From Acidimicrobiia bacterium (GTDB lineage: Bacteria; Actinomycetota; Acidimicrobiia; Spongiisociales; UBA5794), in contig DATHUV010000004.1 of NCBI GenBank assembly GCA_035461905.1, forward strand, positions 6,850 through 70,849: a DNA stretch of 64,000 bases. The letters run 5' to 3'. Both the position numbers and the translations under genes were made by a program. This document shows positions 1 through 64,000 of this stretch, piece after piece. Below the pieces are notes generated by a model. The model was not told the origin of the DNA. It did not search any database and worked only from the letters and a program-made list of their open reading frames with translations. Within the stretch, counting starts at the first letter, position 1; each line of letters starts with the position of its first letter.

Positions 1-1059
1 GCAGCCCACTGCGAGGGCGAGCGGGATGTCAGGGATGGCGAGGTGCACGATGGTGCCCGCCGTACCACCCATGAAGATCATCGGGAACACGTTGCCGCCG
101 AGGAACCCCACCTCCAGGCTCAGTGACATCGCGACCATCTTGGCGACCAGGACGAGGATCAGCAGGCCGACGCCAAGTGCTGCCGAGGTGTCGATCACGA
201 CTCCGAGCTGGGACTGACCGGCGCCGACCGTAAGCGGCAGGGCGAACGCAATCAACCCGACGAGCGCACCGCCTCCGATACCGAGGACGTACCGGTTCGG
301 GACGAGCGCGCACACCTTTCGCACGGCGAGGACGATCCCGACGAAGACCAGCATCAGCAACGCGGCGAAGGCACCGAGACCCACCGCGATCAGGATGTCG
401 CTGATCTCGAAGTCGTATGGCGGGGTGTCGTAGCTGCCGAGGAAGGTGCGGCCGGCAACCGCGTAGAAGACGATGAACGCGATCATCGAAGCGATCAACT
501 GCGGGATGATCGATGCCACGTACCGGTTGCGAGGAAGGGGCTCGAGCTCGGACACCATGAAGGCCCCCAGGATCGGCGATGTGAAGGCGCCACCGAAGGC
601 ACCGGCGATACCGGTCAGGGTGTAGTCCTGATCTGCTCCGCCCTCGGCCCAACGCCGCGAGGCGATCCACGAGCCGAGCCCGCCTCCCATGATCACCAGG
701 GCAAACGACGGTCCGAGGCTCGCCCCGGTGACGGCGGAGACCACAGCGAGGACCAACCAATGCGGGACAGACGTGTGATCGACGTCTGCGGCCTCGATGA
801 ACGCCACCCCGCCGGGGACCTCGTCAGCGACGTGCCACATCGACCTGAGGAAGACGACGATGAACCCACCGAACGCGGTCAACGGAACCCACCACCACTC
901 ACCAGACCACACGGCTCCGTCACTCTCGGGGAAGACCCGATCGATGACCCACCCGGTGCCAGTGATGTAGATCAGCCCGAGGACCCCACCTGCGATCCCG
1001 AGCAGGACCGCAATACGAAGCAGTCGTCGGTACCACGGCACATCGAATGGCAGCACCAC
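1..1059 (-). CDS. ClC-family chloride channel / H+-Cl- antiporter, partial (runs off the window start; N-terminal part present)
   Basis: Minus-strand frame is open from a GTG at 1059 preceded by AAGGGAGG, and is not in the ORF track because no stop lies inside the window. The translation is polytopic hydrophobic and contains GGFLGGNVFPMIFMGGTAG, resembling the ClC GxFxP selectivity segment, and GASLGPSFAL. The listed ORFs 29..760(-) and 760..1626(+) are Arg-rich shadow frames. Confidence 0.5.
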   Translation of the reverse strand, partial: MVLPFDVPWYRRLLRIAVLLGIAGGVLGLIYITGTGWVIDRVFPESDGAVWSGEWWWVPLTAFGGFIVVFLRSMWHVADEVPGGVAFIEAADVDHTSVPHWLVLAVVSAVTGASLGPSFALVIMGGGLGSWIASRRWAEGGADQDYTLTGIAGAFGGAFTSPILGAFMVSELEPLPRNRYVASIIPQLIASMIAFIVFYAVAGRTFLGSYDTPPYDFEISDILIAVGLGAFAALLMLVFVGIVLAVRKVCALVPNRYVLGIGGGALVGLIAFALPLTVGAGQSQLGVVIDTSAALGVGLLILVLVAKMVAMSLSLEVGFLGGNVFPMIFMGGTAGTIVHLAIPDIPLALAVGC

Positions 1060-1194
1060 CCCTCCCTTCTGCCGGCGTCCTGCCGATCCTCTGGCGCTCG
1101 AACTGCCCTGATCGCTCGTGACACGCGCGATCGCGGCGAGCCTACCTCAGTGTGCGGAGGGGACCGGATCACCGACGATCGGCGACCGGAGGAC

Positions 1195-1836
1195 CTACCC
1201 GACCGTGCGATCGTCCGCTTCCCGGCCGACGACGAACCAGATGGCGTGGACCTCCTCGTCGCCCTTGTTGTACAGGCGGTGCGGTCGGGTCGAGTCGAAG
1301 GCGATCGAGTCCCCAGAGTTGAGGACGTATTCCTCGAAGCCGATCTGGATCCCCAGGGTCCCGCTCACGATGTAGCCGTACTCGCGACCGTGGTGGCGCA
1401 TCAGCGATTGATCGGGTGTCGAGGTACCGCCCACCTCGTAGATGGCGTGGAGGAAGTCGATGTCATCCTCCGTCTCAGCATTCAGGTCTTCCCAGCGGAC
1501 ACCCGAGGCGAGCTCGATGGAGCGCCGCTCACCGGGGTGCACGAGCGGAGCGTCGGACTCCGTGCGGTCTCCGTTCGAGGACGCATCCGGTGCGAACTCC
1601 TCACCCCTGATGACCCTGTCGAGTGAGATACCAAGCTCGGTGACGATCGCATACAACGTGCCGACCGACGGTTTCGACATCCCGCTCTCGAGCTGGGAGA
1701 TGAGGCTGGCCGACAATCCGAGGCGCCTGGCCAGCTCCCGCTGGCTGATGCCCGCCCTGACGCGTTCCTCCCTGAGCCGGTCCCCGATCCCGTCGAGCGC
1801 CTCGGGAACCGTCGTGGATCGCTGGACCTCGGTCAC
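1195..1836 (-). CDS. XRE-family HTH transcriptional regulator with C-terminal cupin domain
   Basis: N-terminal helix-turn-helix (ISQRELARRLGLSASLISQLESG) and a C-terminal cupin-like beta-barrel region. 4-nt overlap with the downstream SDR gene. Confidence 0.8.
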   Translation of the reverse strand: MTEVQRSTTVPEALDGIGDRLREERVRAGISQRELARRLGLSASLISQLESGMSKPSVGTLYAIVTELGISLDRVIRGEEFAPDASSNGDRTESDAPLVHPGERRSIELASGVRWEDLNAETEDDIDFLHAIYEVGGTSTPDQSLMRHHGREYGYIVSGTLGIQIGFEEYVLNSGDSIAFDSTRPHRLYNKGDEEVHAIWFVVGREADDRTVG

Positions 1837-2525
1837 AGGAGCATCCAGCCGCCGTCGACGTAGAGGTTCGTGCCATTCATCGCCCTGTTCTCGAGCAGGA
1901 ACACCGTCGCGTCGACGACCTCGGCCATTGTCGCCAACCGGCCCGTCGGCGTTCGCTTGATCACGGCATCGAGCGGCTTGTTCTCCCAGAACGGGCTGTC
2001 GCCGACGATTCCCGGGTGGATCGCATTGAACCGGATCGGGGCGAGCTCGATGGCGAGGGTGTTGATGATGCTGCTGATGCCCCCGTTGACGGTGGTCACC
2101 GTGGTCGACCCCGGGTACGGGCGGTCCTTCGCCCTCCCGCCGAAGAGGACGACCGACGAGTCGTCGGAGAGGCGGTCCAGCAGGGTGTGGATCGTGGCGG
2201 TGTAGCCGACGAGCTTCATCGTCGTGAGGTTGATCGCGCCCTCGATCGAGTATTCGCGCACGGGGTTGTTGTCCCTGGCGATCGCCGAAAGCACCAGGCG
2301 CGACACGGGCCCGACGTCCGAGAGGGCGCTTGCGATGGTCTCCGGCTTGGCGAGGTCGAAGCCGAGGCCGACGACCCCTTCACCGATCTCGGTCGCGATC
2401 GAGGCCGAACGTTCGGGCTCGCTGCCGGTGATGATCACCGAACTGCCACGCTCGTGGTAGTGCCGAGCGACCTCCCTGCCCAGTCCACCTGTTCCGCCGA
2501 CTATGACGACAGATCCCTCGGTCAT
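1833..2525 (-). CDS. SDR-family NAD(P)-dependent oxidoreductase
   Basis: N-terminal VIVGGTGGLG Rossmann motif, classical SDR length (230 aa), consistent hydrophobic pattern. Confidence 0.85.
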   Translation of the reverse strand: MTEGSVVIVGGTGGLGREVARHYHERGSSVIITGSEPERSASIATEIGEGVVGLGFDLAKPETIASALSDVGPVSRLVLSAIARDNNPVREYSIEGAINLTTMKLVGYTATIHTLLDRLSDDSSVVLFGGRAKDRPYPGSTTVTTVNGGISSIINTLAIELAPIRFNAIHPGIVGDSPFWENKPLDAVIKRTPTGRLATMAEVVDATVFLLENRAMNGTNLYVDGGWMLL

Positions 2526-2739
2526 CGCGACCCGCTCCTTCGTTGCTCACAGCGAGGATAGACACACACAGGCGCCGTGTGCAGTGGCGTTGATCGAGAA
2601 TCAAGCCCTGACGGCCGCGCGGCATCGGTCGGTACCCGCTCCAAGGTGCGCTCTGCACCATACGCCTCAGCCGATTCTGGGAAATCTTCCCCAACTGATG
2701 CGAGCGACCCTCGAACGAAGTGTGTAGTGTCACTGGACA

Positions 2740-3630
2740 ATGAAGGCGACAAACCCGACAGTGGCGGTGATCGGTATCGGTCGGATGGGTGGCGCAATGG
2801 CGGCGACCCTCGCCCGAGCCGGATTCAGCACGATCCTGTGGAACCGCAACCGATCGAAGGCCGACGCCGTCGGCGCGGCGATCGGTGCACCGGTGGCTGC
2901 CACGGCAGCTGAAGCGGCATCTCGCGCCGACGTCGTCCTGACCAGCCTCGCCGACGATGCCGCCGTCCTGGACACCTACCTCGCCCCCGACGGAATCGTC
3001 GCGGGCGTCACACCGGGCACCGTCGTGCTCGAGACCAGCACCATCGACCCCGAAACCGTGCAGAGGGTCGGCGCCGCGATCGACGCGGCCGGTGGAGCCC
3101 ACCTCGACTGCCCCGTTTCGGGAAGCGTCTCCACCGTGGAGGCTGGCGCGCTGACGATCATGGTCGGGGGCGCCACTGAGGTGCTCGAGCGGGCGAGGCC
3201 GGTCCTCGACGCCTTGGCATCCAACGTCATCCACGTCGGGGACCGCGGCGCGGGTGCCGCAACCAAGCTGGCCGTCAACGGGCTCGTCCACGGGCTCAAC
3301 GTCGCGCTGTCCGAAGCGGTGGTCCTCGCCGAGCGGGCGGGCGTCGACCGAACGAAGGCATACGAAGTGTTCGCGACCGGTGCAGGCGGTGCACCGTTCG
3401 TGCAGTACAAGCGGGACGCCTACGAGCACCCCGACGAGGCAGTCGTGGCGTTCAGCCTCGACCTCGTCGCCAAGGACCTCGAACTCATCACGGGCCTCGG
3501 CGAACGGGTCGGGGCACCGATGCGCCAGGCGGCCGCCGGCCTCGACATCGTCAACAGCGCCATCGGCGCCGGCTTCGGGGACCGGGACCTCAGCGCGATC
3601 GCCGTGTACCTGCGGGAGGGAGCAACCTGA
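2740..3630 (+). CDS. NAD(P)-dependent oxidoreductase, 3-hydroxyisobutyrate dehydrogenase (HIBADH/6PGDH-like) family
   Basis: N-terminal VAVIGIGRMGGAMA dinucleotide-binding motif; about 296 aa with a C-terminal 6PGDH-like helical domain. Stop overlaps the next gene start (TGATG). Confidence 0.8.
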   Translation: MKATNPTVAVIGIGRMGGAMAATLARAGFSTILWNRNRSKADAVGAAIGAPVAATAAEAASRADVVLTSLADDAAVLDTYLAPDGIVAGVTPGTVVLETSTIDPETVQRVGAAIDAAGGAHLDCPVSGSVSTVEAGALTIMVGGATEVLERARPVLDALASNVIHVGDRGAGAATKLAVNGLVHGLNVALSEAVVLAERAGVDRTKAYEVFATGAGGAPFVQYKRDAYEHPDEAVVAFSLDLVAKDLELITGLGERVGAPMRQAAAGLDIVNSAIGAGFGDRDLSAIAVYLREGAT

Positions 3631-4541
3631 TGTCCCACCACATCGTCAAGACCTCACCCAACCTCACCTACGACATCCCGGCCGAGTTCCGCGGCCGCAG
3701 CTCCGGCTATACGGGGGACTTCGTCGTGGATGAGGCGGCCGGCTCGGTGCAGATGGGGTTCCGTGTCGCAAGGCTGGAGCCCGGCGGACACGTCGAGGCC
3801 CACATCCACTCGTTCGAGGAATCGATATACGTCATCGACGGCACCCTCGCCCTCGACACGCCCGAAGGAAGCCATGAGCTCTCGACGGGCGACTACGCGC
3901 TTGTGCCCGTCGGCATGACCCATGCACTGCGGAACCATTCGGATGCACCCGTCGCCTTCGCCGAGATGAAAGCGCCGCTGCCCAGGGAGCGGTTCGCGTA
4001 CGACACCCACTTCCCCGGCCCCCTGGCCTCCGCCAAGCCGGCTGCCATCGACGTCCGCGACCCTCGGAACCGGTACTTCGGGCACATCGACGCAGCATCG
4101 ATGGATCCCACGCTCCAGACCCAGGACCGGCTGGCGCTGAGTGCCAGCATGCGGACCGCGCTCCTCGTCTACAGCGGCATCAGCGTGAAGATGATGGTCG
4201 ACTCGGACCTCGGAGCCGACCTGTCGACGATGTTCATGGTCCAGTACGAGCAGGGCGGCTTCGCAGGCGCCCACGACCATCCCCTCGAGGAGGCGTACCT
4301 CATCCTCGAGGGCGAGGTCGAGGCTGTCTTCGACGGGTCTCACTACGAGCTCGCACCGGGGGACGTCGCGTGGGCGGGCGTCGGATGTGTCCACGAGTTC
4401 CGCAACATCGGTGCCGGCAAGGTCCGGTGGCTCGAGACCCAGGCTCCTCAGCCCCCTCCGAGGCACTCCTACCGATTTGCACGTGATTGGTCATATCTCG
4501 AGAACGCACTGGCCGACGAAATTCGACCGGGCACGCAGTAG
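3630..4541 (+). CDS. bicupin (two cupin domains) protein, function unknown
   Basis: Two repeated cupin-like segments with His/Glu metal-ligand patterns (HxH...E at aa ~57-65 and HDHPLEE at aa ~215). 303 aa is a typical bicupin size. Confidence 0.7.
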   Translation: MSHHIVKTSPNLTYDIPAEFRGRSSGYTGDFVVDEAAGSVQMGFRVARLEPGGHVEAHIHSFEESIYVIDGTLALDTPEGSHELSTGDYALVPVGMTHALRNHSDAPVAFAEMKAPLPRERFAYDTHFPGPLASAKPAAIDVRDPRNRYFGHIDAASMDPTLQTQDRLALSASMRTALLVYSGISVKMMVDSDLGADLSTMFMVQYEQGGFAGAHDHPLEEAYLILEGEVEAVFDGSHYELAPGDVAWAGVGCVHEFRNIGAGKVRWLETQAPQPPPRHSYRFARDWSYLENALADEIRPGTQ

Positions 4542-4559
4542 AGCGCGAGGAGTACACGA

Positions 4560-5813
4560 ATGGGCGAGTTTCCGGTGGCCACGAGTCCAGCCCCTGGGGT
4601 GATGGGCGTCGATTGGGAGAACAGGGTCGACTTCGAGAGGCTCCGGCAGTACCGGCTCGGGCGCGTGAAGATGATGCTCGAGCAGTTCGACCTCGGCGCC
4701 GTGCTGCTGTTCGAGACCTCGAACATCCGCTACGCAACAGCCACCCAGATCGGGTACTGGGCCTTCAACAAGGGCGAGCGGTGGGCACTCGTCACGCGGG
4801 AGGGCCGTCCCAAGGTCTGGGACTTCGGCTCGGCGGCGAAGGCACACCGCCTCCAGCTCCCCCACATGTACGACACGGAGAACTCGGTCGGTGGCAATAC
4901 GGGGCTCCAGGGCGCGATCGGGCCCGAGACCGGGCTCCACGCTCGGGCGGTCCGCGAGATCAAAGGTGCACTGGAGGACGCAGGCGTCGCCCACGAGAAG
5001 CTCGGTGTCGACCTCGCCGAGACAGCCGTCTTCCTCTCACTGCAGTCAGCGGGGCTCGACGTCGTCGACGGCCAGCAGGCGATGATGCATGCCAGGGAGA
5101 TCAAGAACCCCGACGAGATCATGCTGCTCACCCAAGCGTGCGCGATGGTCGACGGCGTGTACCAGGACATCTACGAGATGCTCAAGCCGGGGATCCGCGA
5201 GTCGGATGTCGTCGGCATGGCCCACAAACGGCTCTTCGAGATGGGATCCGAGTTCGTGGAGGCGATCAACTCGATCGCGGGCGAGCGGTGTAGCCCCCAC
5301 CCACACGTCTTCAGCGACAGGCTGATCCGCCCGGGCGACCAGGCGTACTTCGACATCATCCACGCCTTCAACGGGTACCGCACGTGCTACTACCGCACCT
5401 TTGCGGTCGGACGGGCGACCCAATCCCAGCGCGATGCGTTCAAGCAGTCGAGGGAGTGGATGGACGCCGCGATCGACCTCGTCAAGCCGGGAGGCACGAC
5501 GGACCAGATCGCCAAGGTGTGGCCACGGGCTGAGGAGTTCGGATTCGCCGACGAGATGGACGCGTTCGGGCTCCAGTTCGGGCACGGTGTCGGCGTCGGG
5601 CTGCACGAGCGCCCCATCATCAGCAGGCTGAACTCCCTCGAGACCCCTGTCGAGATCAAGGAAGGCATGGTCTTCGCCCTCGAGACGTATGCACCAGCCG
5701 ACGACGGCCACTCCGCGGCACGGATCGAGGAGGAAGTCGTTGTGACCGCGGACGGGTGCAAGGTCATCACCCTGTTCCCATGCGAGGACCTCATGGTGGC
5801 GAATGCCTACTGA
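4560..5813 (+). CDS. M24-family metallohydrolase (creatinase / Xaa-Pro peptidase / ectoine-hydrolase-like)
   Basis: N-terminal creatinase_N-like domain and C-terminal pita-bread fold with conserved His/Glu/Asp metal ligands (HGVGVGLHE, ALETY). 417 aa. Confidence 0.8.
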   Translation: MGEFPVATSPAPGVMGVDWENRVDFERLRQYRLGRVKMMLEQFDLGAVLLFETSNIRYATATQIGYWAFNKGERWALVTREGRPKVWDFGSAAKAHRLQLPHMYDTENSVGGNTGLQGAIGPETGLHARAVREIKGALEDAGVAHEKLGVDLAETAVFLSLQSAGLDVVDGQQAMMHAREIKNPDEIMLLTQACAMVDGVYQDIYEMLKPGIRESDVVGMAHKRLFEMGSEFVEAINSIAGERCSPHPHVFSDRLIRPGDQAYFDIIHAFNGYRTCYYRTFAVGRATQSQRDAFKQSREWMDAAIDLVKPGGTTDQIAKVWPRAEEFGFADEMDAFGLQFGHGVGVGLHERPIISRLNSLETPVEIKEGMVFALETYAPADDGHSAARIEEEVVVTADGCKVITLFPCEDLMVANAY

Positions 5814-6864
5814 TCCCCGATACGACTACGCGCTCCGAGAGCCGCGCCTCCCCGATCCGGTGGACCACACGCTCGCGGACGCCGACATCGACATCGCGGT
5901 GAGGCTCGGGATGTATCGGAAGTTGCAAGAGCTGCGCCAGTTCTCCAAGCGCGCCCACGACCTGTTCCTCCAGAACCTGGTGAAGGGCACGACCCACCTG
6001 TCCCTCGGGATGGAGGCGATCGCGACCGGCTTCGGTGCCGCGATGAAACCCGGTGACTACACCTTTGCCACGTATCGGGGGCACGCCCACTCGTTGGCCA
6101 GGGGCATGGACCTCGGTGCCGCCATGGCCGAGCTCCTCGGAAGGGACAACGGCATCCTCGGCGGTAAGGGCGGGTCGATGCATCTCACCGATGTATCGAA
6201 AGGGATGATGGGCTCGTACGCGATCATCGGGGCGCACTTGTGCATCGCGAACGGTGCGGCGTGGTCCGCTCAGATGCGAGGAACCGATCAGGTCGCCGTC
6301 GCCTTCTTCGGGGACGGGACGACCAACATCGGTGCGTTCCACGAAGCGCTCAACATGGCCAAGATCTGGGACCTCCCCGTCGTGTTCGTGTGCGAGAACA
6401 ACCTCTACATGGAGTACACGCCGATCGACGTCATCACGGCGGTCGACCACCCCGCTGCGGGCAGGGCGTCCGCGTACGACCTCGAATCGATCCTGATCGA
6501 CGGCAACGACCCCGACGCCGTGTACCTCACGGCGAAAGAGGCCATCGCCCGTGCACGCGCCGGCGAGGGTCCGTCCCTGATCGAAGCGGTCACCTACCGC
6601 ACCGGTGGCCACTCACGGGCCGACCCTGCCAAGTACCGGCCCGCCGACGAGGTCCAGGCATGGGCGGGACGCGACCCCATCCCCGTGTACCACGAGCGGC
6701 TGCTGTCCATCGGGACACCGGAGGCTGAGCTCTCCACGATCGAGCGCGAGGTGGCCGACGCCATCGACGCGGCGACGGACTTCGCAAAGTCAGGAAGGGA
6801 ACCGGGGGCCGAGGTGCTGCTCACCGACGTCTGGGCGGACGGGGGGTCGCAGTGGCGGAATTGA
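5803..6864 (+). CDS. TPP-dependent 2-oxoacid/acetoin dehydrogenase E1 component, alpha subunit
   Basis: TPP-binding GDG-x(n)-NN pattern (FFGDGTTNIG...VFVCENNLY) and the YRxGGHS phospho-loop motif typical of PdhA/AcoA. Overlaps the previous and next genes. Confidence 0.85.
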   Translation: MPTDPRYDYALREPRLPDPVDHTLADADIDIAVRLGMYRKLQELRQFSKRAHDLFLQNLVKGTTHLSLGMEAIATGFGAAMKPGDYTFATYRGHAHSLARGMDLGAAMAELLGRDNGILGGKGGSMHLTDVSKGMMGSYAIIGAHLCIANGAAWSAQMRGTDQVAVAFFGDGTTNIGAFHEALNMAKIWDLPVVFVCENNLYMEYTPIDVITAVDHPAAGRASAYDLESILIDGNDPDAVYLTAKEAIARARAGEGPSLIEAVTYRTGGHSRADPAKYRPADEVQAWAGRDPIPVYHERLLSIGTPEAELSTIEREVADAIDAATDFAKSGREPGAEVLLTDVWADGGSQWRN

Positions 6865-7841
6865 GCTACCGGGACGCCGTTGCCTACGGGATCGCTCAAG
6901 AGATGCGTCGCGACCCGCATCTCGTCATGCTCGGCGAGGACATCGCCGCGGCTGGCGGCGTGTTCAAGACGACCGTCGGTCTCCTCGACGAGTTCGGACC
7001 CGACCGCGTCCGCGACACCCCGATCTCGGAGCAGGCCATCATCGGAGCGGCCATGGGTGCGGCGATGACCGGGGTGCCCGTGATCGCCGAGATCATGTTT
7101 TCCGACTTCCTCGCCGTGTGCTGGGACATGATCGCCAACGAGATCGCCAAGAGCCGCTACATGACCAACGGCCAGGTGTCGTTCCCCCTCGTCATCAGGA
7201 CGGCGAACGGCGGAGGCGCACGCTTCGGAGCCCAGCACTCCCAGAGCGTCGAGAACTGGGCGATGATGATCCCCGGCCTCAAGGTCGTCGCGCCCTCCAC
7301 TCCCCTCGACGTCGTCGGCCTCATGGCTGCCGCCATTCGGGATCCCGACCCCGTCATCTTCTTCGAGCACAAGGCCCTGATGGCGACCAAAGCGGAGATT
7401 CCCGACGGCGAGGTCGTCGACGAGCTCGGGACGGCGAGGATCGTGCGTGAAGGGACCGATGTCACGATTGCCGCGCTCGCCCTGATGGTTCCCAGGGCCC
7501 TCGAGGCGGCCGAAAGGCTCGCCGAGGAGGGGATCTCGGCGGAAGTCATCGACCTCCGGTCGCTCGTCCCCCTCGACACGCACACCCTCCTCGAGTCGGC
7601 GACGAGGACCGGAAGGCTCTTCACCGTTGAGGAGAACCCCCGACTGTGCGGGTGGGGCGCCGAGATCGTCTCGATCGTCGGTGAGGAGGCGTTCTGGGAC
7701 CTCGACGGTCCCTGCGTCCGGATCACCACACCGCACATCCCGCTCCCTTCAGCGGCTTCCCTCGAGGACCTCGCGCTGCCGTCGGTGGACCGCATCTACG
7801 AGACGGTCGCCAAGTCGGTCGATTCGAGGAGCGGGACATGA
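6852..7841 (+). CDS. TPP-dependent dehydrogenase E1 component, beta subunit (transketolase-like pyrimidine-binding plus C-terminal domain)
   Basis: Typical E1-beta sequence (EFGPDRVRDTPISEQAIIGAAMGAAMTG, FEHKAL, EVIDLRSLVPLD). ATGA overlap with the downstream amidohydrolase. Confidence 0.85.
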   Translation: MAELSYRDAVAYGIAQEMRRDPHLVMLGEDIAAAGGVFKTTVGLLDEFGPDRVRDTPISEQAIIGAAMGAAMTGVPVIAEIMFSDFLAVCWDMIANEIAKSRYMTNGQVSFPLVIRTANGGGARFGAQHSQSVENWAMMIPGLKVVAPSTPLDVVGLMAAAIRDPDPVIFFEHKALMATKAEIPDGEVVDELGTARIVREGTDVTIAALALMVPRALEAAERLAEEGISAEVIDLRSLVPLDTHTLLESATRTGRLFTVEENPRLCGWGAEIVSIVGEEAFWDLDGPCVRITTPHIPLPSAASLEDLALPSVDRIYETVAKSVDSRSGT

Positions 7842-9121
7842 GCTCCAGCTACCTCGTGCGTGGCGGCGTCGTCCTCACCCTGGGCGCTCGCACGCAGAAC
7901 CACGCAGAGGCAGACGTGCTGATCGAGGACGGGGTCATCACCGAGATCGGACAAGGGCTCCGAGCACGGACCGCCGAGACGATCGACGCGTCGCACGCGA
8001 TCATCATGCCGGGATTCGTGGATGGACACCGGCGTTGCCGCATGTCCCTCTTCAAGAACGACGGCACCCTGTCAGCCGTTGACGACCCCTCCCCCGATGT
8101 CGTCTACGCCGGAACCCTTGTGTCGTTGCTCGCAGCAGCAGAGGCCGGCGTCACGACCGTCGTCGACTGGTACGACGGACCGGCCGGTGGTGACCACCTC
8201 GATGCGGCACTGCGCGCCCACGCGGAATCGGGAATGCGGACGGTGTTCGTGATGGCGCCGAACCACGACCCGGTCGAGACGTGGCGCGACACCGTGGCAC
8301 GCCACGGGATGATGCCGAGCCCCACAACCTCTCTCGCCGCTGGCATCCGGTCGATCCACGGACGAGGTGCCGACGACTCGAAGGCACTGTGGGCAGCCGC
8401 GCGCGACGCCGGACTGCGCGTCCACGTAATTGCGGGGCCGAGCGAGCGGGACTCGTTCACAGGGCCCTCCCGTGACCTCCTTGGCGCGAACGTCACCGTT
8501 GCGCATTGCTGCGGTCTCTCCGACAGCGACCTCGACGCACTTGCCTCGTCAGGTGCAGGCGTCATCCTGACCCCGACGAGCGACATGACCGACGGGCCGG
8601 GCGCGCCTGCGGTGCAGGCCTTCCTCGATCGCGGCATTCGGCCGGGCCTCGGCGTCGACAACGACCTCCTCGGCCCCGGCGACATCCTCGCACAGATGCG
8701 AGCCGCCATCTCGGTCCAGCATGCGACCTACTTCGACCTCAAGCTCGCCGGCAAGGGCGGCCTGCCCAACCTCCTCACCACCCGCGACGTCATCAAGTAC
8801 GGCACGATCGACGGAGCCCGCGCCATCGGACTTGGCGAGGTCACCGGATCGATCGAGGTCGGGAAGGCTGCCGACCTCATCGTCCTGCGCACGGACAAGC
8901 CGAACATCCATCCCGTCAACGACCCCATCGGAGCCGTCGTGTGGGGTGTTGACACCTCGAACCTCGATGTCGTCCTCGTCGGCGGACAGCCGCTCATGCG
9001 CGATGGCGTGCTCACCAGCGACACTGGACGCATCCGCACGCTCGTGAACGATGCCCGCGGTCGGGTCGGCGCCACTGCGGGATCGCCGCCTCCCGAGAAG
9101 ACGGGATGGGGTGACACGTGA
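7838..9121 (+). CDS. amidohydrolase-family protein (ATZ/TRZ, cytosine/guanine-deaminase-like) with a divergent first metal motif (HxR instead of HxH)
   Basis: C-terminal GSIEVGKAADLIVL signature; metal ligands H (VHVIAG), H (VAHCC), D (GVDND) are present, but the N-terminal motif reads GFVDGHRRCR where HxH is expected (nt 8027-8035). Confidence 0.8.
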   Translation: MSSSYLVRGGVVLTLGARTQNHAEADVLIEDGVITEIGQGLRARTAETIDASHAIIMPGFVDGHRRCRMSLFKNDGTLSAVDDPSPDVVYAGTLVSLLAAAEAGVTTVVDWYDGPAGGDHLDAALRAHAESGMRTVFVMAPNHDPVETWRDTVARHGMMPSPTTSLAAGIRSIHGRGADDSKALWAAARDAGLRVHVIAGPSERDSFTGPSRDLLGANVTVAHCCGLSDSDLDALASSGAGVILTPTSDMTDGPGAPAVQAFLDRGIRPGLGVDNDLLGPGDILAQMRAAISVQHATYFDLKLAGKGGLPNLLTTRDVIKYGTIDGARAIGLGEVTGSIEVGKAADLIVLRTDKPNIHPVNDPIGAVVWGVDTSNLDVVLVGGQPLMRDGVLTSDTGRIRTLVNDARGRVGATAGSPPPEKTGWGDT

Positions 9122-10164
9122 CCACGACGCGCCAACCATCGGCGGCCCTGACCTCACTCGTCGTGAGCTCACGCTTCGTACCGGTGTACATCGCGCTCGC
9201 CCTGCTCGTCGTGGTCGCGTGGATCTGGGCGCCACAGACACTGTCGTCGGTACCGCTTCGTGCCATCGCACCGTACGGTGCCGTCCTCGGCGTCGCCGCG
9301 CTCGGGCAGATGCTCGTCATCATGACGGGCGGTATCGACCTCTCGGTGCCCGGAACGATGAGCCTCGCGGCCGTGATCATGGTCGGCGTGGGAGCCGGGG
9401 CCGACGAGAACCTCGGACGCGCGGTAGCGATCGCGCTCGCCGCCAGCGCCATCGTTGGGCTGTTCAACGGCATCCTCATCGGGGGTCTCAAGCTCAACCC
9501 GCTGATCGTCACCCTCGCCGTCGGGTCGATCGTCACCGCACTCGTGTTCAGGTACGCCAACACCTTCACCGTCCAGAATCCGGTACCTGGGGGACTGACC
9601 GCCTGGACCACCAACCGGATCTGGGGACTCAGCGCGGTGTTCTGGCTGGGACTCGCGGTCACCGTGATCGTCAGCCTCGTGCTGCGCTACACGACCGCGG
9701 GGCGCCGGTTCCAGGTTGTGGGTGCCAACCCGGTGGCTGCGAATGTGCTCGGCGTTCGTGTCACCACGAACCAGGTCATGGCGTACGTATTCGCGGCGCT
9801 GCTGTACGCGGCTGCGGCGATCGCTCTCGCAGGCCTCCTGCGACGCCCGGGGGCGTCCGTCGGGACGCAGTACCTCCTCGCCCCGATCGCCGCCGTTGTC
9901 ATCGGCGGCGCCTCCCTGACCGGTGGGCTGGCAAGCGCGTTCTCCACCTTCACGGCGGGGCTGTTCCTCACCGGCCTCAACCAGATGATGCTCACGATGG
10001 GCCTCCCCACCTCACTCCAGTTCGTCGTGTTCGGCCTCGTCATCATCGCCGGCATGTTGGTCTCCGGAGATCGGATCACGAAGGGCGTGGAGCAGCTGCT
10101 CCGAGAACGAAGACGCCCGACCCGCTCGGAGGTGGAAGAAATACTGACCCCAATGAACGAATGA
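9118..10164 (+). CDS. ABC transporter permease, CUT2 (ribose/nucleoside-type, RbsC/NupB-like)
   Basis: About 9 TM segments and the GGIDLSVP motif typical of CUT2 permeases. GTGA overlap with the upstream gene. Confidence 0.8.
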   Translation: MTTTRQPSAALTSLVVSSRFVPVYIALALLVVVAWIWAPQTLSSVPLRAIAPYGAVLGVAALGQMLVIMTGGIDLSVPGTMSLAAVIMVGVGAGADENLGRAVAIALAASAIVGLFNGILIGGLKLNPLIVTLAVGSIVTALVFRYANTFTVQNPVPGGLTAWTTNRIWGLSAVFWLGLAVTVIVSLVLRYTTAGRRFQVVGANPVAANVLGVRVTTNQVMAYVFAALLYAAAAIALAGLLRRPGASVGTQYLLAPIAAVVIGGASLTGGLASAFSTFTAGLFLTGLNQMMLTMGLPTSLQFVVFGLVIIAGMLVSGDRITKGVEQLLRERRRPTRSEVEEILTPMNE

Positions 10165-10243
10165 GGCGAGAAAGGAGACTCGCAACCACGGCGCACCGAA
10201 CGGCGAGCGCCGGAGAACGACCCTGACCCTACTGGAGGACGAA

Positions 10244-11626
10244 ATGAGACACTGGAAGATCATCGCGCTGCTCGCTGTGTTCGCACTCGTGGTCGCCGCA
10301 TGTAGCAGCGACAGTGAGTCGACGACCACGACCGCGGGCGGCGAAGAAACGACCACGACCGCTGGCGGCGAAGAGACGACCACGACCGCTGGCGGCGAGG
10401 AAACGACCACGACTGCAGGCGGCGGGGAGGGCCCGTTGGCGCAGTTCGGGGAGAGCACCGACGCAGACCAAGCACTCGTCGACAAGGCCCTCGGCCCGGT
10501 CGATCCGTCGGACGAGGCGAGCTGGAACATCATCCTCGCCTCGATCGCACGAGTCGAGCAGGAAGTCGATCAGGCCACCATCGACAAGGCGCTGGAATGC
10601 CTCAACAACCAGCAGTGTGACACCGGCACTGGCGGAGCAGTGGTCATGGGCTACGCCGACGGCGGTGGAGACACCGTGAACGTCTGGCGTGCAGTGAGCC
10701 ACATGGAGGCGATCCTCCAGGCACTGACCTATCCGGAGATCGGCACGATCATCTCGACCGAGGCGAACTTCGATCCCGATCCGAATGTCGCAGCGAACGA
10801 CATCCGATTCCTCATCAGCAGCGGCGTCGACTTCATCGTCGGGTACCCGGATGCCGGAATCGCCATCGCCGATGCGGTCAAGGAGGCTGACGACGCAGGT
10901 ATCCCCTACGTATCGTTCTCCGCAGGGTGGGTCGGTCTGCCAGACCAGGACGGTGCCCTCATCCCCGGTGAGGACTACCTGACGGTCGTGGGTGAAGACC
11001 TGTGCGCGCTCGGAGAGAGCTTCGCGGAGGTCATCAACACGAACGCCTCGGGCGAAGCGGCGGTACTCGGCGGGACGCCGGGCAATGCACTGTCGTTGGG
11101 ATGGCAGCGATGCATCTTCCCGGCCTTCAGCGATTCGATCACCGCGGTGAACCCTCCGCCGAACGACGACACGACGGTCGGCGACACCTTCTGGTTCGAT
11201 CCGGCGATCCCCGGTGTGTTCCAGGGACTCCTCACCACGAATCCAGAGATCCGTGGTTGGGCCTACGAGTACTCGGACGGCATGAACACGGGTCTCACGG
11301 TGTACGAGGATCTCGGCATCCCTGTCGAGAACCTCACGGTTGCGTTGCGTACCGACGAGCAGACCCTGTTCTGTGACTGGGTGGATCGCAATGAGCCGAC
11401 GTACAACATCTGGTATTCAGCGGGAGGCAACTTCCAGTCTCGGGTCGGGGTGACCGCAGCGATGATCGCGTTGCAGGATCCCAGCGTGATTCCTGCGGAG
11501 ATCGTCGTGCCCCACGTGATGCGGCAGGTGACGGCGGCCGACTGCAACCCGGATCGACCGAACCCGTTCGTGTCCGGGACGTCGCTCGTGCCCGACGCGG
11601 TGCTCGAGTTGATGTTCGCCGGCTGA
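10244..11626 (+). CDS. ABC transporter substrate-binding lipoprotein (PBP type I-like) with N-terminal tandem-repeat linker
   Basis: Signal peptide plus lipobox (LVVAAC). Four copies of TTTTAGGEE follow the lipid-anchored Cys. The remainder resembles periplasmic sugar/nucleoside-type binding proteins. Confidence 0.7.
   Translation: MRHWKIIALLAVFALVVAACSSDSESTTTTAGGEETTTTAGGEETTTTAGGEETTTTAGGGEGPLAQFGESTDADQALVDKALGPVDPSDEASWNIILASIARVEQEVDQATIDKALECLNNQQCDTGTGGAVVMGYADGGGDTVNVWRAVSHMEAILQALTYPEIGTIISTEANFDPDPNVAANDIRFLISSGVDFIVGYPDAGIAIADAVKEADDAGIPYVSFSAGWVGLPDQDGALIPGEDYLTVVGEDLCALGESFAEVINTNASGEAAVLGGTPGNALSLGWQRCIFPAFSDSITAVNPPPNDDTTVGDTFWFDPAIPGVFQGLLTTNPEIRGWAYEYSDGMNTGLTVYEDLGIPVENLTVALRTDEQTLFCDWVDRNEPTYNIWYSAGGNFQSRVGVTAAMIALQDPSVIPAEIVVPHVMRQVTAADCNPDRPNPFVSGTSLVPDAVLELMFAG
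10322..10429 (+). repeat. 4 x 27-nt near-perfect tandem repeat encoding (TTTTAGGEE)x4 inside the SBP gene
   Basis: The units acgaccacgaccgc[g/t]ggcggcga[a/g]ga[a/g] are directly visible and differ by only 1-3 substitutions each. Confidence 0.9.
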
Positions 11627-11655
11627 CCGATGAAGGCGTCCCCGAAGGAGGGTCG

Positions 11656-13245
11656 ATGACCGACGAGCTCGTCCTCGAGCTGGAGGGTGTGTCCCGCCAG
11701 TTCGGCGCGGTCCGTGCGCTGACCGATGTCAGCTTCGACTGCCGCGCTGGCGAGGTTCACGCCCTCGTTGGCGAGAACGGCTCCGGAAAGTCGACCCTCC
11801 TCGGGATCGCCAGTGGATTCGTGGATCCGGATCTCGGCACGATCCGGATCGGTGGCCAGCGCCTGCGCCGGGACTCCCCGGCGCAGGCGCGCAAGCTCGG
11901 GCTCGCCATGGCGTACCAGGACACCTCCCTGGTCCTCCCCGAGCCCGTGAAGAACAACCTGTATCTCGCGGCACCTGCGAGCAAGCGGCCGCCGTACTGG
12001 CAGCGCAAGAAGTGGGCACGAAAGCTGCTCGCCGATTTCGAGCTCGATCTCGAGCTGTTCCCTGACGCCCCGGCAGGGTTCCTCACCCTCGCCGACCGAC
12101 AGCTGTTCGAGGTCGCAAAGGCGTTGGTCACGGACCCGAAGGTGTTGCTGCTCGATGAACCGACCACCGCGCTCGGACCGGATGAGGTCGAGGCGCTGCA
12201 CCGAACGATCTCAGCGTGCCGTGACCGCGGGATAGGAGTGGTGTACGTGAGCCACCGCCTCCCGGAGGTGCTCGAGATCGCCGACAGGATCACCGTCCTG
12301 CGTGACGGTCGGTACCAGGGCACGTTCGACGCCCACGCAACCACCGAGGAGGGGCTCGTCGAGCTGATCGTCGGAAGGCCGTTCGAATCCGCCTTCCCGC
12401 ACCCGGCGCCCGCCACCTACGAGCCTCGCGATGTCCTGGTCGTCGACGGGCTCCAGGGGGAGGCGTTCGGCCCGGTCAGCTTCACACTCCACAGCGGCGA
12501 GGTGGTCGGAATCGCAGGAGCCGAGGGCAACGGTCAGGACCTGATGTTCGACACCCTGGCAGGACGCACCCCACCAAGGGCCGGGCGCGTCGTGTGCGAT
12601 GGCAAGGAGTTGAGCCTCGTGTCCACGCACGAGGCGGTCGGGGCGGGTATCCAGCTGCTCCCTGGCGACCGCAAGCACCAGGCCCTCATGGGGGTCCTCG
12701 GCGTTCGGGTGAACGCGACCATCCAGTCGCTCCGCAGGTTCAGCGTCGCCGGCATCCTCCGACGCGGCGCCGAGCGAAAGAGCGTAGAGGAGCTGGTCGA
12801 CGAGCTCGCGATCCGAACGCCATCGCTCGAACAGCCGGTCGAATTCCTCTCCGGTGGGAATGCACAGAAGGTTTCGGTATCACGGACGTATCTGCGGGAG
12901 CCTTCCGTGATCCTCGCATTCGAACCCACCCAGGGTGTTGACGTCGGGTCCCGGTTCGACATCTACCAGGCCCTCCGAAGCCGCACGAACACGGGTGCAG
13001 CGATGCTCGTGAAGTCCAGCGACCCGATCGAGCTGTCGGGGTTGTGCGACCGTGTGCTCGTGATGTCCCGTGGGCAGATCGTCGAGGAGATTCCTGGCGA
13101 TGAGCTTTCCGAGCACCGCATCGTCGAGGCGATCGTCCGCGGGCCTGGCATGTCGAAGGCCGCCAGATCCCCACTGGGTGTTGCAATGCCGAAGGCATCG
13201 TCGCCGTCGGGCAACGGCAGCGGACCACACGAGGGCGCACCATGA
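11656..13245 (+). CDS. ABC transporter ATP-binding protein with two fused ATPase domains (RbsA/NupA-like, CUT2)
   Basis: Walker A GENGSGKST in domain 1, LSGG signature, second degenerate ABC domain; 529 aa. Confidence 0.85.
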   Translation: MTDELVLELEGVSRQFGAVRALTDVSFDCRAGEVHALVGENGSGKSTLLGIASGFVDPDLGTIRIGGQRLRRDSPAQARKLGLAMAYQDTSLVLPEPVKNNLYLAAPASKRPPYWQRKKWARKLLADFELDLELFPDAPAGFLTLADRQLFEVAKALVTDPKVLLLDEPTTALGPDEVEALHRTISACRDRGIGVVYVSHRLPEVLEIADRITVLRDGRYQGTFDAHATTEEGLVELIVGRPFESAFPHPAPATYEPRDVLVVDGLQGEAFGPVSFTLHSGEVVGIAGAEGNGQDLMFDTLAGRTPPRAGRVVCDGKELSLVSTHEAVGAGIQLLPGDRKHQALMGVLGVRVNATIQSLRRFSVAGILRRGAERKSVEELVDELAIRTPSLEQPVEFLSGGNAQKVSVSRTYLREPSVILAFEPTQGVDVGSRFDIYQALRSRTNTGAAMLVKSSDPIELSGLCDRVLVMSRGQIVEEIPGDELSEHRIVEAIVRGPGMSKAARSPLGVAMPKASSPSGNGSGPHEGAP

Positions 13246-15698
13246 CCTCGCGCGTCGATTCTGCTCGCCGGGCGGTCCGCAAGGTCGTGCGCGATGCCCG
13301 CGACAAGAACAAGTGGCGCAAGATCGTCAAGTTCCGCCTCTGGATGCCCGTGGTGCTCCAGGTCCTGCTGATCGGCATCCTCTTCTGGTACGGGACCACA
13401 CAATCGCAGGGATTCGCGACGAGCGAGAACATCACACGGATCCTGCTGCTCGCCGTGCCTCTGATCATCGTCACGGCGGGCCAGATCAACGCGCTCCTCG
13501 TCGGCTACCTCGACCTGTCCGTGGGAGCGATGATCAGTCTCGGTGTCGTCCTGGCTTCGTTCCTCATGGGATCGGACGCCTCAGGGTTCGAGATCGCAAT
13601 CGCCGCCGGGGCGATCATGCTCAGCGGAGCCGCGCTCGGTGCCGTCAACGCGGGTCTGATTCGGGGGGTGAAGATCCCCTCGATCATCGCGACCTTGGCG
13701 ACCCTCAGCATCGTCAACGGCATCGCACTCACCATGCGCCCGACAGCCCAGGGTGTCATCAACGGTGAGTTCGTCAGCTTCCTCAAGACAAGCGTCGGAC
13801 CGATCCCGGTGTCGTTCATCGTCGCCCTGGTTGCAGTCGGCCTCGCCGATCTGTGGCTCCACGCGTCCGGCAGCGGACTCGAACTCCGAGCGACCGGATT
13901 CGACGAGCGCTCGGCAAAGCGGGGCGGCGTTCCCACGACCTGGGTTCGGGTGCGGGCCCTGCTGCTTTCAGGAGTCCTCGCGGCACTCGCATCCTTCTTC
14001 GTCATCGCTGCACAGTCCCCGGTGGGAAATGCCCAGATCGGGGGCCCGTACACCCTTCGGTCGATCACCGCAGCGGTCCTCGGAGGTGCCGCCATCGCCG
14101 GAGGACGCGCCACGTTCGTCGGTGGGACCGTCGCGTCGGTCCTGCTCGCACTCATCCTCACGATCCTGCCGTACATCGGCTGGTCGAATGAGGACGCCGG
14201 CCTGATCATCGGACTGCTCGTCCTCATCGGGATCATCATCTTCCAACTCGGAGACCTCAAGGAGCTGGTCAAGCGCAACTACAAGCGAGCGCGCCGACTG
14301 ATCCAGGGAAGCCGCCCCCCAAACGTGGCGGACCTCCCCGTGCTCTACCCAACGGGCTCGGACTTCAGCGTCGTACCGACCGACCGGAAGCTCATCCGTG
14401 GGGGCACGATCCTGTCACAGGATCCGAACGTCGGCGACCTCGCCGTGGGGGATGTCCTCATCGACGGCGACACAATCCTCGAGATCGGACCGACGATCAC
14501 GGCGGACAACGCCGAGGTGATCGACGCCGCGGGGATGATCGTCATGCCCGGATTCGTCGACACGCACCGCCACATCTGGGAGGGCCTGTTGCGAAACATC
14601 GGGACGGACGTCCCCTTGGAGGGCCGCACCAGCTACATCTCGTTCGTCCTCCACAAGCTAGCGCCCGCATTCCGCCCGGAGGACGCCTACGTCGGGAACC
14701 TGATCTCATGCCTCGGCGCGATCGACGCCGGTGTCACGACTCTCCTCGACTGGTCCCACATCCAGGGATCTCCCGCCCACACGGACGCCGTGATCGAGGC
14801 CCTCGAGGACTCGGGGATCCGGGCCGTGTTCGCCTACGGGTTCCCGTGGTGGGGCAAGTGGGAGGAACGACAGCCGAGCTGGTTCGTCCGGGCGGCGACC
14901 GAGCACTTCGCAACGAAGGACCAGATGCTGACGCTTGCGCTGGCAGCACCAGGACCCGAGTTCACCGACTTCGAAATCACGAGGGATCACTGGAAACTCG
15001 CACGCGAGACGGACGCCCGGATCACCACCCATGTCGGGGTCGGGTCCTACGGCCAGGACGGCAAGGTCCAGGAGTTCGGGGAGGCAGGACTCCTCGGGCC
15101 TGACAGCACCTACATCCACTGCACCACGCTCAACGACACAGAGATCCAGATGATCGTCGACTCGGGGGGCACGGTCTCGTTGGCCTCACCGGTGGAGATG
15201 ATGATGGGTCACGGCATGCCCCCGATCCAGAAGTTCCTCGACAGGGGCCTTCGTCCGAGCCTCAGCGTCGACGTCGAGACGAACGTGCCAAGCGACATGT
15301 TCAACCAGATGCGGTCCGTGCTCGCCCTCCAGCGTGGCATGGCAGTTGCAGAGGGGAAGGATCCCATCGGGCCATCGGACGTGCTTGAGTACGCAACCGT
15401 GGAAGGGGCGAGGGCGAACGGACTCGACCACAAGACGGGTTCCCTCACACCCGGCAAGCAGGCCGACGTCATCATGCTAAGAACGGATCGGATGAATGTG
15501 ACGCCGCTCAACGATCCGGCAACTGCGGTCGTCGTCGGCATGGACACCGGCAATGTGGACACGGTCCTCATCGCGGGTCGAGTCATGAAGCGCGGTGGAC
15601 GACTCCTCCATGTCGACTGGCGAGCGACGATGAAGGCCGCCGAGGAGGCGAGGGAATACGTCATCGAGAAGTCGGGCTTCAAGCTCCCCAAGATCTGA
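13242..15698 (+). CDS. fusion protein: CUT2 ABC permease (aa ~1-350) joined in-frame to an amidohydrolase (aa ~367-818)
   Basis: Continuous 818-aa ORF. The N-terminal half is a polytopic permease paralogous to 9118..10164; a ~25-aa linker follows (SRPPNVADLPVLYPTGSDFSVVPT). The C-terminal half is an amidohydrolase with intact PGFVDTHRH, HV, IHC, SVDVET ligands and a GSLTPGKQADVIMLRTD tail. An in-frame GTG at 14340 could also give a stand-alone amidohydrolase. Confidence 0.75.
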   Translation: MTSRVDSARRAVRKVVRDARDKNKWRKIVKFRLWMPVVLQVLLIGILFWYGTTQSQGFATSENITRILLLAVPLIIVTAGQINALLVGYLDLSVGAMISLGVVLASFLMGSDASGFEIAIAAGAIMLSGAALGAVNAGLIRGVKIPSIIATLATLSIVNGIALTMRPTAQGVINGEFVSFLKTSVGPIPVSFIVALVAVGLADLWLHASGSGLELRATGFDERSAKRGGVPTTWVRVRALLLSGVLAALASFFVIAAQSPVGNAQIGGPYTLRSITAAVLGGAAIAGGRATFVGGTVASVLLALILTILPYIGWSNEDAGLIIGLLVLIGIIIFQLGDLKELVKRNYKRARRLIQGSRPPNVADLPVLYPTGSDFSVVPTDRKLIRGGTILSQDPNVGDLAVGDVLIDGDTILEIGPTITADNAEVIDAAGMIVMPGFVDTHRHIWEGLLRNIGTDVPLEGRTSYISFVLHKLAPAFRPEDAYVGNLISCLGAIDAGVTTLLDWSHIQGSPAHTDAVIEALEDSGIRAVFAYGFPWWGKWEERQPSWFVRAATEHFATKDQMLTLALAAPGPEFTDFEITRDHWKLARETDARITTHVGVGSYGQDGKVQEFGEAGLLGPDSTYIHCTTLNDTEIQMIVDSGGTVSLASPVEMMMGHGMPPIQKFLDRGLRPSLSVDVETNVPSDMFNQMRSVLALQRGMAVAEGKDPIGPSDVLEYATVEGARANGLDHKTGSLTPGKQADVIMLRTDRMNVTPLNDPATAVVVGMDTGNVDTVLIAGRVMKRGGRLLHVDWRATMKAAEEAREYVIEKSGFKLPKI

Positions 15699-15833
15699 AC
15701 CCTGCGACATCCTCCTCGACGTCGACCCTTGGAAAAGCGCCGTTGGGGGTTTGAACGGATCGCTCCAGAACCCACTCGTCGACCGAGGTGATCCCGCGTA
15801 GGATCCGGGGAACACGAGCGACAGGGGTGATCC

Positions 15834-16766
15834 ATGCGAGTCGGACGATCCATGATCGATGTCGTCGGCGGCACCCCGGTGGTGCAGCTCCGCGAAGTGG
15901 TGCCCAGCGATGCGGCGGACGTGTTCGTCAAACTCGAGTGGTTCAACCCGACAGGGTCGTACAAGGACCGCATGGCACTCGCCATGGTCGAGGAGGCAGA
16001 GAAGCGGGGTGACCTCCGCCCCGGCATGACCGTCGTGGAGTACACCGGTGGCAGCACCGGTTCGTCCCTCGCCTACGTGTGCGCAGCGAAGGGGTATCGG
16101 TTCAAGGTCGTGTCATCGGATGCGTTCGCTTCCGAGAAGCTCAACACGATGCTGGCGTTCGGCGCGGATCTGACGATCGTCCCGAGCGACGGTGGGAGGG
16201 TCACACCCGACCTGACACCACGCATGATCGCAAAGGCCGCCGAGTACGCCGCCGAGCCCGACACCTACTGGACGAACCAGCTGTCCAACGCAGACTCGAT
16301 CGTCGGCTACCGCAAGATCGGGGAGGAGCTCCTCGCCCAGATGGACCGCCCCATCGACGTGTTCTGTGCGGCAGTGGGAACCGCCGGGCTCACGATGGGA
16401 GTCTCCTCTGCGCTCTCCGACGGCGGTTCGTCGGCCCGCATCGTGATCTTCGAGCCCGCATCGACGCCGTTCATCACACAAGGGCGTGCGGGAACCCATC
16501 GCGTCGAGGGCATCGGCATCGGATTCATGCCGCCACTGCTCGACACCGACCGGTTCGACGAGGCCCGGGCCATCGACGAGGCCGACGCACGGGAGATGGC
16601 GCGACGGCTCGCCGCAGAGGAGGGCTTGCTGGCTGGCACATCGAGCGGCCTCAACGTGTACGGCGCGATCGAGATCGCCAAGGAGCTCGGACCGGGACAC
16701 ACCGTCGTGACCGTGGCGTGCGACACGGGGCTCAAGTACCTCGCAGGCGACCTCTTCGCACCGTAA
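15834..16766 (+). CDS. PLP-dependent cysteine synthase-family enzyme (CysK/CysM/CBS-like)
   Basis: PLP-lysine motif NPTGSYKDRMA and glycine-rich GGSTGSS loop; 310 aa. Confidence 0.8.
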   Translation: MRVGRSMIDVVGGTPVVQLREVVPSDAADVFVKLEWFNPTGSYKDRMALAMVEEAEKRGDLRPGMTVVEYTGGSTGSSLAYVCAAKGYRFKVVSSDAFASEKLNTMLAFGADLTIVPSDGGRVTPDLTPRMIAKAAEYAAEPDTYWTNQLSNADSIVGYRKIGEELLAQMDRPIDVFCAAVGTAGLTMGVSSALSDGGSSARIVIFEPASTPFITQGRAGTHRVEGIGIGFMPPLLDTDRFDEARAIDEADAREMARRLAAEEGLLAGTSSGLNVYGAIEIAKELGPGHTVVTVACDTGLKYLAGDLFAP

Positions 16767-16826
16767 CCGGGCGCAGGCATCACCCTCCCGAACGGTCGCG
16801 AGGCGCCCTGCGCGTCGCTGGCTCGA

Positions 16827-19544
16827 TCAGCTGCGCGAGCGCCGCATTTGGATCTCCTTGTCGACCGCCACGAACAGCGGACCGACCAGGGAAAGGGCGA
16901 TCACGACCACCCACTGTGCCCCTGTGAGCGACACGGTCGTCAGGAGGCGCTGGAACACGCCGATCTCGATGGCCGCCACCGTGAGGAACCAGCCGAGCAT
17001 CACCCATCCCATGTAGGGGAAGAGCGGGGACGCCCAGAACGGCTGGCGTTCACGACGCAACATCAGACCGTTGTTCACACCTGCGAGGGCGACCACACCG
17101 AAGGCCATCGTCATCGACACGGATCCCACCGTGGTGCTCGGCTCATCGGGGCCGTATGAGAGCAGGAGAAGGGCAGGTCCGGCGATCAGGAACCCGCCGA
17201 TCACCCAACGGAAGGTTTGCGCCCTGGTGGCGATCTTCGTGCCGGGTCTGCGCGGAGGTCGCTCCATGACACTGGAGTCGGGTACGTCGACGATGAACCC
17301 GACCACGACCGTGGCGATGACGAAGAACTTCGCGAACAACAGCTGCATCGGGAAGAGAGCGACCCCCTCGTTGATGTTGATGATCGTGGCCAGCAGCATC
17401 AGCTGGAGTACCGAGGACAGCACTGTCAGCTGGAGCTTCACGTACGACGAGATTCGGCGGTAGATGTCCCGTCCGAGTTCGACCGCATGCACGAGCGTGG
17501 CGAAGTTGTCGTCGGTGAGGATCAGCTTCCCCGCCTGCTTCGTGACCTCCGATCCTGAACCCATCGCAACCCCGATGTCGGCCTGCTTGAGGGCAGCGGC
17601 ATCATTGACGGCGTCTCCTGTCATCGCGACGACCTCGCCGGACTCCTGCATCAGCCGTGCGAGGCGCACCTTGTCCTCTGGTGCGACCCTCCCGAAGACG
17701 TGCAATTCGGGAAGCCGCTCGATGACCGTGGCGTCGTCGAGGGCGGCGAGCTCGTTTCCGGTGATCACCCCCACGCCGAGGCCGAGCTGGTCGGCGATGG
17801 CCCTGGCCGTGATCGTGTGGTCGCCCGTGATCATCCGCACATCGATACCAGCGGCGTGGGCCTGCTGGACCGCATCCCTCGCCTCGAGGCGCAACGGGTC
17901 GATGATGCCGACCAGCGCCACCATGCTGATGTCGGAAACGGCGCCCATGGGGTCGTTCGTCGCTGTGGCGAACTCATCATCGGACAAGCCCTTGGCGGTG
18001 AAGGCGAGGACTCGTAGTCCCTTCTCCGAGAGCTCCCGGTTCGCGGCGAGGAACTTGTCGCGCACGTCGTCCATCGGAACGAACTCGCCCCCCCACCTCG
18101 CCCAACCGCACCGGTCGATCACGACATCGGGCGCACCCTTGACGGTCATGAAGTGCGGGGAGTCCGCGATGCCTCCGGTCGCCCCGGGAGGACGGTCGTG
18201 GAACGTGGCCATGAACTTGTACTCGGAGTCGAATGGCACCTCCGCACGCCGCGGCAGGCTGCGGCGGGTCTCCTCGGCATCGACGCCGATCTTGGCTGCG
18301 AGGACCACGAGGGCTGCCTCCGTCGGGTCGCCGATGATCGATCCGTCGTCCGCAACGGTGGCGTCACTGCACAGCGTCAGACCCAGTGCCAGCCTCGTGA
18401 AGTCGGGCTTCACGTTCCCTGCCGACCCGAGGATCGCACCGGTCTTCGTGTAGCCGCTGCCCTCGATCTTGTACCACTCGCCGTCAGCGAGCATCGAGGT
18501 GGCCGTCATGGCGTTCATCGTGAGGGTGCCGGTCTTGTCCGAGTTGATGACGGTCGTGCCCCCGAGCGTCTCGACGTCCGTGAGGGACTTGACCACGGCC
18601 TTGTGCTCTGCGAGGCGCTGGGCGCCCGATGACAACATCAGTTGGACGAACGTCGGCAGACCGGTCGGGATGGCCGAGATCGCCGTCGAGATTGCGAGCA
18701 GGAGGAGGGTCTCGGTGTCCTGGCCACGGGAGATCCCCACGATCGCGATGACCGCGACCGCTCCCCACGCCAGGAACCCGAAGATCTTCGTGAGCCCATC
18801 GAGCTCGAGCTGAAGCGGTGACTTGACCCGCTTGGTCGCCGTGACCATGTCGGCGATGTGACCCATCTGCGTCGACGCACCAGTCGCGACGACCACGACC
18901 GTCGCCGATCCCCGTGTGACCTGGGTGTTCTGGAACACGAGGTTCGTGCGGTCCCCAAGGGCGGTTTCGGCGTCCGGCAGTGTCGTGGCGTCCTTGGCAA
19001 TCGGAGCGCTCTCCCCTGTCAGCGATGCCTCCTGCACCTCGAGGGTTGCCGAGGTCACGATGCGGGCATCGGCAGGCACGATGTCGCCTGCTTCGAGGAG
19101 GAGGATGTCGCCGGGGACGAGGCCACTGGCGTCGATCTCCTCAACCCGATCGGACCTTCGGACCCGCGCGGTCGCGACCTGGAGCTGGGCGAGTGCGTCG
19201 ACACTCGCCATCGCCTTCTTCTCCTGATTCGTGCCCATGATCACGTTGAACAGCACCAGCGCCATCACGATGGCACCGGTCGAGATCTGTCCGATGGCGA
19301 AGCTCGCGACGCTGACGATCAGCAGCATGATGTTCATCGGGTTCGAGATCTGGCCCCTGGCCATCTCCCACGTCGTGGGAGGTGGCTCGGCGACGATCAC
19401 GTTCCGCCCATACTCGGTGAGTCGCCGCTCGACCTCCGACGGGCTCAGACCGTGATCGACGTCAGTGCCGAGCGAACCAATGGCATCGCCGGCAGAGAGG
19501 GCAAACCAAGGGCAAGAAGGAGTGGTTCGGTCGGTCGTTGTCAT
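16827..19544 (-). CDS. P-type cation-transporting ATPase (type II, Ca2+/Mg2+-type)
   Basis: DKTGTLT phosphorylation motif, TGES actuator motif, TGDAVNDAAAL hinge motif, 10 TM pattern; 905 aa. Confidence 0.9.
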   Translation of the reverse strand: MTTTDRTTPSCPWFALSAGDAIGSLGTDVDHGLSPSEVERRLTEYGRNVIVAEPPPTTWEMARGQISNPMNIMLLIVSVASFAIGQISTGAIVMALVLFNVIMGTNQEKKAMASVDALAQLQVATARVRRSDRVEEIDASGLVPGDILLLEAGDIVPADARIVTSATLEVQEASLTGESAPIAKDATTLPDAETALGDRTNLVFQNTQVTRGSATVVVVATGASTQMGHIADMVTATKRVKSPLQLELDGLTKIFGFLAWGAVAVIAIVGISRGQDTETLLLLAISTAISAIPTGLPTFVQLMLSSGAQRLAEHKAVVKSLTDVETLGGTTVINSDKTGTLTMNAMTATSMLADGEWYKIEGSGYTKTGAILGSAGNVKPDFTRLALGLTLCSDATVADDGSIIGDPTEAALVVLAAKIGVDAEETRRSLPRRAEVPFDSEYKFMATFHDRPPGATGGIADSPHFMTVKGAPDVVIDRCGWARWGGEFVPMDDVRDKFLAANRELSEKGLRVLAFTAKGLSDDEFATATNDPMGAVSDISMVALVGIIDPLRLEARDAVQQAHAAGIDVRMITGDHTITARAIADQLGLGVGVITGNELAALDDATVIERLPELHVFGRVAPEDKVRLARLMQESGEVVAMTGDAVNDAAALKQADIGVAMGSGSEVTKQAGKLILTDDNFATLVHAVELGRDIYRRISSYVKLQLTVLSSVLQLMLLATIININEGVALFPMQLLFAKFFVIATVVVGFIVDVPDSSVMERPPRRPGTKIATRAQTFRWVIGGFLIAGPALLLLSYGPDEPSTTVGSVSMTMAFGVVALAGVNNGLMLRRERQPFWASPLFPYMGWVMLGWFLTVAAIEIGVFQRLLTTVSLTGAQWVVVIALSLVGPLFVAVDKEIQMRRSRS

Positions 19545-19746
19545 CGTGGGCGCCCCGGTCTCTCAGGCACGATCCGTGCGGTGGATGTCGGCGTTGATTC
19601 TCGCAGATCGCGTGCGCTGTCGGCCTGTCTGACCGAGAACACACCCGCCTATTGCGTTCAATCATCGAGTGGCTTGTTTCGAATGTGGCGGCGACGGGTA
19701 TAGGTGCCGGACAGCTCATCTGGAGAAAGCTTCAAGGGAGACCACG

Positions 19747-19995
19747 ATGATCGAAGGAGGCGCGCCAGGCGCGGTAGCAATGGACGAGGTAGACCCTCTC
19801 GAAGTCGCTCACGCGACACCGACGGCCGTTACAGCTGGGGCCGCCGACGCCCGGGCAGCCAGCGGAATCGATGGCATGGCCACCGTCGACTCAGCCAGCA
19901 TCGCTGTACGAGCTTCTGCGGCCGTCACTGGTGCCGCCGGTTTCGTCGTCGGCATGTTTCTCGGACCCGCAAACGCCAACACAAGGGTTCGGTAG
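19747..19995 (+). CDS. hypothetical small Ala-rich protein (83 aa) with hydrophobic C-terminus
   Basis: ATG preceded by AAGGGAGA at a 6-nt spacing. No recognisable domain; could be a GC-driven shadow ORF. Confidence 0.3.
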   Translation: MIEGGAPGAVAMDEVDPLEVAHATPTAVTAGAADARAASGIDGMATVDSASIAVRASAAVTGAAGFVVGMFLGPANANTRVR

Positions 19996-20118
19996 TCGGT
20001 GACCCAGAGGCGACGTCAGTTGACGATCCGGCCCCTTGGGGGCGCCTGGGGATGCCTCGCAATGATCGCCATATCCGTGATCGCCTCCGTCGTTCTGACC
20101 GTGCTGCTCAATGTGCTG

Positions 20119-20412
20119 CTATGACCCGGCAGCACCGAGATCATCTCGTGGCGAGTCCAAGTCGGGGAGCCCATCGATGTCACCGCGGACCGAAGCGATG
20201 AACTCGCCGTCCTCCACGATGACGCGGTAGGCGTACTCGGCTTCGCGCTCGGTGCACCCGAGCACCTCCTGGAGGAACTCCACCTGACCTGAGCGACCCG
20301 AAGGGATGTCGCTGAGCCTCACGAGCCGATACTCCTCTCCGTCGACCTCCCAGGTCATCTCCGTGGTTGCGATGTCATTCGTGTGCCAACCGTTCATGTT
20401 CATCTCCCACAT
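20119..20412 (-). CDS. hypothetical acidic protein (97 aa)
   Basis: ATG with a GAGGAA RBS at 6-nt spacing; non-repetitive, balanced composition unlike the shadow ORFs. Divergent from the NERD-helicase gene. Local GC is noticeably lower than the window average. Confidence 0.45.
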   Translation of the reverse strand: MWEMNMNGWHTNDIATTEMTWEVDGEEYRLVRLSDIPSGRSGQVEFLQEVLGCTEREAEYAYRVIVEDGEFIASVRGDIDGLPDLDSPRDDLGAAGS

Positions 20413-20513
20413 TCCGGTTCCTCATTCTTCGCCGCCATCATCCTTCGCCACTATCGATCATCGCCACCATCGTGCATCCCAGGTGTGACAGATTTGCGTC
20501 CCCTGCGTTGTGT

Positions 20514-20527
20514 CGACGTGCACGTCG
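20514..20527. promoter_or_regulatory. perfect 14-bp palindrome CGACGTGCACGTCG, 57-70 nt upstream of the NERD-helicase start
   Basis: Directly visible, and sits in a lower-GC (~55%) intergenic region. Candidate operator. Confidence 0.3.
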
Positions 20528-20583
20528 GACCGGGGCGCCGGTGGAGCGAGGTTCAGAGCGGGCATCTGCGACAATCCTGCTGA

Positions 20584-22194
20584 ATGGCCATGATGTATCC
20601 CGCCCGCTTGCCGGACTCGGCTGCCCCGTCCGAGGGGGCGGTGTTCCATGCGCTTGGGAAGCTTCCGGATCCGTGGCGCGTGTTCCACTCCGTCGCGTGG
20701 CAATCGGTACGCAACGGGAAACAGGGTGACGGAGAGGCCGACTTCGTGCTCGTCCATCCCAAGCACGGCCTGATCGTCCTCGAGGTGAAGGGCGGATCGA
20801 TCGAGATCGTCGGCGGTGAATGGCGGACCTCTGGGAAGACGGGATCGCACCGCATCGACCCCATCGAACAGGCAGTGTCGTCCAAGCACGCCCTCGTCGC
20901 CTACCTGCGCGAGAGCATCGATGGCCTCCCGTGGATCGAGTCCGGGCATGCCGTGTGGTTCCCCGACGTCAGGGTCAGTGGCGACCTCACCGCCGCTGCG
21001 CCCGACGAGCTGCTCCTGGATCGATCCGACCTCTCACGCCCCGTGGCAGCGATCAACGACGTCGTGAATCGCTGGGGCATCCACAAGGCCATCCCGGAGG
21101 ACGCCCTCGAGGCGATCACTGACCGCCTCGCCCCCACGATCACCGTTCGGCACACGCTCGCCGACGACATCGCAGACATCCACGCGAGGCAGGTCGAGCT
21201 CACCGATACCCAGCGGCGGGCGCTCGACGGCTTGAAGCGTGCACGAAGGGTGCTCGTGTACGGAGGCGCCGGTACCGGCAAGACCGTCCTCGCTGCCGAG
21301 CGGGCCCGTCGTCTCGCCGCTGACGGGTTCCGGGTCGTCCTCACCTGCTTCAATCGGCCCCTCGGGGACGCCCTGCGGAGGGAGTTCGAAGGCATCGATC
21401 TCGTCACGGCAGGGTCTTTCCACCGGCTCGCCCACGAGTGGATCACCTCCGCGGGGATGGAGTTCCCCGATGAACCCGACGCCACCTGGTGGGACGATCC
21501 CGCCGGCGAGGCTGTCCTCGAGTCGTTCGAAGCGAACGGCTTCGAGGCGGACGCGATCATCGTCGACGAGGGACAGGACTTTGACGACTCTTGGTTCATG
21601 GCCCTCGAGGGCGCGATCGCCGATCACGACAACGCGCTGTTCCTAGTGTTCGCGGACCCACACCAGGCGATCTACCGAGAGGGCTGGGAGGCGCCGCCCG
21701 ACATGGTCGAGTACGAGCTCGACCTCAACTGCCGCAACACCAACCAGATCGCCACGATCGTCGCCCGCGTCTACGGGGACGAGCCCGCATCGGGCGGCAC
21801 GGACGGCCCGGAGCCGAGGTTCCTGCCCGTCGAGTCGACAGAGGGCATCGACAAGGCACTGCGCGGCGAGCTGCACAGGCTCATCAACGACGGCAACGTC
21901 GGCACCAGCGACGTCGTCGTACTCACCCAGAGCCGTGCAACGAGGGACCGCCTGATCGGCACGACCCTTGCCGGTGTCACGCTCGAGGCGATGGAGGACC
22001 ACTCCAAAGGTGTCGCCGTCGAGACGATCCACCGCCACAAGGGCCTCGAGGCTGCGGCTGCGATCGTCATCCTCGACCGCCTTGAAACAGATCGCGATCG
22101 CTCCCTGGCCTACATCGGCCTGTCGCGGCCCAGGGCCCACCTCGCCGTGATCGGTCCAGCACCCATCGGCGCCGAACTCGGCATGACCAGCTGA
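20584..22194 (+). CDS. NERD (PD-(D/E)xK-like nuclease) domain fused to a UvrD/SF1-like helicase domain
   Basis: N-terminal NERD signature (GEADFVLVHPKHGLIVLEVKGG); Walker A GGAGTGKT; Walker B/DExx IIVDEGQDF; C-terminal UvrD_C-like motif VETIHRHKGLEAAAAIVIL. 536 aa. Confidence 0.8.
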   Translation: MAMMYPARLPDSAAPSEGAVFHALGKLPDPWRVFHSVAWQSVRNGKQGDGEADFVLVHPKHGLIVLEVKGGSIEIVGGEWRTSGKTGSHRIDPIEQAVSSKHALVAYLRESIDGLPWIESGHAVWFPDVRVSGDLTAAAPDELLLDRSDLSRPVAAINDVVNRWGIHKAIPEDALEAITDRLAPTITVRHTLADDIADIHARQVELTDTQRRALDGLKRARRVLVYGGAGTGKTVLAAERARRLAADGFRVVLTCFNRPLGDALRREFEGIDLVTAGSFHRLAHEWITSAGMEFPDEPDATWWDDPAGEAVLESFEANGFEADAIIVDEGQDFDDSWFMALEGAIADHDNALFLVFADPHQAIYREGWEAPPDMVEYELDLNCRNTNQIATIVARVYGDEPASGGTDGPEPRFLPVESTEGIDKALRGELHRLINDGNVGTSDVVVLTQSRATRDRLIGTTLAGVTLEAMEDHSKGVAVETIHRHKGLEAAAAIVILDRLETDRDRSLAYIGLSRPRAHLAVIGPAPIGAELGMTS

Positions 22195-22255
22195 GCCGCA
22201 CGCCCTACAGCCGAGGCGCGCCTCCGGGCGGGGGCGAGCAACGGTGCCTCGAAGG

Positions 22256-22753
22256 TCAGGCGTCGAGGGATCCTGCGAGACGATCGAGCAACGGTACCTG
22301 AGCGGGATTGATTGCCGTGCACGCCGCCGCAAGGGGGAGCCATTCAGCCCTGTCCACCTCGGGGAACTCAGCAATGCGCCCGGAGCCCGGCGGCCACTCC
22401 ATTGGGAACGTGTTGGAGATGATCGATTGCGGATCGATGTCACCTTCGACAGCGAACGCGATGACACGCTTGCCCGCCTTCTGGACCACCTCACCGAGGT
22501 CGATGACCACACCGGCTGGCGGAGCGTGCCCGATCTCCTCACGAAACTCCCTCGAAGCCGCCTCGAGTGCCGTCTCGGATGCGGGGTCGAACTCGCCCTT
22601 GGGTATCGACCACGCCCCATCTGACCTGTTCCTCCAGAAAGGTCCCCCTGGGTGCACCAGAAGCACCTCGACCGCCCCCTCCCGGATCCGGTACAGCATC
22701 AACCCTGCGCTCACACCCACCATGAAGCCATTCTCGTCGCCTGCCGCTCTCAT
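22256..22753 (-). CDS. NUDIX hydrolase
   Basis: Nudix box GEFDPASETALEAASREFREEIG (GX5EX7REUXEEXGU); the start may be the internal Met at 22723. Confidence 0.8.
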   Translation of the reverse strand: MRAAGDENGFMVGVSAGLMLYRIREGAVEVLLVHPGGPFWRNRSDGAWSIPKGEFDPASETALEAASREFREEIGHAPPAGVVIDLGEVVQKAGKRVIAFAVEGDIDPQSIISNTFPMEWPPGSGRIAEFPEVDRAEWLPLAAACTAINPAQVPLLDRLAGSLDA

Positions 22754-22802
22754 CGGTCAGGAGTATGTTTGGGGTGAGGCTTCGAGCGCGAGGGGGTTGA
22801 CA

Positions 22803-23246
22803 GTGTCTCCCGCACGAGAGCGCTGGTATCGAACGTTGTTCTGGGTCGCGGCGATGTACGACATCGCCCTCGGGATCACGTTCCTGTTCTTCTACCGGCC
22901 GGTGTTCGAGTGGCTCGGCATCGAGGACACCCTGCCGGAGCACACGAGCTACATATCGCTCGTCGCGGCGTTCCTGTTCGTCATCGGCGTCGCATACGTG
23001 CTGATCGCTGTCGGCGACCTGGTTCGCAACCGCGACCTCATCGCCGTCGGGATCCTGTACAAGGTCGCCTACTTCTCGGTCGCACTCTGGTATCTGATCG
23101 GAGGCGTGTACCCGCACATCATCTTCTTCGTGGTGTTCGGTGTCGCCGATGCGCTCTTTGCGATCGCCATGGTCGAGTGCCGTGTCCACATCGCTCGGTA
23201 CGAACGGATCTGGATGGATGGGCCGCTCGACGCTGCCGGTGCGTGA
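22803..23246 (+). CDS. hypothetical small integral membrane protein (~147 aa, 4 predicted TM)
   Basis: GTG at 22803 preceded by GAGGGGG. The listed ORF 22308..23246 is garbage upstream of this point and clean hydrophobic helices after it. Confidence 0.5.
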   Translation: MSPARERWYRTLFWVAAMYDIALGITFLFFYRPVFEWLGIEDTLPEHTSYISLVAAFLFVIGVAYVLIAVGDLVRNRDLIAVGILYKVAYFSVALWYLIGGVYPHIIFFVVFGVADALFAIAMVECRVHIARYERIWMDGPLDAAGA

Positions 23247-23257
23247 ACGTCCACTGA

Positions 23258-23275
23258 CCCCTGCTCGCCCAGGGG
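23258..23275. terminator. GC-rich hairpin (CCCCTG-ctcgcc-CAGGGG) in the 33-nt gap between the two convergent membrane-protein genes
   Basis: 6-bp perfect stem with 6-nt loop lying exactly between the convergent stops (23246 and 23280). No U-tract. Confidence 0.3.
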
Positions 23276-23279
23276 CGCC

Positions 23280-23767
23280 CTAAAGGGAGACGAGGACGAG
23301 GACGACGCCGCTGACCACGAGGACGACGTGGACCGAGAGCAGCATCAGGCGAGGCACCCCGTACGGGTCGTCGAGGACGTAGGGAACGGGGAACCACCGA
23401 TACCAGAGCCACATGCCGAGGGAGCCACCGAGGGTGATCCCGAGCGCGATGAGCGTCCAGCCGAGCAACTCGGTGCCGTCGGTCGAGAGGATCATGCCGA
23501 CGAGCCCGACGGTGACGAGCGTGGCCGGCAGGATGAGGGTGTATCGCAAGAGTGGCCGCGACAGGCTCGCTGCGAGGACGACCGGCATGATCACCCAGCC
23601 GAGCATGAGCAGCACGACCACGGCCCGTGGCGCACCACTGCGGATGGCCAACCACGAGATCAGCCCGAGTGCCACCGCGCTCACCACGACCAAGCGCCGA
23701 ACCCTCCGTTCGAACAGGGGATCGGTAGTGAGCTCGACGCCCTGTCGGTGGTCGGCGAACCTCACGC
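23280..23767 (-). CDS. hypothetical small integral membrane protein (~162 aa), translationally coupled to the upstream radical SAM gene
   Basis: Only the C-terminal 160 aa of listed ORF 23280..24272 is hydrophobic and protein-like. A GTG start at 23767 overlaps the TGA stop of the radical SAM gene (GTGA). Confidence 0.55.
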
Positions 23768-25093
23768 CGTCATGACCTCCCGGGACCGTCGGTCGGCACC
23801 ACTGCGGACCTGCGCCTTGAAGCCTGCGCGGCGGCTGGTGAGATCCCCCTCCGAGTAGATGTACCGGCCGAGCTCCACGAGCCCCGACTCGAGCTCTGCG
23901 ACGGTCATGCCCATCGGCTCGAAGTTGACGTCGAACAGCGTGCACTTCTCCCACGCACCGGGCTCGATGATTCGGCCCTCGTCCATGAGCCTGCGGTACA
24001 GCGGAGTCCCCGGGAACGCCGTGAGCACGGTGATCTGGACGTCGAACGGGTTCGTCTCGTCCACGAACTCCTTGATCGAGTCGAATGCCTCGGGACCGTC
24101 GCCGTCGAGTCCAAGGACGAAGCAGGCGTTCACGGCGATCCCCGATTCCTGGACGGTTTCGATCACGCTCCGGTACTCGTCGAGTCGTCCCAGTTTCCAG
24201 TTCCGCCGCGTCTCGAGGCCGTTGAGCGCTGCGGGGTTGAGGCTCTCGAACCCGATCAGGATCTCGCGGCATCCCGCCTCGCGCATCATGTCGAGGAGCA
24301 CGGGGTCATCAGCGACGGAGGCGTCGGTCTCTGTGAACCACGACACGCCCTCGTGCCCGATCGCCTCGACGAGGGCGTGCGATCGGCGCTTGGCAACGAA
24401 CGTGTTGTCGTCGGAGAGCTCGACGAACGGATTCGCCCAGATCTCCTTCATCGCCCTGATCTCCTCCCCGACCTTGTCGGATGGTTTCAGCTTGTACCTC
24501 GGGGACAGGAGCACCGACGATGCGCAGAACTCGCACCGCCACGGGCATCCTCGCTGGGTCTGGACCGTCAGTCGGTTGTACCGCTCGGGATCGAGGAGGT
24601 CGTAGCGCGGAATCGGCGCGTTGGCGAGGTCGTACGAGCCGTCCGATCGGTAGATCCCCGCCAGGTTCCCTGCGAGGGCGTCGTCGAGGATCATCTCCCA
24701 CACCGGCTCTCCCTCACCGACCACGACCGCATCGCAGTACGCCAGCGCCTCATCCGGCAAGGCGGTGACGTGAAGACCGCCGATCACCGTCGTCACTCCT
24801 TCGGCGCGGAACCGCTCGGACAGGGCATAGGCATCCTTGACCTGGGCCGAGTAGCTCGACAGCGCAGCGACGTCACAACCGGGAAGCGGGTCGAGGTCGG
24901 CGATGTCGTCGACCTCGTAGTAGTCGACATCGAACCGGTCGTCCGTGAGGGCCGCGAGCGTGAGGAGGCCGAGGCTCGGGAGCGAGGCGATGGTCCTCCC
25001 CCTCTCGACGAACCCCGGAAGGCTCAGACCGAGGGCGGTGAGCTCGGGGTTGTAGGCCCGAACCCCTGACATCGCAATGAGGGCGATGCGCAT
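23762..25093 (-). CDS. B12-binding-domain radical SAM protein (class B rSAM, HpnJ/BchE-like)
   Basis: N-terminal cobalamin-binding Rossmann-like domain followed by the CPWRCEFC CxxxCxxC radical SAM cluster motif; 443 aa. Confidence 0.85.
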   Translation of the reverse strand: MRIALIAMSGVRAYNPELTALGLSLPGFVERGRTIASLPSLGLLTLAALTDDRFDVDYYEVDDIADLDPLPGCDVAALSSYSAQVKDAYALSERFRAEGVTTVIGGLHVTALPDEALAYCDAVVVGEGEPVWEMILDDALAGNLAGIYRSDGSYDLANAPIPRYDLLDPERYNRLTVQTQRGCPWRCEFCASSVLLSPRYKLKPSDKVGEEIRAMKEIWANPFVELSDDNTFVAKRRSHALVEAIGHEGVSWFTETDASVADDPVLLDMMREAGCREILIGFESLNPAALNGLETRRNWKLGRLDEYRSVIETVQESGIAVNACFVLGLDGDGPEAFDSIKEFVDETNPFDVQITVLTAFPGTPLYRRLMDEGRIIEPGAWEKCTLFDVNFEPMGMTVAELESGLVELGRYIYSEGDLTSRRAGFKAQVRSGADRRSREVMTA

Positions 25094-25225
25094 GGCGCTT
25101 CTTTCGTTCCTCCTTCCAATGTACTCCCACTTGGTCCGCCTGCGGGCACCGGTGTAAACGGGATGGACCGACGTATCGACGGCACGGTCACGGCGCCGCG
25201 AACACCGACGCCTGGAGCTCGCACG

Positions 25226-26347
25226 TCACGACCGACCGATCCGGAACGGGCTCAGATCGAAGCGGCTTCCTCCGTCCGTTGCGAGGTCTACGAGGATCTC
25301 GCCGATCGTTGGAGCGAACTTGAAACCGTGTCCCGAGCACGGGCTCGCCACGAGGACCCGATCGTCTGCCGGATGCCGGTCGAGGATGAAGTCCTCGTCT
25401 GGCGTGTTGGTGTACATGCACACAGCGGATTCGATCACAGGACCTCTGGCTGAGGGAACGGTCGAGCTGAGGATCTCGAGCAGCTCGTCGACCTCGGAGG
25501 ATCCGACGTTCCGGTCGATTGTGTCCGGATCCACTGCCGCTCCCTCATGATGGATGGCGACCTTGACGCCGCGACCCTGGTCGGGGAACCCATAGAAGCT
25601 CCTCCCCGGCTCCCACTCCCACAGAAAGACGGGGAACCGGGACGGTTGGAACAGCTCACGGCCACCGGAGGGCTCCAGCCAGAACAGGACCTGCCGGTTC
25701 ACCGTGAGGGGCAGATCGACTCCGGTGAGGTCGCTAGCCATCCACGCCCCTGCGCTGAGGATGAGCCGATCAGCCCGGTACTGGCCGGCCGCCGTGCGCA
25801 CCTCCACGCTCGATCCGGACCCCCAACCCTCGACGGGCGTGTCATACAGGAGCACCGCCCCTCCCTGCTCGGCCAGCCGGATCGCAGCTTCGATTCCGGC
25901 CTCCGGCGTGAGTGATCCGGCGCGGGGTTCGTAGAGGCCCACGATGTCGTCGCCGACCTCGAACGCGGGAAACCGATGCCGGATCTGTGCACTTGTCAGC
26001 ACCTCTGCGTCGAGTCCGAACGCATCCATGCTGGCGATGGCCCCCGTGGCGACCAAGCCATCGGGCGGTCCGAGCATCAGCCCACCCGTCCGCAGGTAGA
26101 TCGTGGTGCCCGACTCCCGCTCGAGTTCCTCCCAGAGGGTGTACGCCTCCTGGACGAGGGGCACGTAGTAGCGCTGTTCGAAGTATGCCTCCCTGATGAT
26201 GCGACTGTGCCCGGTGGACGACCCGTGGGTGTGCGGAGGTCGGAACCGGTCGAACCCGATCACCCGCAACCCTCGACGAGTCGCCTGCCACGCCGCCATG
26301 CTGCCCATCGCGCCGAGCCCGACGATCGCCAGGTCGTACGGCTTCAT
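25226..26347 (-). CDS. FAD-dependent oxidase, monomeric sarcosine oxidase / N-methyltryptophan oxidase (MTOX/SolA) family
   Basis: Start chosen at MKPYDLAIVGLGAMGSMAAW (GxGxxG FAD motif) with a GCAGGAGGA RBS. The C-terminal covalent-flavin Cys region (SPCSGHGFKF) is typical of MSOX/MTOX. Confidence 0.8.
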   Translation of the reverse strand: MKPYDLAIVGLGAMGSMAAWQATRRGLRVIGFDRFRPPHTHGSSTGHSRIIREAYFEQRYYVPLVQEAYTLWEELERESGTTIYLRTGGLMLGPPDGLVATGAIASMDAFGLDAEVLTSAQIRHRFPAFEVGDDIVGLYEPRAGSLTPEAGIEAAIRLAEQGGAVLLYDTPVEGWGSGSSVEVRTAAGQYRADRLILSAGAWMASDLTGVDLPLTVNRQVLFWLEPSGGRELFQPSRFPVFLWEWEPGRSFYGFPDQGRGVKVAIHHEGAAVDPDTIDRNVGSSEVDELLEILSSTVPSARGPVIESAVCMYTNTPDEDFILDRHPADDRVLVASPCSGHGFKFAPTIGEILVDLATDGGSRFDLSPFRIGRS

Positions 26348-26448
26348 GGTCCTCCTGCGACAACTCGACGCTTCGGCTTGCGCGACGGCATTATTGCGCA
26401 GCCCACTGCGCCGCGTCGGACGCAAACGGCGTCGCCGGGTACATTGGA

Positions 26449-27195
26449 GTGGTGAGCATTGTCAAGGTGCCGTACTTCATGGGCGATCCCATGCATGGCT
26501 TCGAGGTTCCACAGCCTCATCAGACCCTGACGCCGGCGCTTCCCGACGGAACACCCCAGGAGCGCATGGCGGTCCTTTACGATCACCTCGCAAGCACGGT
26601 GCAGGTGATCGAGCATCCCATCGTCTACGCCGGGGACTGCGTGAGCATCATCGGGGTGCTCGCCGGACTCGAACGTCGAGGCATCCTCCCTACGATCTTC
26701 TTCTTCGACGCCCATGGGGATTTCAACACCTGGGACACCTCACCGTCGGGGTTCATCGGAGGCATGCCCCTCGCAATGGCGACCGGTCGAGGCGAGCAGA
26801 CGATCGTTCGGGGTACAGGCCTGACCCCCCTGCCGGATGACCGGGTCGTGCTCGTCGACGGTCGGAGCCTCGATCTCGGCGAGGATGAGGCGATCGCGGC
26901 GTCTGGAGTCACCGTCGTCTCCGTCGACTCCGTCGCCCACAGCATCCCACCGGAGGGTCCTATCTACGTCCATGTCGACGCAGACGTCGTCGACCCCCAG
27001 CACATGCCGGCAATGAACTACCCCGCCCCGGACGGCCCTTCGCTCGAGGCCGTGAGAAGGGCACTCATCCACCTCACAGTGTCCGGAAGGGTCGTCGCCT
27101 TCTCCGTGTCGTCCTGGAACCCGGCGCTCCCCGGTGCCGATGTGGCAGCGGCCGCGACACTCCAGCTCGCTGCACCATTCATCGCCGAGATCTGA
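26449..27195 (+). CDS. ureohydrolase (arginase/agmatinase/formiminoglutamase family)
   Basis: Mn-binding motifs DAHGD, GGMP and DADVVDP. Confidence 0.8.
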   Translation: MVSIVKVPYFMGDPMHGFEVPQPHQTLTPALPDGTPQERMAVLYDHLASTVQVIEHPIVYAGDCVSIIGVLAGLERRGILPTIFFFDAHGDFNTWDTSPSGFIGGMPLAMATGRGEQTIVRGTGLTPLPDDRVVLVDGRSLDLGEDEAIAASGVTVVSVDSVAHSIPPEGPIYVHVDADVVDPQHMPAMNYPAPDGPSLEAVRRALIHLTVSGRVVAFSVSSWNPALPGADVAAAATLQLAAPFIAEI

Positions 27196-27266
27196 GGATC
27201 ATCCTCCCGCAGGCTTCGGCATGCCGGCGCCTCCAGCATTGGGAGCGGTCCGCCATTGGAGTGGAA

Positions 27267-28409
27267 CTACTTCTGGGCTGAAGCCACCGCTCGCAGGACC
27301 CTGGGCAAGAAGCGGAAAGGCAGCGGTGGCTGCGCCACATCGAACGTCCCCGCAACGACGACGGCCAGATCCGGGCAGTGGAACAGCCACGTGGCGGTTG
27401 AACCGCTGTGTCCGATCAGCGGCGGAACGGGGAACAGCGGAGACATCCAGCGAGCGGGGGCGTACCGCATCACCCCCAGTCCGTACTCCACGGGGAAGAA
27501 CACCCGGTTGGTCCGTGTCCACATCCGGGGCCATGTCCCGGGATCCTTGAAGACCTGCCCACTCACGATCGAAGTCATGAACCGGAGCTGGTCGTCGAGC
27601 GTGGAGATGATGCCGCCATCGGCCTTCTGGTGGGTGAGCGCCCCGCCAGGTTGCAGAACGACGTCCTTCGCCCATACTCGGGCATCGGGCTCGGGACTCG
27701 CCCCGGACGTCGGTGGATGTGGATAGGACGACGTCGAGTCGAGCCCAAGCGGAACGAAGACATGGTCGGCGAAGACCTGGTGCAACGGCTGGCCGGTTCG
27801 CCGCTCGAGGATCGCCCCGAGCAGCTGGTAGTTGGTGTCCGTGTAGCGAGCCTTGGCTTTCGCAGCCGTGAGATCTTGCGGCGGGAAGTGGGGAGAGAGC
27901 TCGTCCCGCACGATCCGGAGGACCTCGTCGAAGGGAACCGGCACGTCCTCGCCGGCCAGCAGCCGAGCCTGCGGACTCGGTTGGCCTCGAGGTGCCTCCT
28001 CGTAGTAGTCGGGGAGGCCCGACGTATGGCTGAGAAGGTGAGCGACGGTGATGTCACCGGTCCGATCCACCCCATCGAGGATGTGGAGATCGGCGGTGAG
28101 GTCGTCGGGTAGGCAGTCGACCATCCGGTCGTCCAAACCGAGGTGGCCCGCTTCGACGAGACGCATGGCGACTACCGCGGTGTAGAGCTTCGTGACGGAA
28201 GCGATGGGATAGCGGGAAGCGGGTGTGGCGGACGTTCCCTCGGGATCGAGCACGCCGTGGCCTGCCGTCCACTGCCAGCCACCGTCGTCTGTGGCAATCC
28301 CCATCAGCCCGTGGCGCACGTAGCGTCCCCGGTCCACCGCCCGTCGCAACAAGCCGTCCAGGCGCCCGGTCAGTTCCTCATCGAAGGCCATGCCGGGAGT
28401 GTCCCACAC
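27267..28409 (-). CDS. serine hydrolase, beta-lactamase/PBP (class C-like) family
   Basis: SxxK active-site motif (ASVTK) near the N-terminus, YxN-like and HxG elements; 380 aa. Confidence 0.8.
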   Translation of the reverse strand: MWDTPGMAFDEELTGRLDGLLRRAVDRGRYVRHGLMGIATDDGGWQWTAGHGVLDPEGTSATPASRYPIASVTKLYTAVVAMRLVEAGHLGLDDRMVDCLPDDLTADLHILDGVDRTGDITVAHLLSHTSGLPDYYEEAPRGQPSPQARLLAGEDVPVPFDEVLRIVRDELSPHFPPQDLTAAKAKARYTDTNYQLLGAILERRTGQPLHQVFADHVFVPLGLDSTSSYPHPPTSGASPEPDARVWAKDVVLQPGGALTHQKADGGIISTLDDQLRFMTSIVSGQVFKDPGTWPRMWTRTNRVFFPVEYGLGVMRYAPARWMSPLFPVPPLIGHSGSTATWLFHCPDLAVVVAGTFDVAQPPLPFRFLPRVLRAVASAQK

Positions 28410-28446
28410 CTCGATCCTCGACGGCCAATCACTGACGGGGGTGAGG

Positions 28447-29112
28447 TCACACCTTGATGTCGACGATCAGTGCGCTGTGGTCGGTGCCCGCGATACGGGT
28501 CACCTCGGTCGAGATCGGCATGGCGCCAGCGACGAAAGCGTGGTCGATACGGAGCAATCGGGGACCGCCCAGGAAGTGGGACCAGGTCGCCCGTGTAGTG
28601 CGGGTGTGGCGTGCTGCGTCGGTGCCGAGGGCGGCGAGCCCCTTGTACTCGCGCCACTGAGGCGTCGAGTTCATGTCCCCGACGATCACCCTCGCACCGG
28701 TGCGTTCCCCGTAGCCCTCCGTCAGGCCGGCGAGCTGACCGCGTCTCGCCGCTCGGGACGCGGACCATGGCCAGTCGATCGGGTTGGTGAGATGCACGTT
28801 GACGACCTCGAATGGCGCGTCGAGTCCCGGCCAGGAGGCCGGTTCGAGCACTGCGGACCATCCGGACCGCTTCGGGAGCACGACGGGCACCACGGCGACG
28901 GGATGGAGAGTCGCGATCCCCAGTCCGAAGCCATCCGCACGCGGTTCGAGGTGACCGTGGGGGTGGGAGGCGGCGATCACCCCCGCCAGGCCCGGACCCA
29001 GCTCCTGAACGGCGACGACGTCGGGTCGTGCGTCCGCGATTGTGCGTCGTAGGGCGTCGGGATCGGCGCGGTCGACGAGGAGGTTCGCCGACATGATGCG
29101 AAGTCTGGCCAT
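28447..29112 (-). CDS. endonuclease/exonuclease/phosphatase (EEP) family protein
   Basis: Start taken at MARLRIMSANLL; EEP catalytic elements present (VVAVQE, GDMNS, SDH). Upstream of this Met the ORF is an Arg-rich shadow extension. Confidence 0.7.
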   Translation of the reverse strand: MARLRIMSANLLVDRADPDALRRTIADARPDVVAVQELGPGLAGVIAASHPHGHLEPRADGFGLGIATLHPVAVVPVVLPKRSGWSAVLEPASWPGLDAPFEVVNVHLTNPIDWPWSASRAARRGQLAGLTEGYGERTGARVIVGDMNSTPQWREYKGLAALGTDAARHTRTTRATWSHFLGGPRLLRIDHAFVAGAMPISTEVTRIAGTDHSALIVDIKV

Positions 29113-29171
29113 GGCGCCGTGAGGGTACCGCCGACGAGCCGGCCCGAGACGAGCCGGCCTAACCTGACGCC

Positions 29172-29588
29172 GTGGAGATACGGCGCCTCGACCCCGACGA
29201 CGCGACGCTCGTCCTTGACGCTGCGTACCTCTTCGACAGTGAGCCCACACCCGCGTGGACAAGCGAGTTCCTCGCGAGGGACGACCACCACCTCCTCGTG
29301 GCGTTCATCGAAGGCGAACCGGTGGGCTTCGTTTCGGGAGTCGAGATCGTCCATCCCGACAAACAGAACGAGATGCTCCTGTACGAGCTCGGTGTCGACG
29401 AGAACCATCGGCGTCGCGGGATCGGCACGAAGCTCGTCGAGGCGTTGAAGGCGCTCGCGATCGAGCGCGGCAGTCGGGGCATGTGGGTGGTGATCGACGA
29501 TGCGGACGAGGTTGCGGCGTCGACCTACCTCACCACCGGAGCGACCGAACGCGAACGGGCCGAGGTCATCACGTGGGACTTCCGATAG
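29172..29588 (+). CDS. GNAT-family N-acetyltransferase
   Basis: Acetyl-CoA-binding motif HRRRGIGTKLV (R/Q-x-x-G-x-G/A). 138 aa, GTG start. Confidence 0.8.
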   Translation: MEIRRLDPDDATLVLDAAYLFDSEPTPAWTSEFLARDDHHLLVAFIEGEPVGFVSGVEIVHPDKQNEMLLYELGVDENHRRRGIGTKLVEALKALAIERGSRGMWVVIDDADEVAASTYLTTGATERERAEVITWDFR

Positions 29589-29592
29589 CCTC

Positions 29593-30711
29593 CTACCGCT
29601 GCTGATCGCTCGGATCGTCCGGCAGCCTCTTCGCTGGCGATGAGGATCGCAACGGCATGGTGGAGATCTCGAAGACGGCTCCCGTGACGTGGGCGGGAGT
29701 CCACGCCGCTTCGATCAGACCCCTGCCGAGCGTCGCTCCCGCAGCCCGGCCCGAGGGCCGGCGGATCCAATCCGCTGCGATGAACACGCCGAGAGACAGG
29801 GCTGCAATCACGATCATCACCACCACGACCACGATCCATCCCCACTCCACGTCGAGTCCCGGCATCGACACGAAGTTCATGCCGAAGAAGCCGGTGATCA
29901 GGCTGAGCGGGAGCATGATGGCCGCATAGACCGTGAGGACCTTCGTCACGTCCGTGGCCTTCCGTGCCTCGGCCCCGCGGTAGGCGTCCAGCGTCTCCGC
30001 CAGGAACCCGCGAGCGATGATGAGCTCGGTCGCTGCGCGATCGGCGACATCGAACACGTCCGAGAACCTGCGCCGACCCTCAGCAGTGATGAGCGCGGAG
30101 GAGGTGAGCCGAAGGAGGTCGAAGACCTCGCGCTGTGGATGGACGACACGTCGAAGGGCCGAGAGATCCGATCGGATCGCCGTGATCTCACCAATCGTTC
30201 GGACGTCCGCTGTCAGGGCGAGCTCAATGAGACCATCGACCTTGTCATCGAACTGTTCGAGGACCGCCAGGAGGCGCCGTTCGACGACGTCGGCGAGGTG
30301 ACCGGCGAGGAGGTCGACCGTGCCCGCGGCGAGTGCTGCGTTGTTCTGGACCTCACTCCACAGTGCGTCGATCGCGGGCGCGGCTTCATGCCGGATCGTC
30401 ACCAGCGTGTCGGTGGTCAGGAAGCAATCGACCTCATACGTTCGGACCTCTCCGATGCGCAGGCCGTGCAAGACGATGAGCATGTGTGATCCGAAGTCGT
30501 CGACCTTCGGAAGGTCGGACTCGTCGACAGCGTCGCGCAGCCCAAGGGGATCGAGGTGGAGGCGGTCGAGGTAGGCCGCGATCTCCTCGCTCGAGGAACC
30601 GCCCACCTCGATGTCGATCCATGTCCAGCGCGGAGATGGAAGGGAGTCGAACCGATCCACCTCGTGCGCGGCAGATCCATCCGGCTGACTGACGAGGATC
30701 CGTGCATTCAC
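29593..30711 (-). CDS. corA: CorA-family Mg2+/Co2+ transporter
   Basis: C-terminal two-TM region with the GMNF (GMN) signature (FFGMNFVSMP); 372 aa. Confidence 0.85.
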   Translation of the reverse strand: MNARILVSQPDGSAAHEVDRFDSLPSPRWTWIDIEVGGSSSEEIAAYLDRLHLDPLGLRDAVDESDLPKVDDFGSHMLIVLHGLRIGEVRTYEVDCFLTTDTLVTIRHEAAPAIDALWSEVQNNAALAAGTVDLLAGHLADVVERRLLAVLEQFDDKVDGLIELALTADVRTIGEITAIRSDLSALRRVVHPQREVFDLLRLTSSALITAEGRRRFSDVFDVADRAATELIIARGFLAETLDAYRGAEARKATDVTKVLTVYAAIMLPLSLITGFFGMNFVSMPGLDVEWGWIVVVVVMIVIAALSLGVFIAADWIRRPSGRAAGATLGRGLIEAAWTPAHVTGAVFEISTMPLRSSSPAKRLPDDPSDQQR

Positions 30712-30765
30712 ACCATCATCATTGCGGAGAGCCTGCCGTTGACCAATGACCTCACGTCGCCGCCG

Positions 30766-32595
30766 CTACTTCTGCTTGAGGCGCCTTCGTTCCGACTCGG
30801 TCAAGTAGCGCTTGCGAACGCGAACGGACTTCGGGGTCACCTCGACGAGCTCGTCGTCGGAAATCCACTCGATCGCGATATCCAGGGTCAGGTCACGCGG
30901 CGGTTTCAGCTTTATCGCCTCGTCCGTCGAATGGGTACGGATGTTGGTGAGCTCCTTGCCCTTCGTCGGGTTCACCTGCATCTCGCCTGGCCTCGACGCC
31001 TCACCGATGATCATCCCCTCGTACACGTCGACGCCGGGTCCAATGAACAGCTCTCCCCGCTTCTGGAGGTTGTCGAGGGCGAAGCCGGTCGACGTGCCGA
31101 TCCGGTCGGCGACCATGGCCCCACCCGCTCGATGGGGCAGCTCACCGGCCCACGGCATCCACCCAGCGTGGTTCTGGTGCACCAGTGCGGTCCCGCGCGT
31201 CGCGGTCATGAGCAAGGAACGGAAGCCGAGTAGACCGCGAGCCGGTGCCTCGACGGTGACGATCGTGCGCCCGCTGTCACCGGGCCGCATGTCGGTCATC
31301 CTGCCCTTGCGCGGCGACACGGCCTGTGTGACCGTGCCGACGTACTCGTCGGGAACGTCGACGACGGCACGCTCGAGCGGTTCCTGTGGCTTGCCGTCGA
31401 TCTCACGGATGATCACCTCGGGCCTGCTCACCTGAAGCTCGAATCCCTCCCTGCGCATGTTCTCGATGAGCACGGCGAGCTGGAGCTCCCCACGTCCTGC
31501 CACCTCGATGATCTCAGGTGACGACGTGTTCCCGATGCGGATCGAGACGTTCCCGAGCACTTCACGTTCGAGACGATCGCGTATCTGACGGGACGTGAGG
31601 AACGACCCGTCCTTCCCTGCGAGTGGCGAGGTGTTGACCCCGAATGTCATCCGCAGAACGGGTTCGTCGACCTTGAGCCTCGGGAGGGGTTTGGGATCCT
31701 TCACATCGGCGAGGGTGTCGCCGATCTCCACCTCGGGGAAACCCGCAACAACGAAGAGGTCACCCGCGGTTCGATCCGCAACGTCGACTCGTCCGAGGCC
31801 CTCGAAGCCCATCAGCTGGGTGAGCCTGCGTTTGAGGGGCGGCTCCTCCTCGTTTGCGTGACAGAGCGCGACCTGCTCACCGCTGCGGAGCGTCCCCTCG
31901 ACGACACGTCCGATCGCGAGCCTTCCCAGGTAGTCCGAGGCGTCGAGGTTCGTGACGATCGCCTGCAGCGGCGCATCGGAATCACCCGCGGGGCCCGGGA
32001 TCGTCTCGACGATCGCGTCGAGGAGGGGGCTGAGGTCAGCATCGTCAGGCGGGATCCCGAGACCCACGATGGCGCGACCCTCGCGTGCGATCGTCGAGAT
32101 GATGGGGAATTCGATGTGCTTGTCTGCGGCGTCGAGGTCGAAGAACAGCTGGTAGACCTCGTCGACGACGGCATCGATACGGGCGTCCTTGCGGTCCACC
32201 TTGTTGACAACGACGACCGTGGGAAGCTGCAGGGCGAGGGCCTTCTGGAGGACATAGCGGGTCTGGGGCATCGGACCCTCGGCTGCGTCGACCAGGAGCA
32301 GCACGCCGTCGACCATTGCCAGGGCCCGCTCGACCTCACCTCCGAAGTCGGCGTGGCCAGGTGTGTCGACGAGGTTGATGCGCGTCCCGTGCCACTCCAC
32401 CGATGCGGCCTTGGCGAGGATCGTGATCCCTCGCTCGCGTTCCTGGTCGTCGGAGTCCATCACCCGATCGACGAGCGCGTCGTGCTCGGCGAACACGCCC
32501 GTCGCGCGCAACATGGCATCGACCAGGGTGGTCTTGCCATGGTCGACGTGCGCGATCAACGCGACATTGCGAAAGGGAGCGGACATCAGACTCAT
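30766..32595 (-). CDS. typA: translational GTPase TypA/BipA
   Basis: G1 AHVDHGKTT, G3 DTPGHADF, G4 NKVD; EF-G-like domain organisation and a C-terminal BipA-specific region. Start is ATG at 32595 or 32586; the listed ORF extends a further ~20 codons upstream. Confidence 0.9.
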   Translation of the reverse strand: MSLMSAPFRNVALIAHVDHGKTTLVDAMLRATGVFAEHDALVDRVMDSDDQERERGITILAKAASVEWHGTRINLVDTPGHADFGGEVERALAMVDGVLLLVDAAEGPMPQTRYVLQKALALQLPTVVVVNKVDRKDARIDAVVDEVYQLFFDLDAADKHIEFPIISTIAREGRAIVGLGIPPDDADLSPLLDAIVETIPGPAGDSDAPLQAIVTNLDASDYLGRLAIGRVVEGTLRSGEQVALCHANEEEPPLKRRLTQLMGFEGLGRVDVADRTAGDLFVVAGFPEVEIGDTLADVKDPKPLPRLKVDEPVLRMTFGVNTSPLAGKDGSFLTSRQIRDRLEREVLGNVSIRIGNTSSPEIIEVAGRGELQLAVLIENMRREGFELQVSRPEVIIREIDGKPQEPLERAVVDVPDEYVGTVTQAVSPRKGRMTDMRPGDSGRTIVTVEAPARGLLGFRSLLMTATRGTALVHQNHAGWMPWAGELPHRAGGAMVADRIGTSTGFALDNLQKRGELFIGPGVDVYEGMIIGEASRPGEMQVNPTKGKELTNIRTHSTDEAIKLKPPRDLTLDIAIEWISDDELVEVTPKSVRVRKRYLTESERRRLKQK

Positions 32596-32643
32596 GAGCC
32601 TACGCCGACTCCCGTCGTTTGCATCCCGGCATGCCGTGTCAAT

Positions 32644-32659
32644 GGTGTCGGCAGACACC
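32644..32659. promoter_or_regulatory. palindrome GGTGTC-ggca-GACACC in the typA upstream region
   Basis: Directly visible. A second similar palindrome lies at 32771..32786 in the same divergent promoter region. Confidence 0.25.
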
Positions 32660-32770
32660 CGGACATCGGAGTACCAACACCAGCGCCATCAGGGGTAGGT
32701 CGCGACGTGAGAATCCTCAACGGTGTCGGACAGGCCGTCCCTGCCGCAGATGGGCGTTCACCGGCAATGA

Positions 32771-32786
32771 CGTGTCCAGTGACACG
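32771..32786. promoter_or_regulatory. palindrome CGTGTC-cagt-GACACG, ~70 nt upstream of the FG-GAP protein gene
   Basis: Directly visible; same GTGTC-N4-GACAC architecture as 32644..32659. Confidence 0.25.
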
Positions 32787-32853
32787 ACCCGCTCGTTCGG
32801 GTAGTTCTGGAAAAACGTGGAGAGGCCTCGCTGGATTCGGCTAGGGTCGCACC

Positions 32854-34707
32854 ATGAAGCGACTCCGTTCTCGGTCGTGGCTGCGGCTGCTCCCAGCGTT
32901 CGTGACAATACTGTCCGTCGTGTCGCTCGCCGGACCGGCGAGCGGAGGCGTCGACGGCGACGGCCACGTCGACATCGTCTTCGCCAACACAGGCCAGAGC
33001 GATCGGGTGTGTCTCGGTGACGGGGTGGGTGCGTTCTTCTGCGCCGACGTCAGCCCCGACACGGGCGCCAGCGGGAGCGTGGCCGTGGGCGACGTCAACG
33101 GCGACGGCAACCTCGACGCCGTCTTCGCCAATTACAGCGAACGGAACAGGGTATGCCTCGGTGACGGGAAGGGCTCGTTCACCTGCGCCGACGTCAGCAC
33201 CGACACCGACGCCAGCGGGAGCGTGGCGGTGGGCGACGTCGACGGCGACGGCAACCTGGACGCCGTATTCGGCAACTACGGCCTCGCGAGAGACCAGGTG
33301 TGCCTCGGTGACGGAATGGGCTCATTCTCCTGCAGCGACGTCAGCCTCGACACCAACACCACGGTGGGCGTCGCGCTCGGGGATATCGACGGCGACGGCA
33401 ACCTGGACGCCGTCTTCGCCAACTACAACGAGCGTGACCGGCTGTGCCGCGGTCATGGCAACGGAACGTTCACGTGCAGCGACGTCAGCGCCGACTTCAA
33501 CTTCAGCTTCGGGGTGGCGTTGGGTGACGTCGACGGCGACGGTCATCTCGACGCTGTCTTCGCCAACTACTTCTCCCAGGTGAACCGCGTGTGCCGCGGA
33601 AACGGCGCAGGCGCCTTCTTCTGCGCCAACGTGGGAACCGACGCCCACTCCTCTCGGGCCGTGGCGTTGGGTGACGTCAACGGCGACGGCCACCTCGACG
33701 CCGTCTTCGCCAACGACCAAACCGCTTCCGGCGGCGAGCTGAACCGGGTGTGTCTGGGGAGCGGGACGGGCTCGTTCACCTGCAGCGACGTCAGCGTCGA
33801 CCTGAACGACACGAGCGGCGTGGCCCTGGGTGATGTGAACGGAGATGGGGATCTTGATGCCGTGTTCGCCAACCGCGCCGAGCGTGACCGGGTGTGTCTC
33901 GGTGACGGAGCAGGCGGCTTCACCTGCAGCGACGTCAGCGACGCTACGAGCGACACCAGCGGCGTGGCCTTGGCCTTCCCGACGCCGCCGTCCGCCCCGA
34001 CTTCAGTGGGTTTGGTGGATCCCTCGCAAGGCTTCTGGACGTTGTATGGCGCCTCGGGGTCGGTGGCGGCGTCGTTCTTCTACGGCAATCCGGGTGACTA
34101 CCCGATCCTGGGTGACTGGAACTGTGACGGCATCGACACGCCGGGGATGTATCGGCAGTCCGACGGGTTCGTGTACCTACGAAACAGCAATAGCCAGGGG
34201 ATCGGGGACATCCGGTTCTTCTTCGGCAACCCGGGAGACATCCCCATCGTCGGGGACTTCAACGGCAACGGGTGCGACACGGTAGGGATCTACCGACCGT
34301 CCGAGGGCAGGTTCTACATCATCAACGAATTAGGGGAGAACGAGGGTGGTTTGGGTGCTGCCGAGTTCAACTACCTGTTCGGCAACCCCGGCGACAAACC
34401 GTTCATCGGCGACTTCGACGGCGACGGGGTGGACACCGTCGGGTTGCACCGGGAATCGACCGGGTTCGTGTACTTCCGCAACAGCCATACCCAGGGAATC
34501 GCGGACTCGCAGTTCTTCTTCGGTGACCCGGGCGACCGGTTGGTGGCAGGGGACTGGGGACTCGTCGACGGGGTAGATACCCCTGCGGTCTTCCGACCGG
34601 CCAATGCCACGTTCTACTTCCGGCACACCAATACCCAGGGCAACGCCGACGCCACCCTGACGGTCGGCCAATCCCCATGGCTCCCCGTCGCCGGCACCTT
34701 CGACTAA
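32854..34707 (+). CDS. secreted protein: signal peptide, ~8 Cys-containing FG-GAP/VCBS-like repeats, then a ~210-aa C-terminal module of 5 FG-GAP-like repeats
   Basis: N-terminal signal peptide; repeated GDVNGDGNLDAVFAN...RVCLGDG...F.C.DVS units about every 58 aa. The C-terminal module (FFFGNPGDIPIVGDFNGNGCDTVGIYR...) is ~65% identical to the C-terminus of the protein at 52670..54550. Confidence 0.75.
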   Translation: MKRLRSRSWLRLLPAFVTILSVVSLAGPASGGVDGDGHVDIVFANTGQSDRVCLGDGVGAFFCADVSPDTGASGSVAVGDVNGDGNLDAVFANYSERNRVCLGDGKGSFTCADVSTDTDASGSVAVGDVDGDGNLDAVFGNYGLARDQVCLGDGMGSFSCSDVSLDTNTTVGVALGDIDGDGNLDAVFANYNERDRLCRGHGNGTFTCSDVSADFNFSFGVALGDVDGDGHLDAVFANYFSQVNRVCRGNGAGAFFCANVGTDAHSSRAVALGDVNGDGHLDAVFANDQTASGGELNRVCLGSGTGSFTCSDVSVDLNDTSGVALGDVNGDGDLDAVFANRAERDRVCLGDGAGGFTCSDVSDATSDTSGVALAFPTPPSAPTSVGLVDPSQGFWTLYGASGSVAASFFYGNPGDYPILGDWNCDGIDTPGMYRQSDGFVYLRNSNSQGIGDIRFFFGNPGDIPIVGDFNGNGCDTVGIYRPSEGRFYIINELGENEGGLGAAEFNYLFGNPGDKPFIGDFDGDGVDTVGLHRESTGFVYFRNSHTQGIADSQFFFGDPGDRLVAGDWGLVDGVDTPAVFRPANATFYFRHTNTQGNADATLTVGQSPWLPVAGTFD

Positions 34708-34755
34708 CAGAAACCAACCAGGAGTCGTCGGGGCTCCGGTAGTTCGGGCGCGGCG

Positions 34756-36000
34756 TCACCGATCCGGGGACGGTGAGCAGAGGCGTCGGACCGCTTCGAC
34801 CAGGACCGAGGAGACCGTCGATGCCTCGTCCAACGACACTCGTTCATCTGCAGCATGCGCGGTTGCCACGTCACCGGGACCGTACACGACCGCGGCCGCG
34901 CCGCCCTCACGAACCCACAGCGCCATGTCGCACCCGAATGGCACACCGACGAGGTCCGGCATGCGACCGGTGACGGCATGCGCGGCGGACCGGACCGTCT
35001 CGACGAGGGGATGGTCGACGGCGATCGACGACGATCCGAATGCCGCACCGGTCCGCTCGATCCTCGGTGGGTGGTCGACGAGCCACGGGTCCTCGGCGAT
35101 GGCCTCACGCAAGGTCCGCTCGAAGCGGGACTCGGCCTCGGCGATCGTCTCGCCGATCGTGACCCCGACCCTGATCTCGGCGGTGACGCGATCCATCACG
35201 TTGGATGCCCACACGCCGCCGCGCACGACGCCGATCGTCGTGGGATACGGCAGGTCGAGGCGGGCCATGACAGGGTGTGTCTCACCGGTGTTGATCTCGG
35301 CCTCGAGTGCGCCGAGCGCCCGATGGACGGTGATGAGATGGTCGAGGGCGGATTCCCCTTCGAGGCGCGTGGCTGCATGCGCGGCGCGTCCTGGGATCTC
35401 GATCGTGTACGTGAGGGCGCCGCCGTGGGCGACGACGACCTGCGGCCCGTTCGGACCCGAAGTCGGCTCCGTGAGGATCACGTGGTCCCCCGTCCAACCA
35501 CGACGGATGGCTGACAGCGTTCCGGTCCCCCCGTCCTCTTCGCCAGGCACCACGACGATCCGAACCTCCCCTGCGAACCCCCTGTCACCCACCGCGATCT
35601 CAGTGAAGGCCTCGACGGCGGCGACCACGCCGGCCTTCATGTCCGCGGCGCCGCGCCCGTAAAGGACGCCTTCGACGAGCTCGCCCGCAGGGTCGGTGGT
35701 CCATGCGGCAAGGTCCCCGACCGGCACGACGTCGACATGGCCGGTGAGGACGACCGTTGGCCCCGGTCGTGTGCCGACGATCCGGGCGGCGACGACCGGT
35801 ATGTCGTCGCGCTCGACCTCCCTACCGGGGTAGGCGGGATCGGCCTCGAGATCCGACATCGCATCGACCCACATGTCGACCTCGTCGGCGACAGGGGCGA
35901 GCCAGGAGGTGACAAGGTCAATGGCCTCGTGCTCATGGCCCGTCGGCGACGACGTCGCGACGAGTTCGACGGTGCGGTCCCAGATCCGGTCAGCGTCCAC
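34756..36000 (-). CDS. M20-family metallopeptidase/deacylase (ArgE/DapE-like)
   Basis: M20 metal-ligand motifs (GHVDVVP, GAADMKAG, EEDGG, ...H at the C-terminal end). Start set at GTG 36000 with a GGAGGGAG RBS; the listed ATG at 36102 would overlap the GDH gene by 40 nt. Confidence 0.8.
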   Translation of the reverse strand: MDADRIWDRTVELVATSSPTGHEHEAIDLVTSWLAPVADEVDMWVDAMSDLEADPAYPGREVERDDIPVVAARIVGTRPGPTVVLTGHVDVVPVGDLAAWTTDPAGELVEGVLYGRGAADMKAGVVAAVEAFTEIAVGDRGFAGEVRIVVVPGEEDGGTGTLSAIRRGWTGDHVILTEPTSGPNGPQVVVAHGGALTYTIEIPGRAAHAATRLEGESALDHLITVHRALGALEAEINTGETHPVMARLDLPYPTTIGVVRGGVWASNVMDRVTAEIRVGVTIGETIAEAESRFERTLREAIAEDPWLVDHPPRIERTGAAFGSSSIAVDHPLVETVRSAAHAVTGRMPDLVGVPFGCDMALWVREGGAAAVVYGPGDVATAHAADERVSLDEASTVSSVLVEAVRRLCSPSPDR

Positions 36001-36062
36001 GCGTCTCCCTCCGGCGGGGGTCAGCGTACCTCGCCTGACACCATGGGACACCGGGAGCGACG

Positions 36063-37424
36063 CTACGGCCAGATGCCCCGCTGCTCGGTTGCGGTGCGGC
36101 ACCGCCCCACGGCAACGACGTGGGCCGCGACACGCATCGTCGGATGGGCGATGTCATCGTCGCTGCCCGTCGCCTCCTGCCACGCGGCACGGTAGACGTC
36201 CACTCGATCGAGTAGTGCGGCCCTGGTCGTTACGACCGCATCGGTCGCGTCGCGCATTGTCGCCCTGAGCCGTTCCTGGACCTCGGACTCGCTCCACTGC
36301 TCGTGTGCGAGGTTCTGAGTCCATTCGAAGTACGACACGACCACGCCGCCAGCGCAGCTCAGGATGTCGGGGATGACCGGGATGCCGCGTTCTGCGAGGA
36401 TGTCGTCGGCTTCGGGCGTCGTTGGTCCGTTCGCCGCTTCGATGACGACCTTCGCCTGCACGCGACCGGCGTTGGCGGTCGTGATCTGGGTTTCGAGGGC
36501 CGCAGGGATCAGGACGTCGCAGGGCACCTCCAGGACCTCCTTCGGACCGAGGTCCGAGGTGCCGGCAGTCCCGACGACCGTGCCGGTGGCGTCCTTGTGG
36601 TGCTGCACCTCTGCCAGGTCGAGCCCGTCGGGTGCGTGAACGCCACCCTTGGAGTCACTGACCGCGACGATCCGGGCACCCGCGTTCGCGAAGATCCTCG
36701 CTGCGTGGCGTCCGGCGTTGCCAAAGCCCTGGATCGCGACGTCGGCGCCTTCGATGCTGGGGACCTCGAGGAGCGCCCCCATCTCGACCATGTGCTCGAG
36801 CACGTAGAACAGGCCCTGGGCGGTCGCGGCGTCACGACCGTGCGATCCGCCAAGGTCGAGGGGCTTCCCCGTGACCACCGGGAGGTTGTTCTGGCCTGGG
36901 TGCATCATCGAGTACGTGTCGTAGATCCAGGCCATCGTCTGTGCATCCGTGTACACGTCAGGCGCTGGGATGTCGGTGTGAGGGCCGATGTCGTCACCGA
37001 GAGACGAGATGTAGCGGCGGGTGAGCCTGCGCTTCTCGTCAACCGACAGGCTCTTGGGATCGCATCGGATACCGCCCTTTGCGCCTCCGAACGGGATGCC
37101 GGCCAATGCGCACTTCCACGTCATCAGCGTGGCGAGGGCGACGACGTCGTGCTCGTTGACATCCGGGTGGTAGCGCACCCCTCCCTTTCCCGGCCCCCTG
37201 ACGTTGTCGTGGAGGACCCGATAGGCGGTGAACGTCTCCACGTACCCGTCATCCATCCGGACCGGCAGTGCAAGCTTGATGATCCGTTCGGGCTCGAAGA
37301 GCCACCCGGCCATACCGCGCCATCCGTTCAGCGGATGGATGAATGGTCGGACCCGATCGAACTCGCGGCGAACCATGTCAGCAAAGTCGAGGTTCTCGGT
37401 CGGAGTGATCATCCAATTCCTCAC
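36063..37424 (-). CDS. gdh: NAD(P)-dependent glutamate dehydrogenase (Glu/Leu/Phe/Val dehydrogenase family)
   Basis: Catalytic lysine region GGAKGG, nucleotide-binding GFGNAG; 453 aa. Confidence 0.9.
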   Translation of the reverse strand: MRNWMITPTENLDFADMVRREFDRVRPFIHPLNGWRGMAGWLFEPERIIKLALPVRMDDGYVETFTAYRVLHDNVRGPGKGGVRYHPDVNEHDVVALATLMTWKCALAGIPFGGAKGGIRCDPKSLSVDEKRRLTRRYISSLGDDIGPHTDIPAPDVYTDAQTMAWIYDTYSMMHPGQNNLPVVTGKPLDLGGSHGRDAATAQGLFYVLEHMVEMGALLEVPSIEGADVAIQGFGNAGRHAARIFANAGARIVAVSDSKGGVHAPDGLDLAEVQHHKDATGTVVGTAGTSDLGPKEVLEVPCDVLIPAALETQITTANAGRVQAKVVIEAANGPTTPEADDILAERGIPVIPDILSCAGGVVVSYFEWTQNLAHEQWSESEVQERLRATMRDATDAVVTTRAALLDRVDVYRAAWQEATGSDDDIAHPTMRVAAHVVAVGRCRTATEQRGIWP

Positions 37425-37468
37425 CTAGCTCCTCACCATCTTACGCGCTTTGGACGGTTCAGATCGGA

Positions 37469-39116
37469 TCAGGGATGCCGCGCCACCCAGTCGCCGATGG
37501 CCTCGAGGAACACATCGCCGTAGGTGTCGAGCTTCTTCGCTCCGACCCCGCTGATGGACAGGAACTGGGCCTCCGTGGTCGGCCGGAGTCCGGCCATCTC
37601 GGCGAGGGTGGCATCGGAGAACACCACATACGCAGGCACGGAGCGCTCGTCGGCGAGACGCCGCCGCAACATCCGAAGCTCCTCGAACAGGTCGTTCGCC
37701 TCCTCGGACATCACCGCCTGCCCACCACCACCACCACCGGCAGGCTTCGGCGTCCGGGTCGTATGGAGGTCGACGTCGAGGTCGGTACACACATCACACG
37801 ACGTCCCACACCGTTCGATCGACTCCCCGAAGTACCTCGCAAGACCCTGATGACGGCACCTCGCCGTCTCGGAGTAGTCGTACATGAGGCGAACGTGCCG
37901 CTGCTGGACCGCATCGTCCTTCGACACGATCCGTTCGAGCTGAACGACGTCCGCCCACGAGTAGAACAGGTAGCAGTCCGCGTTGAGGCCGTCACGACCC
38001 GCCCTGCCGATCTCCTGGTAGTAGCCCTCAGGGGACTTCGGCATGTCACGGTGGATCACGTATCGCACGTTCGACTTGTCGATTCCCATGCCGAACGCGA
38101 CCGTGGCACAGACCACTTCGACATCATCACGAATGAACGCATCCTGGACCCTCGTCCGTTCCTCGGGTTCCATTCCTGCGTGATAGGCAGCGGAACGGAT
38201 GCCGAGCGACCGCAGGTAGTCCGCAGTCGACTCGGCGGACTTGCGGGACAGTGTGTAGACGATGCCGCTCTCGCCTCGATGGCGGAGGCTGATCCTGCCG
38301 ATGTAGTCACGAGCACGGATCGTTCGTCCGTCATGATCGCCCTTCTTCAGGGCGCGCAGCTTGAGGTTCGAGCGAAAGAAGCTCGTCTGGACGATCATCG
38401 GGTCGGTGAGGTCGAGTTGGGAAGCGATGTCGCGTCGTACCCGCTCGGTCGCGGTTGCCGTCAAGGCAAGCACGGGCACGCCGAAGCGCGACTTGAGATG
38501 GATCAGTTGGCGATAGGCGGGGCGGAAGTCATGGCCCCATTGGCTGATGCAATGCGCCTCGTCGACGGCGATCAGCCGAACGTCCGCCGCATCGAGGACC
38601 GAGCCAAGCTCAGCACCGAGACCTTCGGGGGCCGCGTAGACGAGCTCGTACTCCCCCGCTGCGAGGGCGTCGATGCGTCGCTTCCGCTCCTCGTACTCGA
38701 TGCTCGAGTTGATGAACGTGGCGGCGATCCCGAGCTCGGTGGCCGCATCCACCTGGTCCTTCATGAGCGCAATGAGCGGTGAGATGACAAGCGTCGTGCC
38801 ACCGATGAGTCGGGCGGCGAGTTGGTAGGTGAGCGACTTCCCGGACCCCGTCGGCATCACGGCGAGGCAATCGGTCGCCCCGAGTGCTGCTTCGATCACA
38901 CGACGCTGTCCCGGCCTGAACTCCTCGTACCCGAACACGGACCGCAACTCTCGATACAGAGACGCGTCGTCCACCCGGATCGGGTGGCGCAGCGGTTTCG
39001 ACGCCCGGGATGGGCGCGACGACGCAGGTGCAGCGGGACCCTGCGCGGTGTCGTCGAGGATGTCCCAGTAGCCCTCGTCGATGTCGGGGAAGGGCCCTGA
39101 GGTCGGAGTCGTCACG
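37469..39116 (-). CDS. recQ: ATP-dependent DNA helicase RecQ
   Basis: PTGSGKS Walker A, DEAH box (VDEAHCISQWGHDFR), RecQ Zn-binding Cys cluster (CRHQ...CGTSCDVC), C-terminal HRDC domain. Start at in-frame GTG ~39116; the listed ORF is extended. Confidence 0.85.
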
Positions 39117-39174
39117 TCGACAGCATACGGTGCACGGCCGACGCGACGATGAGCGAAGGGCGTATGGTCACCAG

Positions 39175-39717
39175 ATGCGCACGGAAAGACCGCCAGACGG
39201 TGATCCCTGGCCCGGCGAGTACACGTACTGTCCGCTATGCCGCTCCGAGCTGACCTGGACGCTCGTCGGTGGGTCGCCACGCATGCGGTGTGGAGCATGC
39301 GGGTTCGTCCATTGGCGCAACCCCGGTGTCGGGGCGGCCGTTGCAGTCTTCGACGACGACGGCAGGATCCTCCTCATCCGGCGCGGACCCGGAATGACCA
39401 GGGAGGGTATGTGGGCCATCCCTGCCGGATTCGTGACCTATGGCGAGGAGATCAGGGAGGCCGCTGCTCGTGAGCTCGAGGAGGAGACCGGCCTCACGGC
39501 CGACGTCGGCGACGTCGTGTGGATCGCATCGAACTTCCACGATCCGGCCAAGCTCACCGTCGGCGTGTGGTTCTCGGGAACGATCACCGGCGGACAGCTC
39601 GTCGCCGGTGACGATGCAGACCGTGCCGAGTACTTTGCCCTTGACCAGCTTCCGCCGCTTGCCTTCGACACCGACAAGGCATACCTGAGAACCCTCGGTG
39701 CCACCATCGTCGACTGA
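39175..39717 (+). CDS. NUDIX hydrolase with N-terminal zinc ribbon (NudC/NADH-pyrophosphatase-like)
   Basis: CPLC...CGAC zinc ribbon followed by Nudix box GGAVAV...GFVTYGEEIREAAARELEEETG. The listed ORF 39010..39717 has a spurious N-terminal extension. Confidence 0.75.
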   Translation: MRTERPPDGDPWPGEYTYCPLCRSELTWTLVGGSPRMRCGACGFVHWRNPGVGAAVAVFDDDGRILLIRRGPGMTREGMWAIPAGFVTYGEEIREAAARELEEETGLTADVGDVVWIASNFHDPAKLTVGVWFSGTITGGQLVAGDDADRAEYFALDQLPPLAFDTDKAYLRTLGATIVD

Positions 39718-39806
39718 GGTGGCGGATCGTTGGACGCATCCTCCCGGGACCGATACCGTTCAATCAAGTGCAGCGCCAGACGAGAGGCATCGTGGAATCC
39801 AAGAAC

Positions 39807-40262
39807 ATGGTCGAGAAGATCGTCCTGATGGTCGCGTTCGCCATCGTCGGGTCGTTCGTTGCCTACTTCATCGGCATCTTCGTGATGATGTGGGCAGGGA
39901 GGTTCGGCTCCCAGGATGGGTGGGAGGACCTCGTCGCCGTCGTCATGGCCATGCTGTCGTTCGCTCCCGTCGGTGCCATCTTCGGTGCTGCCCTCGGGTA
40001 TCGCCGCAACGGTGAGTGGCTCTGGACGACGATGCCATCCAAGCAACGCACGTACACGGTCGGTGGCGCGCTCATCCTCGCCACCGTCGTCGGAGTAATC
40101 AGCGCGTTCACCACCGAAGCGATGTCCGCGGTGTTCCTCGCCGTATGGGCGCTCCCGATCGGGGCAGCGGTCGGATTCATCCTGGGGCGCCCACCGAAGG
40201 CGGTCGCCGACACGGTCACGGCTCCATCGCGAACCGACCCGACCGACCCTTTCACGGCGTGA
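39807..40262 (+). CDS. hypothetical integral membrane protein
   Basis: Four hydrophobic helices; no motif recognised. Confidence 0.5.
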   Translation: MVEKIVLMVAFAIVGSFVAYFIGIFVMMWAGRFGSQDGWEDLVAVVMAMLSFAPVGAIFGAALGYRRNGEWLWTTMPSKQRTYTVGGALILATVVGVISAFTTEAMSAVFLAVWALPIGAAVGFILGRPPKAVADTVTAPSRTDPTDPFTA

Positions 40263-40314
40263 GCTGACCCCCGTCGCGATGCGATCGATCATCCATTCCT
40301 GGCACCCAGGACGA

Positions 40315-41658
40315 TCAGATCGCCCGGTACAGGTCCCAATCCCCATCGACGCCCTTGAGGCTGAACACGCCGAGCCCCTCGAAGCGATGACCCGAACCCA
40401 GCAGGAGGTCATGCACCGTGCGGGACACGACGATGGATCCACCTGTGGCATGATCCATCACCCTGGCCGCTATGTGAACGGCGAGGCCACCGACGTCCCC
40501 TCCTGAACCGTCGACCTGACCGGTATGTACGCCAGTGCGAATGGCGATCCCCATCGCGACGAGCTGCCTGGTGAGGACACGTGCGCAGTCGAGGGCACCG
40601 CCGGGATCAGGGAACGTCGCCAGCACTCCATCGCCGGTCGACTTGACGACTCGGCCGCCGAAGCGCCGCACGATCTTGTGCGTCGTCTCGTCGTGGACCG
40701 CAAGGACTGCACCCCACTCCCGATCTCCCAACGCGCCGGCACGTCGCGTCGAGTCGACGATGTCGGTGAACATGACGGTCGCGATCCCTGACGCCGGTAG
40801 ACGCTCGGAAGTGTCGTCAATGGCAAGGAAGTCACGGACATGTCCGAGGATCTCGTCCGGTCTCTCCCAGAAAATGGGGCCGTCGGCACCGGACACCTCC
40901 ACGTACCTGGCGTTCGGAAGGTGCTCAGCGAGAAACCGGCCGTGAGCCGAGGGGATCAGCGGATACCGCTCCCGGTGGATCACCAGGACGGGCGCCCTCA
41001 CCTCTGCGAGATCTCCACGCACGTCCATCGAAAGCAGGCGTTCGAGCGCTTGGGTCATCGTGGTGGGTGTTCCGATCGACCGAACGTACTTCGAGTACCA
41101 CTCCGAGAATGCCTCGTCGCCGATCTTGCTCGGGACGTTCATCGAAACCTGGGCCTCGGTACCCCACGTTGCCCCGACGGTGGCCAGCAGCACTTCGACC
41201 ACGTCATCGGGGATGCCGATCGGGTAGTCGTCAGCCCATCGGAATCTCGACGTCGAGTTGTAGAGGATGAGCTTCGTGACCCGTTCGGGATGAAGGGCGG
41301 CGAACCGTATGGCGATGGGACCGGCGTCGAGCATGGACCACAACACGACCTCGCCCGCTCCGACGGCGGCAAGGACGGCGGAAAGCTCGGCGACGTCGTG
41401 ATCGAGGCTGGGAACGCGATCACGCGGGTACGGGTCGGAATTGCTGGTGCCCAGCTTGTCGTATCGCACCATCTCGGCGAAGGTCCCGAAACGTGCGAGG
41501 AACTGCGCCGCCGTTGGGTCCTCCCACAAGACATCGGTGTTCGAGAAACTGCCTGCTGACGCAATGACCGTGGGCGGCCCATCACCGAATACCTGGTAGG
41601 CGACGCGGGCACCGTCAAAGTCCGCATACTTCGTGGCAGGCAGCATCGCCACCAGCAT
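40315..41658 (-). CDS. alpha/beta-hydrolase domain fused to class III adenylate/guanylate cyclase (LipJ-like architecture)
   Basis: N-terminal alpha/beta-hydrolase fold; C-terminal cyclase homology domain (TVMFTDIVDSTRR...GDGVLATF). Start taken at MLVAMLPATKY; upstream is a shadow extension. Confidence 0.8.
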   Translation of the reverse strand: MLVAMLPATKYADFDGARVAYQVFGDGPPTVIASAGSFSNTDVLWEDPTAAQFLARFGTFAEMVRYDKLGTSNSDPYPRDRVPSLDHDVAELSAVLAAVGAGEVVLWSMLDAGPIAIRFAALHPERVTKLILYNSTSRFRWADDYPIGIPDDVVEVLLATVGATWGTEAQVSMNVPSKIGDEAFSEWYSKYVRSIGTPTTMTQALERLLSMDVRGDLAEVRAPVLVIHRERYPLIPSAHGRFLAEHLPNARYVEVSGADGPIFWERPDEILGHVRDFLAIDDTSERLPASGIATVMFTDIVDSTRRAGALGDREWGAVLAVHDETTHKIVRRFGGRVVKSTGDGVLATFPDPGGALDCARVLTRQLVAMGIAIRTGVHTGQVDGSGGDVGGLAVHIAARVMDHATGGSIVVSRTVHDLLLGSGHRFEGLGVFSLKGVDGDWDLYRAI

Positions 41659-41699
41659 ACGCGAGATTCGGACAGGGTTCCGAGGTTGGATGAACGACC

Positions 41700-42092
41700 T
41701 CAGATGGACAGCTGACCAGGGTCGTTGGGAACATCGACGGCGTACGCCGTGAGGATGTCGAGTGCCACGATGTCGAGCACTGCAGCGTTGGTCGACGCGA
41801 GGACAACCGGTGCCGCCTTGCCGTCGCGATGTGCACGCAGCCAATTCGGAGCGGTGACGCACCACCGGTCACCGGGCACGAGGCCGGGGAAGCGGAACTG
41901 TGGCATCGGAGTCGACAGGTCGTTCCCGATGGATCGCTGGTGCTCGAGGAACTCGGCGGTCATCACCGCACAGATCGTGTGGCTCCCTCGATCCGCCTCG
42001 TCGGTTCGGCACGATCCGTCGCGGAACCACCCCGTCACCGGATCGACACCGCATGCCTCGAGGTCGCCTCCGAGGACGTTGCGGTCACTCAT
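41700..42092 (-). CDS. DUF2237-family protein
   Basis: Recollected similarity to the conserved DUF2237 family (Cys-rich N-terminus GGDLEACG...GSCRTDE...HTICAVMT). Start at MSDRNVLGG. Confidence 0.55.
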   Translation of the reverse strand: MSDRNVLGGDLEACGVDPVTGWFRDGSCRTDEADRGSHTICAVMTAEFLEHQRSIGNDLSTPMPQFRFPGLVPGDRWCVTAPNWLRAHRDGKAAPVVLASTNAAVLDIVALDILTAYAVDVPNDPGQLSI

Positions 42093-42122
42093 GGTTTGGG
42101 CCTCTCCTTGAGGGTTGATCAA

Positions 42123-42806
42123 CTATGGCGAGGCTGGGGCTGGTCCATGGCGTCCTCGTAACCTGAAGGGGATCACCAGATACAGCGCGGCGAGCAGGTA
42201 GAGGGCCACAGCGACGTTCGGAAGTACCAAGCCGACGCTGATGGCGACCACATAGGCTGCGAGGCTGGGCGTGAGCTTCCGGGTCACTGCCTGCACATTC
42301 TCGGTGTTCAGGTCCGGTCGAACGAGCCCCCTCGAGACCCCGTACTTCCACAGAGCCATGACCATGAGGCGAGTTGCGAGCAATGCCAAGCCGTAGAGCG
42401 TGACGGCCACTCGTTCGCCATCAGGTGATTGCAGGTATTCCGCCAGGAGCTTGGTGGGCACCGGGAGGAAACCGACGACCAGGAGCAGTATCAGGTTGAG
42501 GCGCAACAGGATCGGATCGACCCGGTCGAGGAGGTCGGTGATGGCCGAGTGGACCATCCACACCGATCCGATGGTGAGGAAGCTGATGAGGTAGGCGAGA
42601 TAGGACGGCCAGGCCTCCAGCACCGCCCTGAGCAAATCCGAGCCGCGGTCCGAAGGTATCGAGATCTCCAGGACCAGGAGCGTGATGGCGATGGCGAACA
42701 CCCCGTCACTGAATGCCTCCATCCGGCCCGTCTGCAGCCCAACCGTGCGGCGCCCTCCAGACAGTTCGCCATCCGGGGCTGAATCGTGCTCGTCAGGACT
42801 CATGTT
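42123..42806 (-). CDS. TMEM175/DUF1211-family K+ channel homolog
   Basis: Hallmark N-terminal helix motif RMEAFSDGVFAIAITLLVLE and 6 TM segments. Start at MSPDEH (42806) or further upstream (listed 42911). Confidence 0.7.
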   Translation of the reverse strand, partial: NMSPDEHDSAPDGELSGGRRTVGLQTGRMEAFSDGVFAIAITLLVLEISIPSDRGSDLLRAVLEAWPSYLAYLISFLTIGSVWMVHSAITDLLDRVDPILLRLNLILLLVVGFLPVPTKLLAEYLQSPDGERVAVTLYGLALLATRLMVMALWKYGVSRGLVRPDLNTENVQAVTRKLTPSLAAYVVAISVGLVLPNVAVALYLLAALYLVIPFRLRGRHGPAPASP

Positions 42807-42959
42807 CCCTGGACCCTCCGGGTTCACGCGGGCATGGTGGATCGAGTAATGACCGGTGGTCCGACTCGGCTCGAACGTAGCACCGGGTGGCACGAAAGCC
42901 GAGAATACCAAGCGTTCGCAGAGGGCTCAGCCCCGTGGACCTGGGATGAACCCTCACCG

Positions 42960-43406
42960 TCACACTCCATCGATGAGGTCGACGATGGCGCAGACCGCTC
43001 GGCGTGCCGCCGACTCGGTTGCCGGGGACATGGCGAAGCCAAGATCGAGATCCGATGCGGGGATGGACACGAGGTACGCCGCGGCCGGCATGGTGCCGAC
43101 CGTCGGGACCAGGGCCAATAGTGAAGCGGGGTCGCCGTGGTGGGTCATGACCTGTGCTCCGGGCTCCGCTCCAACGGGCTGGACGCTGAGGTCCTCGGCA
43201 TCCACCGAGGCATCGACGAACACGACGAGCGATCGCCCCGACACGTCGAGTGCCAGTTCAGGACTGAGCTGGGTCACGGACCGCACGTCGATGTCGGAAC
43301 GGCCGAGCATCTCGATCTGTTCGGCGACCCACCGGCCCGCGCCGTCGTCGCGCCGCATGTCGTTGCCGTACCCGATGACGAGGACGTCAGCCCCGGATGC
43401 GCTCAC
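42960..43406 (-). CDS. hoxW: [NiFe]-hydrogenase maturation endopeptidase (HoxW/HycI family)
   Basis: N-terminal LVIGYGNDMRRDDGAG motif (GNxxRxDDGxG). The GTG start overlaps the hoxH stop by 20 nt. Confidence 0.75.
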   Translation of the reverse strand: MSASGADVLVIGYGNDMRRDDGAGRWVAEQIEMLGRSDIDVRSVTQLSPELALDVSGRSLVVFVDASVDAEDLSVQPVGAEPGAQVMTHHGDPASLLALVPTVGTMPAAAYLVSIPASDLDLGFAMSPATESAARRAVCAIVDLIDGV

Positions 43407-44826
43407 AGACCGTCTTCCCGTCGGCGTCGACCAGGCTGACAATGAGTGGCATCTGGCCGATCGCATGCGTGGAGCAGCTCAGGCACGGGTCGAACGCGCG
43501 GATACCCGCCTCGATCCGGTTGAGGATCTCCTCGGGGATGTCGGGTCCCGTGATCCACTCCTTTGCGATCTCATGCACCGTGGCGTTCATCGCGAGGTTG
43601 TTCTGCCCCGTTGCGATGATCATGTTGACCTCCTCGAGGAGGCCGGTCCGATCGACGTGGTACTCGTGGAAGAGGGTTCCGCGTGGCGCCTCGGAGGATC
43701 CGACGGCAACGAGATGGTTGATGCCGGCCGTCGCACGGACCATCGTGTCGAGCACGTCGTTGTCGGCGAGCAGTCCACGCATGAGCTCGACGGCGGCAAG
43801 GATTTCGATGAGCCGCGCGTAGTGGAAGAAAAAGGAAGACGTCGCGATACCCCCGGCTCGTTCACGGTACGCCTGGAGGGCAGCGTCCGCTGCTGGTGAC
43901 CCCATCGTCTTGCACACGTTCAACCGTGCGAGGGGTCCGACGCGATACATGCCCGCTCTCAGGTCGTCACCGCCATCGACGGCGGGTTTGAAGTACGGGC
44001 TCTTGAGGTACGAGTCCACGTTGGAGGCCTCACCGATGAGGGTGCGGTACTCCGCAACGGGAACGCGATCGGCCGCGACGGCGCCGGTCGCGTCGACGAC
44101 CTTGAGATGCCCGTCGTAGTGCTCCCAACGGCCCCCGTCGTTGGCGAGCGCCAGGAAGTAGCTCGGGAACTGTCCGAATGCTCGTATCTCGCGCTCGAAC
44201 CCGTCCAGGATCCCGGTGAAAAGCTCGAGTGCCATCGTCGCGGTCTCGAACGACTCGGCGAGGCGGCCCTGGAGCTCGGTACGGGTCTCGGAGGTCATCG
44301 GTTCCGCGATGCCCCCCGGGACGATGCCCGGGGCGTGCACCTTGCGCCCGGCAATCGACTCGATCACTGACTGCCCGAAGCCGCGCAGCCGGATGCCACG
44401 ACGGGCGAGCTCAGGCTGAGCCTCCATCAACCCGAAGACGTTGCGCACGGATGGATCGGCGTCGAATCCGAGCAGGAGGTCCGGCGAGCTGAGGTGGAAG
44501 AAGCTCAGTGCGTGGGACTGGATGATCTGACCGAGGTTCGCGATCCGTCGGAGCCGCTCGGCATTCGCCGGGATCTGGACACCCATCACCGCATCACCTG
44601 CCTTGGCGGATGCAACAAGATGGCTCACGGGGCAGATGCCGCATGTGCGCGCCGTCAGTGACGGCATCTCCCACACGGGGCGGCCGACGCAGAACGCCTC
44701 GAACCCCCTGAACTCGGTCACGTGGAAGCGCGTGTCAGCGGGGCGACCGTCGGCGTCGAGCCTGATCGTGATCTTGGCGTGGCCCTCGATGCGCGAGACC
44801 GGGTCGATCACTACGAGGTCATGCAT
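43387..44826 (-). CDS. hoxH: [NiFe]-hydrogenase large subunit, group 3 (bidirectional, HoxH-like)
   Basis: N-terminal RIEGH and CGIC motifs, C-terminal DPCLSCSTH Ni-Fe ligand motif; 479 aa. Confidence 0.9.
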
Positions 44827-44841
44827 AGGGGGTTCCGCTCC

Positions 44842-45423
44842 TCATCCGAATCTGATGTCGTCGCCGCGCTCGCCGAGCGGGTTGCCTGCGAGAAGCGCCG
44901 TGACCGTCCTCTGGATGCGTTCGGCAGGCGGGGGACAGCCCGGGAGGAAGACATCCACGTCGATCAGCTGATGAAGGGGGAGAACCTTCGGGAGGAGCGC
45001 GGGCACGATGCCCTCCTCGCTGGGGATCACGGGGTTGCGATCGACGGCGTCGACGTAGACACGGCGAAGGATCTCGATCGGATCGCCGAGCGGGTTGCGC
45101 ATCGCGGTGACGTTCCCGTTCACTGCGCAGTCGCCGAACGACACGACGGTCTTCGTGTTGGCCCTCACGACGAGGGCGAGTTCCCTGTTGTCCTCGTTGG
45201 CGATCGCTCCCTCGACGAGCGTCACGTCCACGTTCTGCGGGAACTCCTTGATGTCGGCGATCGGGCTGTAGACGAGACTGGCGAGCTTGGCGAACTCGAA
45301 GAGCCACTCATCCATGTCGAGGAACGACATGTGACAGCCCGAGCAGCCTCCGAGCCACACCGTCGCTACCCGTGCCTTGCCGGACGGCGTCGCGGCGACC
45401 GCTGCACCGCCCGGATAGGTCAT
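44842..45423 (-). CDS. hoxY: [NiFe]-hydrogenase small subunit, group 3 (HoxY-like)
   Basis: GCSGCH, GDCA and GCPP FeS-cluster motifs. Start at MTYPGG with an ATGA overlap to hoxU; the listed ORF has a spurious N-terminal extension. Confidence 0.85.
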
Positions 45424-46163
45424 CGGAACTCCCCCGGATCGATCCACTCGCCGTGCTGCCTCGCCGTTGCGAGCCTGATGACGATGTCGGTCTGATGCAC
45501 CATCTCGCCGACAGCCCTGCCCTGGTACGCGAGCGCACCGGTGGGGCAGACGGCAACGCACTTCCCGCACCATGTGCACGACGTGGATTCACCCCACGGC
45601 TTGCCCATCTCCGCAACGAGGATCGCATCAGCGCCGCGGTACGCGACGTCCCATACGTGGGCACCCTCGATCTCGTGGCACACCCGAACGCACCTCGTGC
45701 ACAGGATGCACCGGTTCGGGTCGAAGACATACTTGGGATGCGATGCGTCAACGGCCCGCAACGGCGCCTGGTAGTCGTACCGGACGTGGTCCATGCCGGT
45801 CTCCACGGCTGTGTCCTGCAGCTCGCAGTTCCCGTTGACCACGCACACCGCGCACACATGGTTGCCCTCGGCGAAGAGGAGCTCGACGATCGACTTGCGG
45901 TGCGCACGGAGGGTTGGCGTATCGGTGAGGATCTCCATGTCGGGCGCCACCGGGGTGGCGCACGCCGGTCGGAGCCGGTGGTCCTCGGCGATCTGGACGA
46001 CGCACACCCGGCATCCGCCCCACACCGACAGACCCTCGAGGTAGCAGAGCGACGGGATCTCCACCCCGAGGCGCCGTGATGCCTCCATGACGGTCTCGTC
46101 CGCGTATGCCTCGTATTCCTCGCCGTCGAACGTGACGGAGACAGTGGCGCGTCGTTCACGCAT
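45420..46163 (-). CDS. hoxU: diaphorase subunit HoxU (NuoG-N-terminal-like, 2Fe-2S plus 4Fe-4S clusters)
   Basis: Plant-type 2Fe-2S Cys pattern (CYLEG...C.VC) plus two 4Fe-4S ferredoxin CxxCxxCxxxCP motifs. Its start overlaps the hoxF stop by 8 nt (ATGCGTGA). Confidence 0.8.
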
Positions 46164-47793
46164 CGACGATCTCCAATCCGGTCTCGACGAGGAGCGCCTC
46201 GTACTCGTCACCGAAGTACTGGAGGGTGCTCAGCACGGGATTCGGTGCGGATTGGCCGAGGCCACAGAGGCTGGTGTCACGCACGGTTGCGCACAACTGC
46301 TCGAGGTGCCTCAGGTCCTTGCGAGTCCCCACTCCGGACGTGATCCTGTGAAGGAGACCGTGGATCTGCACCGTACCGGCTCGACACGGTGTGCACTTGC
46401 CACAGCTCTCGTCCATGCAGAACTCCATGAAGTACTTCGCGACCTCTGGCATCTTGACCTTGTCATCCATGACGATGAGTCCACCGGAACCCATGATCGA
46501 TCCGAGCTCACGGAGGCTGTCGTAGTCGACGGGCGTGTCGAGGTACTCCTCGGGTATGCAACCCCCTGAGGGACCGCCCGTCTGGGCGGCCTTGAAGGTT
46601 CCGCCGTTGGGGATCCCTCCCCCGATGTCCTCGACGATGGTCCGGAGGGTGATCCCCATCGGCACCTCGATGAGCCCGATGTTCACCAGGTCCCCTGCAA
46701 GGGCGAACACCTTCGTTCCGGTGCTCGTCGGCGTCCCGATCGATGCAAACCACTCCGCCCCGCGGTTGATGATGGCCGGGATGTTCGCCAGGGTCTCGAC
46801 GTTGTTGATCATCGTCGGCTGACCCCACAGTCCGGCTTCAGTGGGATACGGAGGCCGGAGACGTGGTGTCCCGCGCCGCCCCTCGATCGATGCCATCAGA
46901 GCGGTCTCCTCACCACAGACGAAGGCCCCCGCACCGATGCGCACCTCGACCTCGAGGTCGAAGTCAGACTCGAGGATCTTCCTGCCGAGGAGCCGGTTGC
47001 GCCTCGCGACACGGATCGCCCGATCGAGTCGTTCCACGGCCCTCGGGTACTCGGCCCTCACGTAGATGTACGCCTTCGACGCCCCCGTCGCGTAGGCGGC
47101 GATGGCGATGCCCTCGATCACACGGTGGGGATCGTCCTCCATCACGGTCCGGTCCATGTAGGCACCGGGGTCCCCCTCGTCGCCGTTGGCGACCACGTAC
47201 TTCTCATCGCTCACAGCCTTTGCGAGCAGCGACCACTTGCTCCCCGCGGGGTACCCCGCGCCGCCACGACCCCGGATACCGGACGCGACGACCTCGGCGA
47301 CGACCTGTTCGGGTGTCATCTCCGTCAGGACCTTCGCAAGCGCTCGGTAGCCGCCGTGTGCGACGTATCCCTCGATCCGATCAGGGTCGATGATTCCGCC
47401 GTTCGCCAACACGATCCGCTCCTGGGCGGAGAAGAAGGGGATCGAGGTGTCGAGGACGTTCGTGTCGACGGGCTTGTGGTCCCGGATGTGGCTGCGGACG
47501 ATGTCGACGGCGACCTCCTCGTTCACCGCCTGGTACATCGTGTCCTCGCCGCCGCGGCGCAGGACCCGCACGAGCGGTCCCCTGCTGCACAGACCCATGC
47601 ATCCTGTCGGGATCACGACGGCATCAAGGGCGAGGTCCGAGGTCTCGACTGTGCGTTCGAGGGCCTGGACCGTGGCACCGGCTCCCGCCGAAAGGCATGC
47701 GGTCGAGGCGCACGCCTTGATGCGCCACGGGTACCGCATCCGAGCCTCGTGCTCGCGCTCTGCGACTTCGTGGAGGTCGATTGGCGCGGCCAT
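46156..47793 (-). CDS. hoxF: diaphorase subunit HoxF (NuoF-like NAD(P)H/FMN-binding, with N-terminal NuoE-like thioredoxin fold)
   Basis: NuoF motifs ([17 protein letters not shown], soluble-ligand-binding, C-terminal 4Fe-4S CGKCTPCR); 545 aa. Confidence 0.9.
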
Positions 47794-48386
47794 CAGGCGT
47801 CGGTCCCTTCCGCAGCACCCACAGCGACGGGCCCTGCCGAGAGGGCCGTGACCAGCGCGGCGAGCACCGTGTCAGCGTCGTCGCGTGCCCGCACCTCACC
47901 ATCGATGAGAACGACGGGGGCGAGGCCGCACGAACCGAGGCAGCGAGCCGTCTTGAGGGTCAGGGTGCCGTCGTCCGTGGTCGCGCCCGCGACGATGCCG
48001 TACCCCGTCGAGACGGCCCGAACGATGTCCTCAGCACCTTTGACGAAGCATGCCGTACCGGTGCACACGGTGCACGTGTGGTCGCCAGGTGGATCGAACG
48101 TGAATAGCTGGTAGAAGGTCGCGACACCGAAGACCATGGAGGGAGGGAGCCGGAGGGCCCTCGCAACGTAGGTCAGGATCCCTTCGTCGAGAAACCCGAA
48201 GACGTCCTGGGCGACATGGAGCGTCTCGATGAGTTGGTCCTGGGCGTACCGCGTCCGCTTGAGGTGCTTGTCGACGACGTTGAACCGATCGTCGCCGGAC
48301 GGGTGCGGATCATCACGGCCAGGCCGGCCGCCAGCGGACGATCGGGCGTGGGTGTCGGATGTCGTGGAGTCGGTCATGGTTCCCAC
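47793..48386 (-). CDS. hoxE: diaphorase subunit HoxE (NuoE-like 2Fe-2S thioredoxin-like ferredoxin)
   Basis: NuoE-type Cys motifs (CxxxxC...CxxxC: [11 protein letters not shown] ... CLGSCGLAP). GTG start at 48386 preceded by TAAGGAAA; ATGA-type overlap with hoxF. Confidence 0.8.
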
Positions 48387-48397
48387 ATCGGCTATTT

Positions 48398-48416
48398 CCT
48401 TAGAATACCACTAAGG
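48398..48416. promoter_or_regulatory. perfect inverted repeat CCTTAG-aatacca-CTAAGG overlapping the predicted hoxE Shine-Dalgarno, in an AT-richer promoter region (48387-48512)
   Basis: Directly visible. On the hox mRNA the hairpin would pair the SD sequence UAAGGA. Confidence 0.3.
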
Positions 48417-48512
48417 ATCTCACTCTTGTTCGAGTTTGCCTGACGGCAATGTCGATCGTAGCGGCATCGATCCTCAGGCTGCGGGGCACCACCGACCGAT
48501 AGCCTCCGGGCG

Positions 48513-50258
48513 ATGCACCTGCTCAGCCTCGAGGGGATCTCGAAGTCGTATCCGGAGACCCCGGTCCTCGACCGGGTTTCGCTCGGAATCTCGAGTGGCG
48601 AGCACATCGGCGTGATCGGTCGGAACGGGTCGGGGAAGTCGACCTTGCTGCGCATCATTGCGGGTCTCGAGGAACCAGACGGTGGATCGATCGTACGGGC
48701 ACGTGGCCTCCGGGTGGCGGTGCTCGATCAGGATCCGAAGTTCGGGGAAGCAGAGACCGTAGGGCATGTCCTCGGGAATCATCGACCCTCCATCGCGCTG
48801 GCGGATCGGCTGGGTCTCGGCGATCCAGAAGCCGCGTGCGAGTCGCTGTCGGGAGGTCAGCGGAAGCGTCTCGCCCTGGCCCAGGCCCTCGCGACCGAGT
48901 GCGACGTGTTGATCCTCGACGAGCCGACGAACCATCTCGACGTCGACATCATCGACTGGCTCGAGGACCATCTCGCGTCCCGGTCCGAGGCGCTCCTGCT
49001 CGTGACCCACGACAGATACCTCCTCGACCAGGTGGCAACGAGAATCGTCGAGGTCCACGACGAGACCCTGTACCCCCATCAGGGAACATACGAGGAGTAT
49101 CTCGAGGAGGTCGCCGCCAGGAGCGAGCGGGAAGCGGCGAGCGAGCACAAGCGCCAGCAGAGGATCCGAACCGAGCTCGAGTGGCTCCGCCGCTCCCCCA
49201 AGGCACGCACGTCGAAGTCGAGATCACGCATCCAGCAGGCCGAAGCACTGATGGGCCAGCAGCGCCGGAGACAGCGCGGTGACCTCGACATCGGACTGCC
49301 GTCGCGAAGGATCGGCTCGAAGGTGGTCAACCTCCACAACGTCGGCAAGCAGTACCACGGCCGATGGGTGCTCCGGCACGTCGAGCACAAGCTCCAACCA
49401 GACGCCCGCATCGGTCTGGTCGGGCCCAACGGTGCAGGCAAGACCACCCTGCTCAGCCTCATTGCAGGACGAATCGAACCCGACGAGGGCACCGTCGCGG
49501 TGGGGACCACGATCCACCACGGCTGGTACGGCCAGGATCCACGTGCGATACCCCCGACGACCCGCGTCATCGACGCCGTCCGTGAACACCTCGACGAAGT
49601 GCGCCTCTCGAGCGGTGTCAAGGTCTCTGGTGCCCAGATGCTGGAGCGATTCCAGTTCACCAGGGATCAGCAGCGCTCCACCGTCGGAGACCTCTCAGGC
49701 GGGGAGCGACGGAGGTTGGAGCTGCTGCTCAGCCTCATGGAGGCCCCGAACCTCCTGCTGCTGGACGAGCCGACGAACGACCTCGACATCGACACCCTCG
49801 AGGTGCTCGAGGAGTACCTCGATGCGTGGGACGGTGCGCTCGTGGTGGCAAGCCACGATCGCTACTTCCTCGACAGGGTGTGTGACGACATCTTCTCCAT
49901 CGAACCGGACGGGACGGTCCGCCACCATCCGGGCGGCTGGTCGGCGTATCGGGCGGAAACGGCACGCCGATCGACCACAACCTCGTCGCCAACCGTGAAC
50001 CGCCAGTCGAAGCAGAAGCAGGCGAAGCGCAAGCTGTCGTTCGAAGACCAGCGCGAACTCGAGACGTTGACCAGGGAGATCCCGAGGCTCGAACAACGGC
50101 GTGCCGAGCTCACTTCGACACTCGAAGACGCCGCTGGCGACTACCCACGAACGGTCGAACTGTCGAGCGAACTCGCCGGAGTGATCGCAGCCATCGACGC
50201 CTCCGAGACGAGGTGGCTCGAACTCACGGAGGAGTCCGAGCGTCTCTCGTCACAATGA
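48513..50258 (+). CDS. ABC-F family ATPase (tandem ABC domains, no TMD; Uup/EttA-like)
   Basis: Two Walker A motifs (GRNGSGKST, GPNGAGKTT), two LSGGQ-like signatures, an inter-domain linker, and a C-terminal coiled-coil/charged tail. Confidence 0.85.
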   Translation: MHLLSLEGISKSYPETPVLDRVSLGISSGEHIGVIGRNGSGKSTLLRIIAGLEEPDGGSIVRARGLRVAVLDQDPKFGEAETVGHVLGNHRPSIALADRLGLGDPEAACESLSGGQRKRLALAQALATECDVLILDEPTNHLDVDIIDWLEDHLASRSEALLLVTHDRYLLDQVATRIVEVHDETLYPHQGTYEEYLEEVAARSEREAASEHKRQQRIRTELEWLRRSPKARTSKSRSRIQQAEALMGQQRRRQRGDLDIGLPSRRIGSKVVNLHNVGKQYHGRWVLRHVEHKLQPDARIGLVGPNGAGKTTLLSLIAGRIEPDEGTVAVGTTIHHGWYGQDPRAIPPTTRVIDAVREHLDEVRLSSGVKVSGAQMLERFQFTRDQQRSTVGDLSGGERRRLELLLSLMEAPNLLLLDEPTNDLDIDTLEVLEEYLDAWDGALVVASHDRYFLDRVCDDIFSIEPDGTVRHHPGGWSAYRAETARRSTTTSSPTVNRQSKQKQAKRKLSFEDQRELETLTREIPRLEQRRAELTSTLEDAAGDYPRTVELSSELAGVIAAIDASETRWLELTEESERLSSQ

Positions 50259-50384
50259 GGACACTGCGCTGGCGAGATTGACGTGTAACGATGTCAGACC
50301 TCATCCGTCTGTATCCGTGGGCTGGTGGAGCTCGGAAGGCACCTCTCGCACAGGGAGACAACATCCGCGGGATGAGAGGTTGAC

Positions 50385-50903
50385 ATGAGACGGCTATTCA
50401 TCGTGGCACTTGCCGCGACACTCGTCGGTTCGGCAGTGGGCACCGCCCTCGCCGAGGACGAGGGCACCGAGGGCGACGGCACCGAGAGCACCGTCCTCTC
50501 CGAAGCACAGATGTGGAAGGCGCGGATGATCGCCGACTACTTCATCCCAGAACCCACCGACGAGGACGCTTCCGAAGCCGAGACCGGTGACGACCCCCTG
50601 GTTGACGAGATCGTCGAGGCCCGTACGGGGGAGCCCGCCATCGGATGGGGCGCCCTCTACAAGGTCATGCAGCTGTGGGTCGCTACAGGTGGCGAGGACC
50701 AGACCCTGACCGACTTCATCGGCATGCTGGAAGAAGATGGCGGGTGGGCCTTCGGACAGCGCTTCAAGGCGCTCGATGACGACCAGAGGACGAAGCTCGA
50801 GGAAGCCGACCTCCCGAGGAACCTCGGTCAGGCGCAGAAACAGGCCAAGGCCGAGGAACGCGCGCTGAAGAAGGCGAACGACAAGAAGAACAACGACGAC
50901 TGA
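50385..50903 (+). CDS. hypothetical secreted acidic protein with Lys-rich C-terminal tail
   Basis: Signal peptide (MRRLFIVALAATLVGSAVGTALA), non-repetitive sequence; function unknown. Confidence 0.5.
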   Translation: MRRLFIVALAATLVGSAVGTALAEDEGTEGDGTESTVLSEAQMWKARMIADYFIPEPTDEDASEAETGDDPLVDEIVEARTGEPAIGWGALYKVMQLWVATGGEDQTLTDFIGMLEEDGGWAFGQRFKALDDDQRTKLEEADLPRNLGQAQKQAKAEERALKKANDKKNNDD

Positions 50904-50998
50904 CACAACCCCTCGAACCCGGGGTGGGACCGTCCGGACCCGTCACCCGTGAGGGTGGCGGGTTCGACGCGTCGGGCCCGGCTTCCCGGCTGTGGTCA

Positions 50999-52144
50999 CT
51001 ACACGCCGAGGCCGCGGCCGATGATCTCCTTCATGATCTCGGTGGTGCCGCCGTAGATCGTCTGCACCCTGGCGTCGAGGTACGCCCTGGCGATGGGGTA
51101 CTCCATCATGTAGCCGTAGCCGCCGTGCATCTGGACACCCATGTCGACCACCCGCTTGAGCATCTCAGTGGTCCACCATTTGGCCTCGGCCGCCTGCTCG
51201 ATCGTGAGGCGCCCCTGCGCGTGTTCGTCGAGCAGCCGATCGATGAACGCCTGGCCGATGTCGACCTCCGTCTTGGCTTCTGCGAGCTTGAACCGGTTGT
51301 GCTGGAAGCTCCCGATCGGGCGACCGAACGCTTGGCGCTCCTTCGCGTAGTCGATCGTCAGTTGGAGGGCGGCGGCGGCGCCCGCCACGGCGCCGACGGC
51401 GATCGAGAGTCGCTCCTGGGGCAGGTTGTTCACGAGCTGGAAGAATCCCGCGCCCTCCTCGCCGAGCCGGTTGCCAACGGGCACTGCGACGTCGTTGAAG
51501 AAGAGCTCGGCGGTGTCCTGTGCGTGCAGGCCCATCTTGTCGAGGTTCCGGCCCCGCTCGAACCCGACCATGGCGTCCTCGACGACGAGCAGGGTGAGGC
51601 CGGCGTGCGGATCGTCCGAGGTCCTCGTGACGACGATGACGAGATCGGCATTGATCCCGTTCGTGATGAACGTCTTGGATCCGTTGACGACGTAGGTGTC
51701 ACCGTCGCGCCGTGCAGAGGTCGCGATTCCGGCGAGGTCAGAGCCCGTGCCGGGCTCGGTCATCGCAATCGCGGTCATGAGGGTGCCGTCGACCATCCCG
51801 GGGAGCCATCGATGCTTCTGGTCGTCCGAGCCGTACGACACGAAGTACGGGAGGCACACGTCGTTGTGGAGCGTCACGCACATGCCCGACGCTCCCCCGC
51901 CGCCGCCCACGAACACCTCGTCGATGATGGCGTTGAAACGGAAGTCGTCGACCCCGCCCCCGCCGAACTCCTCGGGAACCGCCATACCCAGTAGGCCGGC
52001 TCGACCGGCTTCACGGAACATCGACTTGTCCACGATGCCGTTGGCCTCCCACCGTTCGCTGTGTGGCAGGATCTCCCTCTCCAGGAAGTGCTGCACTGAT
52101 TCGCGGAACAGGTCGTGCTCGGCGCTGAACCCGATTCGCTGCAT
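50999..52144 (-). CDS. acyl-CoA dehydrogenase
   Basis: ACAD fold motifs (MTEPGTGSD, FITNG, catalytic C-terminal YGGTTEIMKEIIGR). Start at MQRIGF; the listed ORF is extended upstream. Confidence 0.85.
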   Translation of the reverse strand: MQRIGFSAEHDLFRESVQHFLEREILPHSERWEANGIVDKSMFREAGRAGLLGMAVPEEFGGGGVDDFRFNAIIDEVFVGGGGGASGMCVTLHNDVCLPYFVSYGSDDQKHRWLPGMVDGTLMTAIAMTEPGTGSDLAGIATSARRDGDTYVVNGSKTFITNGINADLVIVVTRTSDDPHAGLTLLVVEDAMVGFERGRNLDKMGLHAQDTAELFFNDVAVPVGNRLGEEGAGFFQLVNNLPQERLSIAVGAVAGAAAALQLTIDYAKERQAFGRPIGSFQHNRFKLAEAKTEVDIGQAFIDRLLDEHAQGRLTIEQAAEAKWWTTEMLKRVVDMGVQMHGGYGYMMEYPIARAYLDARVQTIYGGTTEIMKEIIGRGLGV

Positions 52145-52262
52145 GTCGTTCGGTCTCCAAGATCGCGTCCGGCGACGGTACCCCAACGCGGGGAAACACC
52201 CCACCGCTCGTGTACGTGCGTCGTGCGACTAGCTTCTCGCGCATTGACCGCTAGGGGGCAAC

Positions 52263-52601
52263 GTGGCCGAAGGTGACGCAATGAACATGCCGGACGGCAG
52301 GGACCTGCTTCGGGGAATGGGTTGGATCCCGTTGCCGTTCAGCTGCCTCGGTCTCACCCGCAAGACCGGCGTGACGTCGAACGCTTCGCTGTGGTCGTGG
52401 CTGATCCTGATCCCGTGGTCATCGGACGGAAAGCCGTGGATCGATGGCACCGAGATCGTGCCGGCCTCGACGAAGGACGATGCCGCCGAGCGTGACCTCA
52501 TCATCGCCAAGATGCGCACGATCCTCGACGATCGCTATGGCGACGATGTCGCACGGAGCGCAGTCGATGACCTGATCTCCGAGATCCTCGAGGAGTCCTG
52601 A
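52263..52601 (+). CDS. hypothetical protein (112 aa)
   Basis: ORF with a plausible non-shadow composition upstream of the beta-helix protein gene; no motif recognised. Confidence 0.3.
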   Translation: MAEGDAMNMPDGRDLLRGMGWIPLPFSCLGLTRKTGVTSNASLWSWLILIPWSSDGKPWIDGTEIVPASTKDDAAERDLIIAKMRTILDDRYGDDVARSAVDDLISEILEES

Positions 52602-52669
52602 CTGATCGGGAAGGGTCTCCCGGGCACGGCAGGGGATCTTGCGCGAGAACCCCGTGAAGGTTCCCCCTG

Positions 52670-54550
52670 GTGCTGCCGATACCTGTCCGGGTGAGGTTCC
52701 CACCGCACTCGCGCACGGCGACGAGGTCCGGCAGACTCGTTCGCCGCGCCCTCTTGCCTGCGTGCCTCCTCGGAGGGGCGCTGGTGACCACGGCTGCGTT
52801 CGCGGGACCCGTGTACCCACCCGCCGGCAACCCCGACGGTGTGGCTCCGGTACCTGCCGAGGCCGCAGCAGTCGACACTTCGAACCCGGATCGGGTCATC
52901 GGCACCGGAAGCGCCCCCTCGTGCACCTCCCAAGCGGTCGTCGACGCGGTCGCCCTCGGCGGCGTGATCACGTTTGACTGCGGGCCGGACCCTGTCACGA
53001 TCGACATGCACGCCACGGCGAAGGTCGTCAACAACGCGAACCAACGCGTCGTGCTCGACGGTGGCGGCAAGGTCACGTTGAATGGTCGGGACACCCACCG
53101 CATCCTCTACATGAACACGTGCGATCCGAACCAGGTGTGGACGACCTCGCATTGCCAGAACCAGGACCACCCGGAGCTCACCGTTCAGAACCTCACCTTC
53201 ATCAACGGGAACTCCAAGAACGAGCACCTGTACGACGGTGGCGGTGCGATCTGGGTGCGAGGCGGCAGGTTCAAGATCGTCAACTCGAGGTTCTTCAACA
53301 ACGTGTGCGCAGATGTGGGATCCGACGTCGGCGGTGGCGCGGTGCGGGTCTTCAGCCAGTACGAGGGCAGGCCAGTGTTCGTCGTCAACTCGACCTTCGG
53401 CGGGGCACCGGGACTCGGCAACGTCTGCTCGAACGGCGGGGCGCTGTCGAGCATCGGGGTCTCGTGGACGATCATCAACAGCGTCATCTCCGACAACGAC
53501 ACGACCGGCTGGGGGGCGAATCCCGCAAAGCCCGGGACACCCGGCGGGGGCAACGGCGGGGGCATCGCCCTCGACGGCAACACCTACACACTGCGGCTGC
53601 TCGACACGAGGATGGAGCGCAATCACGCGCGGGCCGGTGGGGGTGCAGTCTTCTACGTGTCGAACAACCGAACGGGCGAGTTGTACGTCCACGACTCGTA
53701 CATCGTCGCGAACCCATCTGATGACTTCGAGACGAGGGAATACCCCGGCTTCTTCATCATCGCCAGGACCGGATTCCCGGTCGTGACGAACAGCGTCATC
53801 TCGAAGACGCATCCCATGACCTACACAGGAGTTCCCGGTGGCGACAGCTTCGGGTTCGTCGATCCGACCTCGGGGCGCTGGACACTGACGGACGTCGAGG
53901 GCGACCAGCGGTCCTTCTACTATGGCAATCCTTCCGACCACCCGTTCCTCGGCGACTGGAACTGCGACGGTACGGACACGCCGGGCCTGTACCGCCGATC
54001 CGACGGATACGTGTACCTGCGGAACGCCAACTCCCAAGGCGTCGCCGACGTCACGTTCTTCTTCGGGGACCCAGGGGACATTCCGCTCGCGGGCGACTTC
54101 AACGGTGACGGCTGTGACACCGTTGGGCTGTACCGACCGTCCGAAGGCAGGTTCTACGTCATCGACCAGCTCGGATCATCTGATGCGGGCCTCGGTCCTG
54201 CGACGACGAGCTACCTCTTCGGTGATCTCGGCGACATCCCCTTCTCCGGGGACTTCGACGGCGACAGCATCGACACCTTCGGCCTCTACAGGACGGGGAC
54301 GGGCCTGGTGTACTTCCGTAACGCCCACACCCAGGGCGTCGCCCACGATGACTTCATCTTCGGCGATCCCGGGGACCTGTTCATCTCCGGCGACTGGAGC
54401 GCGAACGGACAGTCTTCGCCAGGGGTGTTCCGCCCAACGACACTCACCCTCTACCTCCGGCACCACAACGCCGAAGGAAACGCCGACGCGGTCATCGGCG
54501 TCCCCGCCGCGAACCTCGTTCCGGTCGCGGGATTCGTCGGCGACCTGTGA
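52670..54550 (+). CDS. secreted protein: signal peptide, right-handed parallel beta-helix (pectin-lyase-like) domain, then a C-terminal 5-repeat FG-GAP-like module paralogous to the C-terminus of the 32854..34707 protein
   Basis: Arg-rich signal n-region plus hydrophobic core ending AFA. Gly/Asn-rich beta-helix-like repeats (GGGAIWVRGG, GGGAVRVFS, GGGIALDGN). C-terminal module ~65% identical to the other protein. Confidence 0.7.
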   Translation: MLPIPVRVRFPPHSRTATRSGRLVRRALLPACLLGGALVTTAAFAGPVYPPAGNPDGVAPVPAEAAAVDTSNPDRVIGTGSAPSCTSQAVVDAVALGGVITFDCGPDPVTIDMHATAKVVNNANQRVVLDGGGKVTLNGRDTHRILYMNTCDPNQVWTTSHCQNQDHPELTVQNLTFINGNSKNEHLYDGGGAIWVRGGRFKIVNSRFFNNVCADVGSDVGGGAVRVFSQYEGRPVFVVNSTFGGAPGLGNVCSNGGALSSIGVSWTIINSVISDNDTTGWGANPAKPGTPGGGNGGGIALDGNTYTLRLLDTRMERNHARAGGGAVFYVSNNRTGELYVHDSYIVANPSDDFETREYPGFFIIARTGFPVVTNSVISKTHPMTYTGVPGGDSFGFVDPTSGRWTLTDVEGDQRSFYYGNPSDHPFLGDWNCDGTDTPGLYRRSDGYVYLRNANSQGVADVTFFFGDPGDIPLAGDFNGDGCDTVGLYRPSEGRFYVIDQLGSSDAGLGPATTSYLFGDLGDIPFSGDFDGDSIDTFGLYRTGTGLVYFRNAHTQGVAHDDFIFGDPGDLFISGDWSANGQSSPGVFRPTTLTLYLRHHNAEGNADAVIGVPAANLVPVAGFVGDL

Positions 54551-54581
54551 ACGGCTGATCGGTATCAGCTAGGTTTGGGGT

Positions 54582-55373
54582 ATGACGCTCGATGTCATCG
54601 TCACCCGTGCACGTGGTGGTACGGCGACGAAGCCGCCGCTTGTCTTCGTCCACGGAGCGTGGCATGGCGCGTGGTGTTGGACCGAGCACTTCACGGAATG
54701 GTTCGCCGATCGCGGCTACACCTCGTACGCCATTGATCTGCGGGGTCACGGCGACTCCGACGGAGACCTGAGGTCGTCGAGGATCGCCCACTACGTAGCG
54801 GATCTCCGAAAGGTCGTGACCCACCTCGACGACGACCCCATCCTCGTCGGCCATTCGATGGGTGGCTTCGTCGTCCAGCACTACATGAGCATCTACCCGG
54901 TGCGCGCCAGCGTGCTCATCGCGCCGGTTCCGGTGACAGGGGTGATCGGCGCGACCATGCGGGTCGCGGCCCGGCATCCGTTGGCGTTCCTCAAGACGAA
55001 CGCGACCCTCTCCCTCGGACCCATCGTCGAGGACCCCCAGCGCGCTCGATCTCTCCTCTTCGGTGCGAGCATCGATGACGACGTCGCCCTCGGATATGCG
55101 AAACGGGTGCAGTCAGAGTCGTACATCGCGTATCTCGAGATGATTGCGGACCTCCCGAAGCGGTCCAAGGTGATCAACCCCGTGCTGGTGATCGGCGGCA
55201 CCGAGGACGCGCTCTTCTCGACTCCGGAGCTGCGCCTCACGGCAGCCGCATATGAGGCCGAACTCACCATGATCGAGGGGGCAGGCCACAACGTGATGCT
55301 CGACGTCGGTTGGGAATCGGCTGCGCGACGCATCGATGCCTGGCTCGGAGGTCTGCGCACCGTCAACGGATGA
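54582..55373 (+). CDS. alpha/beta-fold hydrolase
   Basis: Nucleophile elbow GHSMGG; HG oxyanion motif (VFVHGAWHG); catalytic His near the C-terminus (GAGHNVML). Confidence 0.8.
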   Translation: MTLDVIVTRARGGTATKPPLVFVHGAWHGAWCWTEHFTEWFADRGYTSYAIDLRGHGDSDGDLRSSRIAHYVADLRKVVTHLDDDPILVGHSMGGFVVQHYMSIYPVRASVLIAPVPVTGVIGATMRVAARHPLAFLKTNATLSLGPIVEDPQRARSLLFGASIDDDVALGYAKRVQSESYIAYLEMIADLPKRSKVINPVLVIGGTEDALFSTPELRLTAAAYEAELTMIEGAGHNVMLDVGWESAARRIDAWLGGLRTVNG

Positions 55374-55376
55374 CAA

Positions 55377-57074
55377 TCAGGCCGGGCGCATGCGGGCGTA
55401 GACAGGCTCCCACCGCTCGGCATCGACCGCAGCCTCGACGTCGTCCACGGGATCCGCCACCCCATCGATGATCGCACGCTTTGCCACCTCGATGGCAACC
55501 GCCCGCGCCACCGGACGGAGCTGATCGATGTTCGGGAAGATCTGACCCTGCTCCACGAGCTCACGCGGTGTCGCCTCGGCCAGTGCGATTGCCGCGGCGA
55601 GGAACATCTCCTCCGTCACCTCACGTGCACCCACGGCGATGATGCCGAGTCCCATGCCGGGGAAAATGTACGCGTTGTTCGCCTGCCCGATGCGATGGAT
55701 GCTGCCGTCGATCTCGACCGGCGCGAACGGGCTGCCGGTCGCGACCAGGGCGCGACCGCCGGTCCACGACAGAGCGGCCGACGGTACGACCTCCGTGTGG
55801 CTCGTCGGGTTCGACAGCGGAAGGATGATGGGTCGATCCACGTGGACCGCCATCTCCGAGATCGCCTCCTTCGAGAAGAGGCCCGCCTGGCCCGTGACCC
55901 CGATCAGGATGGTGGGGTGGACGTTGCGGATGACGTCCGTCAGCGAAGGGGGATCGTCGACGTTGTCCCATGAAGCCACGATCTCGCGGGGCGTTGCCAT
56001 CTCGGCCTTGAGGCCACGAAGGCTCGGACCGGCGACGAGCAGGCCCCGGCTGTCGAGTACGAACACATGTGATTCTGCAGAGTCGGGATCCGCACCGTCT
56101 GCCACCATGGCACGGATGATCAGGCGGGCGATGCCGTATCCGGCGGAACCTGCACCTGCAATGACGATCCGTTGATCCCTGTGACCCTGTCCCAGGAACC
56201 GCAGCGCCGTGATCAAGCCCGCAACGACCATCGCGGCAGTTCCCTGGATGTCGTCGTTGAACGAGGTGATGCGTTTCTGATGGGTCTGGAGATGCCGGAA
56301 GCTCGTGCTGTTCGCGAAGTCCTCCCACTGGAGGAGCGCCCCCGGATACACCGTGCGCACGGCGTCGACGAACTCGTCGACGAGGGCGTTGTACTCCTCG
56401 CCGCGTAGGCGCGGCTGGCGATACCCCACGTACAACGGATCGTGGAGCAGTTCCGCGTTGTTCGTGCCGACGTCCAGGGACACGGGGATGCACCTCTCGG
56501 GATGGATGCCTGCCGCTGCCGTGTAGAGCGCGAGTTTTCCGATCGGGATCCCCATGCCTCCCGCTCCCTGGTCACCAATGCCGAGGATGCGCTCGTTGTC
56601 GGTAACCACGATGACGGGTGGCGACATGGCCGGTCTCAACCTCAGGATCTGGGCGACCTTCCCGCGATCGTCCGGGGTGATGTAGATGCCGCGTTGGCGC
56701 CGATAGATCCTGGACCAATGGGAACAGGCATAGGCGACTGTCGGTGTGTAGACGATGGGAACCGTCTCGGGGAGGTGCTCGCTCACGAACCGGTAGAACA
56801 GTGTCTCGTTACGGTCCATCAGCCCGTTGAGGAACACGTTCTTGCCCATGTCCGTCGTCTTGAGGTCGAACTGCCCCTTGACCCGTGCGACCTCCTCCTC
56901 CATGTTCGCCACGCGTCGCGGCAACAGTCCCCGGAGGCCGAGTGCGTCGCGCTCTTCGTCGGTGAACGCGAGGCCTTTGTTGAGGAACGGATCCCGAAGC
57001 ACATCCTCGCCACGAATGCGAACGGCAATGTACGGCGCACCCGTGGTTGCGTCTGTTCGCATTTCGAACGTCAT
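55377..57074 (-). CDS. NAD-dependent malic enzyme
   Basis: Malic enzyme signatures (LRDPFLNKGLAFT, FNDDIQGTAAV, GAGSAG NAD-binding). Start at MTFEM with a GGAGG RBS; the listed GTG at 57101 is an alternative. Confidence 0.9.
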   Translation of the reverse strand: MTFEMRTDATTGAPYIAVRIRGEDVLRDPFLNKGLAFTDEERDALGLRGLLPRRVANMEEEVARVKGQFDLKTTDMGKNVFLNGLMDRNETLFYRFVSEHLPETVPIVYTPTVAYACSHWSRIYRRQRGIYITPDDRGKVAQILRLRPAMSPPVIVVTDNERILGIGDQGAGGMGIPIGKLALYTAAAGIHPERCIPVSLDVGTNNAELLHDPLYVGYRQPRLRGEEYNALVDEFVDAVRTVYPGALLQWEDFANSTSFRHLQTHQKRITSFNDDIQGTAAMVVAGLITALRFLGQGHRDQRIVIAGAGSAGYGIARLIIRAMVADGADPDSAESHVFVLDSRGLLVAGPSLRGLKAEMATPREIVASWDNVDDPPSLTDVIRNVHPTILIGVTGQAGLFSKEAISEMAVHVDRPIILPLSNPTSHTEVVPSAALSWTGGRALVATGSPFAPVEIDGSIHRIGQANNAYIFPGMGLGIIAVGAREVTEEMFLAAAIALAEATPRELVEQGQIFPNIDQLRPVARAVAIEVAKRAIIDGVADPVDDVEAAVDAERWEPVYARMRPA

Positions 57075-57248
57075 GGCTACCTCCGTCGCGCCATCGATCA
57101 CTCACCTCCATCCTATGCATCCACTCGTACCGTCATTCATTGGACGCCGCCAACTCCGACACCGACACCCCGACGAGCGATGGCCCTCGCGAGAGGAGCA
57201 CGCGGAGCTCCCTATCGTTGCGCCGTTCCCGGACTGCCAGGAGGCCTC

Positions 57249-59231
57249 ATGACAGAACCGCAACGCATCGGGATCTCACCCGACGACCCGGCCTTCGACG
57301 TCGCGGAATCCGACCCCTCGGTATCCCCTCGAGAGGATTTCTACCGGTTCGTGAACGGCGGATGGATCGATGCGAACCCGGTTCCCCCCGAGTACGGCGC
57401 CTGGGGTGCGTTCCAGGAAGTTCACGAACGCAATCAGGGCATCCTCCGAGAGATCCTCGACGATGTGGCTTCACGCGACGATTTCGAGCCGGGCACGCCA
57501 GAGCACTGGGTTGGCACGTATTACCGCTCCGGCATGGACACCGAGCGGATCGAGGCGCTCGGCACGGAACCGCTCGAGCCGTGGCTGACGCGGATCTCGG
57601 CCATCGCTTCCCTCGAGGACGCCGCCGACGTGCTCGTTTCGATGCATGGGTCGGGCATCGACGCCCTGTTCGATTTCGCGGTGATGCCGGACTTCGACGA
57701 TGCAGGGGCGCACCTGTTCTATCTGGGGCAATCAGGACTGGGCCTCCCGGACCGGGACTACTACGTGCGTGACGATGAGACTTCTCTCCAGCTACTCGGC
57801 GACTACCGGGTGCACGTACGGAACATGTTCGAACTGCTCGGCGAGCCCGACCCGGCGGCGGCGGCGGTCGCAGTGCTCACCATCGAACGTTCCATTGCGG
57901 ATCTCTCGTACACGAACGTCCAGATGCGAGATGTCGAGCTCGTCACCAACAAGTACCTCCTCGACGATCTGGATGCGCTCATGCCGCGGTTCGGCCTTCG
58001 CCGATACATCGAGGCGATGGGGGCCGGCTCCGAGGTCGCCGTCAACATCGACAACGAGGGCTTCTATCCGGGCATCGACCTGCTCCTGGCGGAGACCTCG
58101 ATCGACGAATGGAAGACGTACCTCACCTGGAACGTCGTTCGGTCGTTCGCGTCCGGCCTCCCCGAGCCCTTCGATCGCGAATCGTTCGACTTCTACGGCA
58201 GGAAGCTCGGCGGACAGCAGGAGCAGAAGGCCCGCTGGAAGCGCGTTCTCGCCGCAGGATCGGGCGACATCGGACAGCTCATCGCACAGCTCTATGTGCG
58301 TGACAACTTCCCCCCGCAGGCAAAGGAGCGCATGGAGCATCTCGTGGAGCGCCTCTTCGACGCGATGCGAGCGACGCTCGAGGAGATCACGTGGATGGGA
58401 CCCGAGACCAAGCGTCAGGCTCTCGAGAAGCTCGACGCCTTCGGATCCAAGATCGGATACCCCGATCAATGGCGCGACTACAGCTCACTCGAGCTCATGG
58501 AGGGAGCCTGGTTGGAGAACCGCCTCGCCTGTCGAAGGTTCGAGGTCGCGAGACAGCTCGCCAAGCTGGGAGAGCCGGTCGATCCGCACGAGTGGTCGAT
58601 CGCCCCCCACATCGTCAACGCGTACTACTCGCCACTTCGCAACGAGATCGTGTTCCCTGCGGGCATCCTCCAACAACCGATGTTCAGCCTCGACGCCGAT
58701 CCGGCCGTCAACTACGGCGCAATCGGCGCGGTCATCGGCCACGAGATCACCCATGGATTCGACGATCAGGGATCGAGGTTCGATGCTGCGGGCAACGTCC
58801 GCAACTGGTGGACCGATGAGGATCGAGCGGAGTTCGACGCACGAGCAGCGGTCATGGTTGAGCAGTTCTCCGCGTACGAGATCGAGGATGGCCTGTTCGT
58901 CAACGGTGAGCTGACGCTTGGCGAGAACATTGCGGACCTCGGAGGCCTGAGGATCGCGCTGAGAGCCCTCGATGCGGAGCTCGGCGACAACACCGAGCCG
59001 ATCGCGGGGTTGACGCCACGCCAGCGTTTCTTCATGTCGTGGGCTCGGGTCTGGCGTCGGAACTACACCGACGAGTACCTTCGTCTGCTCGTCAACTCGG
59101 ACCCCCATTCACCGTCCAACCTTCGGTGCAACGGCCCGATCGGTAACCTCATCCCGTTCGCAGATGCGTTCGGCATCCCCCACGACGACCCGATGATGCG
59201 TCCCGCCACCGACCGCGTCGACATCTGGTGA
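57249..59231 (+). CDS. M13-family zinc metallopeptidase (neprilysin/PepO/endothelin-converting-enzyme-like)
   Basis: HExxH zinc motif VIGHEITHGFDDQG, downstream ENIADLGG (ExxxD), and C-terminal CxxW-like end. Start at MTEPQRIG (ATG 57249, RBS GGAGG); the listed ORF 56442..59231 carries a ~270-aa spurious N-terminal extension that overlaps the malic enzyme gene. Confidence 0.85.
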   Translation: MTEPQRIGISPDDPAFDVAESDPSVSPREDFYRFVNGGWIDANPVPPEYGAWGAFQEVHERNQGILREILDDVASRDDFEPGTPEHWVGTYYRSGMDTERIEALGTEPLEPWLTRISAIASLEDAADVLVSMHGSGIDALFDFAVMPDFDDAGAHLFYLGQSGLGLPDRDYYVRDDETSLQLLGDYRVHVRNMFELLGEPDPAAAAVAVLTIERSIADLSYTNVQMRDVELVTNKYLLDDLDALMPRFGLRRYIEAMGAGSEVAVNIDNEGFYPGIDLLLAETSIDEWKTYLTWNVVRSFASGLPEPFDRESFDFYGRKLGGQQEQKARWKRVLAAGSGDIGQLIAQLYVRDNFPPQAKERMEHLVERLFDAMRATLEEITWMGPETKRQALEKLDAFGSKIGYPDQWRDYSSLELMEGAWLENRLACRRFEVARQLAKLGEPVDPHEWSIAPHIVNAYYSPLRNEIVFPAGILQQPMFSLDADPAVNYGAIGAVIGHEITHGFDDQGSRFDAAGNVRNWWTDEDRAEFDARAAVMVEQFSAYEIEDGLFVNGELTLGENIADLGGLRIALRALDAELGDNTEPIAGLTPRQRFFMSWARVWRRNYTDEYLRLLVNSDPHSPSNLRCNGPIGNLIPFADAFGIPHDDPMMRPATDRVDIW

Positions 59232-59246
59232 GGTGACCCGCCTGCG

Positions 59247-60446
59247 TCAGGTCGGGCGCTCCATGAGGAATTGGATTCCGTCGAGGCGACCCGTCCTGAA
59301 CCCTGCCTCGCAGTACTCGAGGTAGTAGCGCCACATCCTCCGGAACCGGTCATCGAAGACCGGATCGTGCTCCGCGATCGAGTCCCATGCCACCTCGAAG
59401 CGTTCCGCCCACCGGCGGAGCGTCTCTGCGTAGTCGGACCCGTGTGAAGACGAGTCCACCCACTCCATCCCTGCATCCACGGTCAGGCGCTTCAACACAT
59501 CGACGGTCGGGAGCGCCCCGCCCGGAAAGATGTAGCGCTTGATGAAGTCCTCCCTGACGAGAAGATTGTCGTAGTAGCGCGGATCGATGGTGATCGCCTG
59601 CATCGCTGCCCTGCCTCCGGGGGGAATGGCACGTGAGATGGCATGGAACAGGGGAGTCCAGTGCGTCTCGTCGACGGATTCGATCATCTCGATCGACACG
59701 ACCTTGTCGTACATCGCCCTCTCATGCCGGAAGTCCTGCAGTTTGACGTCGGTCCTGTCGGCGAGCCCCGCGTCGGCGAGGCGCTTGCGAGCGAACGTCG
59801 CCATCTCCTCCGAGAGCGTCAAGCCGGTGACATGGACGTCGTGGTGCTGGGATGCGTACTCCATGAAGCCGCCCCAGCCGCACCCGATCTCGAGGACCCG
59901 GTCCCCCCCGCGGAGATCGAGCATCTCGCACAGTTTCCGGTACTTCGCCTCCTGGGCCTCCTCGAGGGTCACGTCGGATGATCCGAACAGGGCGGACGAA
60001 TAGCTCATCGTCGCATCCAGCCATGCCGCGTAGAAGTCGTTCCCCAGGTTGTAGTGGTCGCCAATCTCGCCGATCGTGTGGGATCGCGCAAATGACGGTC
60101 GGTGGTCCCAGAACGAACGGGCAGCGGCCGTGAGACGCGAGCCGAACCCTGTGGACTGTGTGACGTCGACGTTCGTCGACGCGAGTTCGAGGAACCCTGC
60201 GAGGTCGGGCGTGTCCCATGCACCGTCGAGATAGGCCGCACCGAGGCCGAGCGCTCCCCCGTCGACAAGGGCGCTCAGCAGATGGGTCTCGTCCCTGATC
60301 TCGACCCTGGCGGAGTCCCCAACGGACGTGGAAGCAAAGACCTGCTCGGTGTCATCGGACCAGCGGACCTCGAGGGTCCCGACCGAGATGCGACCCAGGA
60401 TCTGTCTGAGGGCGAGCCTCGATGCGGAGGAAGTGAGTCCGGCCAT
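59247..60446 (-). CDS. class I SAM-dependent methyltransferase, cyclopropane-fatty-acyl-phospholipid synthase (CFA synthase) family
   Basis: SAM motif VLEIGCGWGGF and CFA-synthase-like N- and C-terminal regions; 399 aa. Confidence 0.85.
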   Translation of the reverse strand: MAGLTSSASRLALRQILGRISVGTLEVRWSDDTEQVFASTSVGDSARVEIRDETHLLSALVDGGALGLGAAYLDGAWDTPDLAGFLELASTNVDVTQSTGFGSRLTAAARSFWDHRPSFARSHTIGEIGDHYNLGNDFYAAWLDATMSYSSALFGSSDVTLEEAQEAKYRKLCEMLDLRGGDRVLEIGCGWGGFMEYASQHHDVHVTGLTLSEEMATFARKRLADAGLADRTDVKLQDFRHERAMYDKVVSIEMIESVDETHWTPLFHAISRAIPPGGRAAMQAITIDPRYYDNLLVREDFIKRYIFPGGALPTVDVLKRLTVDAGMEWVDSSSHGSDYAETLRRWAERFEVAWDSIAEHDPVFDDRFRRMWRYYLEYCEAGFRTGRLDGIQFLMERPT

Positions 60447-60544
60447 GGCGAATCCTGAAGTGCTCCATGCTCCTCGTCAGCGCGTGAATGGTACCGATGG
60501 GCTACGTACGGCGTAACGTGGCCGCACCCACATCCGGAGGAACG

Positions 60545-60973
60545 ATGCAGGACCGCACCGTCAAGACGCTGTCGCGCCTCCACGCGATCGCGTATCGGGT
60601 CACCGGTGGGATGATCGGCCGTCGCCTCGCCGACAACGACATGCTCCTCCTCACGACCGAGGGCACCGTGACCGGATCCGACCACACCATCCCCCTGCTG
60701 TATCTGCGCGACGATGATCGCCTGATCGTGGTTGCGTCCTACGGGGGCAGACCCGACCATCCGCAGTGGTACCGCAACCTCGTCGCCAACCCGGAGGCGA
60801 CCGTACGAATAGGGCGAACGACGGCGACGGTCACAGCCTCGACAATGGAGGCCACGGATCGGGCCCGATGGTGGCCCGTGATCGTCGAGGCATTCGCCGA
60901 CTACGCGACCTACCAGTCACGAACCGAGCGGGAGATCCCCCTCGTCTGGCTCGATCCGGACGACCTCGTGTAG
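60545..60973 (+). CDS. deazaflavin (F420)-dependent nitroreductase-family protein (DDN/DUF385-like split-barrel)
   Basis: About 140 aa with conserved hallmarks (LLLTTxGxxTG...P..Y, PQWYRNLxANP). Start at MQDRTV with a GGAGGAA RBS. Confidence 0.65.
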   Translation: MQDRTVKTLSRLHAIAYRVTGGMIGRRLADNDMLLLTTEGTVTGSDHTIPLLYLRDDDRLIVVASYGGRPDHPQWYRNLVANPEATVRIGRTTATVTASTMEATDRARWWPVIVEAFADYATYQSRTEREIPLVWLDPDDLV

Positions 60974-61053
60974 CTGGCGTCGCGGCAGAGGACGGAAAGT
61001 ACCCACAAACGCCGGAGGGGTGGCATGCGCCACCCCTCCTCGCCGGCTTCTCG

Positions 61054-61575
61054 TCAGGAGTCGCTGAGTGCGTTCTCATCCGGCCGTGCGATGAGGCTGA
61101 CGACCCCACCGATGGCGGCCAAGGCGCCTGCCGCGATCAGCAGGTACCAACCCAGCCCGATCGAAACGGTGTATGCCTCAGGGACCGCTCCGGCTGCCGC
61201 GGCCTGTGCGAACGCTGCAGTGAGGGCGTCTGCATCATCCATCGCCCCGAGCGTCGCAAAGACGCCGACCGCGAGCATGACCACACCCAGAACGGCAACC
61301 GACAGGCCGATGAGCCGCTTCATCGGTACGTTCAACGGAGGGATCAATGCCGCTGCAAGCACAGCGACCATTGCAATCGCGAACACGACCGCTGCTGCGG
61401 CGGTGTCGTTGTAGAGCGCGCTCCAGGTGTTCTCGTCGAGGTTCGACGGGAACGCCGGGTTTGCCTGACTGAGCGGTCCGAGAAACTCCTCCCCTGCTGA
61501 GCTGGCCTTCTTCAAGATGAATCCGACCACACCGACGATGACACCCAGGACCGCAAGAATGCGTCCGTAATGCAT
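61054..61575 (-). CDS. hypothetical integral membrane protein
   Basis: Start at MHYGRIL with a GGAAAGGAAG RBS; four TM helices. Confidence 0.5.
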   Translation of the reverse strand: MHYGRILAVLGVIVGVVGFILKKASSAGEEFLGPLSQANPAFPSNLDENTWSALYNDTAAAAVVFAIAMVAVLAAALIPPLNVPMKRLIGLSVAVLGVVMLAVGVFATLGAMDDADALTAAFAQAAAAGAVPEAYTVSIGLGWYLLIAAGALAAIGGVVSLIARPDENALSDS

Positions 61576-61716
61576 ATGGGTCTTCCTTTCCTCGCACAAC
61601 GGATCGTAGGGAATGACAGCCATGCGATTCAACTATCCGACGATCCCGCGATGACACAGGGGGACGGCCAGCCGGACGTCGTGTCGGCCGTGGCATCAAC
61701 ACGGCGGACGGGTGAG

Positions 61717-62646
61717 TCACCCCAGTGCAGCCAGTGCGCTCTCGACCGCGCCTGCGACCTGGGCCACGACCTGGAGGTACACCCGCTCGAAGCCAAGGGC
61801 TTCGAACTCACCGAGCCTCTCCGCATGGGCATCCCACGTCCTGATCGGGATGCGATCTCCAAGGCGGGCGCGCATCTCGTCTGCGGTCAGGCCCCGCGAA
61901 CTCCCCATCTCGCCGAGGAACTCCTCGATCTCATGAGCGTCGGCTCCACCGACCATCGGGTAGCACGTCGTGATGAAGATGGCATCGGGATCACGACCGA
62001 CGGCTTGTGCCTCCCGACGCATCACTCCAAGCCGCTCTTCGATGCCCTCGGCGGTGTGGTGGTAGAGGTTGTACTCGTCAGCGAACCGCCCTACGAGTGC
62101 GGGGGTCTTCTCCGGTCCCCCTCCGCCCACCATGATGCGGAGGCTGTCTCGGGTGTGTGGGTGGAGGTCGATCGCCCGGCGGGACCAGATCCTTCCGTCG
62201 TATCCGGCGGAGGGATCATCGACATAAGATCGGAGGTATCCGAGGGCGTCCTCGAGCCACTCGAACCTCTCCGCAAGCGATGGATACTCGAAGCCGAACA
62301 CCTCGTGCTCCCCGTCGTGCCATCCCGTTCCGAGCCCGAAGACGAATCGCCCGCCCGAGATCTCATCGACGGTGGTGAGCGTCTTGGCGTAGACCGCAGG
62401 ATGACGGAACGTGATCGGGCTCACGAGCATCACGAGCTCGACGTCCGTCGTATCACGAGCCAGGGCAGCGGTCTGGACGAGCGAGTCGTACGCCGGTGCC
62501 GTGAACTCTGCATCCGAGTTGCCGTACAGGTAGTGGTCAGCCAGGGCGACCGCGGCGATGCCCGCCTTCTCACAGAGTGCGGCCACCTTCGCAACGTGGC
62601 TGTAGGCCCCGGTGACCTGGACACCCAACTCCACACCCGACTTCAT
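61717..62646 (-). CDS. LLM-class (luciferase-like monooxygenase) F420/flavin-dependent oxidoreductase
   Basis: TIM-barrel LLM pattern with F420-dependent-like glycine region; 309 aa. Confidence 0.75.
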   Translation of the reverse strand: MKSGVELGVQVTGAYSHVAKVAALCEKAGIAAVALADHYLYGNSDAEFTAPAYDSLVQTAALARDTTDVELVMLVSPITFRHPAVYAKTLTTVDEISGGRFVFGLGTGWHDGEHEVFGFEYPSLAERFEWLEDALGYLRSYVDDPSAGYDGRIWSRRAIDLHPHTRDSLRIMVGGGGPEKTPALVGRFADEYNLYHHTAEGIEERLGVMRREAQAVGRDPDAIFITTCYPMVGGADAHEIEEFLGEMGSSRGLTADEMRARLGDRIPIRTWDAHAERLGEFEALGFERVYLQVVAQVAGAVESALAALG

Positions 62647-62655
62647 CGGGCGAGC

Positions 62656-63132
62656 CTACGGGTTCATGGTGCCGTCGATGACGGCTGCCGCCTGGTCGAA
62701 TCTCTCCACCCATCGGTGACCGTGTGCAGGCGTCCCCGGCTTGTCGAGATGGTGCACCATGTGATGGCCGAGTTCGTGGGCGACCGTCATCAGGGTTGTG
62801 CGTCTACCGAGCCTGATGGCCCCGTGCTCGGGAATCGCACGGTACGCCGCTCCCGGCTCCCTGCCCCGACGTGTCGCGATCTCCATCGCGAGCCACCGTG
62901 GCGCCTCTGTGGCGCCGGTGAACGGCGACCGCCTGGCATGGAAGCGCAGCAGGGGCGTCGGCGTTCCGACCGTGCTGCAAACCAGCTCGACGAGTTGGCG
63001 TGCACCCCGGTCGTCGACGATGAGGTGGTCGAGGCGCCGCAAGAGGTCGTAGTCGACCGACACCGAACGGACTCGGTGGTCGTGTCTCCTCAGCGGAGCG
63101 GCATCGAGGCGGGCAACGACGATCTGGCTCAT
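62656..63132 (-). CDS. SprT-like/DUF45-like putative zinc metallohydrolase (HExxH)
   Basis: HExxH motif VAHELGHHMVHH. Start at MSQIVVARL; upstream of it the listed ORF is a shadow extension. Confidence 0.55.
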   Translation of the reverse strand: MSQIVVARLDAAPLRRHDHRVRSVSVDYDLLRRLDHLIVDDRGARQLVELVCSTVGTPTPLLRFHARRSPFTGATEAPRWLAMEIATRRGREPGAAYRAIPEHGAIRLGRRTTLMTVAHELGHHMVHHLDKPGTPAHGHRWVERFDQAAAVIDGTMNP

Positions 63133-63240
63133 GGCGGACACGGTACGCCGGGACCGTGACAAGATCGCGCGACCCGGGGCACCTGATGTGGGCGGGTGCG
63201 TTCGGTTGCTTGCCGACATTTCACGTCAGGCCCTACGACG

Positions 63241-63269
63241 GTGTGTCCGGTACGGTGCACCGGACACAC
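63241..63269. promoter_or_regulatory. inverted repeat GTGTGTCCGGT-acggtgc-ACCGGACACAC in the divergent promoter region between the SprT-like gene and rarD
   Basis: 11-bp perfect arms, directly visible. It shares the GTGTC/GACAC core with the palindromes at 32644 and 32771. Confidence 0.3.
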
Positions 63270-63312
63270 GAAACACGGATCATCGCGACCGTGGCGAAGC
63301 GGGAGACACCAC

Positions 63313-64000
63313 ATGACTGAGATGCGCCGTGGCGTCTGGTACGGGGTCATCGCATATGTCGTGTGGGGCCTCTCACCCCTGTTCTGGAACCTGGTCCCGG
63401 GAGTGGGTACACCCGACCTGCTCATCCATCGAATCTTCTGGGCATTGCCGATACTCGCCGTGGCAATCACGGTCCAGAGGGAGTGGCCGATCGTGACCGG
63501 GGCCTACCGGAGTCGACGGACACTCATCGTGACCGCCATCGCTGCGGTCCTGCTCCTGACGAACTGGGGTGTCTTCCTGTGGGCAGTCACGAACGGTCAG
63601 GTGGTCGAAGCATCACTCGGCTACTTCATCAACCCCCTGGTCTCCGTCGCCCTCGGTGTCGTGTTCCTCGGCGAACGGTTGAGGCCGCTCCAATGGTGGG
63701 CGGTAGGGATCGCCGCGGCTGGAGTGCTTGGCCTCGCGATCAGGGTCGGCTCCGTTCCGTGGGTATCGCTCGTCCTCGCCTGCTCCTTCGGCGTCTACGG
63801 ACTGCTGAAGAAGCGCCAGGACACGCCACCTCCCCTCGTGTCCCTCTTCGGCGAGATCGCCGTCGTCGTGGTCCCCGTGGTCGCCGTCCTCGCCTTCATA
63901 CGGGATCCCGAGGCTGTGGCGTTCGGTGACTCACTCGGAGTGTCGGCCTTCCTGATCGCGGCGGGTGCGATCACGGTGGTCCCCTTGGTGCTGTTCGGGG
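63313..64000 (+). CDS. RarD/EamA-family (DMT superfamily) transporter, partial (runs off the window end)
   Basis: ATG at 63313; polytopic DMT-like sequence (VWGLSPLFW, EamA-type repeats). Absent from the ORF track because there is no stop in the window. Listed ORF 63363..63929 is a different frame. Confidence 0.7.
   Translation, partial: MTEMRRGVWYGVIAYVVWGLSPLFWNLVPGVGTPDLLIHRIFWALPILAVAITVQREWPIVTGAYRSRRTLIVTAIAAVLLLTNWGVFLWAVTNGQVVEASLGYFINPLVSVALGVVFLGERLRPLQWWAVGIAAAGVLGLAIRVGSVPWVSLVLACSFGVYGLLKKRQDTPPPLVSLFGEIAVVVVPVVAVLAFIRDPEAVAFGDSLGVSAFLIAAGAITVVPLVLFG

Follow-up and report, generated by a model that had tools for sequence, protein, structure and literature searches.

The transporter of this locus is of the CUT2 type: the first permease resembles AraH, LsrC and RbsC, and the ATPase resembles AraG, XylG and RbsA (350–381 bits, under the equivalog cut-offs). 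The regulator scores 64.8 bits against the PuuR model (cut-off 211) and the M24 enzyme 113 bits against the DddP model (cut-off 600), and the PDB relatives of the bicupin (a cupin isomerase, MncA and quercetinase) are weak. The characterised cog0402 deaminases use an HxxE glutamate that is lacking in the amidohydrolase subfamily found here. A lower-pathway module of M24, E1 alpha/beta and a HIBADH-type dehydrogenase also occurs in cultured Roseobacters, Streptomyces, Paenarthrobacter and Rhodococcus.

All operon enzymes fell far below the cut-offs of substrate-specific (equivalog) NCBIfam models, their PDB relatives were distant, and a literature search found no paper on such a cluster. The preliminary description could name no pathway for these genes, and this is borne out: homology searches assigned them to no characterised pathway with a known substrate.

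The operon of this soil Acidimicrobiia genome comprises ten plus-strand genes at 2740–15698, and all ORFs were confirmed at the coordinates in Table 1. Pfam and NCBIfam models back the calls of a HIBADH-type oxidoreductase, bicupin, M24 enzyme, E1 alpha and E1 beta, as well as two PRK08204-type amidohydrolases and the CUT2 transporter; the transporter section has the order Amh1 – permease 1 – SBP – ATPase – permease 2::Amh2. The start/stop overlaps reported earlier were recovered both from the ORF coordinates and by reading the junctions: TGATG at 3630 (1 nt), 11 nt at 5803, 13 nt at 6852, and the tetranucleotides ATGA at 7838, GTGA at 9118 and ATGA at 13242. The other three junctions are gaps of 18, 79 and 29 nt. 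A GGAG/GAGG-like sequence precedes nine of the ten starts (the exception is gene 1), and a pattern scan revealed no plus-strand terminator-like site within the operon. The proposal of a single translationally coupled catabolic unit, combining a CUT2 importer with amidohydrolases of the ATZ/TRZ clan, is supported.

Table 1. Features of the operon and of the divergent unit upstream of it.
Feature	Coordinates	Strand	Basis
XRE-HTH + cupin transcriptional regulator	1195..1836	-	Pfam HTH_3 + Cupin_2; PuuR-like architecture
Short-chain dehydrogenase/reductase (SDR)	1833..2525	-	Pfam adh_short_C2; divergent from main operon
214-bp divergent intergenic region	2526..2739	.	position between two divergent units
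Beta-hydroxyacid dehydrogenase (HIBADH / tartronate-semialdehyde reductase family), 296 aa	2740..3630	+	NAD_binding_2 + NAD_binding_11
Bicupin, 303 aa	3630..4541	+	two Cupin_2 stretches
M24 'pita-bread' enzyme, 417 aa	4560..5813	+	Peptidase_M24; distinct subfamily, full-length DddP-like
TPP-dependent dehydrogenase E1 alpha, 353 aa	5803..6864	+	E1_dh
E1 beta, 329 aa, GTG start	6852..7841	+	Transket_pyr + Transketolase_C
Amidohydrolase paralog Amh1, 427 aa	7838..9121	+	Amidohydro_1; degenerate metal site in source genome
CUT2 permease 1, 348 aa, GTG start	9118..10164	+	BPD_transp_2
Substrate-binding lipoprotein (SBP), 460 aa	10244..11626	+	Peripla_BP_4 + sequence reading
CUT2 ATPase, two fused nucleotide-binding domains, 529 aa	11656..13245	+	two ABC_tran stretches
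Permease 2 half of fusion, aa 1-380 with K/R-rich linker	13242..14381	+	BPD_transp_2 aa 64-329
Amh2 amidohydrolase domain, aa 381-818, intact metal site	14382..15698	+	PRK08204

Gene 10 (13242–15698, 818 aa) is a single uninterrupted ORF, with its first stop codon only at 15696, in which a BPD_transp_2 permease (aa 1 to ~360) is fused to a full amidohydrolase domain, Amh2. This domain scores 511 bits against PRK08204 (cut-off 391), its aa 381–812 aligning with model positions 3–445 of 449. The metal ligands are conserved (HRH, beta5 His, beta6 His and beta8 Asp), and Val stands where HxxE has its Glu. The HMM classification suggested earlier thus gives a PRK08204-type enzyme, while the missing HxxE glutamate weakens an assignment to the guanine, cytosine or pterin deaminases and means that the reaction may be other than simple deamination.

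The fusion is kept at full length in at least 120 clusters among the matches listed (76–100% identity, 98–100% coverage); those bearing a source name are Acidimicrobiia. It is also present in nine Anaerolineae/Chloroflexota loci from MAGs. Among the best 150 matches from 1.84 billion representatives, one protein was fused over its full length and the others were stand-alone proteins of about 450 aa. The N-terminus of gene 10 contains 12 K/R in 30 aa, and 11 K/R are found in the 60 aa past the last TM. The positive-inside rule, combined with a crude hydropathy scan in which 9 helices were recognised where 10 are expected, suggests that the amidohydrolase domain is cytoplasmic; its activity would be coupled to transport.

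It should be mentioned that the fusion is absent from the preliminary description, which counted two amidohydrolases; two domains are indeed present, one fused to a permease and the other with a degenerate metal site. The latter, Amh1, scores 263 bits against PRK08204, under the cut-off of 391. In the source genome and in a close relative (L002) its HxH motif reads HRR and Ile takes the place of the beta5 His; most other orthologs examined have HRH, the exceptions being L017 (HRR) and L047 (HRV). With two of four metal ligands gone, Amh1 is probably inactive in the source genome and probably either decays or acts as a non-catalytic partner, and these substitutions make two sequential deaminations unlikely there. 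Amh1 evolves fast, showing 45–67% identity in loci where M24 shows 78–94%.

The substrate-binding protein begins with a signal peptide with a lipobox Cys and has a Thr-rich linker with a 27-nt tandem repeat (3.8 copies, 10322–10424). It scores 35.8 bits against Peripla_BP_4 (cut-off 35.1), and its AF2 model (pLDDT 80, pTM 0.83) predicts an RbsB (ribose-binding-protein) fold with about 100 extra residues. The best Foldseek matches of the model are binding proteins for ribose, galactofuranose, arabinofuranose, xylose, xylitol and methylthioribose, a likeness to sugar binders seen at just 12–20% identity and alongside these additional residues. Permease 1 has 9–10 hydrophobic segments.

The operon families are found together, with gene order and orientation changed, in dozens of loci across several phyla, including loci of Chloroflexota, Gaiellales, Verrucomicrobiota and Alphaproteobacteria; the gene set is found in many uncultured soil bacteria and, in part, in cultured ones. 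This gene-neighbourhood conservation argues that the families form a real functional unit, grouped beyond chance. Where a relative of Amh2 is at least 76% identical (42 loci), the transporter accompanies it in 35, M24 with E1 in 19 and the bicupin in 10. A stand-alone relative (55% identity) likewise has as neighbours an SBP of the Peripla_BP_4 family and an ATPase of the CUT2 type. The operon is composed of three modules, which are also found apart from one another: importer with amidohydrolase, bicupin with SDR, and HIBADH with M24 and E1αβ. In cultured strains the lower module shows identities of 53–60% (M24), 34–45% (E1), 32–37% (HIBADH) and 39–45% (regulator), and in Roseobacters it again occurs together with SDRs and a sugar-type transporter of the CUT2 class.

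E1 alpha retains the TPP motif GDG...NN and the YRTGGHS loop and scores 319 bits against PDH_E1_alph_y (cut-off 394); E1 beta exceeds the PRK09212 cut-off (353 against 321 bits) and aligns from residue 1. As noted earlier, neither E2 nor E3 was found in the window (the whole 64-kb stretch analysed). The accompanying idea of a stand-alone TPP lyase is not supported, because homologous clusters of Chloroflexota, other Actinomycetes, Verrucomicrobiota and Alphaproteobacteria carry a canonical lipoyl-E2 next to E1/M24, and so do those of cultured Phaeobacter (with LpdA too) and Streptomyces and of Marinovum and strain SC52. The lack of E2 here is a lineage-specific loss and no mark of a lyase, and E1 most likely depends on lipoyl-E2 and E3 encoded elsewhere in the source genome.

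HIBADH is co-conserved with M24 and E1; its best NCBIfam match is tartronate semialdehyde reductase (174 bits, cut-off 341). Both domains of the bicupin have a complete HxH...E...H metal motif (AHIHSFEE...MTHALRN and AHDHPLEE...CVHEFRN in the translation). The M24 enzyme retains four of five ligands (D265, H342, E375 and E390), has an invariant Cys276 where the second Asp ligand would be expected and contains an invariant GERCxPHPH motif. Its orthologs in cultured Phaeobacter, Streptomyces, Paenarthrobacter and Rhodococcus (53–60% identity) have E1/E2 as neighbours in the loci of Roseobacter and of Streptomyces YIM 121038; in the others the cluster they belong to is more scattered.

We propose, with a probability of roughly 0.55, that the operon serves the catabolism of an imported hydrophilic, probably sugar-like compound with an amidine, amino-heterocycle or ureido-type C–N bond. 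Most likely, this compound is sugar-like, bears amidine or amino nitrogen and is hydrolysed at the entry point. Uptake would proceed through the lipoprotein SBP, the double-NBD ATPase and two different permeases, the second bearing a complete mononuclear-metal amidohydrolase at its predicted cytoplasmic C-terminus, via a ~45-residue linker. Given this fusion, the substrate would be hydrolysed or deaminated on leaving the translocation pathway, which would trap it metabolically and keep its free intracellular concentration low. The two-metal bicupin and the SDR would then isomerise, oxidise or ring-open the product. M24, E1 alpha/beta and the HIBADH-type dehydrogenase would convert the carbon skeleton, a 2-oxoacid or acyloin being cleaved oxidatively to acyl-CoA and a (semi)aldehyde or hydroxy-acid. 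The order of these steps is the one we infer.

Part of the evidence points to a heteroaromatic rather than a sugar-like substrate: relatives with 44–45% identity in Rhodococcus, Cupriavidus and Sinorhizobium belong to clusters for aromatic ring cleavage and not to sugar clusters, and actinomycete lower modules are found near HpaB-type monooxygenases, flavin reductases and CMD. A nucleobase or nucleoside, suggested in the preliminary description, is a possible substrate with which the RbsB fold of the SBP is weakly consistent, but the cluster contains no nucleosidase, phosphorylase, xanthine dehydrogenase or allantoin-pathway enzyme. Nor need the modules act on one substrate, as seven loci have the transporter and amidohydrolase with no other module within ±10 kb.

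The XRE-cupin regulator and SDR previously placed upstream on the opposite strand were corroborated by their Pfam domains, and their genes overlap by 4 nt. The 214-bp intergenic region presumably holds promoter(s) and an operator; no Rfam riboswitch, sigma-70 consensus match or inverted repeat of at least 8 nt was found in it. The XRE-cupin protein would govern the divergent promoters as a repressor or activator. The SDR, whose best NCBIfam match is the generic SDR model PRK07041 (123 bits, cut-off 257), accompanies the bicupin and amidohydrolase in three distant loci. The regulator is the last gene of the divergent pair; its orthologs (35–71% identity) are found with the cluster both at many loci and in Rhodococcus, Paenarthrobacter and Streptomyces plasmids.

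All ten consecutive plus-strand genes of the operon were present in the ORF map, and the six overlapping junctions listed in the preliminary description were recovered exactly as it gave them; the other three of the nine junctions are gaps of 18, 79 and 29 nt. A Shine-Dalgarno-like sequence precedes nine of the ten starts, and no terminator-like site on the plus strand was detected inside the ten-gene block by a pattern scan. According to Pfam and NCBIfam, the genes encode a dehydrogenase of the HIBADH (beta-hydroxyacid dehydrogenase)/tartronate-semialdehyde-reductase type, a bicupin, a DddP-like "pita-bread" enzyme (M24), the alpha and beta subunits of a TPP-dependent dehydrogenase (E1), an amidohydrolase (Amh1), a CUT2 permease, a substrate-binding protein (SBP), a double-NBD ATPase and an 818-residue protein. 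The divergent upstream pair, a short-chain dehydrogenase (SDR) and an XRE-cupin regulator, was confirmed as well; the two genes overlap by 4 nt. In the 214-bp divergent region we found neither an inverted repeat nor a sigma-70 match as operator or promoter signals. An Rfam scan of positions 1-17000 (E <= 1) revealed no riboswitch that could hint at the substrate, and a single match to the eukaryotic pRNA was taken as chance (24 bits, gathering score 34, E = 0.45).

Coordinates of the operon, its junctions and other features of the window
Feature	Position	Strand	Remarks
Ten-gene operon	2740-15698	+	
SDR gene	1833-2525		divergent
XRE-cupin regulator gene	1195-1836		divergent
Junction	3630	+	TGATG
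M24 gene	4560-5813	+	
Junction	5803	+	11-nt overlap
Junction	6852	+	13-nt overlap
Junction	7838	+	ATGA
Amh1 gene	7838-9121	+	free amidohydrolase
Junction	9118	+	GTGA
Rfam pRNA match	9052-9141	-	
Tandem repeat in SBP gene	10322-10424		27-nt unit, 3.8 copies, 92% matches
Junction	13242	+	ATGA
Fusion gene	13242-15698	+	818 aa
BPD_transp_2 permease of the fusion	aa 64-329		
Amidohydrolase of the fusion (Amh2)	aa 381-812		
PALP (cysteine-synthase-like) gene	15834-16766	+	
ORF	29-760	-	no Pfam match
ORF	760-1626	+	no Pfam match
ORF	21643-22620	-	no Pfam match
ORF	23280-24272	-	no Pfam match
ORF	39438-40451	-	no Pfam match
Neighbouring gene	16827-19544	-	
Neighbouring gene	20584-22194	+	
Neighbouring gene	43387-44826	-	

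The operon is followed after 135 nt, on its own strand, by a gene for a PLP enzyme that scored 266 bits with the cysKM model (cut-off 344). We considered it as an eleventh member; since its position beside the cluster is not conserved in relatives, it is probably not part of the cluster.

The last gene of the operon is a single ORF without internal stop, in which the second CUT2 permease is joined to a complete amidohydrolase (Amh2). The latter matches the NCBIfam model PRK08204 over positions 3-445 of 449, with 511 bits against a cut-off of 391. In the best 120 database matches to the fusion, coverage was 98-100% and identity 76-100%. The fused ORF was intact in more than 120 protein clusters from the NCBI, ENA, JGI and Logan collections, the named sources being Acidimicrobiia MAGs. 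ORFs of 791-848 aa with the same architecture were also found in homologous loci of Anaerolineae/Chloroflexota MAGs (L040-L045, L048, L055), and in one more Chloroflexota locus (L053) the permease ORF continues into the amidohydrolase N-terminus up to the contig end. Among the best 150 matches from a library of 1.84 billion representatives at 50% identity, one was a full-length fused protein (P0241, 72% identity), and the other relatives were stand-alone enzymes of about 450 aa with 37-55% identity. One stand-alone relative of Amh2 at 55% identity adjoins a Peripla_BP_4 SBP and a CUT2 ATPase. In loci from Verrucomicrobiota (L082), Conexibacter stalactiti (L084) and Alphaproteobacteria (L085) permease and amidohydrolase are encoded by separate genes that share one neighbourhood. 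Because unfused pairs lie close together in such distant loci, the association of enzyme and transporter is older than the fusion.

It could be argued that the ten genes belong to unrelated units brought together by accident and that the long last ORF is an artefact of assembly or a frameshift. Indeed, the fusion is split over two frames in five MAG loci (L012, L024, L027, L052, L058), and the transporter-amidohydrolase unit was found alone in several loci. However, every locus with a split fusion comes from a long-read MFD MAG that has multiple frame breaks, interpreted here as indel errors, while the intact fused ORF occurs in all the clusters counted above and in two phyla. Moreover, the gene set recurs, rearranged, across phyla, and overlaps are found at most of the junctions. 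Such an explanation is extremely improbable, and, as judged from these sequence comparisons, the fusion is not an artefact.

The RbsC-type permeases have 10 TM helices with both N and C termini inside. A crude hydropathy scan of the fusion resolved 9 of the expected 10 helices. Its N-terminus contains 12 K/R in the first 30 residues, 11 K/R are found among the 60 residues that follow the last TM helix (KELVKRNYKRARR...), and the sixth hydrophobic segment is succeeded by a K/R-rich loop, which would be expected of the cytoplasmic coupling loop. Since both permease ends are K/R-rich, they are predicted to be cytoplasmic by the positive-inside rule, and Amh2 would be suspended on the cytoplasmic side by a linker of about 45 residues. 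A deletion variant was observed in the MAG MFD02199.bin.2.161 (L035, 9000-11694), where a short 5' fragment resembling Amh1 comes after E1 beta and precedes residues 324-818 of the fusion. This variant keeps the last TM helix, the linker and Amh2, is devoid of permease 1, of the SBP and ATPase and of the greater part of permease 2, and looks like a product of recombination between the two amidohydrolase paralogs. Acidimicrobiia-like copies of the fusion (81-85% identity) were also found in MAGs labelled Acidobacteriota (L049, L058), Jiangellaceae (L017) and Fimbriimonadaceae (L021); for these discordant labels, mis-binning is likelier than transfer.

The metal site of Amh2 is intact: the HxH motif (HRH), the beta5 His, the beta6 His and the beta8 Asp are present, and H62/H64, H217, H246 and D297 are conserved in alignment A1. 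The glutamate of the HxxE motif after beta5, which is the catalytic glutamate of characterised deaminases, is replaced by Val ("THVGVG" aligned to "THLAEN" of 3HPA), and HVGxG is the consensus of the PRK08204 subfamily where characterised cog0402 deaminases carry HxxE. In profile searches, AtzA, MTA/SAH deaminase, 8-oxoguanine deaminase and TrzN were nearest to this subfamily, and the best profile matches in PDB, with enzymes of the cog0402/ATZ-TRZ clan, had E-values of 1e-59 to 1e-42. None of the substrate-specific equivalog models (guanine, 8-oxoguanine, MTA/SAH and 5'-deoxyadenosine deaminases, AtzB-like) reached its cut-off; the best scores were 181, 165 and 135 bits against 609, 522 and 532, PRK08204 being the sole model passed. 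Amh2 shares the (beta/alpha)8 fold and the metal ligands with AtzA, TrzN and the MTA/SAH, 8-oxoguanine and guanine deaminases of the cog0402/ATZ-TRZ clan. The differences from these enzymes are that the subfamily is a separate one, named "hypothetical protein", for which we found no solved or characterised member, that Val replaces the HxxE Glu, and that one copy is membrane-tethered and the other is devoid of two ligands.

This other copy, Amh1, has HRR for HRH and Ile at the beta5 His, both in the window and in a close relative (L002, 4582-5850). Most other Amh1 orthologs examined keep the metal ligands, the exceptions being L017 (HRR) and L047 (HRV). Amh1 is also the fastest-evolving gene of the cluster, with 45-67% identity where M24 shows 78-94% and Amh2 76-86%. 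Because Amh1 has lost two metal ligands, only the membrane-tethered Amh2 looks catalytically competent in this genome, and from its sequence Amh1 may be a pseudo-enzyme partner of the fused Amh2. Thus, the two amidohydrolases of the preliminary description do exist as domains, but one of them is part of a permease and the other has a degenerate metal site. In some Acidimicrobiia versions of the cluster a third amidohydrolase paralog, 44-45% identical to Amh2, follows E1 beta (L001, 1-1159; L046, 14611-15975). Proteobacterial relatives with about 50% identity (Xanthobacteraceae) were discarded as a clue to function, their contexts being unrelated (TctC, M1 peptidase, histidine kinase, cation efflux).

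The assignment of the importer to the CUT2 family was borne out. The ATPase (529 aa) has two ABC_tran stretches and is AraG-, XylG- and RbsA-like over its full length, and the BPD_transp_2 scores were 88 bits for permease 1 and 68 bits for the permease part of the fusion (cut-off 26.8). The SBP, a lipoprotein, barely passes the Peripla_BP_4 threshold (35.8 bits, cut-off 35.1). Its AF2 model (pLDDT 80, pTM 0.83) matches RbsB, YtfQ and XylF with target TM-scores of 0.7-0.8, and the matches comprise binding proteins for ribose, galactofuranose, arabinofuranose, xylose, xylitol/threitol and 5-methylthioribose; identity to the solved sugar binders is 12-20%, and the SBP has about 100 extra residues. 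In comparison with the CUT2 sugar importers (RbsABC, AraFGH, XylFGH, LsrABCD; TC 3.A.1.2), the system has the same double-NBD ATPase, two BPD_transp_2 permeases and an SBP of the RbsB/cluster-B type, but one permease carries a 438-residue amidohydrolase, the SBP is considerably larger, and the equivalog models are at about half of their cut-offs. The tandem repeat in the SBP gene encodes a Thr-rich linker (TTTTAGGEE x4) that joins the lipobox Cys to the folded domain and causes a spurious Pfam match to "New_glue"; linker length varies among homologs (435-485 aa). The names of homologs were of no use as a clue, as searches with M24 and the SBP gave near-identical MAG proteins with generic names ("Xaa-Pro peptidase", "ribose transport SBP").

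The M24 enzyme (Pfam score 120 bits) keeps the ligands D265, H342, E375 and E390 and has an invariant Cys276 in place of the second Asp. This Cys and an invariant GERCxPHPH motif are conserved from Acidimicrobiia to Phaeobacter and Streptomyces (alignment A3), so that the metal chemistry of the subfamily may be unusual. No equivalog level was reached with the models for DddP (113 bits against 600), DoeA (73 against 613) and PepQ (75 against 630). The enzyme shares the full-length two-domain architecture (creatinase-N and pita-bread) with DddP, DoeA/EutD and creatinase; DddP is the best NCBIfam match (residues 24-410), the DddP structures 4S01, 4RZY and 4B28 are its PDB matches, and creatinase was matched in PDB with E = 6e-8. 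It differs from DddP, DoeA and creatinase in the Cys substitution and the extra motif, and from the ddd, doe/eut and creatinine pathways in its genomic partners, which here are E1/E2 and HIBADH. The metagenome protein collection contained at least 8000 candidate homologs, all with E <= 1e-10, and our literature search found nothing relevant on DddP-like M24 enzymes. As for the bicupin, full HxH...E...H motifs are present in both cupin domains.

To assess whether the cluster forms a functional unit, species-representative genomes were scanned with the amidohydrolase alignment and the window proteins were then searched in each locus. The scan gave 80 loci, all but one from MAGs, which by their isolate names come mainly from soil and in some cases from wastewater and sediment. 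Where the Amh2 relative was at least 76% identical (42 loci), the transporter was found in 35, M24 with E1 in 19 and the bicupin in 10. The same families recur across phyla in a rearranged form; neighbourhood conservation was among the checks proposed in the preliminary description. Gene order and orientation vary: M24-E1 alpha/beta may be divergent from the transporter, or located downstream of the fusion and followed by bicupin-SDR-HIBADH, and there are loci with the regulator at either end. In Chloroflexota (L053, L054, L057) the regulator is accompanied by HIBADH-E1 alpha-E1 beta-M24-E2-bicupin-bicupin-SDR-amidohydrolase-transporter. The same families were also revealed in Gaiellales and other Actinomycetes (L075, L078, L081), a Micromonosporaceae MAG (L050), Verrucomicrobiota (L082) and Alphaproteobacteria (L085).

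Three modules can be distinguished: (i) module A, Amh1-CUT2-Amh2, found alone in seven loci (L015, L017, L020, L027, L036, L058, L065); (ii) module B, regulator-bicupin-SDR beside an amidohydrolase (L076, L077, L082); and (iii) module C, HIBADH-M24-E1 alpha/beta. Module C occurs in cultured bacteria as well, with identities of 53-60% for M24, 34-45% for E1, 32-37% for HIBADH and 39-45% for the regulator. Phaeobacter gallaeciensis (pGal_E78, GAL_RS21110-21145), Marinovum algicola (pMaD4) and strain SC52 contain SBP-SDR-M24-E1 alpha-E1 beta-lipoyl protein-aldehyde dehydrogenase-E2, with LpdA in Phaeobacter. In this Roseobacter version, genes for a CUT2 sugar-type transporter, an SDR and a HIBADH-like oxidoreductase are oriented divergently to the unit, and a ThuA protein is present in Phaeobacter and SC52. 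Streptomyces sp. YIM 121038 has the order HIBADH-like-M24-ALDH-VOC-E1 alpha/beta (fused)-E2, and scattered versions were found in Paenarthrobacter ureafaciens SD-1, Rhodococcus opacus 1CP and Streptomyces NBC_01450.

Taken together, these data suggest the following outline, to which as a whole we assign a probability of about 0.55. The CUT2 system would import a hydrophilic compound with amidine-, amino- or ureido-type nitrogen, and Amh2 on permease 2 would cut a C-N bond during entry, trapping the product and pulling uptake forward. The product would be reshaped by the bicupin and the SDR, and its skeleton would be processed by M24, E1 alpha/beta (with E2/E3 supplied in trans) and HIBADH through oxidative cleavage of a 2-oxoacid or acyloin to acyl-CoA and a (semi)aldehyde or hydroxy-acid. 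Both divergent promoters would be under XRE-cupin control. Judging by the position of the Roseobacter module C amid sugar-type transport and SDR genes, with no amidohydrolase, the skeleton handled by the lower pathway may be carbohydrate-like, and the Acidimicrobiia/Chloroflexota versions would add nitrogen removal to this pathway.

One step that could be read differently is that of E1, which the preliminary description regarded as a stand-alone TPP enzyme. If E1 alpha/beta worked without E2/E3 as a decarboxylase, lyase or carboligase, its aldehyde product could be taken over by HIBADH and the SDR, the two aldehyde-/hydroxy-acid-type reductases encoded in the cluster. The absence of E2 was correctly noted: tblastn found no E2 homolog in the 64-kb window, and none was found in any Acidimicrobiia locus. 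Furthermore, the closest E1 alpha from a cultured bacterium (56%, Rhodococcus sp. USK13) has no adjacent E2 and lies beside an aldehyde dehydrogenase; this Rhodococcus cluster was rejected as a substrate clue, having other partners (Rieske oxygenase, arylsulfatase) and no M24. The stand-alone reading fares worse in the homologous clusters outside Acidimicrobiia, which carry a canonical E2 with lipoyl, E3-binding and 2-oxoacid_dh domains (331-341 bits with the PDH-type acetyltransferase model): a lipoyl-E2 belongs to the cluster in eight Chloroflexota loci and in L078, L082 and L085, as well as in the Phaeobacter, Marinovum, SC52 and Streptomyces clusters. The E1 pair has the E1_dh, Transket_pyr and Transketolase_C domains and, in E1 alpha, the GDG...NN TPP motif. 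In addition, E1 beta passes the cut-off of the PDH E1-beta subfamily (353 bits, cut-off 321), and E1 alpha, which is below the PDH equivalog cut-off, keeps the YRTGGHS loop. This His-containing loop serves lipoyl acylation in PDH and BCKDH E1, and sharing of E2/E3 encoded elsewhere is common. A stand-alone E1 is thus doubtful. As homologous clusters elsewhere carry E2, its absence here is a lineage-specific loss from the cluster, and the simplest reading of the sequences is that E1 would use E2/E3 encoded elsewhere in the genome. The acetoin and pyruvate dehydrogenase complexes (AcoABCL, PdhABCD) share with the cluster the PDH "y"-type E1 alpha/beta and the TPP motif and, with its homologs, E2 and LpdA, and the SDR and aldehyde dehydrogenase alongside E1 in the Roseobacter versions are reminiscent of butanediol/acetoin utilisation. 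The cluster differs from these operons in having no E2/E3 in the cluster or window and in the constant linkage of E1 to M24, which they lack.

The nature of the substrate allows two other interpretations. A nucleobase or nucleoside, proposed previously among the plausible substrates, could be imported, deaminated and ring-opened via ureides for catabolism or salvage, with the bicupin acting like ureidoglycine aminohydrolase and HIBADH as a tartronate-semialdehyde reductase downstream of glyoxylate. Some features agree with this proposal: the nearest solved amidohydrolase relatives include MTA/SAH, 8-oxoguanine and guanine deaminases, the SBP has a ribose-binding-protein fold with a 5-methylthioribose binder among its matches, and the best NCBIfam matches of the bicupin and HIBADH are ureidoglycine aminohydrolase and 2-hydroxy-3-oxopropionate (tartronate semialdehyde) reductase. 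However, these last matches are far below their cut-offs (45 against 200 bits and 174 against 341 bits), the HxxE glutamate typical of base deaminases is absent, and the SBP is not of the BMP/PnrA nucleoside-binding type. The expected partners are also missing, as neither the cluster nor its relatives contain a nucleoside hydrolase or phosphorylase, xanthine dehydrogenase, uricase, allantoinase, allantoate amidohydrolase or glyoxylate carboligase, and the M24-E1-E2 module has, to our knowledge, no place in purine or pyrimidine routes. We therefore consider this substrate class, as well as the roles it implies for the bicupin and HIBADH, rather improbable. If the compound degraded were instead an N-heteroaromatic or aromatic one with amino or hydroxy substituents, the amidohydrolase would strip an exocyclic amino group or open a lactam, the bicupin would act as a ring-cleaving dioxygenase, M24 would hydrolyse the fission product, and E1(/E2) and HIBADH would take the resulting oxo-acid and semialdehyde. 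The full 3-His/1-Glu sites in both cupin domains, as in bicupin dioxygenases and quercetinase, agree with this scheme, and the aromatic contexts of the relatives of the amidohydrolase and of module C make it a serious rival. Relatives of the amidohydrolase from cultured Rhodococcus, Cupriavidus and Sinorhizobium (44-45% identity) are encoded in clusters for aromatic ring cleavage, between FAD monooxygenases, extradiol dioxygenases, meta-cleavage-type hydrolases, FAH, and a CoA-transferase with citryl-CoA lyase; in Streptomyces NBC_01450 the genes for M24, the regulator, HIBADH, the bicupin and E1 have HpaB-type monooxygenase and CMD genes in their vicinity, and in R. opacus 1CP flavin reductase and CMD genes. 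At the same time, 44-45% identity does not fix substrate specificity in the amidohydrolase superfamily, no hydroxylase or oxygenase besides the bicupin was found in the window cluster or its Acidimicrobiia/Chloroflexota relatives, CUT2 importers with an RbsB-fold SBP are of a type known for sugars and polyols, and the Roseobacter lower module is embedded in sugar-type genes. An aromatic substrate is thus unlikely.

Several particular pathways were rejected. The similarity to the s-triazine (Atz/Trz) pathway is limited to the clan-level resemblance to AtzA/TrzN, and no AtzD/E/F-type genes were detected. The ureide/allantoin pathway was discarded on the equivalog scores and the missing partner enzymes. 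The M24 cluster of Paenarthrobacter is not a 2-aminopyrimidine pathway, because the plasmids carrying it belong to sulfonamide degraders, which leave 2-aminopyrimidine untouched and accumulate it as a dead end (PMC10873849). In general, the cluster is not an Atz/Trz, purine/ureide, ectoine, creatinine, DMSP or acetoin pathway. The earlier statement that it matches no characterised pathway was upheld: function-level membership failed wherever it was testable, and our literature searches did not turn up the combination of genes.

Import coupled to hydrolysis and followed by degradation of the skeleton remains the preferred outline. It should be added that the Amh1 gene is translationally coupled to the permease 1 gene. 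It can be tentatively hypothesized, although we consider it less probable than the general outline, that the importer performs chemical group translocation: Amh2, with the presumably inactive Amh1 as a possible partner, would be docked under the pore and would convert the substrate on emergence. With the same reserve, transport and the first catabolic step might be combined in one machine, which would feed an as yet uncharacterised route by which uncultured Acidimicrobiia and Chloroflexota use a nitrogen compound abundant in soil.

As a whole, the cluster is a known kind of system, an ABC-importer-linked catabolic operon with each part belonging to a well-known superfamily. What distinguishes it is the conserved permease-amidohydrolase fusion, the degenerate paralog beside the other permease and an M24-E1 module that is uncharacterised and has a Cys substitution in its metal site. 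Neither ABC importers nor catabolic operons are unusual in themselves, but the covalent joining of an ABC permease to the first catabolic enzyme is, and we found no description of such a fusion or of an ABC transport metabolon of this type in the literature. Known couplings of transporters with enzymes include the SulP-carbonic anhydrase fusions, PTS group translocation and vectorial acylation by FadD. The concept is the same, a catalytic domain at the cytoplasmic exit modifying the substrate on entry, but here the carrier is the permease of a primary-active ABC importer and the enzyme is a hydrolase. The fusion must be under selection, given its conservation in two phyla and in more than 100 sequence clusters of soil and wastewater metagenomes, and this natural system could be used to test for substrate channelling or metabolic trapping at a primary transporter. 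If the hypothesis is true, this would be a group-translocation architecture previously undescribed among ABC importers. Identification of the substrate would assign a role to genes that are widespread among the uncultured Actinomycetota and Chloroflexota dominant in soil and would probably add a route to soil organic-nitrogen turnover. The lower pathway is genetically accessible now, because its parts exist in cultured Phaeobacter, Marinovum, Streptomyces, Paenarthrobacter and Rhodococcus.

Outside the operon, five ORFs of 240-340 aa have no Pfam match, and the one that overlaps the regulator gene on the opposite strand may be spurious. The three neighbouring genes in the table include those for a P-type cation ATPase, a NERD-UvrD-type helicase and a [NiFe]-hydrogenase-like protein, the large-subunit matches of the latter being partial and weak (87 bits, two short stretches). 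Otherwise the window has the appearance of ordinary chromosome, with genes for BipA, RecQ, GDH, CorA, an M20 peptidase and a beta-lactamase-fold protein.

Follow-up and report, generated by a model that had tools for sequence, protein, structure and literature searches.

The window analysed here is a 64,000-nucleotide stretch of a contig from an Acidimicrobiia bacterium. It contains, on the forward strand, a gene for a single polypeptide in which a nuclease domain of the NERD type precedes a superfamily 1 (SF1) helicase. The features of the gene and of its upstream region are as follows.

20584..22194, forward strand: NERD nuclease/SF1 helicase fusion gene, stop codon included, 536 amino acids (ORF list, Pfam, PADLOC, AF2 model, dN/dS)
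20584..20988, forward strand: NERD-type PD-(D/E)xK nuclease domain, residues 1-135 (Pfam, conservation, model, weak fold matches)
20740-20742, 20782-20784 and 20788-20790, forward strand: codons of the candidate catalytic residues D53, E67 and K69, with E17 as a further candidate
20989..21228, forward strand: helical linker, residues 136-215, delimited by the secondary structure of the model, with the Q-motif region (T207, Q210) at its end
21229..22191, forward strand: compact SF1 helicase core, residues 216-536 (Pfam AAA_19, UvrD-helicase, AAA_30 and UvrD_C_2; motifs; Foldseek)
21262-21285, forward strand: Walker A motif GGAGTGKT, residues 227-234
21565-21579, forward strand: motif II, DEGQD, residues 328-332
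20570..20575, forward strand: -10-like hexamer GACAAT, 8 nt upstream of the start codon, with similar boxes in relatives
20514..20527, no strand assigned: perfect 14-bp palindrome CGACGTGCACGTCG between the two divergent genes, judged not significant

The open reading frame has a GC3 of 0.85, typical for real genes of the window. A lower-GC setting had been described for this gene; the intergenic stretch is indeed slightly poorer in GC (0.61-0.63 against 0.654 for the window), but the gene itself, at 0.670, is not. Its composition is native by both GC and GC3, with no sign of recent transfer. The gene is monocistronic by geometry, as previously stated, with a divergent gene on its 5' side and a convergent NUDIX gene on its 3' side. 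The GACAAT hexamer is a possible promoter that would give a leaderless transcript, and similar boxes (GACAAT, CACAAT, CATCAT) occur at equal spacing upstream of the homologues in loci L001, L002, L005, L091 and L092; a scan with the sigma-70 consensus gave no match. The palindrome exists as reported earlier. However, perfect palindromes of at least 14 bp number 9 in the window against 8.8 expected, and CGACGTGCACGTCG is missing upstream of every relative, including the one with 91% identity, so we rejected it as an operator. In the convergent gap (22195-22255) a terminator scan found nothing, and a candidate hairpin was discarded as its fold was no better than that of shuffled sequences (z 0.37).

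The N-terminal domain was assigned to the NERD family with a score well above the cutoff (PF08378, residues 16-113, 46.7 bits against 22.1, E 5e-12). Conservation was scored over 58 homologues of 41-91% identity, which share D49, G50, D53, E67, K69, G70 and G71 without exception and E17 in at least 90% of cases. The nuclease proposed in the earlier note thus holds, and its candidate catalytic residues D53, E67 and K69 are present and unchanged throughout. A separate model of this domain (pLDDT 91.5) was searched by Foldseek and matched PD-(D/E)xK proteins exclusively, namely SduA, VC1899, NucS, Cas4-like proteins and Card1. SduA, the Cas4-like proteins and Card1 are defence-linked, NucS/EndoMS is a repair nuclease and VC1899 is uncharacterised, but these matches, which point to a restriction-endonuclease-like fold, are weak, the best having an E-value of 1.9e-3.

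The helical linker ends in T207 and Q210, both of which are invariant among the 58 homologues. The helicase core that follows was recognised by Pfam AAA_19 (residues 210-364, 46.7 bits against a cutoff of 25.1) and by the N-terminal UvrD-helicase model (31.3 bits), whereas UvrD_C_2 (residues 477-523) reached 21.1 bits, under its cutoff of 27.4. PF09848/DUF2075 was likewise just short of its cutoff (22.8 bits against 24, E 6.7e-5); a PF09848 match is precomputed for several homologues, and the homologue in locus L071 scores 27.2 bits. The full set of SF1 motifs is present and invariant or nearly so, comprising Q210 (motif Q), G227-T234 (I), C255/N257/P259 (Ia), D328-D332 (II), Q361 (III), N382/R384 (IV), K486/G487/E489 (V) and Y510/S514/R515 (VI); residues without any substitution in this region are G227, G230, G232, K233, D328, E329, Q361, N382, R384, K486, G487, E489, Y510, S514 and R515. 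The core is compact (~320 amino acids) and has no large accessory domains. An AF2 model of the whole protein (pLDDT 92.2) shows two well-formed domains, and its best structural matches were SLFN11/14, followed by UvrD, Upf1 and RecD2, with Dna2 also found. These neighbours cover both SF1A (UvrD, Rep) and SF1B/Upf1-like enzymes (RecD2, Upf1, Dna2), while a sequence search of the PDB returned only one spurious match to an AAA+ Walker A motif. The earlier description of a complete UvrD-like SF1 helicase therefore stands for the superfamily, Walker A, DEGQD and the remaining motifs, but since the nearest structures are SLFN11/14, ahead of UvrD, Upf1 and RecD2, the helicase is not specifically UvrD-like. 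The central claim, that nuclease and helicase are joined in one stand-alone polypeptide, is borne out with both catalytic centres conserved.

Selection was estimated between the window copy and its 91% relative (locus L001). The dN/dS of the whole gene is 0.082, the same as that of the housekeeping flanks; each catalytic domain is at ~0.07 (0.072 for the nuclease domain), and the linker is less constrained (0.133). Both domains are under purifying selection. The dS of the gene (0.69) falls within the range of the flanks (0.42-0.79), showing that it has diverged together with them. The locus is collinear in L001, with indel blocks on either side of the helicase gene.

We scanned with Pfam those ORFs between 10.2 and 32.7 kb that were judged to be real genes. 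The genes within ~10 kb of the helicase are all metabolic, transport or housekeeping genes, with no reverse transcriptase (RT) or methyltransferase among them. Two neighbours named in the earlier note, the downstream NUDIX gene and a B12-binding radical-SAM (rSAM) gene, were confirmed. The two small orphan ORFs that it listed fared differently: the one at 20119-20412 (reverse strand, orf97) is a genuine gene, conserved in L001 with 80% identity, though no family was matched in profile searches, whereas the one at 19747-19995 fails the coding-composition filter and its counterpart is missing in L001. A role of orf97 as a partner or antitoxin is unlikely, as a 2.8-kb insertion parts it from the helicase gene in L001. 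The NUDIX gene was rejected as a functional partner: it adjoins the helicase only in the window and in L001, is absent as a recurrent neighbour in ~87 sampled loci, and is present without the helicase in locus L139. It also evolves faster (dN/dS 0.21), and its match to MutT1-like proteins is weak (E 8.5e-8, far under the cutoff).

The surroundings had been read as a small defence or accessory island, and this reading is not supported. No tRNA, integrase or flanking repeats were found around the locus, the repeats seen being short and chance-like, and Rfam gave no match in the test for mobile-element boundaries. The PADLOC profiles, which the earlier note had suggested running, detected no neighbouring defence system, with one weak partial match nearby and otherwise none besides the helicase itself. 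In addition, tblastn searches of the 64-kb window with DrmA and DrmB clusters found no DrmB and one weak, generic SF2 match (37952-38410), in a RecQ-like gene 16 kb away, and a DISARM partner inside the window was accordingly dismissed. Together with the ordinary genes nearby, native composition and co-divergence with the flanks also speak against an island.

The picture at the level of the family is different. The best match of the protein in the defence library is the PADLOC profile RTasNERD-Hel (PDLC03813; E 7.8e-63), which aligns over its full length (protein residues 1-522 to positions 1-509 of the 519 in the profile); the PADLOC profile C3a187, "NERD+UvrD", matched at 6.8e-24. Relatives carry the PGAP name "NERD domain-containing protein/DEAD/DEAH box helicase". 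RTasNERD-Hel corresponds to cluster 485 of Mestre et al. 2022, which was seen with 7/17 UG34 RTs. It had been stated that no characterised ortholog is known; a literature search indeed found no experimentally tested member of the NERD-SF1 helicase family, but the family itself is already catalogued in PADLOC through that cluster.

Homologues were detected in at least 527 loci among representatives of 185,579 species, across many phyla, and fall into at least 1,683 clusters when grouped at 50% identity (E<=1e-30). The distribution is rare and patchy, and relatives are located on 22 plasmids, including conjugative ones. The locus is also polymorphic, a point that the earlier note had proposed to check. 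The window copy shares its position only with the 91% relative, those of 74%, 69%, 68% and 62% identity lie at other loci, and the helicase is found in none of the 80 loci that carry the adjacent rSAM module; it is thus not syntenic in all relatives, and the condition that the earlier note named as refuting its reading does not hold. Phylogenetically, the window copy falls in a clade of solitary Acidimicrobiia genes that is nested among defence-linked branches of the family. Other contexts in this clade are nondescript in 4/5 cases, and the 62% relative adjoins DpdF-like and DrmD genes.

Among the ~87 sampled loci, DrmA-DrmB is directly adjacent in 17, BrxC in 4 and TmtA in 4, all being raw counts without a matched background. 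The Drm neighbours were identified with E-values of 1e-218 (DrmA) and 2e-90 (DrmB). In most of the 17 loci the homologue lies directly downstream of DrmB, is co-directional and abuts the DrmB stop codon, which is the nuclease slot of DISARM. The homologues linked to DrmA-DrmB are 30-46% identical to the window protein, often have a C5 methyltransferase nearby, and include that of L071, which matches RTasNERD-Hel at 2.3e-69. One operon with the order UvrD-DrmA-DrmB-NERD-helicase occupies positions 73027-82546 of the Azospirillum ramasamyi plasmid NZ_CP029836.1. Further direct or near neighbours in relatives are McrBC, TIR/KAP-NTPase, DarT and DrmD genes. Most of the sampled loci have no recurrent partner, and RT clusters are neither among the recurrent neighbours nor in the listed Pfam annotations of the context loci. 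The defence link suggested for this gene is therefore found at the level of the family, in the full-length PADLOC match and in the neighbours of many relatives (DrmA/DrmB, BrxC, TmtA, McrBC, DrmD).

The explanation that we favour, to which we give about an even chance, is that the protein is a self-contained ATP-dependent nuclease-helicase which most likely counters the DNA of invading phages or plasmids by itself; its enzymatic activity, DNA substrate, autonomy and protective role are all predictions. The compact SF1 motor would load onto DNA and then translocate or unwind it, and the NERD-type PD-(D/E)xK domain would cut the DNA engaged by the motor. By analogy with Nhi, a single protein might both sense and degrade intermediates of foreign replication or entry. 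The family is horizontally scattered, and elsewhere its members adjoin defence systems or are embedded in them (downstream of DrmB in DISARM-like operons, next to BrxC, TmtA or McrBC, and with some UG34 RTs); the Acidimicrobiia lineage of the window copy may have shed those partners. Support for this explanation comes from the fold neighbours SLFN11/14, Dna2, Upf1 and RecD2, which are nuclease/helicase enzymes of immunity or processing, and from the conserved catalytic residues, the purifying selection on both domains, the full-length PADLOC match, the defence-linked contexts of the family, its patchy distribution with synteny confined to the closest relative, and the nesting of the solitary clade among defence-linked branches. 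Ordinary neighbours, native composition and co-divergence with the flanks, as for a stable chromosomal gene, count against it, as do the mostly nondescript contexts of the solitary clade and the lack of a nearby defence system, methylase, integrase, tRNA or repeat boundary. On balance, the protein is a plausible single-protein nuclease-helicase immunity factor. It should be noted, however, that many members are embedded in multi-gene systems, and autonomy is therefore not guaranteed.

It is possible, although we consider it unlikely, that the protein is instead a host enzyme for DNA repair or replication intermediates, similar to Dna2, AddAB or AdnAB, which processes damaged or stalled DNA of the host itself and plays no part in immunity. 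The housekeeping-type neighbourhood, the native composition, dS and dN/dS values equal to those of the flanks and the collinearity with the 91% relative would all suit such an enzyme, as would the mostly nondescript contexts of the solitary clade, the presence of Dna2, UvrD and RecD2 among the structural neighbours, and the adjacent NUDIX gene with its weak, far-below-cutoff similarity to MutT1. Repair helicases, however, are usually widely conserved and syntenic, whereas the NERD-helicase family is rare and scattered over phyla, changes its locus between relatives of 62-74% identity, is missing from 80/80 loci with the neighbouring rSAM module and occurs on plasmids. Moreover, its members repeatedly adjoin or form part of clusters of the DISARM, BREX, Tiamat and McrBC types, the NUDIX gene is not a recurrent neighbour, and no NCBIfam repair equivalog matches the protein. 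A role in immunity that depends on partners encoded elsewhere in the genome, such as a DrmA/DrmB-type pair, a methyltransferase or an RT, without which the protein would be inert or tightly autoinhibited, is less probable still. The 17 loci directly beside DrmA-DrmB, mostly in the co-directional arrangement, the 7/17 UG34 RTs with this cluster (Mestre et al.), the DpdF-like and DrmD neighbours of the 62% relative and the autoinhibition in vitro of full-length Nhi are consistent with this dependence. On the other hand, the window has only the generic SF2 match in place of a DrmB homologue and no RT, methylase or defence profile within 10 kb, a recurrent partner is missing from most sampled loci, and the solitary clade strongly constrains both domains with no conserved neighbour.

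We regard two further explanations as highly improbable. The name of the best PADLOC profile, matched over its full length, would make the protein a member of a DRT defence system with a UG34 RT. The protein cluster behind that profile, however, accompanies only 7/17 UG34 RTs, no RT recurs in the ~87 loci or lies within 10 kb of the window gene, and the helicase clusters, at least 1,683, far outnumber the 17 UG34 members. Slighter again is the chance that the gene is left over from a former defence system and is decaying or no longer functional, as its solitary position and the indel blocks that flank it in the comparison with L001 might suggest; with an intact ORF, all catalytic motifs in place and dN/dS of 0.08 overall and ~0.07 per catalytic domain, this is effectively refuted by the selection analysis.

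If the protein is indeed an autonomous defence enzyme, as we prefer, the short list of nuclease-helicases that confer immunity as single proteins (Nhi, Nhi-like, Hna) would gain a family on which no experiments are known and would reach into the Acidimicrobiia, a little-studied environmental class. More tentatively, and with some doubt on our part, NERD-SF1 helicases may form a portable "motor-plus-blade" cassette that plugs into unrelated immune systems, replacing DrmC in DISARM and adjoining BrxC, TmtA, McrBC or UG34 RTs, and may have become fully autonomous and stably chromosomal in lineages such as the Acidimicrobiia clade. In that case the window copy would represent the cassette in its natural minimal form and could help in studying how foreign DNA is recognised without a sensor partner or methylation mark. 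The wider family, being found in a DISARM-like nuclease slot and abutting BREX, Tiamat and McrBC, would offer a handle on the swapping of effector modules. Taken alone, the window is of modest interest, as it shows a well-conserved gene of a catalogued, uncharacterised family in unremarkable surroundings.

Among known systems, RTasNERD-Hel (cluster 485) is like the window protein in architecture, size and full-length profile. A UG34 RT stands beside some members of the cluster but not near the window copy, and the RT link covers 7/17 UG34 loci in a far larger helicase family. Canonical DISARM consists of DrmA-DrmB-DrmC and a methyltransferase, and its nuclease DrmC, which docks on DrmAB, is a PLD enzyme rather than a NERD-helicase; the window locus has no DrmA, DrmB or methyltransferase. 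The NERD subtype of PD-(D/E)xK nuclease is shared with PglW (BREX type 2), HEC-02B and ZwsA. A role in defence was shown experimentally for HEC-02 and ZwsA and proposed for PglW. However, the partners of these NERD domains are kinases, an ABC ATPase in trans or VHS/S4 domains, none of these proteins is a NERD-SF1 helicase fusion, and ZwsA cuts RNA. In the Schlafen group 3 proteins (SLFN11/SLFN14) and Dna2, a nuclease is N-terminal to an SF1 helicase, as in the window protein (Foldseek E 3.7e-17 for SLFN11 and 3.7e-11 for Dna2, at 13-16% identity), and Schlafens restrict viruses. The Schlafen nuclease, however, has another fold and acts on tRNA/RNA, the proteins are much larger, and the likeness lies mainly in the helicase core (TM ~0.45).

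An Nhi/Hna-type logic had been proposed for the gene at the outset. Of Nhi and Nhi-like (Millman et al. 2022), the former was compared here, at the sequence level through its PADLOC profile. By profile the protein does not belong to the Nhi family, as PDLC02372 matched only residues 207-253 around Walker A (E 5.7e-4). The nuclease of Nhi is HsdR-like, that of the window protein is NERD, and Nhi is longer (606 against 536 amino acids), with an extra C-terminal domain resembling glyoxalase/bleomycin-resistance proteins. The analogy is nevertheless a fair one. Nhi (SERP2475 of Staphylococcus epidermidis; Bari et al.) likewise joins an N-terminal PD-(D/E)xK nuclease to an SF1 helicase in one polypeptide. 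Its reported structural neighbours (Dda, Upf1, DNA2) overlap with those of the window protein in Upf1, DNA2 and the Schlafen/DUF2075 group, and both families are rare, with a patchy occurrence in <1% of genomes that is partly on plasmids. Nhi alone protects against phage, and this immunity needs both its nuclease and its helicase activities.

The earlier note's central claim, a NERD nuclease fused to a helicase, was correct: the reading frame and its Pfam domains agree on a single 536-aa protein, and its third-position GC (0.85) is like that of real genes in this 65% GC window. The gene and its nearest neighbors are:

20119–20412 (−), orf97, divergent, upstream of the helicase
20584–22194 (+), NERD-helicase, 536 aa
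22256–22753 (−), NUDIX gene, convergent, downstream of the helicase
22803–23246 (+), membrane protein, 147 aa
23280–23765 (−), p161, 161 aa
23762–25093 (−), B12-binding radical-SAM enzyme (rSAM) with DUF4070

With a divergent gene upstream and a convergent gene downstream, the helicase gene must be transcribed alone, which supports its earlier description as monocistronic. A −10-like box (GACAAT, 20570–20575) lies 8 nt ahead of the ATG and recurs at equal distance in relatives. In L001 (the locus of a 91%-identical relative), L002, L005, L091 and L092, a GACAAT, CACAAT or CATCAT hexamer precedes the start codon by ~8 nt. No Shine-Dalgarno-like sequence was evident by eye upstream of the helicase start codon or those of relatives, and the convergent gap between helicase and NUDIX contained no significant hairpin. 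The placement of the box suggests that the transcript may be leaderless; leaderless mRNAs are common in Actinomycetota.

Pfam assigned residues 16–113 to the NERD nuclease-related domain (46.7 bits versus a cutoff of 22.1), followed by a P-loop SF1 helicase core in which AAA_19 (210–364) and the UvrD-helicase N-terminal model scored above cutoff; AAA_30 also matched this core, and UvrD_C_2 (477–523) was slightly under cutoff. In an alignment of 58 homologs (41–91% identity), the nuclease catalytic residues were present and conserved: D49, G50, D53, E67, K69, G70 and G71 were invariant and E17 was at least 90% conserved. E17...D53...E67xK69 corresponds to the canonical E...D...ExK arrangement of PD-(D/E)xK enzymes. 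All SF1 motifs were invariant or almost so (Q210; Walker A, G227–T234; motif Ia, C255/N257/P259; DEGQD, 328–332; Q361; N382/R384; K486/G487/E489; Y510/S514/R515). A full-length AlphaFold2 model based on the same alignment (pLDDT 92.2) was confident and predicted two RecA-like domains, with short insertions only, joined through a helical linker to an alpha/beta nuclease domain at the N terminus. In Foldseek searches of the PDB with this model, human SLFN11 and SLFN14 ranked at the top (E 4e-17 to 1e-12), followed by UvrD, Upf1, RecD2 and Dna2. By this ranking, the helicase is a compact SF1 enzyme of the Schlafen/DUF2075-Upf1-RecD kind, not a typical 650-aa UvrD, and the earlier label "UvrD-like" is too specific. 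The N-terminal domain modeled separately (pLDDT 91.5) gave weak fold matches (best E 1.9e-3), and the interpretable ones were all PD-(D/E)xK nucleases (Shedu SduA, VC1899, NucS/EndoMS, Cas4-family and Card1). No solved structure close by sequence to the window protein was found.

L001 lies on a 2.7-Mb contig and shares the gene order of the window: P-type ATPase, orf97, helicase, NUDIX, membrane protein, p161, rSAM and DAO. Four indel blocks occur within ~12 kb (window 15700–23290 versus L001:382–18587). Of the blocks found only in L001, the three closest to the helicase are 2.8 kb between orf97 and helicase (a 913-aa cyclase/AAA/HTH regulator), 4 kb after NUDIX (MarR and an ABC/FtsX exporter) and 1.9 kb still farther along; a DUF2652/FMO pair and a 560-aa protein also belong to its extra cargo. 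Indels are thus frequent here, but what varies is regulatory and transport cargo, not defense genes. Between the two genomes, the helicase showed dN 0.056, dS 0.69 and dN/dS 0.082 (near 0.07 for nuclease and helicase domains each), and its flanks dN/dS 0.06–0.09 and dS 0.42–0.79. By these values the gene is functional and has co-diverged with its neighbors. It is not a late acquisition, nor is it a remnant, a reading with almost no credibility.

A host repair role, as for a housekeeping helicase, is possible but unlikely. The earlier note's reading would have been refuted by a core gene whose synteny holds across all relatives, and this was not observed: synteny was found only with L001, and beyond it, homologs at 74%, 69%, 68% and 62% identity lie in unrelated places. 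Furthermore, among 80 metagenome loci carrying an ortholog of the adjacent rSAM gene (57–82% identity), none contained the helicase, including ~12 whose flank extends 3–10 kb on the side where it would lie. The rSAM, p161 and membrane protein were kept together in ~60 of these loci and form a tightly conserved module (22803–25093) with a stop/start overlap between rSAM and p161. Neither of the two smaller proteins belongs to a Pfam family; the HpnJ/BchE-like match of rSAM was sub-threshold only. NUDIX was rejected as a helicase-linked gene: it evolves faster than its neighbors (77% amino-acid identity to L001, dN/dS 0.21) and in another locus (L139:2786–3247) adjoins an arginase-family gene without the helicase, and therefore belongs to the local neighborhood.

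Among defense profiles, the window protein best matched, over its full length, PADLOC PDLC03813 "RTasNERD-Hel" (E 7.8e-63), followed by PDLC01087 "C3a187 NERD+UvrD" (E 6.8e-24); no NCBIfam model matched at cutoff. RTasNERD-Hel derives from protein cluster 485 (N-terminal NERD, C-terminal helicase) of Mestre et al. 2022, found there beside 7 of 17 UG34 reverse transcriptases. The window protein fits this profile but lacks a reverse transcriptase, and a DRT system is very improbable. The family is far larger than the UG34-linked set, with >1,861 matches in a 90%-clustered database, 1,683 clusters at the 50% identity level in a search of 1.84 billion representatives (E≤1e-30) and at least 527 loci in a collection with one genome per species (185,579 species), spanning Acidimicrobiia, Chloroflexota, Cyanobacteria, Alpha-, Gamma- and Deltaproteobacteria, Planctomycetota, Bacteroidota and others. 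Relatives also occur in one phage record and on 22 of 72,556 plasmids, some conjugative; their PGAP name is "NERD domain-containing protein/DEAD/DEAH box helicase". No experimental test of any family member was found in the literature.

Neighbors of ~87 family loci were clustered and recurrent clusters annotated (raw counts, without a matched background control). In 17 loci the NERD-helicase directly adjoined DrmA (E 1e-218) and DrmB (E 2e-90), usually co-directionally with its start abutting the DrmB stop. The order is UvrD/GajB-like helicase (often present), DrmA, DrmB and NERD-helicase, often with a DrmMII-like C5 methyltransferase; these NERD-helicases are 30–46% identical to the window protein. 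Examples are L071:2834–14284 and L094:1167–10686 (plasmid NZ_CP029836.1), with others in L043, L056, L068, L076, L079, L080, L088 and elsewhere. An Azospirillum plasmid carries UvrD, a helicase-related gene, DUF1998, NERD-helicase and then DarT, and a Burkholderia plasmid a sigma-70 factor and NERD-helicase opposite a DUF1998/helicase/cytosine-methylase cluster. In canonical DISARM the PLD nuclease DrmC follows DrmB (YprA/DISARM preprint), whereas in the DISARM-like loci this place is mostly taken by the NERD-helicase, a variant that the preprint does not mention. Other direct neighbors were BrxC/PglY (four loci, just downstream: L021, L038, L039, L047), TmtA/sacsin-NOV_C (four loci, just upstream: L009, L037, L041, L059), McrBC (just upstream, L006:4127–9611), a TIR/KAP-NTPase protein and WYL regulators. 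The helicases linked to BrxC/PglY, TmtA and McrBC fall in separate clades of the family tree, which suggests that the family has been recruited repeatedly, as an accessory effector. Given these neighbors and the occupied PLD slot, the family is clearly defense-associated and seems to act as an exchangeable nuclease-motor module. The most interesting thread lies outside the window: the NERD-helicase as an effector that DISARM-like operons may swap.

In a distance tree, the window copy belongs to an Acidimicrobiia clade (with L001, L002, L003/L011, L091, L092 and L005) nested among DISARM-, McrBC-, Tiamat/TIR- and DpdF-linked branches. That the protein depends on partners from elsewhere in the genome is doubtful, rather more so than a repair role: one clade member (62% identity) adjoins DpdF-like (1e-89) and DrmD (3e-291) genes, but the others have nondescript neighbors and no recurrent partner was found within the clade. 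A 609-aa SF2 helicase gene in the window (37469–39298, −), probably an ordinary RecQ, is ~35% identical to RecQ/DpdF-like helicases that lie beside certain family members (L031, L067, L016, L007).

The composition of a defense or accessory island, earlier proposed for the surroundings, was not observed. Genes at ~10–33 kb encode a sugar-type ABC transporter, amidohydrolase fusion, PLP enzyme, P-type ATPase, NUDIX, two small conserved proteins, B12-radical-SAM enzyme, DAO oxidoreductase, arginase-family protein, beta-lactamase-fold hydrolase, EEP phosphatase/nuclease-fold protein, GNAT acetyltransferase, CorA and BipA. No reverse transcriptase, methyltransferase, DrmA/DrmB, integrase or transposase was detected among the neighbors examined, and no tRNA, convincing flanking repeat or Rfam match in the window. 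As to the flanking genes that had been listed, NUDIX and rSAM are confirmed and orf97 is a real, conserved gene, but the ORF at 19747–19995 is probably not a gene, as it has no coding-type GC3/GC2 composition, family match or homolog; it lies in a 540-bp stretch (19620–20158) without counterpart in L001. An imperfect 23-nt inverted repeat (19549–19571/20517–20539, 78% complementary) brackets this stretch and orf97 and may be due to chance. The reported lower GC upstream of the helicase exists but is a small dip (0.61–0.63 versus 0.654), and the perfect 14-bp palindrome is present but unconserved, and such palindromes are about as frequent as chance predicts (9 observed versus 8.8 expected).

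The reading that the evidence favors, with middling confidence, is that the window protein is an autonomous, ATP-driven nuclease-helicase against foreign DNA. The SF1 motor would engage DNA ends, nicks or single-stranded replication intermediates, passing them to the NERD nuclease. What is established is the gene with its domains, conserved residues, selection and family contexts; its substrate, its polarity, its autonomy and a role in immunity are inferred. The window gene adds a member to a catalogued family without tested members. The proposed Nhi/Hna-type match stands only as an analogy in working: the Nhi profile matched only the Walker A region (E 5.7e-4), and by profile the protein is RTasNERD-Hel and not an Nhi family member. 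In Nhi, both nuclease and helicase activities are needed; on its own, the N-terminal fragment acts as a nickase and 3'-5' exonuclease, full-length Nhi is autoinhibited, and sensitivity is modulated by a phage SSB. The likeness would lie in the joining of nuclease and motor, and a motor that feeds a nuclease would also be analogous to Dna2.
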